A stretch of DNA of 64,000 nucleotides, taken from assembly GCA_965230295.1 (NCBI GenBank), contig OZ246001.1:832001-896000 (forward strand), read 5' to 3'. This stretch comes from Marinicella sp. (lineage in GTDB: Bacteria; Pseudomonadota; Gammaproteobacteria; Xanthomonadales; Marinicellaceae). The position numbers and the translations under genes were made by a program. Below are positions 1 to 64,000 of this stretch, in pieces. Position 1 is the stretch's first letter, and each line of letters begins with the position of its first letter. The notes under the pieces are model-generated. The model made no database searches. It had not been told where the DNA came from and saw only the letters and a program-made list of their open reading frames with translations.

Positions 1-1161
1 TCTGGATTATTCGAGTTTGATTATAAAGACAACACCATAAATCTCCTCTACAGGCATCCTGATGTAGATATCCAGGGTTCCATCCGGGGTAAGGACGGTG
101 AAGTCATAGGAGCAGTTTACGAGGCTGGCTATCCAGGTTATTTTTATGTCAATGATGAAGTAGCAAAAGAACAAGTTAATTTCCATAAACAACTTCGTGC
201 CAGTTTCAAAGGCCAGGAAGTTGTGGTGGGCAGTTACACACAAGACCAGACACAAACCACAGTCTATGTATATAGTGATCAAAATCCCGGTTCCTTTTAT
301 TTATTTAACCGGGAAACCAACAAGGTTGAGTTTATAGCCAGCAGGCAACCTTTGATTGATCCAGTTAAAATGGCCAAGGTAGAACCCTTTACGTTGGAAG
401 CCAGAGATGGCCTTAAAATGTATGGCCAAATGACCATTCCTCCAGGTAAGGAACTGAAAAACTTACCGATGGTGATATACCCCCATGGTGGCCCTTATGG
501 TGCTGCAGATAATTGGGGATGGGAAAACAGACCTCAACTGTTTGCCAGCCGAGGATATTTGGTGTTACAACTCAATTTCAGGGGATCAGGTGGCTACGGG
601 AAAGCATTTGAGGAATCAGGGAATACCCAATGGGGTGCTAAAATGCAAGATGACTTAACAGACGCCACTTTATGGGCTGTTAATCAGGGTTTTGCTGACA
701 AAGACAGAATTTGCATACACGGCGTTAGCTATGGGGGGTATGCAGCTATGCACGGTGTCATTCATGAGCCAGACCTCTACAAATGTACCATTCCGGATGC
801 AGGTATTTATGACATCGAACTGCAATGGAAAAAAGCCGACTCTTTCAGAGGCAACAAAAAAGCGAAAAAACTGTATTTCATGAAAATGTTTGGCACCGAT
901 GATGATGAATCAATCATCAACCCGAGATCGCCATCTGAGAATGTGGATAAAGTGAAGGCAGACATTTTGTTGGTTCACGGCTCGGAAGATGTTCGTGTCC
1001 CCATTGAAAACGCCTACTATTTGGAAAAAAAGTTAAAGGCAGCAGGCAAGCCATATAAAACCCTATATCGGAAAGACGGTCATGGTTTTCAGAAAGTACC
1101 TTACCGCATTGAGCTGTACAAGAAAATGCTTGAATTTTTAGATAAACACATTGGCAGTTAA
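1..1161 (+). CDS. S9 family (prolyl oligopeptidase / acylaminoacyl peptidase-like) serine peptidase, 5' end outside the window
   Basis: Frame 1 is open from base 1 (SGLFEFDY...). Contains HGGP, NFRGSGGYG, nucleophile GVSYGG, HGSEDVRVP (Asp) and GHGF (His). Confidence 0.92.
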   Translation, partial: SGLFEFDYKDNTINLLYRHPDVDIQGSIRGKDGEVIGAVYEAGYPGYFYVNDEVAKEQVNFHKQLRASFKGQEVVVGSYTQDQTQTTVYVYSDQNPGSFYLFNRETNKVEFIASRQPLIDPVKMAKVEPFTLEARDGLKMYGQMTIPPGKELKNLPMVIYPHGGPYGAADNWGWENRPQLFASRGYLVLQLNFRGSGGYGKAFEESGNTQWGAKMQDDLTDATLWAVNQGFADKDRICIHGVSYGGYAAMHGVIHEPDLYKCTIPDAGIYDIELQWKKADSFRGNKKAKKLYFMKMFGTDDDESIINPRSPSENVDKVKADILLVHGSEDVRVPIENAYYLEKKLKAAGKPYKTLYRKDGHGFQKVPYRIELYKKMLEFLDKHIGS

Positions 1162-1169
1162 TCATAACC

Positions 1170-1195
1170 AGCCCTGACCCAAAAGTCGGGGCTTT
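1170..1195 (+). terminator. Probable intrinsic terminator after the S9 peptidase
   Basis: Hairpin AGCCCTGAC-ccaaaa-GTCGGGGCT followed by an AT-rich tail. Confidence 0.5.
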
Positions 1196-1202
1196 AAATT
1201 TT

Positions 1203-1439
1203 ATGGAATGGTTTTTATCAATAACAGCGGGGCTGGTGGTACTGAGGTACACCTTTCATTTCTTTTTCGATGATTGGCAAGAGCTGGCTGAATGCCTCAA
1301 ACACTGGTTCACGCCAGAAGTCATCTCCATCCTGCGCGGCGAATGGGATCGCAGTTTATGGGCTGAACTGAAAATATTTGCCTGGTTATTACTGGGCATC
1401 TTGGCAAGCTATGGCAGCCATCAATTTCTGCTTGATTAA
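1203..1439 (+). CDS. Small hypothetical membrane protein (78 aa, two hydrophobic segments)
   Basis: ATG-initiated ORF filling the gap; hydrophobic N- and C-terminal helices; Trp-rich. Confidence 0.6.
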   Translation: MEWFLSITAGLVVLRYTFHFFFDDWQELAECLKHWFTPEVISILRGEWDRSLWAELKIFAWLLLGILASYGSHQFLLD

Positions 1440-1534
1440 TCCTTCAAGATCCTCCCCCTCCAACCCCAACAAACATAGACGAAACCTCAGTCGCATGAGA
1501 TAATATGGCGCTTTCATTTAACTGCTGTTAAACC

Positions 1535-3586
1535 ATGCCAACGACCGACAAGAAAGTCAGAAATATTTTCGTCACTTCAGCACTGCCCTATGCCAGTGGA
1601 TCACTGCATATTGGCCATTTTGTAGAACACAGCCAATCTGATATCTGGGCGCGCATGATGCGTTCCTTGGGGCATCATGTGAAATTCTTGTGTGCTGATG
1701 ACGCACATGGCACACCGATCATGCTCAATGCTGAAAAACAAGGCATGACTCCCGAAGCCATGGTGGATGGTATTCGCGAAGAACACTGGCGCGACCTGCA
1801 GGCTTTTGGGGTTTCCTATGATCATTACCATTCAACCCATTCACCTGAAAACAAAGAATTGGTGGAGCAGATCTATTTAAAACTGAAAGCCGCTGGCCAC
1901 ATTGACTCGAAGATTGTGGAACAATATTTCGACCCAGAAAGAGAGATGTTCTTGCCGGATCGCTTTGTCAAAGGCACTTGTCCAGTATGCAAAACCGAAG
2001 ATCAGTACAGCGATGGTTGTGAAGCTTGTGGCTCAACCTATGATCCGACAGAAATCATTAACCCCATATCAGTGGTCAGTGGCGCTACACCGGTGATGAA
2101 AGAATCCAAGCATTTATTCGTCAACTTGAAAAACTTCGAAGCCATGCTCAAACAATGGGTGGCCTCTGGTACCTTACAAGAAGAAGTCACCAATAAACTG
2201 GCAGAGTGGTTTGAAGCCGGCTTGCAGTCGTGGGACATCTCTCGTGATGCCCCTTATTTTGGTTTTGAGATTCCTGAAGAAGAAGGCAAATACTTTTATG
2301 TTTGGATGGATGCCCCGGTAGGCTATCTGGCCTGCCTGAAACACGTGTGTGATCAACAAGGTGAAGATTTTGCTCCTTGGGTTGACCCCAACACTGAACA
2401 TGAGATGTACCATTTTATTGGTAAAGACATCCTGTACTTCCACTCCTTATTTTGGCCGGCCATGCTTTATGGTGCTGGCATGAAACTACCCAATGCCGTC
2501 TATGTTCACGGTTTCTTAACCGTCAATGGTACCAAGATGAGTAAATCACGAGGTACATTCATCAAAGCGTCTACCTATCTGGAGCATTTAAACCCAGACT
2601 ATCTGCGTTATTATTTTGCCGCCAAATTATCTGATGGCTTGGTCGACATTGACCTCAACATGGAAGATTTCAGGCAACGGGTCAATTCTGACCTGGTGGG
2701 CAAAGTCGTCAACATTGCTTCGCGTTGCGCTGGTTTTATCAAGAAAAAATTCAACTCTACCCTATCAACAGAATTACACAACCCAGCCTTGTACGATGAA
2801 TTCCTCAGTCATTCAAACGACATAGCTGTCCTGTTTGAAAAGCGTAAATACAATGCCGCCATCAGACAAATCATGGCCCTGGCAGACAAAGCCAATCAAT
2901 ACATTGCTGACATGGCACCCTGGGTGGCGATCAAAGAGGATGGCAAATTGGATGAAGTCCATCAAGTGTGCTCCACCGGCATCAATCTGTTTCGGGTTTT
3001 GATGACCTGGCTGGCTCCGGTGATTCCATTCACTGCCCGCAAAGCCGAAGACTTCCTACAAGTGGATTTGAATGACTGGTATGCCATTGAGCAACCCTTA
3101 TTGGACCATGGCATCAACAAATTCAAGCCCTTGATCAGTCGCATTGAGCCGGAAACCCTGGAAGCCATCATTGAACAAAGCAAAGAAGATTTAGAAGCCT
3201 CCAAACAAGTGGTAAAAGCCAATGAGTCCAATGGACAACTGGCCGGCGATCCCATCAGTGCTGAAATTGATTTCAACGCCTTCGCCCAAGTGGACTTGAG
3301 GGTGGTCAAAATTGTTGATGCCCAACATGTTGAAAAAGCCGATAAGTTATTACAACTGACCCTGGATTTGGGCGGGGAAACCCGCAACGTTTTTGCAGGT
3401 ATCAAAGCGGCTTATCAACCCGAAGACCTGATCGGCAAGCACACCGTGATGGTGGCCAATCTGGCTCCACGCAAAATGCGCTTTGGAGTTTCTGAAGGCA
3501 TGGTATTGGCTGCCGGACCAGGAGGTGAAGAGATCTTCATCCTGGAACCCGATGATGGGGCACAACCTGGCATGCGGGTGAAATAA
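1535..3586 (+). CDS. metG: Methionine--tRNA ligase with C-terminal tRNA-binding domain
   Basis: [13 protein letters not shown] (HIGH), KMSKS, Zn knuckles CPVC/CEAC, C-terminal domain with [15 protein letters not shown]. Confidence 0.98.
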
Positions 3587-3593
3587 TTCTGAC

Positions 3594-4175
3594 ATGAGTG
3601 AAATTTTCCTCATTTTTATCGGCGCGGCCTTCGTTAACAACTTTGTGTTGGTTAGGTTTTTAGGGTTGTGTCCGTTTATGGGGGTATCCACTCAATACAA
3701 ATCTGCCATGGGTATGAGCTTTGCCACGGCCTTTGTGTTAACCATGTCTTCCATTGCCAGTTATCTGGTGAATGAATACCTGCTGGTGCCATTGGGGCTG
3801 GAGTATTTGAAAACACTCAGCTTCATCTTGGTCATAGCAGTGACCGTTCAAGTGACTGAAATGATTTTACACAAATCATCTCCTTTGCTGTACCAGGTCT
3901 TGGGGCTGTTTTTGCCATTGATCACCACCAATTGTGCGGTCTTGGGCGTGGCTTTATTGAATGTACAAAAACAAAACAGTTTGATTGAATCTGCTTTCTT
4001 TGGCTTTGGTGCGGCTTTTGGTTTTGGTCTGGTACTGGTGTTGTTCTCTGCCATAAGAGAACGGTTAGAAATGGCCAATGTACCCAACTCATTCCGGGGG
4101 CTGCCGATCGCCTTGATGACAGCAGGCATCATGTCTTTGGCCTTCATGGGATTTTCCGGGATGACCAACACATGA
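3594..4175 (+). CDS. rsxA: Rnf/Rsx electron transport complex subunit A
   Basis: [18 protein letters not shown] and [12 protein letters not shown] motifs; first gene of the cluster. Confidence 0.96.
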
Positions 4176-4771
4176 GTGTTGAAACCACCAATTGGCTGTT
4201 GGCATTAGCTGGGATGGTGGCCTTGGCCACTGTTTTTGGGGTTTTGATTGTTTGGGTGGCACAAAAGTTTAAAGTTGAAGGCAACCCAATTGTCGAACAA
4301 ATCAATGCCATCTTGCCCCAAACCCAATGCGGTCAATGCAACTACCCAGGGTGCAAACCCTATGCTGAGGCCATAGCCAGTGGCGAAGCACCAATCAATC
4401 AATGTCCACCAGGTGGTCAGGAAGGGATCAAAAAGCTGGCCGATTTATTGGATGTTGAGGTATTGGAGTTGAACCCGGAAAACGGCGCCGAAGTCGAAGA
4501 CCAGGTGGTAGAAATCGTTGAACCGGATTGCATCGGATGTACCAAATGCATACAAGTTTGTCCTGTTGACGCCATTGTGGGTGCCGCCAAACAAATGCAC
4601 ACCGTCATATTGGATGAATGCACCGGATGCGATTTATGCATCCCTGCCTGCCCGGTGGATTGCATCATCAAAATACCAGCTCCGGTGCCGGCAAAAATTG
4701 TTCGCTCAACAAAACCCGATTTATACCAAGTGATTGAACAGGCCCAAGCCTTCACTCAGGAGCCTTCATAA
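4172..4771 (+). CDS. rsxB: Rnf/Rsx subunit B (Fe-S)
   Basis: [14 protein letters not shown] plus two CxxCxxCxxxCP ferredoxin motifs. Confidence 0.96.
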
Positions 4772-6300
4772 TGACAGAACGCCTGTCACATTTTCATGGT
4801 GGTTTGGTATTGAGACACCACAAAAAAATGTCATGCGATCATGAAATGCGCATGGCGGGTTTGCCTGACCAATTGGTGATCACACTGAAGTCCAACCGAG
4901 GACATAGACCTGAGCCTGTGGTTGGTAAGGGCGATCACGTCTTGAAAGGTCAGGTGATTGCTCAAGCTGAACACCCAGACGGTTCATATGTGCATGCGCC
5001 CACCTCTGGAACCATTGGTGATTTTACCCAGACTGCCACTGCCGGGCCTGATGCTGTTCATGCACCCGGTGTCACACTGATTCCGGATGGCCATGATCAA
5101 TGGCTAAAACAACCGGAAATGGAAAAACCATCAACCCGAAAAGAAATCATTGCTCGCATCAGAGCCGCTGGCATCATTGGGTTGGGCGGAGCCGGGTTTC
5201 CTACCCACAGTAAGTACCATGGAAATAGCAGCCAAGCCACCACCTTGATCATCAATGGAGCTGAATGCGAGCCTTATATTTCATGCGACGAAAGATTGAT
5301 GCTGGATCACCCGGCAGACATTGTCAGTGGTACCCAATGGTTGATGCAGGCAGCAGCGGCAGAATATGCCATCATTGCATTAGAAGACAATGTGGGTGGT
5401 GTCAAGCAACAAATGGAGGCCGCCATTAAGGCACAACAACTGAGTCACATCTCAGTCGTCAAAGTACCCACCATTTACCCCACAGGTGGTGAAAAACAAT
5501 TGATCAAGGTATTGACCGGACTGGAAGTTCCGAGTGGACAAACGCCGATGTCCTTGGGTCTGATCATGCAAAATGTGGCCACAGCCAAAGCAGTTCATGA
5601 CGCCATTGAGCTCAACCGGCCACTGCTAGAACGGGTGGTCACTGTTACGGGCGACTGTGTGGCCAATCCGGGAAACTATTTGGCACTCATAGGCACACCG
5701 TTTGAACACCTACTGAAACTGGCCAATTGTGACATGTCACAGTTGAATAAACTGATCATTGGAGGACCCATGATGGGTTACGCCATGCCACATGCCGACA
5801 TCGGCATTGAAAAAACCACCAATTGTTTGTTGGCACTGCCAGCGGAAAGTACCAAACCAGAAATTGACCCCATGCCCTGTATCCGGTGTGGAGACTGCGT
5901 CAAAGTTTGTCCGCAGGAATTATTACCCCAACAATTACTCTGGTACATCAATGGCAATGGCCAAACCAATGATCTAGAGAAAGCCAGAGAGCACCATGTG
6001 TTTGATTGCATTGAATGCGGTGCCTGTTCCTGGGTTTGTCCCAGTCACATCAACCTGGTTGATTTTTACCGCTTTGCCAAATCGGAAATCACCTACCTGG
6101 ATCACAAAAAGGCCAAAGCCAATGCCGCCAAAAACAGGTTTGATGATCGTGAAGCCCGGTTGGCACGCATCAAAGCTGAGCGACAAGCCAAACGGCGGCA
6201 AAAAACTTCAAAGTTAACTGACAAGACAAAAGCCAAAAAAGAAATATCTGCCGTCTTGGAACGGATCAAACAACAATCCAGGGAAACCAGCAATGAATAA
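4771..6300 (+). CDS. rsxC: Rnf/Rsx subunit C
   Basis: GLGGAGFPT, NGAECEPYISCD, GGPMMG, CIRCGDC and CIECGAC; short C-terminus. Confidence 0.96.
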   Translation: MTERLSHFHGGLVLRHHKKMSCDHEMRMAGLPDQLVITLKSNRGHRPEPVVGKGDHVLKGQVIAQAEHPDGSYVHAPTSGTIGDFTQTATAGPDAVHAPGVTLIPDGHDQWLKQPEMEKPSTRKEIIARIRAAGIIGLGGAGFPTHSKYHGNSSQATTLIINGAECEPYISCDERLMLDHPADIVSGTQWLMQAAAAEYAIIALEDNVGGVKQQMEAAIKAQQLSHISVVKVPTIYPTGGEKQLIKVLTGLEVPSGQTPMSLGLIMQNVATAKAVHDAIELNRPLLERVVTVTGDCVANPGNYLALIGTPFEHLLKLANCDMSQLNKLIIGGPMMGYAMPHADIGIEKTTNCLLALPAESTKPEIDPMPCIRCGDCVKVCPQELLPQQLLWYINGNGQTNDLEKAREHHVFDCIECGACSWVCPSHINLVDFYRFAKSEITYLDHKKAKANAAKNRFDDREARLARIKAERQAKRRQKTSKLTDKTKAKKEISAVLERIKQQSRETSNE

Positions 6301-7342
6301 GGGACTCAACACCAGCAGTGCTCCACACATCCCGGCCCGCATCAGTGTCAGGCAAGTTATGTTGTGGGTTTGTATCACGCTGGTTCCTGCGACCCTGGCA
6401 CATATGTATTATTTCGGCCCGGGTATTCTGATCCAATTGCTGCTGGCAACTGGCAGTGCCTATTTGTTTGAGTTGTGGTGTTTGAAGTGGCGGAAACAGC
6501 CCATGAAGCCCTTTATGACCGACCTCAGTGCTTTGGTTACAGCGTGGTTGTTTGTGTTGTGTATTTCCCCGATTGCCCCCTGGTATGTGCCCGTGGTTGG
6601 CATGTTTTTTGCCATTGTGGTGGCCAAACACCTTTATGGCGGCTTGGGCAACAACATCTTTAATCCGGCCATGGTTGGTTTTGCAGTCATACTGATTGCC
6701 TTTCCGCAGTCGATGTCACTGTGGTTACCACCTGGTGGTTTGATGGATCACATGCATGTCAGCCAATCCTTATCCATCGCTGAATTATTCGAGTGGGTGT
6801 TTATTGGCCATGCAGTTGAAGCTGTGGATGCAGTCACTGCAGCCACCCCATTGTCATCAGTACAAACTGGCTTACAACAAGGCTACAGCTTGAGTGAGAT
6901 CACTGAACAGTCCATTTTTGGCGATTTTGGTGGGCAAGGTTGGGAGTGGATTGCCAATTGGTTGTTTTTGGGTGGCGTGGTGTTGCTCTACAAACGCATC
7001 ATCACCTGGCATGTTCCTGCTGCTGTTTTATTGACCACCATTGCAGCAGCCACACCGTTCTATCTATTCAATGGTGATATGTACATGTCTCCCCAGCAGC
7101 ACTTGTTTTCAGGCGGCACCATGTTAGCGGCTTTTTTCATTGCCACTGACCCCACATCAGGGTGCTCAAGCAACCGCGGCAAGATCATTTTTGGTGCAGG
7201 TGTGGCCATTCTGACTGTATTGATCAGAAATTTTGGCGCCTTTCCTGACGGTGTGGCATTTGCCGTGTTGTTAATGAACATGTCTGCGCCTTTGATAGAC
7301 CGCCTCACCATTCCAAACCCATATGGTAAAAAAGGTCAGTGA
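6293..7342 (+). CDS. rsxD: Rnf/Rsx subunit D
   Basis: YGGLGNNIFNPAMVG, FMN-attachment TAATPL, AFFIATDP. Confidence 0.96.
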   Translation: MNKGLNTSSAPHIPARISVRQVMLWVCITLVPATLAHMYYFGPGILIQLLLATGSAYLFELWCLKWRKQPMKPFMTDLSALVTAWLFVLCISPIAPWYVPVVGMFFAIVVAKHLYGGLGNNIFNPAMVGFAVILIAFPQSMSLWLPPGGLMDHMHVSQSLSIAELFEWVFIGHAVEAVDAVTAATPLSSVQTGLQQGYSLSEITEQSIFGDFGGQGWEWIANWLFLGGVVLLYKRIITWHVPAAVLLTTIAAATPFYLFNGDMYMSPQQHLFSGGTMLAAFFIATDPTSGCSSNRGKIIFGAGVAILTVLIRNFGAFPDGVAFAVLLMNMSAPLIDRLTIPNPYGKKGQ

Positions 7343-7971
7343 AGATGTCTGTTGAGAATAAAAAACCTTGGATCTTGCCTGTCATCTTAGCCGCCATGAC
7401 CTTATTGACCAGCGCTTTGTTGATGTTCAGTCACCATTTAACTGCCGATAAAATTGCAGAACAGAAACTGCAGGCAAAACTGGCTTCACTGACGCGTTTA
7501 TTTCCCAAGGGGATATCCGATAACAACCTGATCGAAGATGCCATTGACTTGTTTGAACCCGATAAATTAGGACACCGACAAACAGAACAACTTTACCTGG
7601 GCACCAAAGGCGGTGTGCTGAGTGCTGTGGCCATTCCGGTCACAGCCCAAAATGGATATTCAGGTGACATCGAATTGTTGGTCGGGGTTGACATCAATGG
7701 CCAAATCACAGCCGTTGAAATCCTTGCCCACAAAGAAACACCTGGCTTGGGTGACCTGATAGAAAGCAACAAAAGTGACTGGTTGTTACAATTTCCAGGC
7801 ACTTCGTTATCTCAGCCACATGCATCCGAATGGGCTGTCAAAAAAGACCAAGGACATTTCGACCAAATCACTGCAGCAACCATCACTCCCAGGGCCGTGG
7901 TGGGCGCACTGAAGAAAGCCTTGATTTACCATCAAGAATTCATACAACTGAGGACACCAAATCATGAGTGA
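7339..7971 (+). CDS. rsxG: Rnf/Rsx subunit G
   Basis: GYSGDI, HKETPGLGD, DQITAATIT FMN-binding motif. Confidence 0.95.
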   Translation: MKMSVENKKPWILPVILAAMTLLTSALLMFSHHLTADKIAEQKLQAKLASLTRLFPKGISDNNLIEDAIDLFEPDKLGHRQTEQLYLGTKGGVLSAVAIPVTAQNGYSGDIELLVGVDINGQITAVEILAHKETPGLGDLIESNKSDWLLQFPGTSLSQPHASEWAVKKDQGHFDQITAATITPRAVVGALKKALIYHQEFIQLRTPNHE

Positions 7972-8623
7972 ATTCATTAGAAATCGTTTGTTAGATAACA
8001 ACGCAGCCTTGGTACAAATGCTTGGTTTATGTCCTTTGTTAGCCGTCTCAAACACGGCCATCAATGCCATGGGCATGGGCACTGCCACCATCTGTGTGGT
8101 TGTGGTCACCAATTTATTGGTCTCACTGATCCGCCCCATCACCAGGAAAGAAATCAGGATACCACTTTTTGTGTTGCTCATAGCCAGTGTGGTGACCACC
8201 CTGGAAATGATGATGAATGCCTTCTTTCACGAACTGTATTTAACCTTAGGTATTTTCATTCCATTGATTGTAACCAACTGTTTGATCATGGCCAGGGCGG
8301 AAGCGTTCGCCTCAAAGAATGATTGGTGGCTGTCTGTCAAAGATGGTTTTTTTGTGGGATTGGGTTTTGCCCTGGTGATGTTGGCCATCGGCATCATGCG
8401 TGAGGTCACCGGACAAGGTACATTATTTAGCCATGCACACCTGTTGTTTGGTGAATGGGGGCATCACTTGGAATTAACACTGATTCCTGATTATGATGGA
8501 TTTTTGATTGCTATACTACCCCCAGGTGCCTTCTTTGCCTTGGGCCTATTGGTGGCGATTAAAAATAAAAGAGACGCAAAAATAGCTGCAGTTCAAGAGT
8601 CTGCTGTTAACAATCATGGATGA
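7964..8623 (+). CDS. rsxE: Rnf/Rsx subunit E
   Basis: LGLCPLLAVS, IFIPLIVTNC, LPPGAF. Confidence 0.96.
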   Translation: MSEFIRNRLLDNNAALVQMLGLCPLLAVSNTAINAMGMGTATICVVVVTNLLVSLIRPITRKEIRIPLFVLLIASVVTTLEMMMNAFFHELYLTLGIFIPLIVTNCLIMARAEAFASKNDWWLSVKDGFFVGLGFALVMLAIGIMREVTGQGTLFSHAHLLFGEWGHHLELTLIPDYDGFLIAILPPGAFFALGLLVAIKNKRDAKIAAVQESAVNNHG

Positions 8624-8939
8624 AACCAAAAGCTACCACTTATATATCTTACTGTGTGACAACAAGGTCTTATATACAGGCATCGCTATAGATCCTCATG
8701 CCAGACTATTACAACATCGGCAAGGAGCGCCTTATGGAGCCAAGTTCACCCGCAAATTCAAACAATTAGAGATCGCCTATCAAGTCGAAGTCGGTGATAA
8801 AGTTTTGGCTCACCAATTGGAATACCGAGTCAAGCAGCTAAACCGAAAACAGAAGTTACAAATCATCACTGACCAAATGAACATCATTGAGATATACTCA
8901 ATGGTTGGAATCAAAATACCTTCAGCAAGCCATGAATGA
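8616..8939 (+). CDS. GIY-YIG nuclease family protein (UPF0213/YhbQ-like)
   Basis: YHLYILLC...LYTGI...RLLQH...GAKFTR...EYRVKQL; overlaps the rsxE stop by 8 nt. Confidence 0.88.
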   Translation: MDETKSYHLYILLCDNKVLYTGIAIDPHARLLQHRQGAPYGAKFTRKFKQLEIAYQVEVGDKVLAHQLEYRVKQLNRKQKLQIITDQMNIIEIYSMVGIKIPSASHE

Positions 8940-8947
8940 AATCAATG

Positions 8948-9289
8948 TCAGGAATTGAATTCTGCATGATCTACGATGTTGTTGACGATTTTATTCAAAT
9001 CAAAATCATCATTGTAAACATCCACAACTATCACCAAATGAGTCACCGATTCTGAATGGTTAGTGATCAGGGAATCAACCAAAATTTCATCATCTTCCAA
9101 AATCAATCGGTTGTTACCTAAATATTCGAATGCTTCAAAAGTGATGTCTTTTGTTTGATCGGGTTTCGATTGGGATGAAAACAAAAATGCCGACCATTGA
9201 GAAGAATTAAAATAGCGCTTTTTGAACCGCTCAGTCCCTATGTTGAGGCTCGTTTCTATTTTGATGCTGTTGCCAACGACTACATTCAT
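8948..9289 (-). CDS. Hypothetical protein (113 aa, acidic C-terminal half)
   Basis: ATG preceded by an AAGGGA-like RBS; fills the gap between convergent genes; no recognisable motif. Confidence 0.6.
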   Translation of the reverse strand: MNVVVGNSIKIETSLNIGTERFKKRYFNSSQWSAFLFSSQSKPDQTKDITFEAFEYLGNNRLILEDDEILVDSLITNHSESVTHLVIVVDVYNDDFDLNKIVNNIVDHAEFNS

Positions 9290-9369
9290 AATCCCTTAAT
9301 GATAGCCAAAAAACAAACACCTAAATTAAAAACAATGTAAATTATAGTTTCTTGCTGATGTTGCTCAGT

Positions 9370-10791
9370 TCAATAACCCATTGAGATGCGTTGTCGTATT
9401 TTGGCCTTTGGCGCTGTGTTATTGAATTTGATCCCACCGTAATAACTGTGTTTGATACCCAGATCTAATAACAAATCATCGTATTCAGGATAGCGCATGC
9501 GTTTCACTTCTTGTTCATATAAATTTGTAAAAACTTTTGTTTGGGTGATTCTGTCCAGCTCTGAGAACAAAGATTTCGCCGACCAACTTTTTCCAGTATC
9601 CAGGCAACAGTCTTGTAAACCCGACAATGCTTTAGATAAATTCATCTCGCCATTGGTTTGCTGTTGTAAGGCCACATCCGCTTTAAGCGCTATCACCGCA
9701 CCACCCCAATACATCTGCATGTTATTCCTCCGCCCGGCTTGTTTGAGCTTCGGTGCCGACCTTTGATTGGCAGATTTCCTGCCCCGTTCAAAACCTGCAA
9801 TCAGCTTACTCCATGCCGTGGATTCATCCAGCAAGCCACCACGTAAACGGCTGATGTTTTGGTGGTAACTGGCAAAACCCTCAGACAACCAACGGTCATT
9901 TGGGGTGTATGGCATCAATAAGTGGCTGAACTCGTGCGCTGCTGTCCAGTCACTGAACAGTTTCTGTTTGTTTTGTGTGGGATTAACCACCAACAAGACA
10001 CCTTGCCCACCGGCTCGATTGACCTGCCCCCAGGGCACAGGCCCTCCAGACCCTGTCATCATGACCACCAAAACCTGAATGTCTTTAAGAGGAAATGTTT
10101 CTCCCACTTGGGCCACTGTTCCTGCCATTTGGGTGATCCACTCTTCGATCAGGTTATTTTTATGCCGGTTTTGACCAAACATGATGGCCAACCTCAATCG
10201 CGCATCACCCAGTTGAATAGGCCTCACATCCATTGGGCCAATGGCTAAAAATCCATTGGCATATTTTGGGGTGGGTTTGATCTGATAAGTGGTTTGATTC
10301 TGGGTTCTTTCAATTAATTGCCAGGGTGCTGACACTTGAATGTGTTCACCGTGGTTGATGGTGATTTTGGGCAATGGCCTGGATTTGTGGTCATTGGCTT
10401 GCCACATCCAATCGTCTACTGACAACAACAAGCTATTGGGGTGTTGTTTTTTGAAACGGCTGGATCGCCTGTTATTGGTATCGACTTGGGGTTCAATGGT
10501 GTACCTCAGGCAACCTGAAGCGCCTTCAGGTAATGAAGCATAACCTCGGGAAAATCTGATTGGCTTATGCTGCCAGCTTAATTCTTTGGTGGCCGCAGTT
10601 GTGCTGTCATCAGTGGCATATACATACGAAGGAGCCTGAGCGAAACACTGTTTCACGCGTAATGTTTTTTGTGTAGATTGGTATTCGACATTGATATCAG
10701 CAATGGCAAAAGACGCTAAAGATGTGCTGAACAACAGCAGAACTAACAGGTAAGGCTTTGAGCTAACATTCATAGATTTGATCCAGTTCAC
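9370..10791 (-). CDS. Secreted gluzincin zinc metallopeptidase (M61/M1-like)
   Basis: Signal peptide (SLASFA|IA); HEFSH...WLSEGFASY (HExxH plus downstream Glu); MYWGGA. Confidence 0.8.
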   Translation of the reverse strand: MNWIKSMNVSSKPYLLVLLLFSTSLASFAIADINVEYQSTQKTLRVKQCFAQAPSYVYATDDSTTAATKELSWQHKPIRFSRGYASLPEGASGCLRYTIEPQVDTNNRRSSRFKKQHPNSLLLSVDDWMWQANDHKSRPLPKITINHGEHIQVSAPWQLIERTQNQTTYQIKPTPKYANGFLAIGPMDVRPIQLGDARLRLAIMFGQNRHKNNLIEEWITQMAGTVAQVGETFPLKDIQVLVVMMTGSGGPVPWGQVNRAGGQGVLLVVNPTQNKQKLFSDWTAAHEFSHLLMPYTPNDRWLSEGFASYHQNISRLRGGLLDESTAWSKLIAGFERGRKSANQRSAPKLKQAGRRNNMQMYWGGAVIALKADVALQQQTNGEMNLSKALSGLQDCCLDTGKSWSAKSLFSELDRITQTKVFTNLYEQEVKRMRYPEYDDLLLDLGIKHSYYGGIKFNNTAPKAKIRQRISMGY

Positions 10792-10860
10792 CGCCCCTAA
10801 CGATTACTGAGACCATCTTACCCAAAATAAATTCAAATTGATGTGAATTTTTTCCCTGAT

Positions 10861-11343
10861 TCAATCCGTGGGGCATTTAAAAACATCGAAATACCAGATG
10901 TTGATGATCAACTGATCTTTGATTTGATAAACAGACAGGCTGCACTGAGACTGCTTGTTACCTTCGGCATCTTGCCACAGAGCCCGCTCAACTTGATGGA
11001 TAAAAGTCCCATTTTGTGTTGAAGAAATCAACTCTGATCTGGCATGTGGCTTATTGTCAAAAAAGGGAGGTAAAAATGCTGCCAAGGCAGGCTTTCCGGA
11101 AGTTTCTGTATAAATGCTGTCATTGCTGATATACATATACCGGATATCAGCATGAACCCATTGCAACATACCAGTCACATCATGTCGGTTGTATGCATAG
11201 ACAAACTGCTCCGCAACATTCTGTTCAGTCAGTGCTTGAGGGTTCAATTGATCGGGTTTCCGGTCTACACCGTGACAACTCAGTAATAACAAACAACCCA
11301 TGTATGTCAGGTACCTGAACATAAGATCAATCGGTGTATTCAA
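10861..11343 (-). CDS. NTF2/SnoaL-like lipoprotein
   Basis: Lipobox-like LLSC; FVYAYNRHDVTGMLQWVHADI opening and C-terminal VYQIKDQLIINIW. Start uncertain; overlaps the dolP stop. Confidence 0.7.
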   Translation of the reverse strand: MNTPIDLMFRYLTYMGCLLLLSCHGVDRKPDQLNPQALTEQNVAEQFVYAYNRHDVTGMLQWVHADIRYMYISNDSIYTETSGKPALAAFLPPFFDNKPHARSELISSTQNGTFIHQVERALWQDAEGNKQSQCSLSVYQIKDQLIINIWYFDVFKCPTD

Positions 11344-11917
11344 AAATCTTAACCACCCTTTCTACACCACGCAGGTGTCTGATCCGGTCCACCACCGCTT
11401 CAGCTTCTGCTCTGCTGACAATGCCCATGAGATAAACCTCTCTGTTGGCAGTGGTTATTTTCACCCTGGATGGGTTGAAGTCCGGCAAATCTATTTTTAG
11501 CAGCGAAGCTTTGGCTTTGGAACCGATGTAACTGTCTTTGGTGCGACGACCAAATTTTGATATATCAGCGACCAGTTTCAATTCATTGACCACATTGATC
11601 ACACCATCCTTGATGGCAGCAGCATCTTCTGCCTTGATGCGGTCATCATCGGTTTTCACTTCACCGGCTAACAACACCACCCCATTGTAGGAATCAACTT
11701 TGATGCGACTGTCATCAGCCAAAGACTTGCGCAACTCATTTTTCACGCTGGCAGTGATGATTTTGTCATCCATGACTTGACCTGCCGAGCGCCTGTCGTT
11801 GGCCACATTGACCCCAGTTACGAGGGCACCACCCACAATGACCGGTACACAGGCAGACAATCCACCTGCCAACAGCGTAATCAAGAACAAGGTTTTCAAT
11901 ATCGATAAGTGCTTCAT
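11327..11917 (-). CDS. dolP: Double-BON-domain lipoprotein DolP/YraP
   Basis: Lipobox LSAC, DRRSAGQVMDD, two BON repeats (VLLAGEV; VYLMGIV); syntenic with lpoA-yraN. Confidence 0.9.
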   Translation of the reverse strand: MKHLSILKTLFLITLLAGGLSACVPVIVGGALVTGVNVANDRRSAGQVMDDKIITASVKNELRKSLADDSRIKVDSYNGVVLLAGEVKTDDDRIKAEDAAAIKDGVINVVNELKLVADISKFGRRTKDSYIGSKAKASLLKIDLPDFNPSRVKITTANREVYLMGIVSRAEAEAVVDRIRHLRGVERVVKIFEYTD

Positions 11918-11981
11918 TATGATTCCTCAATAAAAATTTGTTGTTAAGTCAATTTCACAGACTGTTTGGCAGCCATTTAAT

Positions 11982-12344
11982 TCAATAAAACGCATGCTTG
12001 ATCCAGTCTATTTTCTGGTGACCAACAGTGTTTTCTATGGTCACCACATCAAACCTACAGTCCACTTGATCTGACAGTTTATTAACCTGTAAATACTGTT
12101 TGGCTGCTTTTTTTATTTTCAGTTGTTTTTGCATGGTGACTGACTCAGCGGCTTGCGCCCATTCTGATGCTGATCGGTATTTTACCTCAACAAATACCAC
12201 ACAGTGTTCATGACGCATGATTAAGTCAATTTCTCCGGCTTTGGTTGAATAGTTTTTACTGAGTAACTTCAACCCGTGTTTTCTTAAAAAGTCAGCCGCT
12301 TTGTGTTCAGCCCACTGCCCAGAATTCAAGGGCTTTGACTTCAA
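11982..12344 (-). CDS. yraN: YraN family protein
   Basis: GQWAE...NY...GEIDLIM...VFVEVKYR...CRFDVV. Start uncertain; TTG at 12344 chosen to avoid overlap with lpoA. Confidence 0.9.
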   Translation of the reverse strand: MKSKPLNSGQWAEHKAADFLRKHGLKLLSKNYSTKAGEIDLIMRHEHCVVFVEVKYRSASEWAQAAESVTMQKQLKIKKAAKQYLQVNKLSDQVDCRFDVVTIENTVGHQKIDWIKHAFY

Positions 12345-12367
12345 TAAATAAATCTTGCTCTTCGTTC

Positions 12368-14131
12368 TCAATGCGGCAAGGCAATGACTGATCCATCCGA
12401 ATACTGAGCCCACTCCAATCCCCTTTTGAACTGTCCATCAAATGCCAAACTGACTGTACCTGATAACCCATCAATAATACCGGTATTAACCCGACTCATC
12501 CACTCCAACCTGGCTATCAACTGGTAGGCATCATAACCAAATGCAAATAACTTGTTATTGGCTTTGATGAGGTTTAAATCATAAGGCAATGTTTCTCTTA
12601 ATCGACTTGATTGCAGCTGGATGGGACTCAAGGCAAACATGAGATTCTGTAAATCCCTGTTGTGTTGCTCATTATCTAAACCATCAAATACATGAGAGGT
12701 CGCATAGACTGGAATCTCTGCAGCATGATGAAATTTGAGCTGTGGTACCATCAATCGGGCAAATGCAGGTCTGGCCGCCAAGAAGATGGCATCCACATCT
12801 GACCTCACCACTTCATCAGCTTGTAAATTTAATTTCAGGAACTGTTGGAGGTTTCTGGCCCTTAACTGGCTTTCCACCAGACCCAAAGTTTGTCTCAGCT
12901 GTGCCGAATAATCATTCTGCTGAGGTTGAAAGTAACTGTTGCTGACGATTTGTCCACCCAAATCAACAAACCTTTGAGCAAAGGCTTTGGTCATTCGTTC
13001 ACCCCAGTCTTCATTAGGCGCCATGATCAATACACGTTTGTGACCATCTTGTATCATCCTTTCAGCCACTTGTTCTGCCTCACCTTCAGGTGACAAAGTG
13101 AATTGGAAATAAGGAGCTTCCGATTGATTGAGCAAAACCACTGGAATGGTGGCTTCGGGCATGGATGCTGCTGCTGTAATTGATGCTTTGTCCAAAGGAC
13201 CTATGATCATATCAGCACCATTTTCTTGAGCCGAGTACCAAGCACTGGCCAGCCCTTCTCCTTGACTGCCGGTGTCATAAAATTCAAGTTTATTCTGATT
13301 CCCCGCATCAACTACTGAAGCCGTAAGCAAACCTTTCTGAATGGCCTTGGCCACTTCTGAGAAGCGACCTGAAAACGGCAACAAAACAGCCACCACTTGC
13401 TGAGAGTTGACCTGATTTAAATCCAGAAAATACCTGGCTGCAGGGTGATCCGGCCATTGCAACAACCAATTATCACCTGAAATGCCATCGGCTCCGAAAT
13501 TAACATAAGCGGCTTCAATCCACCCTTGTTCCACCAACCCATATTCAGGATTACCCACAGCTAAAATCAACTCATCGTCATTGATTTGAATTAAACTTTT
13601 CACAATCTGGTCATGTAACAATTCTCGAGCCATCTGATCTTCAATCAAAGGCTCACTGGCAATCAAGGCCAATGTGGCTTGTAGGTGCTGACCCGAGCTG
13701 GACAAACAGTTGGCTTTTAAGCCCCAAAACCTGGGTAGCCAAACATCGCTCAGATATTCGGCATCACCTGTGTGCAAGAGATTCAGTGCTGTTTCGCATT
13801 GCTTGTCTGCCAGAGCCAATTCTGCCTGTATCAAACGTGTTTCTGCGGTCGAAATTTCAGTTTCATTCAACAGTTGCCATATTTGCAAAACCTCACCCAA
13901 TTGGCGCCATGAATCTAACAAGGCAATCAGTATTTCACTGTCTGCAGGATTTCTTTCCCATGCCTGTGTTAACCAATTGCTCGCTTCAAAATACTTTTGT
14001 TGCTGATACAGATCAATGCCATTGCGTTTGGCAATGTCATCATCCTTCCTGATTTGGGTCCCTGAGCCACATGCCACCAAGATTAACACCAAACTGACAA
14101 ATAGCAGGGTCATTCGAATTTTATTTAACAT
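12368..14131 (-). CDS. lpoA: Penicillin-binding protein activator LpoA
   Basis: Lipobox LVAC, TPR-like N-terminus, VAVLLPFSG, IIGPLDK, LFAFGYDAY; divergent from rsmI. Confidence 0.9.
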   Translation of the reverse strand: MLNKIRMTLLFVSLVLILVACGSGTQIRKDDDIAKRNGIDLYQQQKYFEASNWLTQAWERNPADSEILIALLDSWRQLGEVLQIWQLLNETEISTAETRLIQAELALADKQCETALNLLHTGDAEYLSDVWLPRFWGLKANCLSSSGQHLQATLALIASEPLIEDQMARELLHDQIVKSLIQINDDELILAVGNPEYGLVEQGWIEAAYVNFGADGISGDNWLLQWPDHPAARYFLDLNQVNSQQVVAVLLPFSGRFSEVAKAIQKGLLTASVVDAGNQNKLEFYDTGSQGEGLASAWYSAQENGADMIIGPLDKASITAAASMPEATIPVVLLNQSEAPYFQFTLSPEGEAEQVAERMIQDGHKRVLIMAPNEDWGERMTKAFAQRFVDLGGQIVSNSYFQPQQNDYSAQLRQTLGLVESQLRARNLQQFLKLNLQADEVVRSDVDAIFLAARPAFARLMVPQLKFHHAAEIPVYATSHVFDGLDNEQHNRDLQNLMFALSPIQLQSSRLRETLPYDLNLIKANNKLFAFGYDAYQLIARLEWMSRVNTGIIDGLSGTVSLAFDGQFKRGLEWAQYSDGSVIALPH

Positions 14132-14171
14132 GGTTAGGATTTTACCTCAGAAAACATTAAAATACTGTTCG

Positions 14172-15026
14172 ATGAATCATTCTTCTAAAAACGAAGTTGG
14201 CACTTTATATGTTGTGGCCACGCCTATTGGAAACCTCAAAGACATCACCTTCAGAGCCATTGAAGTACTCAAGTCTTGTGATTTGGTGGCTTGTGAGGAC
14301 ACCCGACACAGCCAACGTTTGTTTCAAGCCCATGACATTCGCAGTAAAACCAAGTCACTGCATCAACACAATGAAAACAGTGACTCAAGAAAAATCATCG
14401 ATTTAATCCTACAAGGTCAAAATATAGCTTTGGTTTCAGATGCCGGAACACCACTGATCAGCGACCCGGGATTTCCATTGGTTAAATTGGCACACCAGCA
14501 CGGCATTTCTGTGGTTCCTATTCCTGGTCCGTCTGCCATGGTTGCTTTGATGTCTGTTGCTGCCATGAACACCCAACCTTTCACATTTCATGGTTTTTTG
14601 CCACCCAAGTCACAACAACGGCTGCATGTTCTGGAAAGCTGGTTACCGCTGAACACCACCCATGCTTTCTATGAATCCTCACACCGGATTGTTAATACTG
14701 TTGATCAAATTGTGACTGTATTCGGTCCCCAAGCAGAAGTGGCCATGGGCCGAGAATTAACGAAAAAATTTGAACAGGTGTTCAGAGGAACAGCACAAGA
14801 ACTACAATGCCTCATCAATGAGGATAAAAACCAACAAAAAGGTGAATTTGTATTGGCCGTTCAGGGCGAATCTAAAGAAACCACTGAACAGTTAACCGCC
14901 AATCAAATAAAATTGGCCAACAACTTAAAGCAACATTTGCCCCCCAAAGTGGCGGCCAAGGTCGTCGCTGATCAATTTGGCATCAACAAAAAACTGGTTT
15001 ATGAATTCATGATAAAGCAAGGATGA
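14172..15026 (+). CDS. rsmI: 16S rRNA (cytidine1402-2'-O)-methyltransferase
   Basis: GTLYVVATPIGNL, ACEDTR, SDAGTPLISDPG, RELTKKFE. Start reassigned to ATG 14172. Confidence 0.96.
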   Translation: MNHSSKNEVGTLYVVATPIGNLKDITFRAIEVLKSCDLVACEDTRHSQRLFQAHDIRSKTKSLHQHNENSDSRKIIDLILQGQNIALVSDAGTPLISDPGFPLVKLAHQHGISVVPIPGPSAMVALMSVAAMNTQPFTFHGFLPPKSQQRLHVLESWLPLNTTHAFYESSHRIVNTVDQIVTVFGPQAEVAMGRELTKKFEQVFRGTAQELQCLINEDKNQQKGEFVLAVQGESKETTEQLTANQIKLANNLKQHLPPKVAAKVVADQFGINKKLVYEFMIKQG

Positions 15027-15813
15027 ATTTAACCAATGCAGCCTCCCAACTTGGCCGATGTTGCTTAAAATACCTAAGCATCCCTTGCTTTTTCCAAACT
15101 TTGATCTGTTTGGGCAATTGTTTTGATTGGCCTTTGAGGTGTACCACTTCAACCGAAGGGTCATATAAGACATGCCCCCCGTCTTTTTGCAACCTGACGA
15201 ACAAGTCCAAATCTTCAAAGTGCAAAGGATAGCTTTCATCAAACCCTTTTATCTGTTCAAAAGCGGTTCTTTTCACCAATAAACAGGCACCATTGACTGC
15301 AGTCACTTTTATTATCCCTGCAAATTGTCCCGTATCATTGATGTTAATGCCTTGAAACCAAGACCATCGACTCAGTCCGGTCACATGAAACACGACCCGC
15401 CAGAAAGTCGGTAGCCGGCGCCTGGACGCGGCTTGCAAACCACCGTCTTCATTCAACACTCGACAGCCTATCAGGGCAGCCTTGGCATCATTTTTTAAAT
15501 TTTCAGACAACTTCTGCAGTTGTTGAACAGTCACAAAACAATCAGGATTGATTACCGCGATGAACTCAGCCTTCCCTTGCTTTGCACCCTGATTACAGGC
15601 CTTGGCAAAACCTAGATTCTCAGCATTTTTGATGATTGAGAGCGGCAAGTCCGACGGTAAATCTGCCATCGAGTCATCCACCGAAGCATTGTCAACCACC
15701 GAAATATTCAAACCTTCAGAACCGCCTTTCTGAAGGGTCTTCAGGCATTGGCCCAAGGCCTCACCCGAGTTGTGGTTCACCAAAATAACATCGATAGCAG
15801 GTATGGGGTTCAT
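15007..15813 (-). CDS. Glycosyltransferase family 2 (WbbL/RfbF-like)
   Basis: VVDNASVD, NLGFAKACNQG, INPD, GACLL, FEDLDL. ATGA overlap with the upstream gene; converges on and overlaps rsmI by 20 nt. Confidence 0.9.
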   Translation of the reverse strand: MNPIPAIDVILVNHNSGEALGQCLKTLQKGGSEGLNISVVDNASVDDSMADLPSDLPLSIIKNAENLGFAKACNQGAKQGKAEFIAVINPDCFVTVQQLQKLSENLKNDAKAALIGCRVLNEDGGLQAASRRRLPTFWRVVFHVTGLSRWSWFQGININDTGQFAGIIKVTAVNGACLLVKRTAFEQIKGFDESYPLHFEDLDLFVRLQKDGGHVLYDPSVEVVHLKGQSKQLPKQIKVWKKQGMLRYFKQHRPSWEAALVKFILALS

Positions 15814-17612
15814 TGTCCCAAACAAAATGCCCACAGTTTAGGCCACACTTCCATGGCTTCCACCACTTCTTTCAAGTCATGACGCGCTTTGGCTACACAT
15901 GATGCTGTATCCATGGTCTCATCCCAGTCTGTCAGAACAGGTGCTTGTGCAGATTTAACGGCCTTACCATTGGCTTGAATGATTTCACGCACATCGGCTT
16001 GCCAGTAAATCGGCGCATCAGGTACTTCATCAAGGATATTTTGTAATGACAACACCAGATTTGAACGGGTTTTGGTCATGTACTCATTCAAACGATTGGC
16101 CAAAGCCTGGTCTTCACAGGTACGCAAGTCATCTATGGCTGCCTTGATGTTTTCAAAACGTGCATTCACATCCAAGGTATAAATGTTGCCCAAAATTGAA
16201 AAAACATAATCCGCCACGAAGTTATTGAAGTTGGGCCTTCTTGCAATGTGATTAAAACCACTTCTTTCACGTTTACTGGTTTGGATGTGCCCCATCATCA
16301 ACGGAAAATGCAGTGAAACCTGATTGGGGTAACAACCCATCATCATGCAATTGAAAAAATGATCCTCATTTTTATTGATAGGCATCACAAATGGTGTCAA
16401 AGTACTGTTATCAAGACCCGATGGTGCGAAATTAGAAAAAGCCAAGGCTTGATAATGGGGAGAGTAGTGTAATAAATGTGACGCTTCAATGTTATCTAAA
16501 TAAGTTTCCCTGTCCTGCCAAAAAGCTTCACGCTGTTCTCCTTTGAGCAAGTACAGCCAATAATTACTTTCCGCTCTTGGGCTGCCCCATGTACCATTGC
16601 CAGTAGATTTGATGATCGAATCTTCACTTAAACGATTTAAATCCATCAAACGCCATCCATATAAATTGGAAGTGGTCTTATCTTCGCCCTCAGCCAACCA
16701 TTGTCCAAAGTGAATACCACATGCATCAACCATCTCTTGCAGTACATTTGTTTCTATCTTTTGACTCTTGTCCTTGATGTCCCTGATGTTCAAACCAAAC
16801 CCCACATCCAATGTGGCATCATCAGCCAAATCAACATTCAAAGGGTCATAATGTGCTGATTTACGTGGTTGAATCAAATAATCATCATCGAAGAATGTGA
16901 ACTTTTTACCTGCCAATGCCAACAAGGCAAAATTCCATACCCGGCCTCCGGTAAAGCCAGCTTGTTCGCTTAACAACCAATCAATTTCTTTGTGATGTTC
17001 AGTGAATTCATTTTTCAACATCGCAATGAATTGATTTTGCCATGACTGACCATGGTATTTGACATTGCACTTGGCATCCTGACAAATCTTTTGATTGGCT
17101 TCTTGTGATTTGATGTCTGAAGAATCATCAAAAACCAAAATGGTGTCATTGCCACCATGGTTCTGGAAATACTGGCTACATGAATCCAGCAACCGTTGTA
17201 AATTATCCGGTCTTTGACAAGTCCTGATCACCATACCTGCGTGTTGGATGTCTCGCTTGGGCGCATGTTTGTCTTTCACTTGATCAAGCCATTGTTGATC
17301 ACTGATCAACAATCCTTTATTTTGCAGAAAGCCCAGAACCTTTTCGATGGCTGCAGACTGACCTTTTAACTCAGGTATGTTGGCTTCAATCAACTGAATA
17401 TGCTCATGCATGGGTTTGAATTGTTGTGTCAGACCCATGGCTTGTAGTACTTGCATGGTCATCACATGATTGACACCAGTCCCATGGTCCATGAAAACCA
17501 GTTCCTCTTTTGACAGTTGTTGTACAGTGCCTGCTACTGACGCATATAAGGTCGGATCCACAGGTGCAGGTGTACTGATCTTCTGTTCGCCAAAATTAAA
17601 TTCAAATTCCAT
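15810..17612 (-). CDS. Hypothetical 600-aa cytoplasmic protein: putative RRE/PqqD-like N-terminal domain plus GT-A-fold glycosyltransferase-like domain
   Basis: GGAG RBS before ATG 17612. GT-A-like motifs RTCQRPDNLQRLLDS, ILVFDDS and GRVWNFALLALAGKKFTFFDDD. N-terminus ends LGFLQNKGLL. Confidence 0.6.
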   Translation of the reverse strand: MEFEFNFGEQKISTPAPVDPTLYASVAGTVQQLSKEELVFMDHGTGVNHVMTMQVLQAMGLTQQFKPMHEHIQLIEANIPELKGQSAAIEKVLGFLQNKGLLISDQQWLDQVKDKHAPKRDIQHAGMVIRTCQRPDNLQRLLDSCSQYFQNHGGNDTILVFDDSSDIKSQEANQKICQDAKCNVKYHGQSWQNQFIAMLKNEFTEHHKEIDWLLSEQAGFTGGRVWNFALLALAGKKFTFFDDDYLIQPRKSAHYDPLNVDLADDATLDVGFGLNIRDIKDKSQKIETNVLQEMVDACGIHFGQWLAEGEDKTTSNLYGWRLMDLNRLSEDSIIKSTGNGTWGSPRAESNYWLYLLKGEQREAFWQDRETYLDNIEASHLLHYSPHYQALAFSNFAPSGLDNSTLTPFVMPINKNEDHFFNCMMMGCYPNQVSLHFPLMMGHIQTSKRERSGFNHIARRPNFNNFVADYVFSILGNIYTLDVNARFENIKAAIDDLRTCEDQALANRLNEYMTKTRSNLVLSLQNILDEVPDAPIYWQADVREIIQANGKAVKSAQAPVLTDWDETMDTASCVAKARHDLKEVVEAMEVWPKLWAFCLGQ

Positions 17613-17614
17613 TG

Positions 17615-18487
17615 TTACTCCTTTCCAAACCACTTGATACAGCGGCCGATGATGGGATGTTTCAACCAAGTACGTTGTTTATCTATTAATGCCTCACAAT
17701 CTTTTTCAGCTTTGATGTGGGCCCGAATGACCGCGTTATAATGGCCATAAATTTGTTCAGATTGTTCAGAGAAGTGATAAAAATCTTTCTTGATCTCGGG
17801 ATCAATGGGCTGATCACTGGCAGCCACAATAAAGTAGACAGGGTTAAATTCAGGTCGGTCACTCAAACTGTTGTCTTGTTTCATACAGTCATATTGAACC
17901 TTATGGATGGGCCCATCTAACTGCCATATAGCCGATGAAAACATCAGTTTTTGCCCAAACCAGGCTGAATGCTCAAAAGATTGATCAATCAATTCCGCAA
18001 ACTCATTTTTGTACAGTTCCTTAACATGGTATTCGTTGTTAAAACCCGTTTTGTCTGAATACTCTTGTTTATCAGGTGTGGAAATCAATAACACACCATC
18101 AGGCTTGAGCACCCTTTTAAACTCTTTAACCAACTCGTCATGTTCAGCCAAATGCTCAAGGGTTTCAAATGAAACCACCACATCAAAGCTGTTTGTAGGA
18201 AAGTCCAATTTTAAGACATCACAAGCAACATATTTTAAATTGCTTTTGCGATAGGTCTGACTGGCATGGTTGATGGTTTGGTCTGAAATATCTACACCGG
18301 TCACTGATTTGGCTTTTTGCGCCAACACATGACTGCCATATCCTTCTCCACATGCGGCATCCAAAACATCTTTGTCTTTGACCCAACTTTGAGCCATGGT
18401 ATAGCGATGGTAATGCTCATACCATATTTCTCTTTCGCAATTGGGCAGGAATCGTTCTCCCGTAAATAACAAGCCTTCTTCAGACAT
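17615..18487 (-). CDS. Class I SAM-dependent methyltransferase (glycan-capping type)
   Basis: FTGERFLP, EHYHRY, VLDAACGEGYG, FETLEH, ISTPD, YHVKEL. Confidence 0.88.
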   Translation of the reverse strand: MSEEGLLFTGERFLPNCEREIWYEHYHRYTMAQSWVKDKDVLDAACGEGYGSHVLAQKAKSVTGVDISDQTINHASQTYRKSNLKYVACDVLKLDFPTNSFDVVVSFETLEHLAEHDELVKEFKRVLKPDGVLLISTPDKQEYSDKTGFNNEYHVKELYKNEFAELIDQSFEHSAWFGQKLMFSSAIWQLDGPIHKVQYDCMKQDNSLSDRPEFNPVYFIVAASDQPIDPEIKKDFYHFSEQSEQIYGHYNAVIRAHIKAEKDCEALIDKQRTWLKHPIIGRCIKWFGKE

Positions 18488-18499
18488 GCATCACCTGAT

Positions 18500-19300
18500 T
18501 CAAAAAGCAGCTATTTTATCAACGATTGATTGTCTTAACTGCTTTAACGGGTCATTTTCGATGAATTTTTGCACCAGATGTAAATATTCCGGATGTTTTT
18601 CTAACAGGCGATCCATGGTATCCTGACTGGGTTTGAGTGACCGCTCTTTGAATGACTGGTTTCCTACATGTGCGACATAACAGTCATCCACCAAAACATT
18701 GCGTAAACCTACAGACTTAACCCGCAAAGAATAGTCATTTTCTTCACCATAGCCTAAACCAAACCTTTGCTCATCAAAGTACCCCGCTTGTGCTTTGGCA
18801 GCAGCAGTGATCAACATACAAAAACCAACGGCTGTTGGCAATTCAGGATACTGTGGCTGATGGTTTTCTGCCAATTGAACAGACAACACATCCAGTTGTT
18901 CAGGGATGGTGTTATTGTGTAATGTTTTTGGCAGCGAACATATTTCTGCATTGTTCGACCAAGGTGTGGCGGTACCCAAATTGCTCACATTTTTAATCAC
19001 TTCACGAAACCGATCCAGCCAACCTTCACTGACCAATGTATCGGAATTGAGTAAAACACTGTTTCCGGCATTCAGTTGAAGTCCCAAGTTGGCTGTTTTT
19101 ACGAAACCTAAATTTTGTGGGTTGTCTAACACCCTCCAATTGCTTGGCAAGTTGTCAAACAATGATTGAATTCTGCTGTCAGTGGATGCATCATTGATCA
19201 ACACCACATCATCATGGTTGTTGTGCCGCAATAATGTCTTGATCAGGTTACGTGTTGCTTCAAACGCGTTATAGATAGGAACTACGACTTGAATATCCAA
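18500..19300 (-). CDS. Glycosyltransferase family 2
   Basis: VVVPIYN, INDASTD, NLGFVKTANLG, LLNSD, GYGEENDYSLR; TTG start. Confidence 0.9.
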   Translation of the reverse strand: MDIQVVVPIYNAFEATRNLIKTLLRHNNHDDVVLINDASTDSRIQSLFDNLPSNWRVLDNPQNLGFVKTANLGLQLNAGNSVLLNSDTLVSEGWLDRFREVIKNVSNLGTATPWSNNAEICSLPKTLHNNTIPEQLDVLSVQLAENHQPQYPELPTAVGFCMLITAAAKAQAGYFDEQRFGLGYGEENDYSLRVKSVGLRNVLVDDCYVAHVGNQSFKERSLKPSQDTMDRLLEKHPEYLHLVQKFIENDPLKQLRQSIVDKIAAF

Positions 19301-19301
19301 A

Positions 19302-20462
19302 TTACTTCCAATGCATTTCTAACTGACTGGTACCCAATTCTCTGGTCTTACCAGTTACCCGTAAATCTTTTTCATAGGTATCAATCATTTGAATATTTTC
19401 CGGGGTCATGGCGTGAAATTTAAATTGATAAGAACCGGGTAAAAGTTTCAACTGAGGCATTTCTACTTCATAGACCAGCATGCCGTCATTATCTTTCTGC
19501 GGCGTTGTGTGGTTAAGTTCTGAGTAGGTACCGTAAACGGCTTTACCATCATGGGTTACGATACCGATACAAATCCCAGGTATTTCATCATCAGGAGAAA
19601 ATACCTTAACCGTTAGAGTGATGTCGCTGCCAAAGGCAACTTCGCTGCAGGGTTGTCCGTTTTGGCAAATGCTGGCCTCATGAATGTGGTATGTGGTGCG
19701 GTTGACAGATGCACCTGAAGGCATAACATTCGGGTCAGTGATGGAAGCTTGATAAGCTTGTGTAACCTTAAACACATCACCATATTCCTTGATCGCCCCA
19801 TGCTCTAACCACACGGCTTTTGTACACAATTTTTGAACATGATAAATACTGTGAGAAACCAACAGCAATGTTCCACCTTCGCTCAAATAGTCATCAATCC
19901 ATTTCAAACATTTCAATTGAAAACTTTCATCGCCAACTGCCAAGACCTCATCGGTAATCAACAAATCCGGTTTGGTTTGGGTGATGACGGAAAAACCCAG
20001 CCTGACAACCATGCCTGAAGAATAGTTTTTAACCGGTTCATTGATGTAATCACCAATGGCAGCAAATTCAATCATGTTATGAATTTTCTGCTCAGCATCT
20101 TTACCTGTCAATCCAGCCAGGGCAGATGCCATTTTCAAATTTTCCAAACCTGTATACTCAGGATCAAATCCTGAACCCAGCTCCAACAAGGCGCCAATAC
20201 CACCATTCACTTTGAAGTGACCTGAGGTGGGTTGAATCACATTAGACAATATTTTTAGGAGGGTACTCTTACCTGCCCCATTCTTACCTATGATGGCCAA
20301 AGATTCCCCTTGATCTACGGCTAAATTGATGTCTTTTAAGACATGTGCACCATGTTCATCTGAACGATTCAACAAGATGTTTAACATGCCCCTGACACGC
20401 TGCTTGTTGGTTGCAACATGCGGATAAAATTTATTTAAATTTTTTATTTCTATCAATTGCAT
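19302..20462 (-). CDS. wzt: Polysaccharide ABC exporter ATPase with C-terminal carbohydrate-binding (Wzt_C) domain
   Basis: GKNGAGKS, ELGSGF, YSSGM, DEVLAVGD, plus a beta-rich C-terminal extension. Confidence 0.93.
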   Translation of the reverse strand: MQLIEIKNLNKFYPHVATNKQRVRGMLNILLNRSDEHGAHVLKDINLAVDQGESLAIIGKNGAGKSTLLKILSNVIQPTSGHFKVNGGIGALLELGSGFDPEYTGLENLKMASALAGLTGKDAEQKIHNMIEFAAIGDYINEPVKNYSSGMVVRLGFSVITQTKPDLLITDEVLAVGDESFQLKCLKWIDDYLSEGGTLLLVSHSIYHVQKLCTKAVWLEHGAIKEYGDVFKVTQAYQASITDPNVMPSGASVNRTTYHIHEASICQNGQPCSEVAFGSDITLTVKVFSPDDEIPGICIGIVTHDGKAVYGTYSELNHTTPQKDNDGMLVYEVEMPQLKLLPGSYQFKFHAMTPENIQMIDTYEKDLRVTGKTRELGTSQLEMHWK

Positions 20463-21217
20463 CAGGCAAAGTCATCAAATCTAGGGGCTAATTTTTGAAA
20501 GAATCGATTACTTAAAAACAACAAGACCAATGCAGCCAAAGCAATATAAAATGACGAAGACCAATTCAATGGATTCAAATTGAATACCACATCATGGATG
20601 AAATTTACAATGGGCAATATTGGGTTCAACATAAAATAGGGCTTGGCTGAATCAGGAACTATGGTCCAGGAATAAATGATGGGTGTACAAAAAAACACCA
20701 AGGGCAACAATGCCGATATGATTTGTTTTAAGTCGCGATAAAACACATAAAAAGCTGAAAACAATAAACTCAAAGCGACTGCCAATACATACAGAATGAC
20801 CAATGGAATCAACAATAAAAACAAGTCCAGTGAAGGTGCCAATCTGCCCATCAACATCAATAGAATCAAAATAGCAATAAATCCGATGCCATGCAGAATA
20901 AAATTGGCCGTTGTTCCTGCCAATACAACATGGCGCAAGTCCATTTTAACTTTTCCTAACAAGTCTTTTCGATTGACCACAGCAGTGATTGAATTGAGTA
21001 CTGATTCAGAAAATGCCATCCACGGCCAAAGGCCAATGGCCAAATAAGTAATGAATGCATTATCAGGTAGATTTGGCACCCGTGCTTTAAACAGGATGCC
21101 AAATACAAAATTATAAATCAGTAATGTGATCAGAGGATGAACAATGATCCAAACCAACGCCGAAGAATTTCCAAGATAGCGATCCTTGATCTCTTTCTTC
21201 AAAAAGAATTTAAACAT
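20462..21217 (-). CDS. wzm: Polysaccharide ABC exporter permease
   Basis: RYLGNSSALVWIIVHPL, YRDLKQ, TPIIY, LNP; multiple TM helices; adjacent to wzt. Confidence 0.92.
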   Translation of the reverse strand: MFKFFLKKEIKDRYLGNSSALVWIIVHPLITLLIYNFVFGILFKARVPNLPDNAFITYLAIGLWPWMAFSESVLNSITAVVNRKDLLGKVKMDLRHVVLAGTTANFILHGIGFIAILILLMLMGRLAPSLDLFLLLIPLVILYVLAVALSLLFSAFYVFYRDLKQIISALLPLVFFCTPIIYSWTIVPDSAKPYFMLNPILPIVNFIHDVVFNLNPLNWSSSFYIALAALVLLFLSNRFFQKLAPRFDDFA

Positions 21218-22159
21218 TTATTCTTCGATGAATACTTTATATCTTTCGAATATATGTGCGATCAGTTCAGGGTTTACCTCAATTTCATGCTGTACTTTCG
21301 CATTGATGATACTTTGAAATTTTCTTTTCACAGCTTTTTTCTTGAGTTGTTGGTATATTTCAGTTTTGGCATCTGCTAATTTGCCAGGTTCTGACGGTAC
21401 AATCTTGTTAACCCTGATGATATAACGGGTACCTTTGTCGGTTAATACCTCTGGAATCACGCCCAATGGGGCATTGAACACTTTTTCCTTAAATGCATAA
21501 TTAAATTGATTCTCCCTGAATTCACCCCAATGTCCTTCATTGATACTTTTACTGGGATCAGTTGAGATTTCAGATGCTTTGATTTGGAATGATGCCTGGT
21601 CAGAAGATTTAAGTTCATTCAGTATTGCGTCTGAATCATTTGTATCAACCTCATCTAACATGATGACAGACAAATCTCTTTTGGCTGGCTTAATGAATTT
21701 AGCTTTATTCACCATGAAATACTCTTTGATCGAGTTTTTCAACATTTCTTCAGTGGTGGTTTCCTCAAGGTATGCCAACAAAGTCTTGTAATATTCTCGT
21801 TTTATGACATAAGACCTGACCGATTGTTCCATGGTTTTAGATTCTAGATCTAGCATCTCTAAGAAGACAGTTTCCGGTATCCATTCATCTTCATTGACTG
21901 TTTTAATGACATCCTTAAAACGATCCAAATCTTTAAGATCAGAATTCAGAATGTGTTGGTAAACAATGTTGATGTTCAATAAAGTGAAAACATTTTTTTC
22001 TATTTGTTGCTGTTGAACGGCAAACCCACCCCTCTTGTCTTTTTTCAACAGATATACATAAGCATCTAAATCAGACAACGGCACTTCAATGCCACCTTGT
22101 TTAACCAGGTAAGCATCCTGGTTAAACAAGGAAGAGATCAATAAGATCAATAATTTCAT
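21218..22159 (-). CDS. Exported parvulin-type peptidyl-prolyl isomerase / chaperone
   Basis: Short hydrophobic N-terminus; helical SurA-N-like region; PpiC-like motif ASEISTDPSKSINEGHWGEF...FKEKVFNAPLG. Confidence 0.75.
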   Translation of the reverse strand: MKLLILLISSLFNQDAYLVKQGGIEVPLSDLDAYVYLLKKDKRGGFAVQQQQIEKNVFTLLNINIVYQHILNSDLKDLDRFKDVIKTVNEDEWIPETVFLEMLDLESKTMEQSVRSYVIKREYYKTLLAYLEETTTEEMLKNSIKEYFMVNKAKFIKPAKRDLSVIMLDEVDTNDSDAILNELKSSDQASFQIKASEISTDPSKSINEGHWGEFRENQFNYAFKEKVFNAPLGVIPEVLTDKGTRYIIRVNKIVPSEPGKLADAKTEIYQQLKKKAVKRKFQSIINAKVQHEIEVNPELIAHIFERYKVFIEE

Positions 22160-23379
22160 AGGCCAGATTGCACCCCTTCGTTATAGAAAATGGTACATGC
22201 AAAGTTGCTACTGATTTCACATGAAGGTGGTGTGGCTAACGGATTAGGCGAATTGACATAATTCACATAATATGACTTGCCTGCTTCTAAGATACAGAAA
22301 GTACCCGGATCGTCTGTAACCACCGTTGAAAACCTTGCAGTAGAATTGGCCGCTGAAAGAGGAATCACACAAACTGCTGATTGGGTGAAGTCTCCTGGAC
22401 ACTCACTGATTGACATGGTACTTTGACTGATTTGTCTTTGAGTTGGTGCATCTTGTAAAGTGATTTTTCTTCTGTTGTTAAACGGCGGATTGTCAGCCTC
22501 TAATGAAAAACCTGACAGGGCGTAAAATTTGCTGTTTTGAATGTCTAATTCAAAATTAACGTTGTTATTTTCACCAAATGGTTGTCCTTGATTGAATTCA
22601 GTATAAGTACCTTGAACCATGTCTAAATTCGGTGGCAACACCACTGAGCTACAACTTTCATCTAAAGTATAGGTAACACCCACTGTACTGATTGCACCAT
22701 TACAATTCAGGGTCAGGGTTGTATTTTGATTGATTGTGACTGGGGACGATCCAGACGTGCCTTTTGCACCTGACCAACCTACAACAGCAGGAGAGGCACT
22801 GGCTGTACAACCAGTGGTATTGGTGGAATTCCATGCCACTGTTGCACTGGTAGAAGGTCCAACAATAGCATTTGTAGATTGTGAGTTAACTGTAAAGAGG
22901 GTGATAGAGGGTGACCCGCCGCCACCGCCTGATTGTTCGGTCAATAAAAATGATTTTGTTGTGGTTTGCGCTGCAGCATTTTGGCATGACAATTCCAAAG
23001 TGGCAGGCAAGGTAGTCACTGTCACTGATTGAGAATAACTGCCATCTGCAGCTGTTTTTGCTCCATTCCAAGTTGCAACACCGCTGGTGGTATCAGCCGT
23101 ACAACTGGCTGCATAGGCAACACTCCAACTGACGGTGATTGAACTACCTGTGGTGATGTCATAATCACTTGGATAGAATCCCAGAATTACGGGGGTGTTT
23201 TGATTACCACTGACAATAAAATGCTCACCAACTGTGGTAACTGACACATCACCAGTTACAAAATCAATTTCTACATTTTCGGTGATTTCTACTTCTTCGT
23301 TGTTGTTGGTAAATACCAATTTTTCAGCCGCAGCGGACTGAATGAACAAAACGAAAACTAATATTAACGCGTTTTTCAT
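22156..23379 (-). CDS. Secreted Ser/Thr/Cys-rich protein with two internal Ig-like repeats
   Basis: Signal peptide MKNALILVFVLFIQSAAA; 10 Cys; repeated W..C-T-A..W-[NS]-GAK..TL.L.C units separated by SGGGGG. Confidence 0.8.
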   Translation of the reverse strand: MKNALILVFVLFIQSAAAEKLVFTNNNEEVEITENVEIDFVTGDVSVTTVGEHFIVSGNQNTPVILGFYPSDYDITTGSSITVSWSVAYAASCTADTTSGVATWNGAKTAADGSYSQSVTVTTLPATLELSCQNAAAQTTTKSFLLTEQSGGGGGSPSITLFTVNSQSTNAIVGPSTSATVAWNSTNTTGCTASASPAVVGWSGAKGTSGSSPVTINQNTTLTLNCNGAISTVGVTYTLDESCSSVVLPPNLDMVQGTYTEFNQGQPFGENNNVNFELDIQNSKFYALSGFSLEADNPPFNNRRKITLQDAPTQRQISQSTMSISECPGDFTQSAVCVIPLSAANSTARFSTVVTDDPGTFCILEAGKSYYVNYVNSPNPLATPPSCEISSNFACTIFYNEGVQSGL

Positions 23380-23445
23380 GGGTTTTCTCATTTCATCTAT
23401 AAACTTCGGATTATACAAGATGTTGTGTTAATTTTTTATTCAAAA

Positions 23446-23476
23446 AAAAAGGACAAGATCAGATCTTGTCCTTTTT
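23446..23476 (-). terminator. Strong intrinsic terminator immediately after the putative S-layer gene
   Basis: Perfect inverted repeat AAAAAGGACAAGATC-A-GATCTTGTCCTTTTT; T9 tract on the minus strand; about 20 nt past the stop codon. Confidence 0.85.
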
Positions 23477-23495
23477 ATTTTCATGTACTCAGGTA

Positions 23496-24905
23496 TTATT
23501 GAGAAACAACATTACCTTTGTGTACGAACAGACCAGCGTACTGAGCCAGTAAGCCAGCACCAGCATTACCATTGGTAAATTGCTGTGCTGAGAAACCAGT
23601 TACAGGTAAGCCCAAGTAAGCAGGACCTGCAGTAGGAGCTGTAACAAATGCCAAATCACTGAAAGACATGTTAGCCCAACCATTCTCAGTAGCAGCACCA
23701 CTTGGAGTGGTAACAGTTACTAAGTTGTCAGAACCCATGATTGATGATTCTGCACCAGCAGCACCGCCAGGTAACATGAACTCAACAACGTTGACTTCTT
23801 TACACAAGCTTGGGTTTGCACCAGCAGGAGGACGTGGAGATACACCGCCAACTGTCAAGATTTCCAATTGCTCTTCTCTGTCCCAAATAGTTAATTCAAA
23901 CTCGTGACAAGAGTTAACACCATCCCAAACATCATTGAATGGAGGAATTGCAGCAGCAGGAGCTACGTCAACGTGGAAACGCTTAGTTGGGAAAGAAATA
24001 ACCCACTCAGATTTACCAGCAACCAATGAATCTAAAGCGTACTCATTGTAAACAGATTGTCTGGTGAACAATGAAGAAATAGACTCAGCACCTGTAGCGT
24101 AAGTAGAAGTTTGTGCAGCACCTTCAAAGAAAACTGTAGAGCTTTCAATACCTTGTGCTAACGATGGGAACAAGCTGCCTGGCTCAGAGTGAGTACCCAG
24201 ACCTAACTCCCAAAACTCATCAACTGCAATCGCATCATAAGTCATGGCCAAACCTTCAGCTACATTTACGATAGAAGCAGAACCGAACAAACCGCCAGTT
24301 ACTAAATCTTCATCAGCCAATGTGTCATAAAGACCATTGTCAGACCAATCGCCTTCGATGGTGCCACAAGAAGCTGGAACACCAGATCCACCGTGATCAG
24401 CAGCAGTAACAGTACCACCATTGAAAGTAGCCATTTCGATGATTTCGAAGTGACCATCAGTAGCACGACGCATGCTCATGTTAGTAGGATCAAGGTCAGC
24501 ATCGATTGTGAATGGCAAGAACTCTTGGCCACCTTTAATCAAGAAAGGAGCACAAGAAGTGTCAGTTGTAACGTGAGCAGCAGAAGGCTCACCAACGTGA
24601 CCAGCTTGAGTTGAGTTGGTAGGAACCAAAGCACCAGTCCAAACGTCAAAAGCTGACAAGTAAACGTTAAAGTCAAGAACCTCTAAAGAGTTTTCACCTT
24701 CCAAGAAACGTACTTTAACAGCTTTGGTGTCAGCAGTCGTGTTAACAACTGAGTACAAAGTGTTCAAACCGTTATTAACTGAGTAATAAGGGTAAATCAG
24801 TACTTCACCAGTACCTTCTGGGTTAACAAACTGTTGTGCATTTGCCATGCCCGCGACACCCGCGATACCAGCAACAACAGCCATAGTTAGTTTATTTTTT
24901 TTCAT
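23496..24905 (-). CDS. Probable S-layer / major cell-surface protein (resembles the NpdA-like 'cell surface protein' family)
   Basis: Sec signal (AGMANA|QQ) and GGAG RBS. Motifs GTGEVLIYPYY, KAVKVRFLEG..S.EVLDFNVYLS..DVWTG, W.ISFPTKR, DREEQ, LC.EVNV, GLPVTGF. Acidic and G/A/T/S-rich; strong codon bias (GCT, GGT, TCT, AAC, TTC). Confidence 0.75.
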   Translation of the reverse strand: MKKNKLTMAVVAGIAGVAGMANAQQFVNPEGTGEVLIYPYYSVNNGLNTLYSVVNTTADTKAVKVRFLEGENSLEVLDFNVYLSAFDVWTGALVPTNSTQAGHVGEPSAAHVTTDTSCAPFLIKGGQEFLPFTIDADLDPTNMSMRRATDGHFEIIEMATFNGGTVTAADHGGSGVPASCGTIEGDWSDNGLYDTLADEDLVTGGLFGSASIVNVAEGLAMTYDAIAVDEFWELGLGTHSEPGSLFPSLAQGIESSTVFFEGAAQTSTYATGAESISSLFTRQSVYNEYALDSLVAGKSEWVISFPTKRFHVDVAPAAAIPPFNDVWDGVNSCHEFELTIWDREEQLEILTVGGVSPRPPAGANPSLCKEVNVVEFMLPGGAAGAESSIMGSDNLVTVTTPSGAATENGWANMSFSDLAFVTAPTAGPAYLGLPVTGFSAQQFTNGNAGAGLLAQYAGLFVHKGNVVSQ

Positions 24906-24992
24906 TTCTAACTCCAAATTTAATAAAAATATCAGGGCTATTTTAAAATATCCCCGCTCATATGAACGAAGCTATACAAGATAGCAAAGTGA

Positions 24993-25021
24993 ATGATAAT
25001 TTATCTGTGTTTCAGAAACAA
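24993..25021 (-). promoter_or_regulatory. Putative sigma70 promoter of the S-layer gene
   Basis: Minus strand TTGTTT-17 nt-TATCAT with an A-rich UP-like tract upstream, in a 167-nt intergenic gap. Confidence 0.5.
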
Positions 25022-25072
25022 GCACTTTTTATTATTTTTTGATTAAAAATGTACTTGCAAATACCGTTATTT

Positions 25073-25492
25073 TCACTCACCCTTTGGCACAAAATACCAC
25101 TTTCCTTCCACCTGAATCCAATTCTCTGAAACCTCAGTGTTGACAGCCACACCGCCCAGGCTTCTCTTGGAAAAACTGTACTCATAATCAAGTTTTATTT
25201 TGACCTCACAAATCGTTTCCTCTACACAGTTTGCACTGACGAATTCGCCTTTGGTCCATTTCATATTCATCTGTGCCGTCAGCATCCTCAATGAAAACGC
25301 TTCTGCGGTTTCAGTTTCCTTGTGTCCAGGAGAAAAATATTCATAGGCACTTTCAAAATCTTGTTCAATGATGGCAAGCCACCTCGATTCTACACTAGAC
25401 TGAAGGTCTTCAGTTTGTTGGCAACCAACCAGCATCATCACCGATAGCAAAGCGGTCCATTTCATAAAACTTCTATTCTTTTTATTCATCAT
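25073..25492 (-). CDS. Small lipoprotein, NTF2-like, translationally coupled to gspD
   Basis: Lipobox LVGC; RWLAIIEQDFESAYEYFSP...ENWIQVEGKWYF; start overlaps the gspD stop. Confidence 0.75.
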   Translation of the reverse strand: MMNKKNRSFMKWTALLSVMMLVGCQQTEDLQSSVESRWLAIIEQDFESAYEYFSPGHKETETAEAFSLRMLTAQMNMKWTKGEFVSANCVEETICEVKIKLDYEYSFSKRSLGGVAVNTEVSENWIQVEGKWYFVPKGE

Positions 25493-27626
25493 TTTCTTCT
25501 GTTTCAATTTTATTTACCTTTATGGGCTGTAAGCCACGGAATTTTTTGGCATATTCTCTGGTCACCAATCTGGCTTGCTCAGGGTTTTCAACCACAGTTG
25601 GCGTGATCAACAGCATCAACTCAGTGCGGTTTGATGATTTACTCTTCGACCCAAAAGCATTCCCCAGGACGGGAATCCTGCTTAACAATGGGAAACCAGA
25701 TCGAGACAGCGTTTCTGCTTCTCTGATCAAGCCACCCATCACAATGGTGTTGCCACTTTGTACAGCAATTTCAGTATTCAAAGCACGGGTCGAAATCGGC
25801 GGAGTGGTGGTACCTTCAGTAGGTGTCCCGGGAGCACTCACGTCTTGACTGATTTCCATATAGACCAATCCACCTGGGTTGACCCTTGGAGTGATGTCAA
25901 CCTGAACACCAGTCTGGATAAAACGGGTGCTGGATATGGTGCCATTGTTGACATTTCCACCGTTGTTAATGGAGCCTACATTGGTGATGGGTATTTGGTC
26001 ACCTACATTAATGGTGGCATTCTTGTTATTCAAAACCAACATGGAAGGACTTGACAACAAGGAAACCCGGCCTTCTTTCTCCAAAGCCGTTAACCTTGCT
26101 TCAGCATCGGTACCCAAGAAACTGTACGACACCAAACTCCCATTGATTCTGGCTCCTGAGGTGCTGAAATTATAAGGCACATCTTTGGGTTCAGGATTCA
26201 CGCTGTCGCCACCATCTATCTCACTGGAACCATCACCAAACAACAAATCCATGCCATATGAAATCGAATCATCCAAAGTCACTTCGATGATTTTCAGTTC
26301 AACCAAGACCTGTAGTGGCTCAATATCTAACCGTTGAATCGCTGATAAGATTTTTTCATAATCAACAACCCCGGCCTTGATCAACAGTTGATTAGAGTCT
26401 TCAATGGCAGAAATGAAAATGTCGTTGATGCCCGAGCCAGCTGTATTGGTGGCCCTGCGCCGATTGGTGTTGGTGCTTTTCGCGCCACTTGAACTGACTT
26501 CTTTGCCTTGAGCACCTGGCGCCACGGAGCCGCCACTGGCTTTTCGAGATGAACTGGAGCCACTGCTGCCTCCAAACACATCATTCAGATAAGCAGCCAA
26601 ATCGTCCGCTTTGATGTTTTTCACACTGTAGACATATAAATTAGACGCCCCGTCTGCATCAGCACGATCCAACCGTTCTATCCATTTTTTGGCCTGATGT
26701 AAATAATCTTCTTGAGGCGTGATGACCATCACTGCGTTCAAGCGTTCTAATGGCAAAAACCGAAACATACCAGCCAAGGGATTGTCTGCCCCTTCGCCAA
26801 ACAAGGCTTCTAACTCAACCAAAATATCCGCTGACTCAACTTGCTTCAGGTAAAAGATTCCGGTAGACATGCCTGCCAACCAATCCACATCAAATATTTC
26901 AATGGTATCTAAGTAGTTGGTTAATTCGCTGTTGGTTCCAGATAAAAACAAAATATTTCTGGCATTGTCCGCTTTGACCACTGCGCCATCTTTGGCATAT
27001 GGCTCCAAAATCTTTTCCATCTCAGTGGGTGACACATAAGTCATAGGCACGGCCAAAACTTGATAGCCGCCACCTTGAGTGACGCGGTTTAACTTGGGTG
27101 TCAACAAGCCTTTAATCGCTTGTTTTTCTGGCAGCACATGATAACGATCTTCAACCATCACCAATGCAGCATTGTTCCAACTCAACATCATTTCCAAAAT
27201 AGGGATGATTTGTTTCTTGGAAACCGGCTTGGCAGTGGCAAAGGTTACTTTCCCGTTAACCCCAGGAGCGATCACATAATTTTCTTTCAAGACCTCCCCT
27301 AAAATAAAATGCACAACAGCCTGTAATGATTCCCCTTCAAAGTTAAAAGTCACAGCTCCTTGCTCTGAAACAGTGGGCCTTGATCGGGTGGCTGCATCGT
27401 AATTGATGAATTCGCCGGTTCCTGGATACAAGTCCTCTTTGGTGTCACGCTTGACAGACTCTTCCCCACTGTTGAACACTTCACCTGAGTAAATGGTTGA
27501 TTCCACACCTTCTAAATAGTCAGAATTGTCCAGTTCTCTACTGAGGTCTTTAGGTTGAGTCACACAACCACTGACGGTGATTGCCAGCAAGCTTAAAACC
27601 ATTAAGTTGTTACGTTTTTTTATCAT
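25482..27626 (-). CDS. gspD: Type II secretion secretin (XpsD-like lipoprotein secretin)
   Basis: Lipobox VSGC, N0 domain TFNFEGESL, FDVDWLAGMS, QVLVELKIIEV, GFPLLSRIPVLG, ELMLLITP. Confidence 0.96.
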   Translation of the reverse strand: MIKKRNNLMVLSLLAITVSGCVTQPKDLSRELDNSDYLEGVESTIYSGEVFNSGEESVKRDTKEDLYPGTGEFINYDAATRSRPTVSEQGAVTFNFEGESLQAVVHFILGEVLKENYVIAPGVNGKVTFATAKPVSKKQIIPILEMMLSWNNAALVMVEDRYHVLPEKQAIKGLLTPKLNRVTQGGGYQVLAVPMTYVSPTEMEKILEPYAKDGAVVKADNARNILFLSGTNSELTNYLDTIEIFDVDWLAGMSTGIFYLKQVESADILVELEALFGEGADNPLAGMFRFLPLERLNAVMVITPQEDYLHQAKKWIERLDRADADGASNLYVYSVKNIKADDLAAYLNDVFGGSSGSSSSRKASGGSVAPGAQGKEVSSSGAKSTNTNRRRATNTAGSGINDIFISAIEDSNQLLIKAGVVDYEKILSAIQRLDIEPLQVLVELKIIEVTLDDSISYGMDLLFGDGSSEIDGGDSVNPEPKDVPYNFSTSGARINGSLVSYSFLGTDAEARLTALEKEGRVSLLSSPSMLVLNNKNATINVGDQIPITNVGSINNGGNVNNGTISSTRFIQTGVQVDITPRVNPGGLVYMEISQDVSAPGTPTEGTTTPPISTRALNTEIAVQSGNTIVMGGLIREAETLSRSGFPLLSRIPVLGNAFGSKSKSSNRTELMLLITPTVVENPEQARLVTREYAKKFRGLQPIKVNKIETEENDE

Positions 27627-28333
27627 TGTTTATTTCCTTTCGCGGCATTTGCCCTCATTTGCGCCCTGCGCTCAGCTATTTTCTTTCTGATTTCCTCAGC
27701 ACTGTTTTTTTGTGCTTTTTGCTTATTTGAGTCAGACTTGTTCTTATTCTTTCCATTGTTTTTACCTTTGTTGTTTCTGCCCTTATTTTTGGCTGCATTC
27801 CTTGTCGCTTTGCCCAGCTGGCCACTGAAGACTTCAAGTTCCAACTCAACAGGCTCCTCTCCTTCTGCAACAAATGTAACTGCCCTTGGTTTGATGTCAC
27901 CAACCACCCACAATCCTTGATCTCCAGGCAAAGGCATGCCTTGTTTTAAAGTAATGCGCTCTCGACTTAATTCATCAAAAACCATGGCATAACTGTTTTC
28001 CTCCGTGATGATGATACTGGTCACTTTGGCTTTCAAAGGTTCAGCTTCTATCTCAGGTTCTTTTTCTTCCACTTCAAGATCCTCTGGCGGAGCCACATAA
28101 GGGGTGCGATCCATACTGAACAAAGGTGCATCTGTAATTTGCACAATGGCCTTGTCATCAATCACGGCAGTTTCGACATCTTCAACATCCAGCTTATTCA
28201 ATGTTGAAGCATCAAAAACTTCTGCTTCAAGTGACGCAGTTCCACGCCCCCAACCAAACATCTGCATGGCAGCCAACAACAGCAAAATGCCAATCAAAAC
28301 CAGCAATGTATTGGTGAATAAATTATTTTTCAT
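27623..28333 (-). CDS. gspN: Type II secretion protein XpsN-like (GspC equivalent)
   Basis: N-terminal TM helix, PLFSMDRTP, C-terminal IRKKIAERRAQMR as in XpsN; lies between M and D. Confidence 0.7.
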   Translation of the reverse strand: MKNNLFTNTLLVLIGILLLLAAMQMFGWGRGTASLEAEVFDASTLNKLDVEDVETAVIDDKAIVQITDAPLFSMDRTPYVAPPEDLEVEEKEPEIEAEPLKAKVTSIIITEENSYAMVFDELSRERITLKQGMPLPGDQGLWVVGDIKPRAVTFVAEGEEPVELELEVFSGQLGKATRNAAKNKGRNNKGKNNGKNKNKSDSNKQKAQKNSAEEIRKKIAERRAQMRANAAKGNKQ

Positions 28334-28934
28334 CGTCTTTTTCAATTGGATTTTTTAAATACGCATACAAATCAAATCGAATCTCTAAATTTTCTGGGGC
28401 TGCTTGAGCGGCGTTTTTGCGATAGCGATTAACATTGCGAGATTCAACCCGCAAATCGCTGACAAACAAAGAAGGGGTGTTCTCTTCTATCAACTCAACA
28501 ATTTTGACAAAGATTTCATATTGGCAGCGCATTCTAACACGCAAAGTAATTTTTTCAAATTGCTCAGGCTCTCTGTCTTGGGTGGGTGATTGGCTGACAA
28601 TTTGACATTTGGCGGTTTCATCGGTTTGTTGATTCACGATGTTCTTAAAAATTGAAGTGATCTCAGCATTGCCTAAGTTTTTTGAATCCGCTTGTAAAAA
28701 CTCATTGTTTGAGCCCACTGCTTTTTTGACATCATCCAATAGTTTTCGCAAATCCGGAGTTTTGGCCGCTTCATTGATGTACTGCTGTCGCGACTCATTC
28801 AATGAAGTGATTTCTTCATTCAAATCTGCATGAGCCACAAAAAACCAATGAAAAAACAAAAAGTATACTGTCGTCAACACCAACAACAAAACCAAAATGG
28901 CAGACCACCGACTGACCCTGGGATCAAGATTCAT
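28323..28934 (-). CDS. gspM: Type II secretion protein M
   Basis: Single TM plus coiled coil; IEENTPSLFVSDL..LEIRFDLYAYL; operon position. Confidence 0.85.
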   Translation of the reverse strand: MNLDPRVSRWSAILVLLLVLTTVYFLFFHWFFVAHADLNEEITSLNESRQQYINEAAKTPDLRKLLDDVKKAVGSNNEFLQADSKNLGNAEITSIFKNIVNQQTDETAKCQIVSQSPTQDREPEQFEKITLRVRMRCQYEIFVKIVELIEENTPSLFVSDLRVESRNVNRYRKNAAQAAPENLEIRFDLYAYLKNPIEKDDEK

Positions 28935-30075
28935 TGCCTGTCTCCTCTTCATTGTTGTCTTTAAAATCAGACCTGATGGTGAACTTTTCTTTGTTGGTTC
29001 GTGGGTCCTGGGTCACGTTGCCAATAATTTCAGGTTCATGCCACATGGTTGATTGATTTAAAATAGGAATCAAAGCATTTGCATTGTCTGACTGTCCTAC
29101 CACTTCTAACCGTTCTTTATCTATCATGATTCGAGTCAAGTAAGTATTCATCGGAATTTTTCGGGTCAGTTCATTGAACATCAACAAGCGACTTGGGGTG
29201 TTCTTTTTGAGGTTGCCTAAGAAATTGGCTGCTTGAATGGACTCATTCAACTGGTTTTCAATCAGCTTGGCCCTTCTGGCATCTTTTCGTAATTCAGTGA
29301 CCTGGGATTCCAATGACTCAATCTTGACTTTCTTATTATCCAAAGACGAGTACATCACAAACCACAACAACACCAAGGCGACCACAGTCAAACCGGCATT
29401 CCATTTTATACTGGTCCAATCTTTTTTCTTGCGGACTTCCTTAGGCAGTATATTGATACCCAAGGCTTGAGGTGCTTCTTGGCTACCCATATTGACATCA
29501 ATACCAGACAATTGAACCCCTTTGGCTTCAAACAAAGCAACCAATGCATGTAAATCCTGCTTCTTAATGGCGCAGATGGTTATGGGGAATTTCTCACTGC
29601 CTTCAACCATTTCTCCTTTGATGTAAGCGAACACCACATCTTCTGCTTTGAACGGTATGTACTTATCCAATTCAAATGTCAACACAGATTCAATGTCATT
29701 AACTATAGCCACAGGCATGGCAACATTGCGAACCAATACTTTAGACTCATCCAATAAACAAGTGACTTCGGTGGCCAATTCAGCGGTGGCTAAATGGTGA
29801 TTCAACTGATGCCACCATTCTTTTCCTTCAACAGAATCATCAAAAGTCAGTGTGTTCATGGCACCACCTTCCTGTTGCCAAATTTTGACGTCTTCATCTT
29901 TACCCTGAGTATCGGTTAAAAACAGAGCCAATGATCTGGGAAACAATGTGGCTTGGTATTCATTGGGAACCATGGCCTTGAGTTCACTTGTCCACCAAAC
30001 CATAAATGCATGGATGCTTGATTCGTGATACCACTGCACCATGGGTTCAGTAAATTTTTCTATATAAGTTGTCAT
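28924..30075 (-). CDS. gspL: Type II secretion protein L (PilN domain)
   Basis: FMVWW, LTFELDKYIPF, INILP before the TM helix, PilN-like periplasmic domain. Confidence 0.88.
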   Translation of the reverse strand: MTTYIEKFTEPMVQWYHESSIHAFMVWWTSELKAMVPNEYQATLFPRSLALFLTDTQGKDEDVKIWQQEGGAMNTLTFDDSVEGKEWWHQLNHHLATAELATEVTCLLDESKVLVRNVAMPVAIVNDIESVLTFELDKYIPFKAEDVVFAYIKGEMVEGSEKFPITICAIKKQDLHALVALFEAKGVQLSGIDVNMGSQEAPQALGINILPKEVRKKKDWTSIKWNAGLTVVALVLLWFVMYSSLDNKKVKIESLESQVTELRKDARRAKLIENQLNESIQAANFLGNLKKNTPSRLLMFNELTRKIPMNTYLTRIMIDKERLEVVGQSDNANALIPILNQSTMWHEPEIIGNVTQDPRTNKEKFTIRSDFKDNNEEETGNES

Positions 30076-30953
30076 TTGTGCTCGTTATCTCTCCAACGTA
30101 CCACCCGATAGGGTCGTCCTTGTAAATTACCACCCATTCTGATGGTGGCATCAATTTGGGCAAATTGTTTGTTTGGTAATGTCGCCTTGCTGATGATGCT
30201 GAAAGTTGTTCCGCCTCCCCTGAACTGACCAGAATATCCTTCAGCCAGAAGCGGCAACTCCATATTGACATCATCGATGTTGTGTCTTTCTGTTAAGTAG
30301 TTATCGGCCATGTCTGCCGTTATGCCATCAATCGACATCAACACTTCTTTAGGAGCGAATGCCAGGTTGATGTTTTTCCTGCCAGAATAAACTGTCAAAG
30401 CCGGTTCGATTTTTTTATAAAGCTCGTAACTGATGTCCATCACTTGGATCAATTCAGGCACAGTATCAAAAGGCGCATCCTTCGCACCATGTTGATAACC
30501 AGCTGCAAAATAATCCCCATCTTCGGCACCGGCTAATCGAATTTCTTCATCGGCATCTTTCCAATCAAGAATTTTATCAACCAATCCAATCGCTTCATCA
30601 TAATCGATGCCTACTGAGGCAAACAAACCAATCAAAAGTTCCTCTCCAGCTTGGTTCAAATCAATTTTACCTGATTCGTCAGTCACCTGAATTTCAATTT
30701 GGGCCCCTTCCAATTCGAACTTGTGCACCCGGCCATCAGCAATCCACCTTGTTTCAGGATCAGGGTTTCTGAGCTCGTACACTGTTCTGTTTAATCCGGC
30801 TTCTGCCAAAAACCTGGCTTGGGTTTCATTGAACAAAATACGTGACTGTAAACTTTCTGTCCTGGCGGACAAAGCAAAACTACCCGCAATGACACTCATC
30901 AACAAAGCCACCCACAAGACCAGGACCAATGCAATGCCATGCTGCTTGTTCAT
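30072..30953 (-). CDS. gspK: Minor pseudopilin K
   Basis: QHGIALVLVLW, DESGKIDLN, ILDWKDAD. Confidence 0.93.
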   Translation of the reverse strand: MNKQHGIALVLVLWVALLMSVIAGSFALSARTESLQSRILFNETQARFLAEAGLNRTVYELRNPDPETRWIADGRVHKFELEGAQIEIQVTDESGKIDLNQAGEELLIGLFASVGIDYDEAIGLVDKILDWKDADEEIRLAGAEDGDYFAAGYQHGAKDAPFDTVPELIQVMDISYELYKKIEPALTVYSGRKNINLAFAPKEVLMSIDGITADMADNYLTERHNIDDVNMELPLLAEGYSGQFRGGGTTFSIISKATLPNKQFAQIDATIRMGGNLQGRPYRVVRWRDNEHK

Positions 30954-31651
30954 TGAGTATCTCCAGCTGTTCTGCGGTTATTCTGCAACATGTTTAAGGT
31001 ACTGTTTCTGCGTCGGCTTGATGTACTTGAACCATCAACCTGTACAGCCACCTGAAGCAGCGGCCAACGCTCTTTTGCGGACCGCTGCATTTCCAAATCA
31101 AGCTGCACCATCAATGGCATAGCCATTGGGTTTTCCAGTTCATTGACCCACTCTGTTGGCAAGCCTTCTTCATCCACTTCGATGAAGGCAAATGCGCCAT
31201 CTCTTATGTTTTCTAACAACACAATGGGCTCTGCTGTATCAAAGGCGGATTGCTCATCCTCGTCGTCATAATTACTGACCAGCCCGTGGGTAAACTGTAA
31301 CAGTTTGCCGCCATCGGCATTAACCAATTCAAGCTTTTGTATGTGAGGGCCGCCAGAACCAAGGTAACCTGGCATTTGTGCCACAAAGGTGATCGAATTT
31401 TCATCACCCATAAATTTCAGCAGTTCACCTTCATCTGAGAAAGCCACGCCAATACCCATGGCCCTGGATATTTGGTGTCGAATGATGCCCTGAATGACTC
31501 GCATTTCATTGATGGCAGTGATCCGCTGCTCACCTTTTTCAGCCGTTCTGCGACCTGAGTCTATACCTGAAAAGATCATGGCCATGATCATGGCCAACAG
31601 TGTAAACACCACAATCACTTCTATTAAAGTAAAACCAGCGTTGCGTTTCAT
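30950..31651 (-). CDS. gspJ: Minor pseudopilin J
   Basis: Prepilin motif AG|FTLIEV; position after I. Confidence 0.88.
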   Translation of the reverse strand: MKRNAGFTLIEVIVVFTLLAMIMAMIFSGIDSGRRTAEKGEQRITAINEMRVIQGIIRHQISRAMGIGVAFSDEGELLKFMGDENSITFVAQMPGYLGSGGPHIQKLELVNADGGKLLQFTHGLVSNYDDEDEQSAFDTAEPIVLLENIRDGAFAFIEVDEEGLPTEWVNELENPMAMPLMVQLDLEMQRSAKERWPLLQVAVQVDGSSTSSRRRNSTLNMLQNNRRTAGDTQ

Positions 31652-32100
31652 TTGCCCAATCCTTGTGCTTCAGAGTAATCTGGGGTCATGGCCTTGAGGG
31701 TGAAAAAGTCGACACTGCGGCGATTGTCATGCCCGTCAAACCAACTCAATGTCAATTTAACTTTAAACAATTCCACTGGAGCAAAATCCATTTCCACATT
31801 GCCTTCGTATGGCACATCATAAGGCTGGATCACCACATCCCAGTCCACATCTTCTTCAAAGCTTCCAGAAACAGAACCTTCTTCAACGGGTATGATCAAT
31901 CCCACTTCATCCATTTTACTTTGGGCCAACAAGGCAATTTTAGAACGCTCTGAAGATTTAATGGTGTTGGTACTGGAATTGGATAAAATTTCCAACACCA
32001 CCATAAAAGTCATGGCCAATATCGTGAACGATGCAATGACTTCAATCAAGGTAAAACCCTGGTTGGCCAGTGGTGGCTTTATGTTTGATCTGCGCATCAT
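31648..32100 (-). CDS. gspI: Minor pseudopilin I
   Basis: QG|FTLIEVIASF, ALLAQSKMDE. Confidence 0.88.
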   Translation of the reverse strand: MMRRSNIKPPLANQGFTLIEVIASFTILAMTFMVVLEILSNSSTNTIKSSERSKIALLAQSKMDEVGLIIPVEEGSVSGSFEEDVDWDVVIQPYDVPYEGNVEMDFAPVELFKVKLTLSWFDGHDNRRSVDFFTLKAMTPDYSEAQGLGK

Positions 32101-32543
32101 ATCTCGGTGTCTTTGAACAACCTGATTTCACCAGTTAACCAAGCCACATTGATGCGCCAAAAACGCTCATCATAAATCAAAGTCACTCGACCACCGGTTG
32201 AACTGCCATCAGAAAAAAAACGAAACCCCGCTTGATCATCAGCTGGGACTTCTGATGCAGCCGCATAAACCTTCAGCTCCATGCCTTCTGGCAACATAAC
32301 CTTGGGTCGACCAGGTGCTTGGTAAGATTTATCACTGACATTGATCATCAAGCGTTGTTCTTTGTGTTTAACCACCGCCTGTGAACGGGTGTAGCGCAAA
32401 GCCGCCACCAGATCTTTACTGGCGCCTCTGATCTTGCTGGCTTTCAGAGAGCCTGACATGTTGAAGGCAACGGTGCCAGCCAACACGGCCAGCATCACCA
32501 ACACCACCAAAACTTCTATCAATGTAAAACCAGATCGACGCAC
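32097..32543 (-). CDS. gspH: Minor pseudopilin H
   Basis: SG|FTLIEVLVVL, FRFFSDGSSTGG, VAWLTG; GTG start. Confidence 0.9.
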   Translation of the reverse strand: MRRSGFTLIEVLVVLVMLAVLAGTVAFNMSGSLKASKIRGASKDLVAALRYTRSQAVVKHKEQRLMINVSDKSYQAPGRPKVMLPEGMELKVYAAASEVPADDQAGFRFFSDGSSTGGRVTLIYDERFWRINVAWLTGEIRLFKDTEI

Positions 32544-32558
32544 TGTGATGCCTGTTAC

Positions 32559-32972
32559 TTACTGCCAATTACCGATGTCTGCAGCCAATTTCTCGCCGCC
32601 TGGACTCTTGTCTTTACCGTATGAATAGATATCAAACGATTGACCATGTTGGCTGTTGGCAGAAAAGTGGTATGGCTCGCCCCAAGGATCTTTCAAATCC
32701 TTTTCTTTGACGTAAGGGCCCATCCACATGGAATCACCATTGTCGTTGTACAACTCACTTAAACTGTCGGGCATGTTGCCTGTGTCTAAATAAAATTCGC
32801 TGACTGATTGCGATAATTTTTGCACCATAATCTTGGCTTCTTTGTATTTCGCTTTGTCTTGACCTCCGGTTACATTGGAAACCACCAGACCAAATATCAC
32901 GGCCAATATGGTCATCACCACCAGCACCTCAATCAAGCTGAAACCTTGCTGTTTTCTCTTATTGTTCATCAT
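32559..32972 (-). CDS. gspG: Major pseudopilin G
   Basis: QG|FSLIEVLVV, WMGPY, KDPWG, DIYSYGKD..PGG...DIGNW. Confidence 0.95.
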   Translation of the reverse strand: MMNNKRKQQGFSLIEVLVVMTILAVIFGLVVSNVTGGQDKAKYKEAKIMVQKLSQSVSEFYLDTGNMPDSLSELYNDNGDSMWMGPYVKEKDLKDPWGEPYHFSANSQHGQSFDIYSYGKDKSPGGEKLAADIGNWQ

Positions 32973-32977
32973 AAATA

Positions 32978-34189
32978 TTATCCTACTAATTCACTCATGT
33001 TCATCATCGGCATCAGGATGGCAAACACAATGGTAAAAATAAAGCCTGCCAAAATCAGTACCAATACGGGCACCAATACCGACAGCATGCGTTCAATGGT
33101 ATTTTTGACTTCACCATCATAAGTATCTGATGCCCTCACCAGCATCTCATCTAAATTGCCTGTTTCCTCACCTACGCTCAATAATTGTTGTGCCAGTTTT
33201 GGAAAGGCTTCTTCTTCGGACAACGCATCTGACAGCGGTGCCCCATGTTTGACTTTTTCTGTGGCCTCCGTGATGGCCTTTAAGATGACCGTGTTGTTGA
33301 TCACTTTTTTTGCCACCGATAAACCCGTTAACAATGGCACACCGCTGTCAGCCAGTGTACCCAGTGTACGGGTGAATTTAGCAGTTTCAACACGCGTAAT
33401 CAATTCGCCGAACAGGGGTAAATTAAGCATGCGTTGGTCCCAGTTATACCGAAATTCGGGTTCTTTGAGTTTTTGCTTAAACAACACCACCACGACGATG
33501 ATCAGCAGCAACAAAACCCACCAAAAACTTTGCACCACAGCAGCGGCCGCAAAGACTATTTGGGTGATCAATGGCAATTCAATGTTGGCATCTTCGAACA
33601 AAGGCTTGAACTTAGGCACCACTTTGGCCAGCAAGATGAACAAAGAACCCACTGCCAACACCATTAAGATGGCTGGATAAATCATGGCTGAAACCACCGA
33701 ATCCCTGAGTTCTTTAGAGCTTTTCAAATAATCACTCAAGCGCTGTAATGACACTTCTAAGGTGCCACCCATCTCGCCAGCCCGGACCATGTTGGTGTAC
33801 ATCGTTGAAAACACCCCATGTTGGTCTTCCAGCGCATCTGACAAAGATCCACCACCACGGACTTTATCACGCACCTGCTCAACCATGTTCCTGACTTTTT
33901 CATCATCGGTCAGATCAATCATCACCGACAAAGAACGATCCAGTGGCATACCTGAATTCAACAAAGTTGATAGCTGTTCAGTGAAAAACCCGACTTGTTT
34001 TTGGGAGATCTTACTGCGCCTGGCCAACAAGTTTTCCAGTGAAAATCCAGGCTTAAGCTCTTTGGCGGATACCGGCATGTTGCCGGCTTCTTGAATTTTA
34101 GCAATCACTTCGGCTTGCGAGGCCGCTTCTAAATGACCTTCTAACTGTTCACCGGTTGGGGTGATTGCTTTGTAGATAAACTGTGCCAT
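32978..34189 (-). CDS. gspF: Type II secretion inner-membrane platform protein F
   Basis: AGEMGG, SAMIYP, VGEETGNL; two GspF domains. Confidence 0.95.
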   Translation of the reverse strand: MAQFIYKAITPTGEQLEGHLEAASQAEVIAKIQEAGNMPVSAKELKPGFSLENLLARRSKISQKQVGFFTEQLSTLLNSGMPLDRSLSVMIDLTDDEKVRNMVEQVRDKVRGGGSLSDALEDQHGVFSTMYTNMVRAGEMGGTLEVSLQRLSDYLKSSKELRDSVVSAMIYPAILMVLAVGSLFILLAKVVPKFKPLFEDANIELPLITQIVFAAAAVVQSFWWVLLLLIIVVVVLFKQKLKEPEFRYNWDQRMLNLPLFGELITRVETAKFTRTLGTLADSGVPLLTGLSVAKKVINNTVILKAITEATEKVKHGAPLSDALSEEEAFPKLAQQLLSVGEETGNLDEMLVRASDTYDGEVKNTIERMLSVLVPVLVLILAGFIFTIVFAILMPMMNMSELVG

Positions 34190-35919
34190 TATTCGTGTGA
34201 TACCCTGATTACTTCTTCAAAGCTGGTGTCACCAGCCAAACATTTCAACAAACCATCTTCATACATCGTTAACATGCCTTCTGCTTGTGCTTGTTGTTGC
34301 AACTCACCTGCCGTTGCACCTTTCATCACCATGCGCCTGAGTTCCTCAGACATGGTCAAGCATTCCAGAATCGACATCCTGCCAGAATACCCTGTCGGAT
34401 TTTCTTCTGATGGCCTGGGACGATAAAAGAATATTTCTTTGTCATCTGAAAAACGCTGTAAGTTCAACTCGTCAACCATTTCTGGCATCACCTGATACCG
34501 TTCCATGCTGTTCTTATCCAGGCGGCGCACCAGTCGTTGGGCCAACAACCCATTGACCGTTGAAGTTAATAAATAGTCTTCAACACCCATATCAACCATC
34601 CGGGTGATACCGCCGGCAGCTGAGTTGGTGTGAATGGTTGACAATACCAAGTGCCCAGTTAAGGCTGATTGAATGGCGATTTTGGCCGTTTCTAAATCAC
34701 GCATCTCACCAATCATGATGATGTCCGGATCTTGTCTTACAATGGCCCTCAAGGCAGACGAGAAATCCAGGCCGATGGAAGCTTTGGCTTGAATTTGATT
34801 GATACCTGTCAACTGATACTCTACCGGATCTTCAACCGTAATGATTTTGCGATCTTCGGTGTTAAGCCGCTGCAATGCAGTGTACAAGGTGGTGGTTTTA
34901 CCACTACCGGTTGGCCCAGTCACCAACAGAATCCCATGCGGCATTTCCAGCACTTTTAAAAACGGATTCAAGGTGTGGTCGCGAAAACCCAACTTATCAA
35001 AATCAAAAACAATACTTTCCCGGTCCAAGATACGCATCACCACTGACTCACCATATGAAGTAGGGACAGTCGACACCCTGAGATCCAACTCTTTACCCTG
35101 AACCCGCAGCATGATACGTCCATCTTGCGGTAACCGACGTTCAGCAATGTTCAGCTTAGCCATGATCTTGATACGCGAAATTACCGCTGCAGTTGATCTC
35201 GCTGGCGGCGATTCAACTTCATGTAACACGCCATCCAGGCGGTAACGAACTTTCAATCGGTTCTCAAAAGGTTCTATGTGAATGTCGGACGCTCGAGATT
35301 CTACAGCTCGCTGCATAATCATGTTCACCAATCGAATCACCGGCGCCTCACTGGCCAAGTCTTTCAGGTGTTCAACATCTTCTACTTCACCGCCTTCATC
35401 TGACAGGCCTTCAACCAACTGACCCATGGCAGATTTACCACCGCCATAATATCGCTCTATGGCATTTTCCACATCCGATGGTAAGCCTATCTTGATTTCC
35501 AAGTCCTTTTCAGCAACCATATTAATGGCTTTGGTTAAGTACTCTTCATAAGGATAAACCATCACCACAGTCAACTTTTCCTCATCTTCATCAATTGGTA
35601 CAAATTGGTTCTCACGCATGTATCTGATTGGAAACTCCACATCAACAGATGTACTTTCTGGCAAATCTTTATCACTGAGGATGGGCAGATCCATCAATTC
35701 ATTGATTGACATGGCCACATCACGCTCAGAAGCCAGACCCAACCTGACCAACAATGGCACCAAAGAAACGCCAAAGCTTTCTTTATTCAATCGCAATCCG
35801 CGTTGCAAGTCTTCTTCTTTCAAACGCCCTTGGTCAACCAAGTATTGACTCAGTTGTTGTTCAAAAGTGAGCGGCTTTACTGGCTCAGTTTGTGGTTCTT
35901 CAATTACCTTTTCAGACAT
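34189..35919 (-). CDS. gspE: Type II secretion ATPase E (XpsE-like)
   Basis: ASDIHIEP, ERRLPQDGR, GPTGSGKTTT, EDPVE, RQDPD, GHLVLSTIHTN. Confidence 0.97.
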   Translation of the reverse strand: MSEKVIEEPQTEPVKPLTFEQQLSQYLVDQGRLKEEDLQRGLRLNKESFGVSLVPLLVRLGLASERDVAMSINELMDLPILSDKDLPESTSVDVEFPIRYMRENQFVPIDEDEEKLTVVMVYPYEEYLTKAINMVAEKDLEIKIGLPSDVENAIERYYGGGKSAMGQLVEGLSDEGGEVEDVEHLKDLASEAPVIRLVNMIMQRAVESRASDIHIEPFENRLKVRYRLDGVLHEVESPPARSTAAVISRIKIMAKLNIAERRLPQDGRIMLRVQGKELDLRVSTVPTSYGESVVMRILDRESIVFDFDKLGFRDHTLNPFLKVLEMPHGILLVTGPTGSGKTTTLYTALQRLNTEDRKIITVEDPVEYQLTGINQIQAKASIGLDFSSALRAIVRQDPDIIMIGEMRDLETAKIAIQSALTGHLVLSTIHTNSAAGGITRMVDMGVEDYLLTSTVNGLLAQRLVRRLDKNSMERYQVMPEMVDELNLQRFSDDKEIFFYRPRPSEENPTGYSGRMSILECLTMSEELRRMVMKGATAGELQQQAQAEGMLTMYEDGLLKCLAGDTSFEEVIRVSHE

Positions 35920-36006
35920 AAATTTTCATTTTTTCAATTGTTGCTTGGTACACATACCATTGCTTGTTTCACTCAGACAGTACATGAACTTTAAAGTTTC
36001 TTATGT

Positions 36007-36615
36007 TTACTGACTGTTTTGTTTACTATTGTACTGAGTTATTTCCTCAATAAAACTTCTATTCAATAAAACCCAGGCCATGATGGGCACCACTGCCGGG
36101 ATGATCAAATAGGACAGTTGATACATGGCTGCCACCAGATTGTGACTGATTCCTGTTTGATTGATGGCTTGAAAAGCATCTCCACCACCTGAGAACAACA
36201 AAGACTTACATGTGTCCCAAAATACGCCATTGGCTTGAACCAGACAAATCAGCACATAACCCAATGAGATTTGTATCGCCTTGTTGTAACTCTTCAGAGC
36301 AGGCACAGACAAAACCAAACCTGCAAGTAAGGGTAAGCCATAACCATACTTCATGGGGTTAACCGTTACTTCTATGACGGCCAGTTGGCTCCCCTGGTGT
36401 GGCAGTGATTCAGGAAAAACCAATGTTTGTACTTGAAACATAAAGTTTTGCTGAATGATGCCATTAAATAAATCAGGCTGCCATAGTTGCATCACCCATG
36501 CAGACAACCATTTGATGGGTAACACCAAAACTGGTGCCGCCATAAACCACAAAAAAAAGCACAAAGGTAAATACAACAATGCACTGATCAACAGGGTCTT
36601 AATTGGCGATTTCAT
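36007..36615 (-). CDS. Membrane protein resembling the exosortase H-associated membrane protein family
   Basis: LPLCFFLW N-terminal TM, NPMKYGYGLPLLAGLVL motif, YQLSYLIIP..VP..AW C-terminal TM. Family recognised from memory. Confidence 0.65.
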   Translation of the reverse strand: MKSPIKTLLISALLYLPLCFFLWFMAAPVLVLPIKWLSAWVMQLWQPDLFNGIIQQNFMFQVQTLVFPESLPHQGSQLAVIEVTVNPMKYGYGLPLLAGLVLSVPALKSYNKAIQISLGYVLICLVQANGVFWDTCKSLLFSGGGDAFQAINQTGISHNLVAAMYQLSYLIIPAVVPIMAWVLLNRSFIEEITQYNSKQNSQ

Positions 36616-36624
36616 GGCAACACT

Positions 36625-39600
36625 TTAACCAACAAACAACCTGGCATTATAGAACATCCTCATCCAAGGTGAATTCTCACCCCAATCTGTTGGCGCAAAG
36701 GACATTTGAGCGGTGCGAAAGACCCTTTCCGGATGAGGCATCATGGCCAGCACACGACCACCGGCTCCACTGACTGCCGCCAATGACTGATCAGATCCAT
36801 TTGGATTAAAAGGATATGTCATGGTGGGATTACCATCGTTGTCTATATACTGTGCCGCCATTTGCGAATGATCAGCTCCGTGGGCAGCAAAATGTGCCCG
36901 CCCTTCACCATGGGCTATGGCCACAGGAATATGAGCGCCGGACATGCCTTTGAAAAACATGTTGTTGCTGTCGTTGATTTTCAGTTGTGAAAAACGCGCT
37001 TCAAATTGTTCACTTTCATTGCGCAAAAAATCTGGCCAATGGCTTGTTTCAGGGATGATCGAACGCAAACCAGACAACATCTGACAGCCATTACAAACAC
37101 CCAACGCAAATTTTTTCTCATCGGCAAAAAACTCAGTGAACTGAGCACGCAAAGTGGCGTTAAACAGAATGGTTTTCGCCCAACCCAAACCGGCACCCAG
37201 CACATCTCCATAAGAGAAACCACCACAAGCCACCAAGCCATTGAAGTCCATCAGGTTGACTTGTTGATCAATTAAATCTTGCATGTGCACATCCACACAA
37301 TCAAAACCAGCGCGCATAAAGGCAGCTGCCATTTCATTCTGACCATTGACGCCCTGCTCCCGCAACACGGCCAATTTCGGTTTTGGGTCATTTTTAAATT
37401 GTGAGATCAGGTTATTCTGATAATCGAAGTTCACCTGTGGATTGATGCCAGGGTTGTCTGCTTTAACAAGCTCATATTCCTGATCTGCCACAGCCGGGTT
37501 ATCTCTATTTTTGGCCATTTGATAACTGGTTGCTGACCAAATCGATTCCAATTCGCTCCTGGCCCATTCACAACCGCCATCAACATGTGTGATTTGAAAA
37601 CTGTCTTGATCGGTAATTATGCCAATGGGGTGTGTGATGGCATCCAGACCATAGGTATTCATCAACTGATCCAGAGCGGCTTTGTTTTCTGGTTTAACTT
37701 CAATCACCAGGCCAGGTTCTTCGGCAAACAAACAAGCGGTTGTATCATCAGACAATCCTGAAACATCCAAATGAACACCACAATGACCAGCAAAACTCAT
37801 TTCGGCCACAGTGGTCACCAAACCACCATCAGAACGATCATGACAAGCTTCCACCCAGCCATTAGCCAACGCCTTGTGCATCAATTCAAACAATTGCGCC
37901 AATTGACCAGGGTCATCTAAGTCAGGGCTGTGCTGGCCCATTTGTCCTTGTGTTTGGTAAAGCACCGATCCACCTAAACGATTCTTGCCAGCTGACAGAT
38001 CAATCAACCACAACTCATTGCCCACTGTGCCTGACAGTTGAGGGGTTTTGTGTTTGGTGACATCTTGCACAGGGGCAAATGCAGAAATGATCAATGACAT
38101 GGGCGCTGTCACACTTTTTTGTTCACTGCCATCGCGCCAATGTGTTTGCATTGACATGGAGTCCTTACCCACCGGTATCCCAATATCTAAGTCCGGACAC
38201 AATTCCATACCCACAGCATGAACTGCCTCATGAAGCGCCTGAAATTCACCAGGGGCAGAACTGGCTGCCATCCAGTTTGCCGATATTTTGATATCACCTA
38301 AGCGATCAATACCAACCCCGATTAAATTGGTGATGGCTTCACTGACAGCCATCCTTGCAGAGGCTGCAGGGTTCAATAAAGCCAGTGGTGTTCGTTCGCC
38401 CACTGCCATGGCCTCACCAGCCAGTGATTCATAATCCCGCAGAGTGATGCCACAATCTGCAACGGGTACTTGCCAAGGTCCAACCATTTGATCACGGTGA
38501 ATCAATCCGGATACGGTACGATCACCGATGGTGATCAAATATTTTTTACTGGCCACCGCAGGAAATGACAGGACCTGCTCAACTTGCTGCCGCAAGTTTA
38601 AACCAGTTGGCGTAAACGCATGGGTTTTGGGTGCGGTTGACTTGATATCAATGGCTGTTTTGGGCGTATTGCCAAATAACAAATCCATGGGTATGTCAAC
38701 CGGGCTGTTCTGAAAGTGGGCATCATTAACCCGCAAAGTCTGCTCAGCTGTGGCTTGACCCATCACTGCATAGGGGCACCGCTCACGCTTACAGATGGCC
38801 TCAAACTCTGACAACTTCTCTGGTTTGATCGACAATACATAACGTTCTTGAGATTCATTACACCAAATCTCCATGGGAGACATCGACACGTGATCTATTT
38901 GCAACTTCCTGAGTTCGATTTCTCCACCCAATGCGGCATCATCTAAAATTTCTGGTATGGCATTGGACAACCCACCCGCTCCGACATCGTGGATAGACCT
39001 GATTGGACTTTCTGCTTGTTTATACCAACACCGGTCGATCACTTCTTGGCAGCGGCGTTGCATTTCAGGGTTACCACGTTGTACTGAAGCAAAATCCAAT
39101 TCTTCTTGTCCATCGGCACTGCTGATGGAACTGGCCGCACCACCGCCCAATCCAATCAGCATCGCTGGACCACCTAAAACGATGACAAAGTCACCGGCCT
39201 GAGTATCTTGTTTACGGGTATGGATGTGATTGATGTTGCCCAAGCCACCGGCCAGCATGATGGGTTTGTGGTAACCTCGCCATGCGTTGGGTTCATCACA
39301 TGTTATTTCAAAATTCCTGAAGTACCCACAAATGTTGGGTCGGCCAAATTCATTGTTGAACGCAGCCGCACCAATGGGTCCTTTTTGCATGATTTCAAAT
39401 GCAGTGGCCATCCTGGTTGGTGTACCAGGTGAATTGCTTTCCCAATTTTGTTGATACTCGGGGATATGCAAATGACTGACTGAAAATCCACACAAACCGG
39501 CTTTCGGCCTGGCTCCTTGTCCAGTGGCAGCTTCATCACGGATTTCCCCACCTGAACCCGTAGCAGCACCAGCAAAGGGTTCGATACCTGTCGGGTGGTT

Positions 39601-40470
39601 GTGCGTTTCAACCTTAATCAGCACATCAATTTCTTGAGGGTCCGCATGGTATTGGTGATTGTGATCAGTGGTCATTCGAAGGCCTTTACCACCCGAAAAA
39701 ACCGCAGCATTGTCTTTGTAGGCTGACAATGCAGGAATGGAAGCTTTCGCTTCGGTATTCTTGATCATCTTGAACAGTGACTTGTCCTGCTGTTCACCGT
39801 CAATCCGCCAATCTGCATTGAATATCTTGTGTCTACAGTGCTCTGAATTGGCTTGGGCAAACATCATCAATTCAACATCAGTGGGCAATTTATCAGCCGC
39901 AGTGTATTGCTCATAAAGATATTCGATTTCGTCATCTGACAAAGCCAAGCCCAAAGATCTATTTAATTTCTCCAATGCTGATTTACCTTCAGTTTGGATA
40001 TCAACATAAGTCACGGCATTGGGTTTGTGGTGGTCGAACAAAGATTGCAATGAATTTAAGGTTGGGTAAAAACCTTCAGTCATGCGATCATGAATCATGG
40101 CATTGCCTTTTTCACAGGCTGTATTCACAGTAACCAACCTGCCAGCCTCGACGCGTGTTAATGAATCCAAACCACAATGCTGACAAATGTCCGATGCCTT
40201 GGTTGACCACGGAGAAATGGTGCCTGGTCTTGGCATAACCAATAGCTGATTGTCTGACAAATCTTCCCGGTAATGCTTTGCTGACAACAATTGCTCTAAT
40301 TGTTGGATTTGCTGCGGTGGCAAATCACCATTGATTTCAACCACATAAAAGTAAGCGGCTGACAACACTCGCTGATCGCTGTTGGCTTTAAACAATTCCT
40401 GATTGATTTTTTTGAGCCTGAATGGCGAATAAACTTGGGTTCCAACGAAGGTGAGAAGTTGAAAGGTCAT
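36625..40470 (-). CDS. purL: Phosphoribosylformylglycinamidine synthase (large type)
   Basis: [36 protein letters not shown]. Confidence 0.98.
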
Positions 40471-40556
40471 GATGGCGGCAGTTAAAAAAACGTGTATTTT
40501 ACATGATGAAGCCTTGTCATAGCTTCACAGCATAATAAAAAAACAAGATTAAACCC

Positions 40557-40599
40557 AAAAAGCCGATAACGTGGTCATCACAACCCCATCATCGGCTTT
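40557..40599 (-). terminator. Probable terminator after dsbC
   Basis: AAAGCCGAT...ATCGGCTTT inverted repeat with a T run on the minus strand. Confidence 0.5.
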
Positions 40600-40619
40600 G
40601 TATTCAGTGAATGATTAGA

Positions 40620-41348
40620 TTATTTGCTGTTTGCAGCATCCAATCTTTGTTTTAACTGTTGTGGTGGTAGATAACCTGGCATCATCGTGCCATTATCCAA
40701 GACCATAGCAGGGGTACCAGATACGCCAGCAGACAGTCCGGCTTTGTAATGATCTGAAATCGGGTTATCACATTGTTTGGCTGCAACCGCTTCACCGGCT
40801 TTAGCCTTGGTCATGGCTTGTTGCTGATCTGCTGCACACCAGACATTCACCGCTTTATTGAATGACCCCGATTGTAAACCCGCTCTGGGGAAAAACAAAT
40901 ATGAGATACCAATACCTAACTCATTGTATTGTTCGATTTCTGCATGAAGCTTACGACAGTAACCACAATCAATATCGGTAAAAACAGTGATCTTATGTTC
41001 CATTTTTTCAGGGTAAAAATTAATTCTCTGAGAATCACCCATCTTGCCCATCAAACCCTTGCGAATGACCGATTTTTTTTGATCGGTTAAATCAACACGA
41101 TTTTCAATGTCGAACAATGTGCCATTGACAATGTATTTGCCATCTTCACTGATGTATAGAATTTCACTGCCACGACCTGCATCAACCATAACTTCTTTGA
41201 TGCCGTTAATGGGTGTATCTTCAACTGATACAACTTTGACAGTAGAGGCAGTCACCTTGCTCAGAGCGAGTTGATATTTCTTGATTTCCTCATCGGCAAC
41301 TACAGTGGTGGCCATAACAAGTATGGCTAATGTGGTAATAATTTTCAT
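40620..41348 (-). CDS. dsbC: Disulfide isomerase DsbC
   Basis: FTDIDCGYCRKLH, FPRAG, GTPA; follows xerD. Confidence 0.95.
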   Translation of the reverse strand: MKIITTLAILVMATTVVADEEIKKYQLALSKVTASTVKVVSVEDTPINGIKEVMVDAGRGSEILYISEDGKYIVNGTLFDIENRVDLTDQKKSVIRKGLMGKMGDSQRINFYPEKMEHKITVFTDIDCGYCRKLHAEIEQYNELGIGISYLFFPRAGLQSGSFNKAVNVWCAADQQQAMTKAKAGEAVAAKQCDNPISDHYKAGLSAGVSGTPAMVLDNGTMMPGYLPPQQLKQRLDAANSK

Positions 41349-41480
41349 TTTTTTTCCTTCATAATTTGTCTGTTAAGACAGCTAAAGAACATGTTTGTTC
41401 TAAAAAGATAGCCCATTCTATCTAAACACTGTGAAAAATCCATCCATATTTGAGATTTTATGGCTGCTGATAAATTAATA

Positions 41481-42374
41481 TCATCCTCTGGGGTGATGTT
41501 CTGTGTGAATCTGCTTCAGTTTTTCCTTGGCTACCAGGGTATATATTTGTGTGGTGGATAAGTCACTGTGACCTAACAGCATCTGAACAACCCGTAGATC
41601 TGCCGAATGATTCAGTAAATGTGTGGCAAATGAATGCCGCAAAACATGAGGTGATGGCGTAGGAACTATGCCTGCATCTTGAGCATGTTTTCTAATTCGA
41701 TACCAAAAAGCTTGGCGGCTCATTTTTGACCCCTTTTGGTTGATGAACATATGCCCTGCATGTTGTTGTATTATTTTTGCATGGTGCTGTAAATACACAT
41801 TCAACCAATCCATACAATCTTCACCAAACGGTATCAGCCTCTCCTTACCTCCTTTGCCCAAAACACGAACCACGCCTTGATTCAGATTCAACTGATTGAC
41901 ATTTAAACCTACCAATTCTGATACCCGCATCCCTGTGGCATACATCAGTTCTAACATGGTTTTATCTCTCAAACCCAAGGGTGTATCAACGTTGGGTTGC
42001 TGTAAAAGCTTATCCACCTGATTTTCGGTCAACGGTTTTGGAATGGATTGAGGCAACTTAGGAAGCATAACTGCAGCAAAGGGATTTTCCTTCACTTGAT
42101 GTGTGCGCTGTAAATACAGATAAAACTGTCGCAATGAAGATATTTTTCTTGCTACAGATTTGGCTTTAAGTTGTTGCTGATTGAGGTGCTTGATGTAATC
42201 ATGAGACACTTGACTACTTACCTGGATAAAATCAAAGTTATTGATTTTCAAGTGTTCAGCGAATTGCTTTATATCTGTTTGGTAACTAGAGATGGAATGA
42301 CTGGAAAATCCTTTTTCCAGTTTTAAATGCGTTAAAAATTGATCCAGGATGGCGTCAATTTCATTGAACAGCAT
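41481..42374 (-). CDS. xerD: Site-specific tyrosine recombinase XerD
   Basis: YATGMRVSEL, GKGGKER, PHVLRHSFATHLLNH, LGHSDLSTTQIYT, HHPRG; upstream of dsbC. Confidence 0.95.
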   Translation of the reverse strand: MLFNEIDAILDQFLTHLKLEKGFSSHSISSYQTDIKQFAEHLKINNFDFIQVSSQVSHDYIKHLNQQQLKAKSVARKISSLRQFYLYLQRTHQVKENPFAAVMLPKLPQSIPKPLTENQVDKLLQQPNVDTPLGLRDKTMLELMYATGMRVSELVGLNVNQLNLNQGVVRVLGKGGKERLIPFGEDCMDWLNVYLQHHAKIIQQHAGHMFINQKGSKMSRQAFWYRIRKHAQDAGIVPTPSPHVLRHSFATHLLNHSADLRVVQMLLGHSDLSTTQIYTLVAKEKLKQIHTEHHPRG

Positions 42375-43639
42375 CAGCTGCTACTACTACTTTCTCGCTG
42401 TGCTTTTTCTTCCAGAGTGGTTAAATGTGAAAGCCATTGTTGTGCATTGCTTCTGGCTTTTTCATATTTAACTGCGTTGTTGAAAGCTGTTCTGGCACGT
42501 GCATAATTTTTCAAGCTGGCTTGACTCATACCCAACATCAACCAGGCATTACCAGTTTTGTTGTTGTCCAATCCGCCCTTTTGCAGAGCAGATGTGATCG
42601 ACTCAACAGCCTTGGACCAATTCTCCATATCCAAATATAGATACGATCTGGTCAAATCCATGTCACCATCGGTAGCAAATTCGCTGGCTTTGTCATATGC
42701 ACTGAGTGCTTTTTCTAACTCTCTGGCTTCATACCAAACAGCTCCAGCTTGCTTCCAGTTTTTAAAATTGGATTCTACTTTACCTCCATCCAAAGAAGCT
42801 TGAAGTGATTCAGCGGCTTTATAAGGAATGTCGTTATAAGAGTACATTTTAAACAACTGCATATAATCACTTTCTTTTTCTAACAGGTTTTTTCTGTTTG
42901 CCAGTTCAAGCACGGCCAGTGATTTTTCATCTTCTTTCAGTGTGAAGTAAACAGAAGACAATTGCATCCAATAAGTCTTCTTATTGGGTGCTATGGTGAT
43001 TAAAGTCTGCAACACATCAGACATTTCACGGTACTCTGACAGTGAAGAATGGAATGCCAACAACAATTGATACCATGATTCTTTGGGCTTGTCTGCCAGT
43101 TGAATGGCTTGTTTGATGGCATCTTTGCCCTGCCTAAATTCTTCAAGCTGCGCATGGGCATTGGCCTTGACGGCAAAAGCCGTATCAGGTATTTCATCAA
43201 CCACTGCAAAATACTCATCCATGGCTTTCAGTCCACCACGATGATCCTCACCCAACATCAGTAACTGAGCCCTTTGCAACATCATTTGAAAATGTGTGGT
43301 GTTAGGCATGGAATTGATGTCAATGGACTTTTTAAAGTTCACCGCTGAAGATGCGTAGTTTCCTTGTAATGAATCAATGTGACCCAACAATTGGTATATG
43401 ACCGCTTGGACATAGCCATTGACACCCGATTTTTGAAGCATGGCAGTTAAACCGGATTTGGACTCAGCATATTTTTCATCAGCCAACATTTCACTGTAAC
43501 GTGTGATCTTCTTTTGCTGTGCTTCAGTCATAACACCGACTTGACCAGCAGGTTTTCTGATGGGGTTATCAGTTTTTAATGATCCTGCACTTACAACAAA
43601 TGTGGTCAAACAGAAAAGTAAAGCGATTAATTTTTTCAT
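42374..43639 (-). CDS. Periplasmic TPR protein of a TonB2-type system (TtpD-like)
   Basis: Signal peptide, multiple TPR helices, YWMQLSSVY, IPYKAA; last gene of the TonB operon. Confidence 0.82.
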   Translation of the reverse strand: MKKLIALLFCLTTFVVSAGSLKTDNPIRKPAGQVGVMTEAQQKKITRYSEMLADEKYAESKSGLTAMLQKSGVNGYVQAVIYQLLGHIDSLQGNYASSAVNFKKSIDINSMPNTTHFQMMLQRAQLLMLGEDHRGGLKAMDEYFAVVDEIPDTAFAVKANAHAQLEEFRQGKDAIKQAIQLADKPKESWYQLLLAFHSSLSEYREMSDVLQTLITIAPNKKTYWMQLSSVYFTLKEDEKSLAVLELANRKNLLEKESDYMQLFKMYSYNDIPYKAAESLQASLDGGKVESNFKNWKQAGAVWYEARELEKALSAYDKASEFATDGDMDLTRSYLYLDMENWSKAVESITSALQKGGLDNNKTGNAWLMLGMSQASLKNYARARTAFNNAVKYEKARSNAQQWLSHLTTLEEKAQRESSSSS

Positions 43640-43654
43640 GTTAATTGTCCTCTG

Positions 43655-44287
43655 TTAGTCATCCGGCAAATCAAACTCAATGGTTTGTGTAGCCACTTGT
43701 TCAACACCTTGGCCATTCACAACTTTTGGCTTGAATTTAAATTTCAATATGGCGCGTATGGCTTCACGATCAAAAATCCTGCGTGGCTTGGCATCAACCA
43801 CTTCAGGGTTAGATACTGTTCCTGTAGCGGTAATGGTGAACTTAACTTTCACCCAACCTTCAATTTTTGCCATCAATGCTTTTCGTGGATATTGCGGCGC
43901 AATACGAACGATGGGTATAACACCACCTTCTTCACTCATGTTAACCTGGCCAACAGCACCCAAGAATGGGCCGTCTCCACCCACACCCAAATCTAAATTA
44001 GGGATGTTAGGCGTAGGCATGTTGTTCACCACTTGTTGATTTTGTTGAACATTCATTTTTGGTGGTGGTGGTGGCTCTTTAGGAGGTGGCGGTTTCTTTG
44101 GAATTCTTCTTGAACGTTGACGCACCTCTTCATCCAATTTCACTTTGGTGAAATCGATGGCTGGTAAATCGTCATCACCTCTGGCATTGTCTGCAGCCTG
44201 ACTCACCAAAGTGTGCATCACAAGATACAACACAACGGTGATTGCTGCTGCAATAAACGCCACCAAAATATAACGTGGTAAACTCAT
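43655..44287 (-). CDS. tonB: Energy transducer TonB
   Basis: N-terminal TM, KKPPPPKEPPPPP, PQYPRKA...EGWVKVKF. Confidence 0.93.
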   Translation of the reverse strand: MSLPRYILVAFIAAAITVVLYLVMHTLVSQAADNARGDDDLPAIDFTKVKLDEEVRQRSRRIPKKPPPPKEPPPPPKMNVQQNQQVVNNMPTPNIPNLDLGVGGDGPFLGAVGQVNMSEEGGVIPIVRIAPQYPRKALMAKIEGWVKVKFTITATGTVSNPEVVDAKPRRIFDREAIRAILKFKFKPKVVNGQGVEQVATQTIEFDLPDD

Positions 44288-44293
44288 ATACTT

Positions 44294-44698
44294 TTACCCC
44301 TGACCTTTTTCAGCAGCGATTGAAATGCTGGCAACTCCTGCTGATTTAATTTGGTCCATAACTTCTACCAAATCACCAGTTCTAGAACCTCTGTCTGCAA
44401 TAATAACAGCGCTGGCTTCAGGGTTTTCAGCATGCATTTTCTCAACACGAGACCGCACTGCTCTTAAGTCAACTTCTTGTTTGTTAATCCAAATGACCCC
44501 ATCTTCTTTGATGGCAACCAATATATTTCCTTTCTTCACTTGTTTGGCTTGTGAACTACTGGGTCGAGAAATATCAACGCCTGTTTCTTTGACAAATGAA
44601 GTGGTCACAATGAAAAAAATCAACATGATAAATACCACGTCCAACATGGGCGTGATGTTGATTTCTGCTTCGTCTTCATGAAAGTGTCTTTTTTTCAT
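44294..44698 (-). CDS. exbD: Biopolymer transporter ExbD
   Basis: INITPMLDVVFIMLIFFIVTTSF. Confidence 0.95.
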   Translation of the reverse strand: MKKRHFHEDEAEINITPMLDVVFIMLIFFIVTTSFVKETGVDISRPSSSQAKQVKKGNILVAIKEDGVIWINKQEVDLRAVRSRVEKMHAENPEASAVIIADRGSRTGDLVEVMDQIKSAGVASISIAAEKGQG

Positions 44699-44755
44699 AT
44701 TTTTTCTCTGGTTCTTTGCTTCTGACTCTATAGATTACTATTTAGTTCAAAATCT

Positions 44756-45280
44756 TTAATGTGATTGCATGCGGTCTTCTAATTTCTCAGCTTCAACAAT
44801 GGCTTTGTGCTTGAAAAATGTAGTGAAGAATACACCCGAGAGTGCGGCCACCATGCCGGCCATGGTTGGGATGGTTGCTTTGGAAACACCTCCAGCCATT
44901 GCCCTGGCATTACTGGTACCAGCAATCGCCATGATGTCAAACACCTGAAGCATGCCATAGACCGTACCGAACAATCCAAACAAGGGACTGATGGCTACCA
45001 AGGCCTCTAAAAATCCCAGACCGGATCGCAATTCAATCGATGCTTCTGAAACTTTGGCTTCTTTGATTCTTTTGGCATACCAAGTGGTGGTATCGTCTCT
45101 GTTATCCCAATCAGAAATGATTTTATTCCTTAATTTGGGATAGGTCACAAAGTAATACCAACTACGCTCAAGAATCATCAACCACATGACAAACAGTAAG
45201 ATCATGATGGCCCAGAGTACTGGGCCACCCATCTCGACAAAAGCTAAAATGTCATACCATCGCTCTTTGAGCCAATACAT
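44756..45280 (-). CDS. exbB: ExbB proton channel
   Basis: SPLFGLFGTVYGM, MAGGVSKATIPTMAG. Confidence 0.92.
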   Translation of the reverse strand: MYWLKERWYDILAFVEMGGPVLWAIMILLFVMWLMILERSWYYFVTYPKLRNKIISDWDNRDDTTTWYAKRIKEAKVSEASIELRSGLGFLEALVAISPLFGLFGTVYGMLQVFDIMAIAGTSNARAMAGGVSKATIPTMAGMVAALSGVFFTTFFKHKAIVEAEKLEDRMQSH

Positions 45281-45282
45281 TC

Positions 45283-46647
45283 TTATTGCTCCGCCATCTT
45301 GGCTACGATACCAGCACTCTGCTCTTCAAGCACTTGAGTCTGTTTCCTGGCCATTGATTGCAATACTGAATGAAGTACTGTCAAAGGAATGGCAACAACC
45401 AAACCAAGAACAGTGGTTACCAGTGCCATCGAAATACCACCAGCCATAGATTTAGGATCACCCGTACCCATCAGCGTAATCATTTGGAACGTTTGAATCA
45501 TACCAACAACCGTACCTAAAAGACCCATCAATGGAGCGATGACATACAACACTTTGATGAAAGACAGTCCTGATTCCAATGGTCCAGTTTCTCTGAGGAT
45601 CGCTTCATCGAGCTTAAGCTCCATGGTTTCAATATCAGAGTCAGGATTCTCAGTGTATACAGACATGATGCGTCCCAACGCATTGTTTTGGTTAGGTTGT
45701 TTTTTCTTCAATTGTGCTTTCATTTTTCCGCCGGATGAAAATAGCATGAAGAACTTAATCACGGCAATGATCAATCCAAAAGCGCCTAAAGCCAAAATAA
45801 CATAACCCACTGGGCCACCTTGTTTGATTTTATCTTGAATACTCGGTGTTTGTACCACCAGTTGTAGAATGGTGCCACGGGTATAGTCAACTGGCACTTG
45901 AGCCAATTCACCTTGTGATGTTCCGACAAAACTCTTGGCCATGCTGGCATATTGTGCAGCAGGCTGCTTTTGTAGTCTTTGTAACTCACCACGGCCGGTT
46001 CCAGTACCGGCATCGGCTGCTGATTTCCAAACCAAGAAGTTACCATTTGAATCGAAAGCGTTGAAAGTACCTACTCGGGTGACAGAAACATTGTCTTCGA
46101 CCTCACCCCTTTCATCACGGATGCTGGTGGTGAATCTTGAAATTTTACCTTCTTCAATGATTTCTCTTTGTATTTCAACCCAAAGTTGGCGTAATTCTTG
46201 GATGTTAGGCAATTTGGTTTGAGACGCCAGCTGAGTTAAAAACTCAACACGGCCATCTATTTCTGCAGAAGTCATTGACTCTTCAAGTGCACTTCTCAAA
46301 TCACCCGCCAAAACTTTAACTGTTCCAGCCATTTCACCTAAATTACCAGCCCTTTCTGCCAGGGTGGTTTCCAGGTCAGCCAGAGTCAACTCATTTTCAT
46401 CGAAAGCAGTTTTCAGCTCTTCGGTTCTGCGCTCTAATGCTGCCAATTGGGCCCTTGCTTCGGACAACAGTCGGCTTTGTTGATCACGTTGTCGTTTAAA
46501 GTCAGCTTCCCGTTGTTGATTGGCTTGTGAACTTTCAGTGGCTGCTCGTTGTACAACTTTAAGCAGTTGATCCAATGACATGTCTTGTGCTTGGGTGTAA
46601 GTGGACATCAAGCCAAGGGTCAATAATGTAATGATGTATTTTTTCAT
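45283..46647 (-). CDS. Large MotA/TolQ/ExbB protein with periplasmic N-terminal domain (TtpC-like)
   Basis: Signal peptide, long coiled coil, C-terminal APLMGLLGTVVGMI...MAGGISMALVTT. Confidence 0.88.
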   Translation of the reverse strand: MKKYIITLLTLGLMSTYTQAQDMSLDQLLKVVQRAATESSQANQQREADFKRQRDQQSRLLSEARAQLAALERRTEELKTAFDENELTLADLETTLAERAGNLGEMAGTVKVLAGDLRSALEESMTSAEIDGRVEFLTQLASQTKLPNIQELRQLWVEIQREIIEEGKISRFTTSIRDERGEVEDNVSVTRVGTFNAFDSNGNFLVWKSAADAGTGTGRGELQRLQKQPAAQYASMAKSFVGTSQGELAQVPVDYTRGTILQLVVQTPSIQDKIKQGGPVGYVILALGAFGLIIAVIKFFMLFSSGGKMKAQLKKKQPNQNNALGRIMSVYTENPDSDIETMELKLDEAILRETGPLESGLSFIKVLYVIAPLMGLLGTVVGMIQTFQMITLMGTGDPKSMAGGISMALVTTVLGLVVAIPLTVLHSVLQSMARKQTQVLEEQSAGIVAKMAEQ

Positions 46648-46650
46648 GTC

Positions 46651-47427
46651 TTATTCTCCGCCTGAAACTTGAAACAAAATAGGTAATCCAACTAAGTTGG
46701 GCGCTGCTTGTTTGGCAGCAATTCTGATGCCATCTTTGATGGCGGAGTTGTAACGATCAGGCAACTCTTCAAATCGTCTGGTTTGGGTGTTATACCAACC
46801 TGATTTTTTCTCATCAAGTGTTTGGTACAACAATGCCGTACGACCAATTTGTAAAAAGTTAACGTTCACACCACCATCGATATTCGCTTGATATGTAGAT
46901 ACCGAACGACCATAATCCAGTTCGATTTGATAGGCTTCAGTTACTTTTCTGTATTTCTCAGAAGTCGTTACATTAGAAGCATTCAACATATTTTCCAATT
47001 GAGTCACACGATTAAGCCTTTCATTTATTCTGAATGGCACATCTGCTTCAACAATTTTTCTCAACATATCAACCATCTCGATAACCATAGGTACTACAGC
47101 TCTGTTGGTTGATTCCAATTCAGTCATTTGAGCATTCATAGACTGAATTTGTGAATTCTGATCATTAACCACAGCCTCTAGCTGTTGGTTATAAACGGTC
47201 AAACTTTCAATCTCAGAGAGAACGGTCCGGTATTGAACCAATAATTCTTCGGTTTGATCGCTGAGGCGATCAATGTTTTTTTGTGAATTTTCTGCTGCAT
47301 TGTTGGTGTTTGTCACCACTTGAACAGCCGTTTGTAACTGGGCAAAACCTGCCATCGAAGTTACCATTAAAGCCAAAACCACCAAACCTTTGGTGAAACT
47401 GACTTTAGAAATTTGAGATATCAACAT
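46651..47427 (-). CDS. DUF3450 family coiled-coil protein (TtpB-like)
   Basis: DVPF...ER, SEKYRKVTEAYQIELDYG, LQIGRTALLYQT; first gene of the TonB2-type operon. Confidence 0.85.
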   Translation of the reverse strand: MLISQISKVSFTKGLVVLALMVTSMAGFAQLQTAVQVVTNTNNAAENSQKNIDRLSDQTEELLVQYRTVLSEIESLTVYNQQLEAVVNDQNSQIQSMNAQMTELESTNRAVVPMVIEMVDMLRKIVEADVPFRINERLNRVTQLENMLNASNVTTSEKYRKVTEAYQIELDYGRSVSTYQANIDGGVNVNFLQIGRTALLYQTLDEKKSGWYNTQTRRFEELPDRYNSAIKDGIRIAAKQAAPNLVGLPILFQVSGGE

Positions 47428-47669
47428 ACCTTCCCTTCCAATAAATTGTGTTTAAGAAAACGTGTGAACCAAACCATTATGACTAAAATTACGCACATAA
47501 TTCAGTCTAAAAAGAGTCCCCACTCGACTTAGTGGTGAACAAGAATAACTGCCTTTTTTAAAAATTTAAAGTAATAATTACATAAATTTAAGATTTTTTT
47601 TGTTACCAATCAACAGCTAAATTCTTTAAAATCCATGCACCTCAATGCTTTAGGGATCAAATAGTAAAA

Positions 47670-48077
47670 ATGAAAAAAAGTAAACTTTGGAAACATGTGG
47701 CTGCCCTGATCTACGACATATTTCCTATTTTGGGCATTTTTCTCATTACGTCACTTTTCTTGGTTTTAATTCGGCACGGGGAGGAAGTCCAGCCAAGAAC
47801 CCTTTGGTTACAACTCTTATTATTCTCAGAAGTGTTTTTATATTTCACATATTCTTGGAAAAAAGGTGGCCAAACCCTGGGCATGCGAGCCTGGAAAATT
47901 GGCATTGAAGATTACCCCAATTTGACATGGCCTCAAGTCTCAACGCGTTTCTTCGTAGGCTTGGCATCAACAGTTCTATTGGGTGCCGGCCTTTGGATCA
48001 GGTCTCTGAATACCCGTGAAATGACATGGATGGACATGGCATGCCAACGCAAAGTCTTCAGCTTATCTGACGAATGA
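47670..48077 (+). CDS. RDD family membrane protein
   Basis: AALIYD...GGQTLGMRAWKI...TWMD. Confidence 0.88.
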   Translation: MKKSKLWKHVAALIYDIFPILGIFLITSLFLVLIRHGEEVQPRTLWLQLLLFSEVFLYFTYSWKKGGQTLGMRAWKIGIEDYPNLTWPQVSTRFFVGLASTVLLGAGLWIRSLNTREMTWMDMACQRKVFSLSDE

Positions 48078-48091
48078 GACCAAAAACCTGA

Positions 48092-49174
48092 CTAACGGCG
48101 TAATTTGCCAGACAACATCAACAACAAGATACTGAACAACAACAATGATGGAATCACTGTAATCAAAATTGGATTGACATGATAGACCTCACCAAAATTC
48201 AGCAGTGTTTTGTTGATCAAGTAAACCACAATGCCAATCACAATACCGGTCACCAAACGTTGGGCAAAACCACCAGACCTGACTTGACCAAATAAAACCA
48301 TGATGCCACACAAGGCCGTGGTCATCACCAGCAACGGAAAAGCCAGCTTCGACCACCTGGCAATTTGATAAGAAGATTGCAGCGAACCTGTTCTGGCATT
48401 GAACTGTTCAAACTTTTTGATGTCTCTGATACTTAAGTACTTTGGCCTTGTGGTACTGATGTTAAGAATTTCAGGTTTGATTCTGGAAGCCCATTGCAGC
48501 TGTTCCAATTCTTTGGTGGCTACCCCCTGCTCATTGAAAACCGAAACTTTCAAACCACTTAAAGTCCATTGTTGATCAGCAAATACCGCCGATGCAGCCT
48601 CAGAAACCTGAACCAGTTTCTTATCTTGCAATTCAAATACGGTCACATCTACCAACTCGTAAGACCCGGCCGGTTGGGTCTTCCTCATTTGATTGGTTCT
48701 GAAAATCACATCACCATCACGTAACCAGATGGCATTGGAAGCTGAAGTGGCTTTACCTTGTGATATTTGTTCATTGCGAAACTGTTGGGCCATTTGATCG
48801 CCAGCTGGGCTGATGTACTCTCCCATCAACACAACCAACACCAACCAACTGCTCACACTGAATAAAATAATCAATGCTATTTTCAACTTACTGACACCAG
48901 AGGTCATCATGACCACCAGTTCCGAACCATTGGCCAATGCTCCCAATGAGACCACCACTGCCACCACAACACTGACCGGAAACAACTCATAAATTTTACT
49001 GGGAATGGTCAACATCACAAAGAAAAAAACATCGCCCAATGTATAAACGCTGGTGATGTCATTCAACTCTTTGATTAAGTTGAACAACACATCAATGGCC
49101 AACAACAGCATCACAGCCATCAGCAAACCCATTGAAAAGGTTTTGAATATGTACCTGGTTAATATGGACATCAT
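48092..49174 (-). CDS. lptG: LPS export ABC permease LptG
   Basis: LGALANGSELVVM, WLRDG; downstream of lptF. Confidence 0.92.
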   Translation of the reverse strand: MMSILTRYIFKTFSMGLLMAVMLLLAIDVLFNLIKELNDITSVYTLGDVFFFVMLTIPSKIYELFPVSVVVAVVVSLGALANGSELVVMMTSGVSKLKIALIILFSVSSWLVLVVLMGEYISPAGDQMAQQFRNEQISQGKATSASNAIWLRDGDVIFRTNQMRKTQPAGSYELVDVTVFELQDKKLVQVSEAASAVFADQQWTLSGLKVSVFNEQGVATKELEQLQWASRIKPEILNISTTRPKYLSIRDIKKFEQFNARTGSLQSSYQIARWSKLAFPLLVMTTALCGIMVLFGQVRSGGFAQRLVTGIVIGIVVYLINKTLLNFGEVYHVNPILITVIPSLLLFSILLLMLSGKLRR

Positions 49175-50259
49175 GCATTCACCCCGGTGACACCGGCAGC
49201 CATTTTAGGTCCGTCTATTTTCTGTAATCGCCAAATCCCATACCCGGCCAACAACAAATATACCCACCATAAGCCCAAATTGATTGGCAGTTGACCTTGC
49301 TCTAATAATGAATGTCCAATGGTTAATAAGTTGACCATAAATGTATAGGCTAAAATCCCAACCACCAAATTGATGAATTTGGCTTCTCGATGAGAAGTTT
49401 TTGCCAAAGCGATGGCTAAAATAAACAGCGCCAACATGGAAAAAGCCGGACTTAAACGCCAGTGAAATTGCGCTTGATCTTTTAAATCATCAGATTGCAT
49501 CAACTCCAAAGTAGGCTTAGACTTCTCATCCAAATCTGCAATCTGCTGATCCAAATCAGGCAACTTGATGTCATTCCGATCAAACTTCATCATTTGATAA
49601 GCATTGGTGCCAGGCTTGCCTTCATTTCGATAACCGTTAAATAAGGCCACATATTTTTGTTCATTTTCTTCAAATTGGTAGCCGTATTCTGCCGTCACTG
49701 TATCAATCCTGTCCGGATGATAAATGTTGGCAAAAATATTTTCTACCCGCTGTGTTTCGGCATCTATTTTTTCTACAAAAATCACCCCTTCATCGGAAAA
49801 AAACTTTTGAAACTTACCTTCAGTCAGGCCCATTAAGGAAATGTTTTCATTGGCTTGGGTGGTTAATTCTTTAGAAAGCCTGGCTGCCTGAGGCGATACC
49901 ACCATAGAAATCAACAGCATTAAGACGAACACCACCCACATCAAAGGTGCCAAAGCACGCAAGACATCCTTGCTTGACCAGCCCATGGCATGCATCATGA
50001 CGGCTTCTTGGTTGCGATAAAGCTGACTTAATGAAACCAAAACACCCAGATAGAATGACAAAGGGATCAGAATCGTCAACACATCAACGGATCGCAAACT
50101 TAATTCAATGAATAACAGCTCAGGTGGCAATATCCCTCTGGCAATCGCACGCAGGGTTGAAGTGAACAAGGTACCCACCATCAACAGAAATAACAGCAAC
50201 AAGACCACCATTGAAGTTTTGATCGTTTGTTTTCTGAGGTAGTTGGCTAAAATATTCAT
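49171..50259 (-). CDS. lptF: LPS export ABC permease LptF
   Basis: LYRNQEAVMMHAMG, AQFHWRLS, GLWWVY; divergent from pepA. Start assigned to ATG 50259. Confidence 0.92.
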   Translation of the reverse strand: MNILANYLRKQTIKTSMVVLLLLFLLMVGTLFTSTLRAIARGILPPELLFIELSLRSVDVLTILIPLSFYLGVLVSLSQLYRNQEAVMMHAMGWSSKDVLRALAPLMWVVFVLMLLISMVVSPQAARLSKELTTQANENISLMGLTEGKFQKFFSDEGVIFVEKIDAETQRVENIFANIYHPDRIDTVTAEYGYQFEENEQKYVALFNGYRNEGKPGTNAYQMMKFDRNDIKLPDLDQQIADLDEKSKPTLELMQSDDLKDQAQFHWRLSPAFSMLALFILAIALAKTSHREAKFINLVVGILAYTFMVNLLTIGHSLLEQGQLPINLGLWWVYLLLAGYGIWRLQKIDGPKMAAGVTGVNA

Positions 50260-50351
50260 TCTTTGTCCATTAAATTCTTGGCGCACATTTTAGCAGATAG
50301 ACATTAACTAATTGTTGGCTAAATTTAACAGCTGCCTACAAACCCAACATG

Positions 50352-50576
50352 GGAGAACTGTCGGACAGTTCGACCAGCGCAGGTAATGAAAGCATGGTGT
50401 TTAACCTGAAAGGTAATAAGCCTTACTTAAATACCGTAGCTCGTCCGAAGTAGTAAGCCATGTCAGCCGAGTCACCTCAGCTTTCACTTTTGTTGGAACA
50501 GACATGCAGTGCGAAGCAACTGCTCAGACAATAGTCGGTAAAGGTCGGTTTATTTGCGCAGCAAATATGAAGACCT
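50352..50576 (+). repeat. Structured intergenic repeat, copy A (48-nt core at 50352-50399)
   Basis: Core matches the reverse complement of 60474-60521 at 44/48 nt; two further collinear blocks are shared; several GNA-loop hairpins. Confidence 0.8.
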
Positions 50577-50704
50577 GTCAGACCATGAACCAGAATGAAG
50601 TCCAAGGACATTCATTTTAATGTAGCGCTAATCATAATTAGCACTGGTTTATGTTTCTCAGGTTGATTAAAATGGCCAGTTCGTTCAATTCCGGAGCCAA
50701 GGGC

Positions 50705-52171
50705 ATGAAAATTAAAGCCACTCATCAAGCTGTGCATGAGACACAAGCAGATCACATCATTGTAGGCCATTACAACGATCAAAAAAACAACCCTCAAATC
50801 GACCTACTGGGTGACGACATAAAAGCTCAGTTTGCCAATCGATTGGCAAACGAAGATTTTACTGGTCAAAGCGGTCAGATTTTGACCTTATATAAGGATG
50901 ACGGTCAAGTTGTCAATGTTTTGGGCTTGGGTAAAGCGGATAAATTGACCGCAACTGCCTTGTATGAGAACACACACAAAGCCTTTGGTTCGCTGGCCAA
51001 GTCCAGAGCAAAATCTGTTGGTAATTACTTGGCCACCTGTGAATTTACCCATATAGATGCTGACCAAGCCATCAAACTGGTGACCTTGGCTGCCGCTCAT
51101 GCTGAATACCGTTACGAAGACACCAAGTCATTTAAAAAGGACAACAAGCATGGATTAAAACTGATGGAAGTGGCTGTCAGCAAAGAGCAAAAGCCTGCCT
51201 TAAAGCAAGCCAAAGCCATGGCAAGTGGTGTCCATGCTGCACGTCACCTGGGCAACAACCCACCGAATATATGCAATCCTAAATACATAGCTGAGTATGC
51301 CACCAGGATTGCAGAGAAGCACAAAGATTGCGAAATCAATGTGCTGAACCACAAGCAAATGAAAAAAATGGGCATGGGTGCCTTGCTGGCTGTTGGTCAA
51401 GGCAGCCACAATAAACCCAAAATGGTGGTACTTAAATACAATGGTGCTGACAAAGATCAGGCACCGATTGCATTGGTCGGCAAAGGCATCACTTTTGACA
51501 CCGGCGGCATTTCATTGAAACCAGGCCTTAATATGGACGAAATGAAATATGACATGTGTGGTGCGGCCACCGTCATTGGCGGATTCGTTGCGGCTGTTGA
51601 GCTGGGTTTGCCGATCAATTTAATGACCTTTGTGGCTGCAGTAGAAAACATGCCTGATGGCAAAGCCTATCGTCCTGGCGATGTCATCACCTCTTACTCA
51701 GGTAAAACCATAGAAGTGTTGAACACCGATGCCGAAGGTCGAATGATCTTGTGTGACACCTTAACTTATGCACAGGAGTTCAATCCGTCAGTGGTGCTTG
51801 ATTTTGCCACGCTGACTGGTGCTTGTGTGGTTGCGTTGGGACACCAAGCATCTGCCGTGATGACCAAAACTGAAGGCCTGTATGATGACTTAAAAACAGC
51901 CGGCCTACAGTCTCATGACCGTGTTTGGGAATTGCCACTTTGGGATGAGTACCAAAAGCAAATCGACACCACTTTTGCTGACATGCAAAACATTGGCGGC
52001 TTTCCTGCCGGAACGATCACTGCAGGATGCTTCTTGTCACGCTTTACTGATGGACAAAAATGGGCGCATGTTGACATTGCAGGAACGGCCTGGAACAACA
52101 AAAAAGAAGGAGCCACTGGCCGCCCTGTAGCCATGTTGACTCAATATTTAATCAGTGAAAGTGAAAAGTAA
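50705..52171 (+). CDS. pepA: Leucyl aminopeptidase (M17)
   Basis: VGKGITFDTGGISLKP, MKYDMCG, NTDAEGR. Start reassigned to ATG 50705. Confidence 0.96.
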   Translation: MKIKATHQAVHETQADHIIVGHYNDQKNNPQIDLLGDDIKAQFANRLANEDFTGQSGQILTLYKDDGQVVNVLGLGKADKLTATALYENTHKAFGSLAKSRAKSVGNYLATCEFTHIDADQAIKLVTLAAAHAEYRYEDTKSFKKDNKHGLKLMEVAVSKEQKPALKQAKAMASGVHAARHLGNNPPNICNPKYIAEYATRIAEKHKDCEINVLNHKQMKKMGMGALLAVGQGSHNKPKMVVLKYNGADKDQAPIALVGKGITFDTGGISLKPGLNMDEMKYDMCGAATVIGGFVAAVELGLPINLMTFVAAVENMPDGKAYRPGDVITSYSGKTIEVLNTDAEGRMILCDTLTYAQEFNPSVVLDFATLTGACVVALGHQASAVMTKTEGLYDDLKTAGLQSHDRVWELPLWDEYQKQIDTTFADMQNIGGFPAGTITAGCFLSRFTDGQKWAHVDIAGTAWNNKKEGATGRPVAMLTQYLISESEK

Positions 52172-52192
52172 GTACTAACATAGCAATTGACC

Positions 52193-54964
52193 ATGATAGA
52201 AAAATACGACCCAACCCAGATTGAAACCAAGTGGTACCAAAACTGGGAAAAGAATGGATACTTCAAAGCCAATCCCGAAGGTGATGAGTCTTATTGCATC
52301 ATGATCCCACCACCGAATGTAACAGGTACATTGCACATGGGACATGCTTTTCAGGACACCATCATGGATACCCTGATACGTTATCACCGCATGCAAGGAA
52401 AAAACACCCTGTGGCAACCAGGTACTGACCATGCAGGCATTGCCACACAAATGGTGGTTGAACGGCAGCTCAATGCCCAAGGCACTTCTCGCGCTGAGTT
52501 GGGGCGTGAGGCCTTTGTGGAAAAAGTGTGGGAATGGAAAGAACAATCAGGCAACACAATAACCAATCAATTGCGCCGCATGGGCGCATCGCCTGATTGG
52601 TCACGCCAAAGATTCACCATGGATGAAGGCTTGTCCGATGCCGTGTTAAAAGTTTTCGTCGACTTGTATGATGAAGGGCTCATCTATCGTGGTCAAAGAT
52701 TGGTCAATTGGGACCCTACTTTAAATACAGCACTCAGTGATTTAGAGGTTGAGTCGATTGAAGAAAATGGCTTTATGTGGCACTTCAATTACCCCGTTGC
52801 AGATGACAATGGACAGGCCACTGAAGAATACCTGACCATAGCCACCACTCGACCAGAAACTTTACTGGGTGACACCGCAGTGGCCGTCAACCCAGCAGAC
52901 GACCGGTTTAAGCACTTGATCGGCAAACAGGTCTTGCTGCCCATTTGTGATCGCTTGATTCCGATTGTAGGCGATGAACACGCTGACCCTGAAAAAGGCA
53001 CGGGCTGTGTCAAAATCACCCCTGCTCATGATTTCAATGATTATGAAGTGGGTAAGCGCCATAGCCTGCCAATGATCAATGTGCTGAATTTTAATGCCAC
53101 AATCAATAAAAACGCCCCTGAAGTTTTTCACGGCTTGCCCAGATATGAAGCCAGAAAAGCAGTGGTCAGTCAGATGGAGGCGCTGGGCTTGTTGGTAGAA
53201 ACCAAACCACATGTGCTGATGGTGCCCCGCGGTGACCGTTCTGGAGATGTGATTGAACCCATGCTAACCAATCAATGGTATGTGGATGCCAAAACATTGG
53301 CCAAACCTGCCATCGAAGCAGTTGATAAAGGTGACATCAAGTTTGTTCCTGATAACTGGAAGAACACTTATTATGCCTGGATGAATGACATTCAAGACTG
53401 GTGCATCTCGCGCCAGTTGTGGTGGGGTCACCGCATTCCAGCCTGGTATGATGAACAAGACAACTTCTATGTTGGATTGTCTAAAGCGGCTGTGCGTGAG
53501 AAACATGGTCTGGACGATGACATCAAGTTGCGCCAAGACCAAGATGTATTGGACACCTGGTTTTCATCGGCCTTGTGGCCCTTTGCCACCTTAGATTGGC
53601 CAGAAAACTCTGAAGAGTTACAAACCTATTACCCAACCAACGTTCTGGTCACTGGGTTCGACATCATTTTCTTTTGGGTGGCCAGGATGATCATGATGGG
53701 TATCAAGTTCATGGACAACATACCATTTAAAGAGGTCTACATCCATGGTTTGGTGCGTGACTCTCATGGGCAGAAAATGTCCAAATCTAAAGGCAATGTC
53801 CTGGACCCTATAGACTTGATTGATGGCATCAGTTTGGATGACTTGTTAGCCAAACGTACCCAAGGGCTGATGCAAGATCAACCTGCCAAAATAGCCAAAA
53901 TCAAAAAGGCCACTGAAGATGAATTCCCCGATGGCATCAAGCCCTATGGTTGTGATGCCATGCGCTTTACATTTGCTTCATTGGCCAGCACCGGTCGTGA
54001 CGTGAATTTTGACATGGGCCGGGTTGAAGGTTACCGAAACTTCTGCAACAAAATTTTCAATGCCTCACGATTTGTGTTTATGAATACTGAAGATTTTGAA
54101 AACACGGCATTCGGTCTGGACAAGGCATCAACAGCAGAAAAGTGGATTGTTTCAAGGTTACAAAAATGCATCAGCGATTACCGCCAGCATATGGATCGCT
54201 ACCGACTGGACTTGGCCAGCCAATGTATTTATGACTTCTTTTGGAATGAGTACTGTGATTGGTTCCTGGAATTGGCCAAGCCCTTATTAAAGACCGAACA
54301 CAAGGCGCAAGTTCAAGGCACCTTGCTTTATGTCTTGGATCAGGCTTTGCGTTTATTACATCCCATCATGCCTTTTGTGACCGAAGAAATTTGGCAAGAA
54401 GTCAAACAAAAGCTTTCAATTTCAGATGAGTCCATCATGATCAGCACTTTTCCAGAATTCGATGAATCATTGACATCTCAGGCTGCTGAACAAACCATTC
54501 AATGGATCAAAGATTTCACTTTAGGCATCAGACAGATCAGGGGAGAAATGAACATCCCGCCATCCAAGTCCTTATCTGTATTGTTGTCCCAAGCCAGCCC
54601 AAAAGATTTGGAGTATTTAGCCAGCCATCAGCCATTGTTACAAACCATGGCCCGGTTAGAGGCCATAGAAGTTTTACACGCTGGCGATGAAGAACCTGCT
54701 TCAGCCACAGCTTTGATGGGGGAAATGAAAATATTGATCCCATTGGCTGGTATCATTGATAAGGTTGAGGAGACCAATCGAATCACCAAGCAAATGGACA
54801 AAATCAATCAGGAAATCAAACGCTCATCTGGCAAGCTGAACAATGAAAAATTTGTCAGCAAAGCGCCAACTCATTTGGTCGATGCTGAAAAAGATAAGCT
54901 GCAAGCCAATCAACAAGCCCTGAGAGAACTTCAAGAACAGCTGGAAAAATTGCAGGCGATGTGA
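52193..54964 (+). CDS. valS: Valine--tRNA ligase
   Basis: [31 protein letters not shown]-terminal coiled coil. Confidence 0.98.
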
Positions 54965-54980
54965 TCTTCTTGTTCATCAA

Positions 54981-55009
54981 AAGGTGGCATGACCTGAACA
55001 TGTCACCTT
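54981..55009 (+). terminator. Hairpin after valS (possible terminator)
   Basis: AAGGTGGCATG-acctgaa-CATGTCACCTT; weak U tract. Confidence 0.4.
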
Positions 55010-55135
55010 GTAACTCCGTACTTTAAACACCCTAAATTCTGTATGCCTAAATGCAGAAAACATAATTTTGGTCTGCTCTATCAATAATTACCCAGCTTGG
55101 GTAAAATAATTAGCAGCGTACAAAAAAATAACACC

Positions 55136-55735
55136 ATGAAACTCAACCTGACCCTAATCATTGCACTGGTTTTGTGTGGCTTCACCCACAAGTTACAAGC
55201 GGCATGCCCGACCGATGAGATATACCCTGATGCATCTTTTCCTGAATTAACCATTGAAACCACTATAGGTAAAGTCATTATTGAATTGGATAGAGGCCGT
55301 GCACCCTTGACTGTTAACCACTTTTTACACCACGTGAAAACAGGTATCTATGATGACAACCTGGTTCATCGCGTGGTGCCAGATTATGTAATCCAGACTG
55401 GAGCTTTTAAAACCGACCTATCAACAACCAAAGGATGTGGAACCCTATTCAATGAATCAGGCAATGGGTTGACCAATGATCGAGGCACCCTTTCAATGGC
55501 CAGATATGACGACCCACACTCAGCAAAGGCCAGTTTTTTCATCAACCTCAGTGACAATGAAAACCTTGACCCCAACAGGAAATCATGGGGCTATGCCGTA
55601 TTTGGTTATGTGGTTTCCGGCATGGATGTGGTTGACAAAATCGCACAAGTTAAAACCGGTTATGACAACCAGTTAAATGCCAAAGATGTTCCTACTGAAC
55701 CCGTAACAATTATCAGCGTGAGGCTTAACCAATGA
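55136..55735 (+). CDS. ppiA: Periplasmic cyclophilin-type peptidyl-prolyl isomerase
   Basis: Signal peptide; HRVVPDYVIQTG, RGTLSMAR, FFINL, GYAVFG. Confidence 0.85.
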   Translation: MKLNLTLIIALVLCGFTHKLQAACPTDEIYPDASFPELTIETTIGKVIIELDRGRAPLTVNHFLHHVKTGIYDDNLVHRVVPDYVIQTGAFKTDLSTTKGCGTLFNESGNGLTNDRGTLSMARYDDPHSAKASFFINLSDNENLDPNRKSWGYAVFGYVVSGMDVVDKIAQVKTGYDNQLNAKDVPTEPVTIISVRLNQ

Positions 55736-56040
55736 CAGCAGATTTTATTGAATTCAAAAAATCAGACACCTTAACCACCATTTATGTTCGTGGTGAAGTT
55801 GACTTATCCAACTCTGCTGAGGTGAGAAAAACAATCTTGGGAGCTTTGAAAACGACACCAGCTGTAAAAGTCAATTTGTCAGCTGTTGAATACATAGACT
55901 CATCCGGCATCGCTGCGATGGTTGAAGGGCTGCAATTTGCCAACAGCAATGGCCGCTCATTCTGCCTGACTGAACCCAGCACACAAGTTCGCAGTATCCT
56001 GGAGTTGGCCCGACTGGATCAGGTGTTTGACATTGAGTAA
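55732..56040 (+). CDS. STAS domain protein (anti-sigma-factor-antagonist / MlaB-like)
   Basis: VRGEVD...VNLSAVEYIDSSG...ILELARLDQVF. Confidence 0.88.
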   Translation: MTADFIEFKKSDTLTTIYVRGEVDLSNSAEVRKTILGALKTTPAVKVNLSAVEYIDSSGIAAMVEGLQFANSNGRSFCLTEPSTQVRSILELARLDQVFDIE

Positions 56041-56833
56041 ATTTCTGATCGAAAAAATTGAAACCATCGGTATGTGGTCCTACCAAGCCATCGAACGTGT
56101 CGGCTTTGCCATTCGTTTGTTTTGGGATAGTTTTTATTGGTTGATCATAGGACGTCGTTATAAACAGAAAGTGCGACTTCGACAAATTGTTGAGCAAATA
56201 CGGGTCAATGGATTTGATGCCTTGCCCATAGTGATGGCCTTGTCTTTTGTGGTGGGAATGATGCTTTCAATCCAGCTGTTGTATGCTTTGTCAGATTTTG
56301 GAGCAGAATCGCAAGTATTACTGGCTATTGCAAAATCTGTTACCCGAGAATTCTCACCACTGATCACCGGAGTCATTGTTGCCGGGCGCTCTGGTGCTGC
56401 CATAGCCGCTCGGATCGGCTCTCAGGTTGTGTCACAAGAAGTCGATGCCTTGAAAGTAATCGGGATTGTTCCGGTTCGATATTTGGTTTTACCACCCTTA
56501 TTGGGACTGATGATATCAATGCCATTGTTGATTGTGTGCGCTGATGTGATGGCCATCTTTGGCGGCGCCATTTTCAGTGTACAAAAACTCGACATGAGTA
56601 TCAGTGCTTACATGCTTGAATCTTTTAATGTCTTGATTGTGGGCGATGTCATGCAAGGCCTGATTAAAAGCGTAGTTTTCGGTGTGATCATTGTATTGGT
56701 TGGTGCCACCACAGGTTTTTATGTCACAGGTGGTGCAGAAGGCGTGGGTAAAGCCACCACAAGCGCGGTGGTAATTTCCATCTCATTCATTGTACTGGCT
56801 GACATGATTGCCAGTTACTTCTTAACTCAATAA
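56027..56833 (+). CDS. mlaE: MlaE-family ABC permease
   Basis: REFSPLITGVIVAGRSGAAIAARIG, EVDAL, GAEGVGKATTSAVV. Confidence 0.9.
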   Translation: MTLSKFLIEKIETIGMWSYQAIERVGFAIRLFWDSFYWLIIGRRYKQKVRLRQIVEQIRVNGFDALPIVMALSFVVGMMLSIQLLYALSDFGAESQVLLAIAKSVTREFSPLITGVIVAGRSGAAIAARIGSQVVSQEVDALKVIGIVPVRYLVLPPLLGLMISMPLLIVCADVMAIFGGAIFSVQKLDMSISAYMLESFNVLIVGDVMQGLIKSVVFGVIIVLVGATTGFYVTGGAEGVGKATTSAVVISISFIVLADMIASYFLTQ

Positions 56834-56840
56834 CAGTGCC

Positions 56841-57662
56841 ATGAATACAGCAGAAAACAAGCAAGAAACGGTCATTTCAGTCAAACAACTCGTCACCCAC
56901 TATGGCATGCGCAAAATCCTTGATGGCCTTGACCTTGATGTCAAAAAAGGTGAAATCAGAGTCATTATGGGCGGCAGTGGGTCTGGCAAGTCGACATTAT
57001 TGTGGCACATTTTGGGTTTGTACGAACCCACAGAAGGCCAGATAGAACTGCTCGGCCAAGACATCCATAAAATCAGTTTTAACGACCATTTAAAACTGAA
57101 ACAAAACATCGGTGTGTCCTTCCAGAGCGGTGCCCTGTTCTCTTCTATGACGGTTGGAGAAAACGTGGCATTGCCTTTGAGAGAGTTCACAGACTTAGAT
57201 GAAAACACCATTCGCATCATTTCTCGCATGAAGCTTGAGGTGGTTAACTTGGGCGGCTTCCATAAACTGATGCCATCACAGTTGTCAGGCGGCATGATCA
57301 AAAGGGCTGCGCTTGCCAGGTCTATTGTCATGGATCCTAAACTGCTGTTTTTTGATGAACCGTCAGCGGGGCTGGACCCAGTGGTGGCTTCTGAAATTGA
57401 CGATCTTATATTGTCTTTGCGCGACACTTTAGGCATGACCATGGTTGTGGTAACCCATGAACTTGACAGTGCATTTAAGATTGCTGATAAAATAACCGTT
57501 CTGGACAAAGGTAAAAACTTGATCACTGGGACAGTAGAAGAAATTCAAAGATCAGATAACAAGCGCGTGATGGACTTGTTACAACGCCGCTCAAGGCATG
57601 ACAAGTTAAACCCATCTGAATACCTCAGACGACTCACACAGGAAAATTACACACTCACATGA
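56841..57662 (+). CDS. mlaF: MlaF/Mkl-family ABC ATPase
   Basis: GGSGSGKS, FQSGALF, LSGGM, DEPSAGLDP, VTHE. Confidence 0.9.
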   Translation: MNTAENKQETVISVKQLVTHYGMRKILDGLDLDVKKGEIRVIMGGSGSGKSTLLWHILGLYEPTEGQIELLGQDIHKISFNDHLKLKQNIGVSFQSGALFSSMTVGENVALPLREFTDLDENTIRIISRMKLEVVNLGGFHKLMPSQLSGGMIKRAALARSIVMDPKLLFFDEPSAGLDPVVASEIDDLILSLRDTLGMTMVVVTHELDSAFKIADKITVLDKGKNLITGTVEEIQRSDNKRVMDLLQRRSRHDKLNPSEYLRRLTQENYTLT

Positions 57663-58603
57663 AAAGACACATCAGCAATTACTTTTGGGTCGGTTTATTC
57701 ACCCTATTTATCTCAGTATTCACTTTATGGGTGCTGATCAAAATGACTGGTAAAGAAGCAGATGCGGTGGAATACCACAGCTACTACGCCAATGTGACTG
57801 GTTTAGGTTATGGCACACCAGTCTATTTCGAAGGTTACCGCATCGGTCAGGTTGAATCCATCATGCCAGAATACAAACAAACCAAGCTCGACTTCAAGGT
57901 GACCTTCTCGGTATTAAAGGAATGGAAGATACCGACTGATTCTTCGGCGCAGATCAACTCAGCGGGTTTGCTGGCAGACATGTCAATCAACATCAAAGGT
58001 GGTGAGTCTACGGTCCATTTCCAGCCCGGTGAAACCATTCCCGGATTACCACCAGCGGATTTGTTTGCTCAATTGGCCGGTGTTTCTGATGACATCACAG
58101 AAATATCTGAAGAACAAATTAAACCGATGTTAACCATGCTGCATGAACGACTTGACAGCATCACGGCACAAATTGACCAGGGCTTACCTGGCATCATGGA
58201 TAACATCAACACGTCAACCACTGAGTTGAATCAGTTGATGCAATCGGCCAATAAAATTCTCAGCAATGAGAACACCGAAAACATTGATGAGTTCATCGCC
58301 AACCTCGCCAAGTTAACTTCTGAGATGCAACTGTCCATCAAGACCCTGGATGAAGGACTGGCCAACGTCAACAGTTTGGTGGCAGATGCCAGGGGGCTGA
58401 TTTCAGCTGATGATTCAGAAATGGCTGAAATTTTAAAAACGGCGGCCCGCAGCATGTTTGCCTTATCGAACAAATTAGACAGCATCACCAATGAAATCGA
58501 AAGTGCCAGCATGAACTTGAATGAAGCCACCAATCTCATCAGAAAAGATCCGTCCAGTTTGATTTTTTCTTCAGACGCAGCCGTTGAGGATGATGACTTA
58601 TGA
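57659..58603 (+). CDS. mlaD: MCE/MlaD family protein with long helical extension
   Basis: N-terminal TM, VTGLGYGTPVYFEGYRIGQV, coiled coil, C-terminal DPSSLIF. Confidence 0.85.
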   Translation: MKRHISNYFWVGLFTLFISVFTLWVLIKMTGKEADAVEYHSYYANVTGLGYGTPVYFEGYRIGQVESIMPEYKQTKLDFKVTFSVLKEWKIPTDSSAQINSAGLLADMSINIKGGESTVHFQPGETIPGLPPADLFAQLAGVSDDITEISEEQIKPMLTMLHERLDSITAQIDQGLPGIMDNINTSTTELNQLMQSANKILSNENTENIDEFIANLAKLTSEMQLSIKTLDEGLANVNSLVADARGLISADDSEMAEILKTAARSMFALSNKLDSITNEIESASMNLNEATNLIRKDPSSLIFSSDAAVEDDDL

Positions 58604-59178
58604 AACCTATATTAACCACTGTTCTGATTACCTTTATTTTGTTGATGGTTAATGCTTGTAGCAATCAACAAGCACAAGTCAAGCAATATTATCGTCTGGA
58701 TGCCCCGACTGATATCACGAACCAGGCAATAACTACCAAACCCTCGACATTGGTGGTCAAACGTCCCATGGCATTAAGCATTTTGGGTGGACGTCCCATG
58801 GTCGCCACCCAAGCTGACGGTTCACTGGTGCAACTCAGCCACAATTACTGGATAGAGTCACCCAAAATCCTGCTGCAGGATGTATTGCAAACTTGGGCTG
58901 CCAATCATTGGCAACAAGTCAGCAGTCAGGTGCCTCAAGATGACCATTACCACATTTTGGAATCGCGCATACTGGCCTTCGAAAAGAATCAAAGCATGGC
59001 TAAAGTCCATTTAGAATTTTATCTTTACGACACCAACAATCAATTGATTTTCAACCAACAAATGCTGGCTACTGAAAGCATAGAAAACGATGGATTTAAA
59101 GCATTTACACAGGCCATAACCATGGCATTGAACACCATCTTGAATCAACTGGGAGCTGAACTGGCAGATGTTAACTGA
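58600..59178 (+). CDS. PqiC-like ABC transport auxiliary lipoprotein
   Basis: Lipobox VNAC, QYYRL, YWIESPKILL; follows the MCE gene. Confidence 0.82.
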   Translation: MKPILTTVLITFILLMVNACSNQQAQVKQYYRLDAPTDITNQAITTKPSTLVVKRPMALSILGGRPMVATQADGSLVQLSHNYWIESPKILLQDVLQTWAANHWQQVSSQVPQDDHYHILESRILAFEKNQSMAKVHLEFYLYDTNNQLIFNQQMLATESIENDGFKAFTQAITMALNTILNQLGAELADVN

Positions 59179-59566
59179 CCGACTCATCAATGAATTGGGC
59201 TTATTGAAATTACAGTCCAAACACTGTACTCATAACAGCAGTGAAATTTTGGCTGATCTTGAAGCCGTTCAAGAACAACCACCAAAAGCACCACCTGTCA
59301 AACAGGCAGCAGACAAGCTTGACAAAAGTGAATTTCGACTACTGGTGAAGATGTTACAGGCGATTGGCCATGAATGCCAATACGACAACATCGCTATAGG
59401 AGACGGTGCAGTCACCTACCACCATCCAATCAAAACCATCATTTTTAATGACATCAACCTACCTGACAGTCGCCAAATCATGAATTTAAGTGCTCTGGCA
59501 GACTTGTTAGCCAATGAACAAATGAAGAGACCCGTTTGGGAAAAATTAAAAACCTTAAAGAGTTAA
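59168..59566 (+). CDS. Putative DNA polymerase III psi subunit (HolD)-like protein
   Basis: 132 aa; N-terminal LINELGL, central LLVKMLQAIG and C-terminal ALADLLANEQMKRPVWEKL parallel E. coli psi (LQQLGI; LVSDVLRAL; ALTDLRANPTARAALWQQI). Confidence 0.5.
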   Translation: MLTDRLINELGLLKLQSKHCTHNSSEILADLEAVQEQPPKAPPVKQAADKLDKSEFRLLVKMLQAIGHECQYDNIAIGDGAVTYHHPIKTIIFNDINLPDSRQIMNLSALADLLANEQMKRPVWEKLKTLKS

Positions 59567-59576
59567 CATAAGAACC

Positions 59577-60317
59577 ATGGTTCGAGACCACTTGTTTCAT
59601 AAGACACCATCCGCTGACAATGACTTCCGTTGGCGTGGTGGCGAAGTGTCCCGAATAGAGGCTTTTGCAGATGGTATTTTTGCCATCACCATCACTTTAT
59701 TGATTGTTTCTGGCTCAGCCACTGAAGGCTTTTATGACATGTGGTTGATGATCAGGGATTTACCCGCTTTCTTCCTCAGCTTCGCCATGATCATGTATGC
59801 CTGGTTGGAACACTACATTTACTTCAGGCGTTATGGTTTGGCAGATGGTTTCACATTGTTCTTGAATGCGGTGTTTTTATTTTTGGTCATGACTTTGGCT
59901 TATCCCTTGAAATTGCTCAGTACGTTTTTGTGGTACTTAATCATTGGAGAACCCACATCCACTTTATTCACCATTCCTGAACACAGCTCCCTGATGATTA
60001 CCAGCTTGGAGCAACGCATGTTCATGATGTACTTTTATGGTGCAGCCACCATTGGCCTGTTCGGCACTTTGCTGCTGATGCACATCAATGCTTTTCTTAA
60101 GAGAAATGACATCGAATTGGATGAGATTGAAATAGCCGTCACCAAACAATCCATCGCCCACCACCTAGCATCTACGTTGATTGCCCTGATCTCAATATCA
60201 GTGCTTGCACTGTCCAAAAATCCAGGACTCTCTGGTGTGGTGTATTTTTTAATGCCATTGGTCCACCCCTGTATCAGTTACTTATACATACGTAAAATTA
60301 AGCAAATAAAATCCTGA
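59577..60317 (+). CDS. TMEM175 family potassium channel
   Basis: SRIEAFADGIFAITITLL (RxxxF[SA]D), W..H...F motif, about 6 TM helices. Confidence 0.85.
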   Translation: MVRDHLFHKTPSADNDFRWRGGEVSRIEAFADGIFAITITLLIVSGSATEGFYDMWLMIRDLPAFFLSFAMIMYAWLEHYIYFRRYGLADGFTLFLNAVFLFLVMTLAYPLKLLSTFLWYLIIGEPTSTLFTIPEHSSLMITSLEQRMFMMYFYGAATIGLFGTLLLMHINAFLKRNDIELDEIEIAVTKQSIAHHLASTLIALISISVLALSKNPGLSGVVYFLMPLVHPCISYLYIRKIKQIKS

Positions 60318-60342
60318 CCCTGGCTGTCTATTAAGTAATGTC

Positions 60343-60615
60343 TATGGGTATCCATTCATTGCATAAAGGTTTCTTGACTTCGTCAAACCGCCTCTTCTTC
60401 ATGACCTAGCTGGCTAAGTACTCTCGCTGCGGTATTCATGCAAAGCTGAGTAACTTTTTTATTTTTGGCAAACCACCATGCTTTCATTACCTGCGCTGGT
60501 CGGACTATCGGACCGTTCTCCGGGGTTCAATTCGATCAAAAGGGTACTGGGCCCTTTATTTCAAAACTGTCACAAAAAAGAAACCCACATTTTATCTAGG
60601 CAATAGATACTCATA
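60343..60615 (-). mobile_element. MITE-like intergenic element, repeat copy B (core at 60474-60521)
   Basis: Imperfect 14-bp terminal inverted repeats TATGGGTATCCATT / AATAGATACTCATA (12/14), TA at both ends; carries the inverted copy of the 50352 core. Confidence 0.5.
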
Positions 60616-60784
60616 TCAAAGCCATTGTTAATGACAGGGGTGGTAACCAGGCTGTGGCTTGAGCATCTGTACAAGACACTTCATCAGACCCATTACCACA
60701 ACATTGCTTAAGTGCCTGTCTCTTGGAGTGATTTCATTGTTTGGGCACTGTCTCTGACTCCAACTAACCGATTATTCCAGCATC

Positions 60785-60815
60785 AAAAAAGGCGCGGTGT
60801 TTCCACCACGCCTTT
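60785..60815 (-). terminator. Intrinsic terminator of the subtilase gene
   Basis: Minus strand AAAGGCGTGGTG-GAAA-CACCGCGCC-TTTTTT. Confidence 0.85.
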
Positions 60816-60842
60816 GACCAATTTAATGGTTTTTCCTTACAG

Positions 60843-63800
60843 TTACGGAGCAGGTGTGTCGAAACCGTCCGCAAAGATCAAGTCAGGCAATCCTTGTACA
60901 GTTAATGTAACTGTAACAACCACTTGCGCCTCATCAGGATCATCGCTTTCGATACACAGACCAGCTTCATATACACCTGGAGCCAATCCGGTTGAGTCTA
61001 AAGTCACAGTGACATCAGTGTCATCACCCGGAGCTACAGCACCACCAGAAGATGATGTGGTCATCCAAGTTGCACCACATTGGCTGGTTCCAGCTATGTT
61101 GTACCTCAGCTGCTCGAAATTAGGCTCAGCTGTCAAGCCAGGGATTCCAGTCCAATCAGCTACATTAAACGAAATGGGTGAAACCAGTTGAGCAGTCGCT
61201 CCGGCCACATCCGGACCAGCAGCAAACCAAGCCCATCTGGTACCAGCATTGCTTGGGATGTCTTGCGTTGGAAATACAGTTACCCAATAAGTTCCTGCTG
61301 GCAAGTCCAAAGGAGAACCGCCATTAGCTGCTGTCACATCGATGAGGATGTTGTTATCAGTCAGGTCCAGGCTAGGATCAGCAACCGGGATATCCAAAGC
61401 AAACAACTCTGCATTCATGCCATCTTCAGGATGACCCGCTGGAACACCTGCCAGGTCTGCATATACATGTAGTTGAATAGCAGTTGCAGACGTATCCAAT
61501 GAAGCACCATTGGCAAAACCTTCGAAGAACATGGTTGAAATCGATGAATCACCTGTCAGTACAAAGTCATCTGCACTGTAGGCTCCGGCACCATTTCCAC
61601 CATCATCTTGTAAGAAGAAGCCACTGACGATGCCGTTAGTGATGGCACCCGTGCCATCTACTTGCTCGGCAAAAGTCACACTGAAGTTACCAGTACCAAT
61701 AGTCCAGTTCAAATCAGCACCGGCAACTGGAGAGTTGGCGATGTTCAAATTCAAGTCTGTGGTCATGTCGGCATCAAGTGTTGCGCTTAAAGTAGTAGGT
61801 GTCACATCGATGTCTGGCTGCTCTGGGAAACCAGTGACAACCAATGGCAAGTGTAGATCTGACAAGGCTGAAGGAGTAACAAATCTCAAGCCCCAAGTAT
61901 CCAATGTACCAGCATCAAAACTTACGCTGTCACCAGCACAAATGGTCCAATCGCCATCATTGGTCGTGAACACATCTGCCAAAGTTGCTGGCGGTGAAGC
62001 AATCGAACCTGGCGCAGGTGAGAATTCACAAACACCATCATCCTGACAAACCACATCATCAGAGCCTGCAAGTGCTGCTCCCATGTCTTCTGCGGACACC
62101 GCGGCGCCATCAGCATAAGTAATCGGTGAGCTACCTATCAAGTTTGAAGACTCCCCTGAACTACCTGTTCCATCATCAGCCACTTCTACTTCACCGGACA
62201 AACTTTGTAAGCCCAATACCAAAGCATCTGGGTTGGTCAATTTAACAGTCAAGTCTCCTAACCATGTATGCGTTAAACCGGCATCCACTTCCACTGCAAC
62301 TTCTGAACCAGATAAACCTGAAACTGAAATGATGTCACAAGCCATTGTGGCATTGGTTCCATCATAAGCACCATCGGCAATGGCTGCAGCAGGTGCTGAT
62401 GTGAACTCAACAGAATCCGGCGCTGGAACAACCAACAGTTCACCAAAGCTCACCGCACCGGCTGGCAATGCTGCACCATCGATTTCAACATCGATTGTAA
62501 CCACTTGACCAGGGTTGGCGGTAAAGTTGGCAGGATTAACTGTACCTGTCATGCCAGACAAACTGGCATTGTATTCAACTGGGCCAGCCGCTACGCTTCT
62601 GAATTTACGTTGGAAAGTACAAGTACCTACACAGGAGTCATTCTTATAACTGGCAATGTTCAATGTCTTAGGATCACCACCATTGGCAGGATCTGCCTGT
62701 AGGTATCGGAAAGCGGTTTCATTCAAAACCAAGCCTACTGATGAAGCCGCATCAACTTGAACACGTCCAGAACCTCGATCAAATGGATCGGCGACAGTTT
62801 GCTGGTCTTCTTTGGTCATACCAGCAGTGACTGCTGTCATCATCAGAGCAGATCTGATTTCTGGCGCTGTCCAGGTTGGGTGTAACTCTTTCAACAATGC
62901 AGCAGAACCTGCAGTGTGTGGAGACGCCATAGAGGTACCTGAAATGGCACCGTACTCAGCTGGTGTGCCAGTGGAAGGATCACTGTCAGCAAAACCGGCT
63001 AAAATACTCACACCAGGAGCTGCAATGTCAGGCTTATTCACTTCAAACGGACTCGGTCCACGTGAACTGAAACCGGCCAAAGAATCTGCTTGTCCGGCTA
63101 AACTGATGCTTGTTGCTGCTGCAACTGAAACAGTGGCTGTGGGGTTGGCAGTGATGTAAGCAGCCAACTCAGTACCAATGTCTTCACTGACCATGACTGA
63201 AGGCAACGTACTGGTTTCCAAACCACCCATCACGATGGGGTCACCAGGACGGTTGTTGTGGACAACAACACCTGTCGCACCTGCCGCTGTGGCATTGGTA
63301 AGCTTATCTGCAAAAGAACACCCGCCCCTTGAGATCAAGGCAATCACACCAAGAAAGGCATTGGGGTCGGTATAAGCGTTACATCCTTCAATATTGGCTG
63401 GCTCTACAATGCCAGAATAATTGATGGTACCCACCATATCAACTGCCATTGCGGGACCAGTACCTTGAATTGCCAGCGCATCAACCAATGATGGTGCAGG
63501 AGGTACAGGGCCAGTTACCGTTAAAGCATTGCTGAATCTTCTGATGTGTGTAGATGCCGCTGAACTTGTGGTCCAAGGCTCTACATGGCCAGCTGTACCT
63601 GGCCCAGGTCCTGCATTACCACCAGAGGTCGCAACGAAGATGCCTGAATCAGTGGCGCTCAAAAAGGCCAAAGAAGCCGCTTCGCCCCAAGGCGAATTAC
63701 CACCTGAGATGGAGTAGTTGATGGCATTGACTATACCGTCTGCCAGCATTTGGTCAATCGATTCTGCTGCTGCAGAACCAAAACAACCACCGCCAGCACC

Positions 63801-64000
63801 TGGTGCCGGGTTATAGCAGACATCAAAGATAACTAAATTTGCATGACGGGCCACACCACTGATACCAATACCTGTGATGCCACTGAATTCTGCGTCAGTA
63901 ACTAAGTTACCACCCGCAGTAGAAGCGGTATGTGTACCATGGCCATTTTCATCTTCTGGCCCAGGAATGTCCGTACCACCAGGTGGGGTGATGTCAAAAA
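60843..64000 (-). CDS. Large secreted S8 subtilase (PA insert, Fn3-like, P-domain, Ig/BACON-like domains), 5' end outside the window
   Basis: Frame open to the window end with DENGHGTHTASTAGG (His); oxyanion SGGNAGP; PA domain ISRGGCSFADK; GTSMASPH (Ser); P-domain HTWLGDLTVKL; C-terminal DLIFADGFD. Confidence 0.93.
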   Translation of the reverse strand, partial: FDITPPGGTDIPGPEDENGHGTHTASTAGGNLVTDAEFSGITGIGISGVARHANLVIFDVCYNPAPGAGGGCFGSAAAESIDQMLADGIVNAINYSISGGNSPWGEAASLAFLSATDSGIFVATSGGNAGPGPGTAGHVEPWTTSSAASTHIRRFSNALTVTGPVPPAPSLVDALAIQGTGPAMAVDMVGTINYSGIVEPANIEGCNAYTDPNAFLGVIALISRGGCSFADKLTNATAAGATGVVVHNNRPGDPIVMGGLETSTLPSVMVSEDIGTELAAYITANPTATVSVAAATSISLAGQADSLAGFSSRGPSPFEVNKPDIAAPGVSILAGFADSDPSTGTPAEYGAISGTSMASPHTAGSAALLKELHPTWTAPEIRSALMMTAVTAGMTKEDQQTVADPFDRGSGRVQVDAASSVGLVLNETAFRYLQADPANGGDPKTLNIASYKNDSCVGTCTFQRKFRSVAAGPVEYNASLSGMTGTVNPANFTANPGQVVTIDVEIDGAALPAGAVSFGELLVVPAPDSVEFTSAPAAAIADGAYDGTNATMACDIISVSGLSGSEVAVEVDAGLTHTWLGDLTVKLTNPDALVLGLQSLSGEVEVADDGTGSSGESSNLIGSSPITYADGAAVSAEDMGAALAGSDDVVCQDDGVCEFSPAPGSIASPPATLADVFTTNDGDWTICAGDSVSFDAGTLDTWGLRFVTPSALSDLHLPLVVTGFPEQPDIDVTPTTLSATLDADMTTDLNLNIANSPVAGADLNWTIGTGNFSVTFAEQVDGTGAITNGIVSGFFLQDDGGNGAGAYSADDFVLTGDSSISTMFFEGFANGASLDTSATAIQLHVYADLAGVPAGHPEDGMNAELFALDIPVADPSLDLTDNNILIDVTAANGGSPLDLPAGTYWVTVFPTQDIPSNAGTRWAWFAAGPDVAGATAQLVSPISFNVADWTGIPGLTAEPNFEQLRYNIAGTSQCGATWMTTSSSGGAVAPGDDTDVTVTLDSTGLAPGVYEAGLCIESDDPDEAQVVVTVTLTVQGLPDLIFADGFDTPAP

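Follow-up and report, generated by a model that had tools for sequence, protein, structure and literature searches.

Knockout and cryo-EM work in Delftia and in Paracidovorax citrulli has established NpdA as an S-layer protein (PMC10765051), and knockout of npdA leads to loss of the S-layer (PMC3110197). In both organisms npdA lies just downstream of a gsp cluster, and export through the T2SS is predicted there (PMC10765051). The published list of orthologues, which does not include Marinicella, names Rhodanobacter, Rudaea, Tahibacter, Dokdonella, Lysobacter sp. and Wenzhouxiangella. The A-layer locus of Aeromonas salmonicida likewise brings together an S-layer gene, a T2SS and a Wzm/Wzt O-antigen pathway, as does the locus described here; in Aeromonas, wzm and wzt of the O-antigen cluster stand on either side of the S-layer and T2SS block, and the T2SS is regarded as dedicated (PMC4483657). 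The comparison with the Marinicella locus is one of gene functions. A preliminary description of the Marinicella locus knew of no characterised example of such a combination in this lineage. This statement is outdated, since NpdA together with a T2SS had already been characterised and orthologues published: judged from its genes, Marinicella appears to be a new member of the NpdA system, an S-layer of a kind already known.

The window, a stretch of 64,000 nucleotides from Marinicella sp., contains 22 co-directional genes on the minus strand, running from 36615 to 15007 (ORF list; Table 1). All genes named beforehand were recovered on this strand and at the coordinates previously given; their number had been put at 21, but the earlier list itself holds 22. 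As had also been described, they overlap or follow each other closely, most gaps measuring -29 to +15 nt; larger ones precede gspE (87 nt) and flank the S-layer gene (167 nt ahead of it, 77 nt behind it), and the 619-aa ORF overlaps by 55 nt at its TTG start. A consensus scan of the 167-nt gap returned a promoter-like site, GGAG is found 8 nt ahead of the S-layer ATG at 24905, and the terminator that follows the gene, with the longest stem of 26 terminator-like sites in 17001-37000, is the strongest of them. A promoter-like site ahead of the S-layer gene and a 14-pair terminator behind it suggest that the cluster comprises more than one operon.

Table 1 Features of the Marinicella sp. locus (window coordinates).
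Feature	Coordinates	Strand	Basis
XrtH-associated membrane protein, 202 aa	36007-36615	-	NF041730 equivalog, 163.4 bits vs cut-off 35
Xps-type T2SS genes gspE-gspD	25482-35919	-	Pfam + NCBIfam
gspE	34189-35919	-	T2SSE; NCBIfam GspE over cut-off
gspF	32978-34189	-	T2SSF; XpsF best model, below cut-off
gspG	32559-32972	-	T2SSG; NCBIfam GspG over cut-off
gspH	32097-32543	-	GspH; XpsH best model, below cut-off
gspI	31648-32100	-	XpsI best model, below cut-off
gspJ	30950-31651	-	Pfam/NCBIfam
gspK	30072-30953	-	T2SSK
gspL	28924-30075	-	PilM/PilN-like L
gspM	28323-28952	-	T2SSM_b; GspM_XpsM over cut-off
240-aa ORF at GspN/C position	27623-28345	-	Position only
gspD secretin	25482-27626	-	Secretin; NCBIfam GspD over cut-off
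Small lipoprotein	25073-25492	-	Signal peptide then lipobox LVGC
Promoter-like site TTGCAA-18-AATAAT	25031-25060	-	Consensus match only
NpdA-family S-layer protein, 469-aa precursor	23496-24905	-	Homology to NpdA
Bidirectional intrinsic terminator, 14-pair stem + T-run	23446-23476		Directly after S-layer gene
Cys/Thr-rich secreted protein	22156-23418	-	Translation
Parvulin-type PPIase, hydrophobic N-terminus	21218-22159	-	Rotamase_3, E 1.3e-8
wzm	20462-21217	-	ABC2_membrane
wzt with C-terminal Wzt_C	19302-20462	-	ABC_tran, Wzt_C
GT2	18500-19300	-	Pfam
SAM methyltransferase	17615-18487	-	Pfam
619-aa GT-like protein	15810-17669	-	Sub-threshold GT2 match only
Second GT2	15007-15834	-	Pfam

The S-layer protein carries a 23-aa signal peptide, and its mature form (446 aa, pI 4.14) has a computed mass of 46.8 kDa, close to the ~45 kDa initially estimated. 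It shares 32 % identity over 347 aa with the Delftia tsuruhatensis homologue (BLASTP, E 2e-33), and hhalign matched it to 12 Comamonadaceae NpdA at 100 % (E 1.2e-46, 428 columns) and to P. citrulli NpdA (P0165) at 99.9 % (E 8.9e-33). The computed mature mass of P0165, 52,393.6 Da, equals the 52,394 Da given for the deleted and imaged NpdA (PMC10765051). These alignments indicate that the Marinicella product is a full-length NpdA homologue, and this homology, the gsp-npdA synteny and the extreme codon adaptation of the gene together uphold its initial designation as an S-layer protein. Four cysteines are conserved, which is unusual in S-layer proteins. The protein matched no Pfam family, a PDB sequence search returned no solved relative (two chance matches only, E 0.005), and Foldseek gave no match at E <= 0.001; the sole fold-search match was the generic beta-sandwich 1nc7, for the N-terminal domain (Z 8.6, rmsd 2.5 Å, 105 residues aligned).

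With a CAI of 0.806, the 99.9th percentile of the genome, the S-layer gene ranks second among ORFs of at least 200 aa (3088 gene candidates; medians of 0.747 for the ribosomal reference and 0.645 for the genome), the CAI being only a proxy for abundance. Self-association of the protein is predicted: the dimer model reached an ipSAE of 0.88, whereas no control exceeded 0.01, and the runs had at least 92 % of contacts in common, with pLDDT of at least 90. In calibration, 20 of 30 proteins with structures solved as pairs attained the ipSAE mark, compared with 1 of 23 whose solved structures are single chains. The genome encodes 10 further NpdA paralogues whose codon usage is unremarkable (7.5th to 64th percentile), and therefore the family does not seem to be confined to one lattice protein.

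The surroundings of npdA were then compared in two samples of loci. gspD lies upstream in 56/60 and 35/37 of them, a lipoprotein homologue in 55/60 and 21/37, and wzm and wzt lie downstream in 48/49 and 34/35 loci with enough flank. Related loci of two orders repeat this layout, which lies far from chance. Lipoprotein, parvulin, Wzm/Wzt and methyltransferase genes are found with npdA in Xanthomonadales as well as in Comamonadaceae, and the three NpdA-less genomes that were examined (G061, G093, G107) keep gspE-D and lack the XrtH-associated gene, the lipoprotein gene, npdA, wzm and wzt at the xps locus. Exosortase H, encoded away from the locus, occurs together with npdA in 119/122 carrier genomes in one order sample and 16/17 in another, and the co-occurrence data suggest that it belongs, with the XrtH-associated protein, to a co-inherited NpdA set. 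In the NpdA literature we found no description of npdA with these accompanying genes in both groups, of their absence at the xps locus of the three NpdA-less, T2SS-keeping genomes, or of the near-perfect co-occurrence with exosortase H.

The XrtH-associated gene, the sole copy in the genome, opens the cluster 9 nt after purL; it likewise precedes gspE in G145 and, by coordinates, in four other genomes. The purL adjacency previously ascribed to xps was found again in G145, but the NpdA-less G061 has no purL match within ~8 kb upstream of gspE. XrtH itself and its associated protein score over cut-off in the Marinicella genome (exosortase H / IPTL-CTERM system). The S-layer protein of Methylomirabilis lanthanidiphila is described as bearing an IPTL-CTERM signal (PMC8671808). 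A C-terminal sorting signal is absent from the window NpdA and the TIGR04174 model found no match in the Marinicella genome at E <= 0.1; a variant tail of the PVPV type occurs in five other ORFs.

The AF2 model of the lipoprotein (pLDDT 87.4) has Foldseek matches to NTF2-like structures (YchJ at 1.5e-5, PBP2a N-domain), pointing to an NTF2-like fold. The Cys/Thr-rich protein, whose 407 aa include 10 Cys, 101 Ser+Thr and two Cys-bracketed repeats, matched no Pfam or NCBIfam model and gave Ig/PKD-like leads only (best Atlas score 0.87); the Delftia locus has no gene at this position, and the protein is lineage-specific. The parvulin match is weak in Marinicella, and a PPIase gene occupies the matching position, immediately before wzm, both in a Rhodanobacter MAG and in D. 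tsuruhatensis (E 1.1e-29 for Delftia). The 240-aa ORF has no Pfam or NCBIfam match, the label gspN stemming from its position only.

Taken together, we estimate at roughly 75 % the probability that this locus represents the NpdA S-layer system in Marinicella, with T2SS export, self-assembly and a likely glycan anchor. NpdA would be produced at a very high level from a separate transcription unit, cross the inner membrane by Sec, fold in the periplasm, probably aided by the parvulin-type isomerase, whose gene lies two positions downstream, and pass through the outer membrane via the adjacent Xps-type T2SS, to self-assemble at the cell surface. The GT2s and the 619-aa GT-like protein would assemble a polysaccharide on the cytoplasmic side, with a methyl cap probably added by the SAM methyltransferase and read by the C-terminal domain of Wzt (Wzt_C, 32.4 bits vs cut-off 30.4); export would follow through Wzm/Wzt, a predicted ABC-2 glycan exporter, and a ligase encoded elsewhere would join the glycan to lipid A-core, making it the likely lattice anchor. 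A point against this scheme is that the locus itself contains neither an initiating transferase nor a ligase gene.

The S-layer had been proposed to be either glycosylated or anchored on a glycan. A link with a dedicated surface glycan is plausible, as wzm-wzt travel with npdA and are missing at the xps locus of the three NpdA-less genomes, whereas protein glycosylation gained no support. In the latter case, an oligosaccharyltransferase would move the exported, capped glycan onto NpdA itself, as in Gram-positive S-layer glycoproteins, with no LPS anchor. Indeed, Wzm/Wzt with a cap-reading Wzt_C and a methyltransferase serves S-layer glycans as well as O-antigens, and the single Wzy_C ligase-type gene of the genome could encode a ligase or a PglL-type transferase; however, the locus holds no such transferase gene, and the dimer model has a large protein-protein interface. 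NpdA of Delftia and P. citrulli runs at >150 kDa on SDS gels, but the authors read this band as an oligomer (PMC3110197, PMC10765051), and the LPS reported to be needed for reassembly of the Delftia SLP fits anchoring (Shetty et al. 2011, citing Engelhardt; PMC3110197). We consider glycosylation of NpdA improbable.

It is very unlikely that Marinicella simply displays or secretes an abundant protein that forms no lattice, beside an ordinary O-antigen and in an inherited rather than functional gene order. The ten paralogues, the gene order that relatives share by descent and the report that 1/16 additional NpdA-bearing cultures was imaged without an NpdA-like layer (PMC10765051) are compatible with such a scenario, but this order is kept across two orders whose proteins are 25-40 % identical, the xps locus of the three NpdA-less genomes lacks the glycan genes and retains the T2SS, and extreme codon bias is confined, among NpdA copies, to the T2SS-linked one. 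Moreover, the 619-aa GT-like protein occurs in 88/151 genomes of the order, all 88 of them NpdA-positive in our reading, and a separate Wzm/Wzt cluster elsewhere in the genome is available for other glycans. As for the T2SS, the tight and conserved gsp-npdA linkage, and the two gsp clusters of P. citrulli, one of which is described as adjoining npdA (PMC10765051), would suit a dedicated S-layer exporter like sps beside vapA in A. salmonicida. This seems doubtful: BLASTP at E <= 1e-4 detected no second gspH, I, J, K, L, M or 240-aa ORF in the genome, and the machinery is unlikely to be S-layer-specific because NpdA-less relatives retain the orthologous cluster (gspE 58-63 % identical). It is probably also the general T2SS of the cell.

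The Marinicella T2SS shares the order of its genes (E F G H I J K L M N D) with Xps of Xanthomonadaceae, and XpsF, XpsH, XpsI and XpsM are its best NCBIfam matches, although F, H and I stay under the equivalog cut-offs; it differs in being flanked by the XrtH-associated, S-layer and glycan genes. The Comamonadaceae NpdA lattice has been imaged, whereas the Marinicella system is known from genes alone, and no nanopods are known in Marinicella. NpdA identity between the two is ~30 %, and Marinicella additionally has the Cys/Thr-rich gene between npdA and the PPIase gene and the 10 paralogues. In Marinicella the XrtH-associated gene stands first in the gsp cluster, in Comamonadaceae and Nitrotoga next to xrtH, and the downstream glycan genes of Delftia differ (two methyltransferases, two acyltransferases and a GT2+GT4 fusion). 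By contrast, the signal peptide, the lack of a Pfam domain, the mass of ~47-52 kDa and the acidity are common to Marinicella NpdA and those of Delftia acidovorans Cs1-4 and P. citrulli AAC00-1, and 5/5 Comamonadaceae genomes tested encode both exosortase H and the protein associated with it. In Comamonadaceae as in Marinicella, npdA comes after gspD and a small lipoprotein gene and is followed by genes for a PPIase, Wzm, Wzt with Wzt_C and a methyltransferase.

The window forms part of a 4.0-Mb single-contig genome (G000:C1:832001-896000), and the gene cluster found in it is real: the ORF list gives 22 consecutive genes on the minus strand, detailed in the table, with purL directly upstream and a convergent rsmI downstream. 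The preliminary description of these genes was correct throughout except for their number, since its own list held 22 genes and not 21. The 619-aa protein gave a sub-threshold match to GT2. The longest ORF of its gene begins with a TTG and overlaps the methyltransferase gene by 55 nt, and the first 20 or so residues of this query align across a stop in several relatives; the true start probably lies further downstream.

Coordinates of the gene cluster, in transcriptional order, and of related loci (window positions unless marked G000, the source genome; L-handles are loci retrieved from genomes)
Feature	Position	Strand	Remark
Whole cluster	36615 to 15007	-	22 genes
XrtH-associated membrane protein	36007-36615	-	NF041730, 163 bits (cut-off 35)
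gspE, F, G, H, I, J, K, L, M		-
240-aa ORF	27623-28345	-	XpsN position
gspD		-
Lipoprotein		-
Acidic secreted protein (NpdA)	23496-24905	-
Cys/Thr-rich secreted protein	22156-23418	-
Parvulin-type isomerase		-
wzm		-
wzt		-	with Wzt_C
GT2		-
SAM methyltransferase		-
619-aa GT-like protein	15810-17669	-	overlap with methyltransferase gene, 17615-17669
Second GT2		-
NpdA paralogues	L039:775-4986 (G000 2432775-2436986); L040:636-3468; L041; L042; L043; L044; L045
Partial NpdA matches, another genome	L147 (G387:C2:141458-144760)
Split fusA and adjacent tuf copy	G000 2740401-2743707		outside the window
Intact 397-aa ORF with high CAI	G000 2726193-2727383
Second Wzm/Wzt cluster	L217:5865-17476 (G000 about 2367865-2379476)		at 2.37 Mb
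Wzy_C-family ligase-type gene	G000 2544127-2544588
xrtH	G000 2414702-2415169		TIGR04177, 163 bits (cut-off 86)
PVPV-tail ORFs (L209-L213)	G000 982792-983415; 2778439-2783760; 3056-3868; 820214-821107; 3946541-3948502

The acidic secreted protein encoded in the middle of the cluster matches no Pfam or NCBIfam family; its named homologues in a large protein collection are all 'hypothetical', and its Protein Atlas matches are confined to unnamed or 'cell surface protein' clusters. Its signal peptide ends in ANA, and the mature form has a mass of 46.8 kDa and a pI of 4.14. The family to which it belongs is that of NpdA, originally discovered in Delftia (Shetty et al. 2011, PMC3110197) and reported, in the available excerpts of Gajbhiye et al. 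2023 (PMC10765051), to be an S-layer protein whose deletion leads to loss of the layer. The same excerpts place npdA downstream of a 12-gene gsp cluster and count orthologues in 62 beta- and 49 gammaproteobacterial species, in a list that includes Rhodanobacter, Rudaea, Tahibacter, Dokdonella, Wenzhouxiangella, Nitrotoga and Halioglobus, and is without Marinicella. Genome scans recovered relatives of the window protein in these same seven genera. Comamonadaceae copies, collected by a profile search of Burkholderiales genomes and a scan of named genomes, provided the direct comparison: BLASTP aligned the window protein to the Delftia tsuruhatensis copy at 32 % identity over 347 residues (E 2e-33), and hhalign matched a profile of 26 window-type sequences (A1) to 12 Comamonadaceae sequences at 100 % probability (E 1.2e-46, 428 columns), the alignment spanning from the signal peptide to the C-terminal motif. 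The A1 profile also matched P0165, a Paracidovorax citrulli sequence, at 99.9 % (E 8.9e-33, 424 columns). P0165 bears the UniProt id A1TUQ1_PARC0 and, minus 25 residues, has a mass of 52,393.6 Da, the published mass of P. citrulli NpdA being 52,394 Da in the excerpts of PMC10765051. By organism name, UniProt id and mature mass, P0165 is thus the published NpdA, the accession WP_011797163 given for the latter being absent from the four accessions shown for P0165.

The window protein shares the traits of the family, namely a Sec signal peptide, no other known domain and a size of about 50 kDa, and the order gspD, lipoprotein, npdA fits a position directly downstream of the gsp cluster. An S-layer role had been proposed for this protein beforehand, and full-length homology to NpdA, whose deletion removes the S-layer, shows that the proposal was right in kind. 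We conclude that the product is probably the S-layer protein of Marinicella. This kind of S-layer is already described, and Marinicella is an added member outside the published list. For the window alone the result is a gain in annotation, from 'hypothetical protein' to probable Marinicella S-layer protein, and the family now reaches the deepest family of the order as well as a marine genus outside that list. At one further locus in a single genome of the class (L147), three ORFs, 717-928 aa long, align with the NpdA profile over no more than its first 100 or so residues (E 7.5e-27 to 8e-17), so that the N-terminal segment may occur in other architectures.

Codon usage, as a proxy for the great abundance expected of a member of the NpdA family, was compared with a reference of 29 ORFs from the str, S10, spc and alpha operons. 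The CAI of the S-layer gene, 0.806, lies at the 99.9th percentile of 3088 gene candidates, is the second highest among ORFs of at least 200 aa and exceeds the median of 0.747 for the reference set. A promoter-like site and a GGAG ribosome-binding site occupy the 167-nt gap 5' of the gene, and directly 3' stands a 14-pair hairpin followed by a T-run, the longest stem of 26 terminator-like sites between 17001 and 37000; with its own promoter-like site and hairpin around the S-layer gene, the set of 22 genes would form at least three transcription units. The fusA gene and the adjacent tuf copy, outside the window, are each read as two overlapping ORFs in different frames, which may reflect broken copies or indel errors in this single-contig assembly; elsewhere in the genome, a complete 397-aa ORF has a high CAI.

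The AlphaFold model of the S-layer protein is confident (pLDDT 89.5, pTM 0.89) and all-beta. Prediction of a homodimer gave an ipSAE of 0.88, versus 0.01 for the best control, with at least 92 % of contacts shared between runs and pLDDT of at least 90; the score mark used was reached by 20 of 30 solved pairs versus 1 of 23 single chains. The predicted interface consists of the most conserved N- and C-terminal segments. The homodimer model supports self-association of the protein, in a family marked by a paracrystalline surface lattice and SDS-stable oligomers. Foldseek against the PDB returned nothing at E <= 0.001, and a PDB sequence search with the family profile gave just two chance matches (E 0.0054). 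A wider fold search yielded only 1nc7, with Z 8.6 and an rmsd of 2.5 A over 105 aligned residues, and, with Z about 5, beta-sandwiches of galectin-like type, all within residues 25-224, that is, the N-terminal domain only and a generic sandwich. The source genome encodes ten more NpdA paralogues, 33-54 % identical and several of them arranged in tandem as pairs or triplets, each with a signal peptide and with ordinary codon adaptation (7.5th to 64th percentile); other Marinicella genomes hold 2 to 15 NpdA matches. These paralogues could be alternative or condition-specific surface proteins.

One gsp cluster holds the ATPase E, the platform protein F, the pseudopilins G-K, L, M and the secretin D. 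GspE (637 bits, cut-off 630), GspG (97, 89), GspD (455, 351) and GspM_XpsM (110, 60) pass their cut-offs; XpsF (435, 650), XpsH (121, 160) and XpsI (69, 150) fall below theirs and are still the best models. By order and best model the cluster is classed as Xps-like, outside the curated Xps equivalogs. The ORF found where XpsN would lie, a candidate GspC/XpsN component, contains a TM segment and matches no Pfam or NCBIfam family, and BLASTP found no second copy of this ORF or of gspH to gspM in the source genome. Three genomes of the order that lack NpdA (G061, G093 and G107) keep an orthologous gspE-D cluster, with gspE 58-63 % identical, at an xps locus devoid of the XrtH-associated gene, lipoprotein, npdA, wzm and wzt. 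The T2SS is therefore the Xps-type system of the order, and probably serves substrates besides NpdA too, as these comparisons suggest. G145, the sole NpdA-positive genome of its family (f2), has the gene order of the window: purL, XrtH-associated gene, gsp, lipoprotein, npdA, wzm, wzt, GT2, methyltransferase, 619-aa gene, GT2. The claimed location of the xps cluster next to purL thus holds in the window and in G145; it was not seen in G061. The NpdA of the window may be exported by this T2SS and may assemble into a lattice.

The glycan-export genes comprise an ABC-2 permease (ABC2_membrane, 33.8 bits), an ATPase (ABC_tran, 73.3 bits) whose cap-binding domain scores 32.4 bits with Wzt_C (cut-off 30.4), and a SAM methyltransferase (Methyltransf_11, E 2.6e-26) that is a candidate chain-terminating enzyme. 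No kinase domain was seen, and neither an initiating transferase nor a ligase lies within the locus. Elsewhere, the genome has one Wzy_C-family ligase-type gene and a second Wzm/Wzt cluster, and according to excerpts of Shetty et al. (PMC3110197) the Delftia S-layer protein required LPS in order to reassemble. Because glycan genes are linked to npdA, a second Wzm/Wzt cluster and a ligase-type gene lie elsewhere and LPS is needed in Delftia, the most economical reading is that the wzm/wzt locus would make a dedicated glycan that anchors the S-layer. The second cluster pairs Wzm with a Wzt lacking the C-terminal domain; its other genes encode an FkbM-type methyltransferase, an AT3-SGNH acyltransferase, a sulfotransferase, a GT4 and a glycerophosphotransferase-like protein.

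The first gene of the cluster encodes an XrtH-associated protein, and the gene for exosortase H (XrtH) itself lies 1.55 Mb away. Among 151 genomes of Xanthomonadales, XrtH occurs in 121, NpdA in 120 and both in 119, the exceptions being XrtH only in two (G124, G137) and NpdA only in one (G050). The families of mixed content agree genome by genome: in f2 both are present in G145 only, and in f12 both are found in the same 7 of 18. In 301 Burkholderiales genomes, the counts are 17 for XrtH (over cut-off), 16 for NpdA and 16 for both, with XrtH only in G740 and no genome with NpdA only. Across 400 genomes of the class, with at most four NpdA candidates scored per genome, XrtH passes its cut-off in 13, NpdA is found in 12 and both in 7; six have XrtH only and five NpdA only, four of these five being weak partial matches. 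In the three samples, XrtH can thus be present where NpdA is lacking, but a genome with NpdA and no XrtH is rare. XrtH and its associated protein were both found in each of the ten named NpdA genomes tested. Their genes lie side by side in Nitrotoga and in four Comamonadaceae, and on separate contigs in Acidovorax delafieldii; in Xanthomonadales, the XrtH-associated gene precedes gspE. The surroundings of xrtH, compared in six genomes, showed no conserved neighbouring genes.

NpdA as a substrate of exosortase H was rejected, as none of the 11 copies in the source genome or of 16 orthologues has a C-terminal TM tail. Canonical IPTLxxWG-CTERM substrates gave no matches in this genome, either with TIGR04174 at E <= 0.1 or with an IPTL-like regular expression, and the mid-cut XrtH protein NF033207 had no match over cut-off. 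Five ORFs with signal peptides, one of them a 1773-aa SdrD-like adhesin, share a PVPV-type motif near the C-terminus, ahead of a TM segment and basic residues; two match the XrtH mid-cut model weakly (E 3e-4 and 0.069), both below cut-off. Such tails make the five ORFs candidates for exosortase H substrates that carry a variant of the signal. Literature searches under exosortase H or XrtH returned nothing relevant; the S-layer protein of Methylomirabilis lanthanidiphila is reported to bear an IPTL-CTERM signal in the excerpts of PMC8671808.

We tentatively propose, with a probability of roughly 0.35, that the NpdA S-layer is part of a larger co-inherited system in which XrtH-processed tail proteins are mounted on the same glycan or lattice. 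In Xanthomonadales and Burkholderiales, this system would comprise an Xps-like T2SS, an NTF2-like lipoprotein, NpdA, a parvulin and a Wzm/Wzt capped-glycan pathway, together with exosortase H and its associated membrane protein, encoded elsewhere. Exosortase H would process surface proteins with IPTL- or PVPV-type tails, which would then sit on the glycan or lattice of NpdA. If true, this would link exosortase H to S-layer biogenesis through a specific function in the cell that experiments could probe.

Of more interest, in our view, are two patterns from comparative genomics, the constant set of accessory genes and the apparent tie to exosortase H. A scan with the A1 profile yielded 78 loci, and a Delftia-type scan 42, of which 39 were matched by tblastn. 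Upstream of npdA, a gspD-like gene was found in 56 of the 60 A1 loci with enough upstream sequence and in 35/37 Delftia-type loci, and a lipoprotein homologue in 55/60 and 21/37. Downstream, wzm and wzt accompany npdA on the same strand in 48 of the 49 A1 loci with >9 kb downstream and in 34/35 Delftia-type loci, and a methyltransferase homologue was found in 44/49 and 19/35; the loci are kin, so these counts overstate independence. The four A1 loci without gspD are paralogue arrays, one locus (L117) is without wzm and wzt, and in the Delftia-type exception (L188) wzt alone was matched. The 619-aa protein is found in 88 of the 151 genomes of the order, all 88 NpdA-positive by reading of the tables; its query gave 0/2 in family f6 and 1/19 in f7, though both families have NpdA. 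The lipoprotein has an NTF2-like fold in its AF2 model, and no pilotin was among the 50 matches listed for that model. The Cys/Thr-rich gene, inserted between npdA and the parvulin gene, is specific to the lineage, its product being weakly conserved in Marinicellaceae and a few Lysobacterales MAGs (best Protein Atlas score 0.87, a lead only); a different 370-aa ORF takes its position in a Rhodanobacter MAG, and it is absent in Delftia.

Among the matches listed, by title and abstract, no paper was found that links NpdA with exosortase H, parvulin or glycan genes, and the available main text of PMC10765051, as distinct from its supplementary neighbourhood figure, does not contain the terms glycosyl, lipopolysaccharide, exosortase or isomerase. 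More broadly, it is the pattern that matters: lipoprotein, parvulin, Wzm/Wzt and methyltransferase accompany npdA in two orders and are lacking from the xps locus of the three NpdA-less genomes examined, and NpdA hardly ever occurs in the absence of exosortase H, giving candidate genes for the anchoring and folding of NpdA S-layers and for the role of exosortase H. In the Rhodanobacter MAG, the parvulin gene directly precedes wzm. Delftia tsuruhatensis has npdA followed by PPIase, wzm, wzt with Wzt_C, two methyltransferases, two acyltransferases and a GT2+GT4 fusion.
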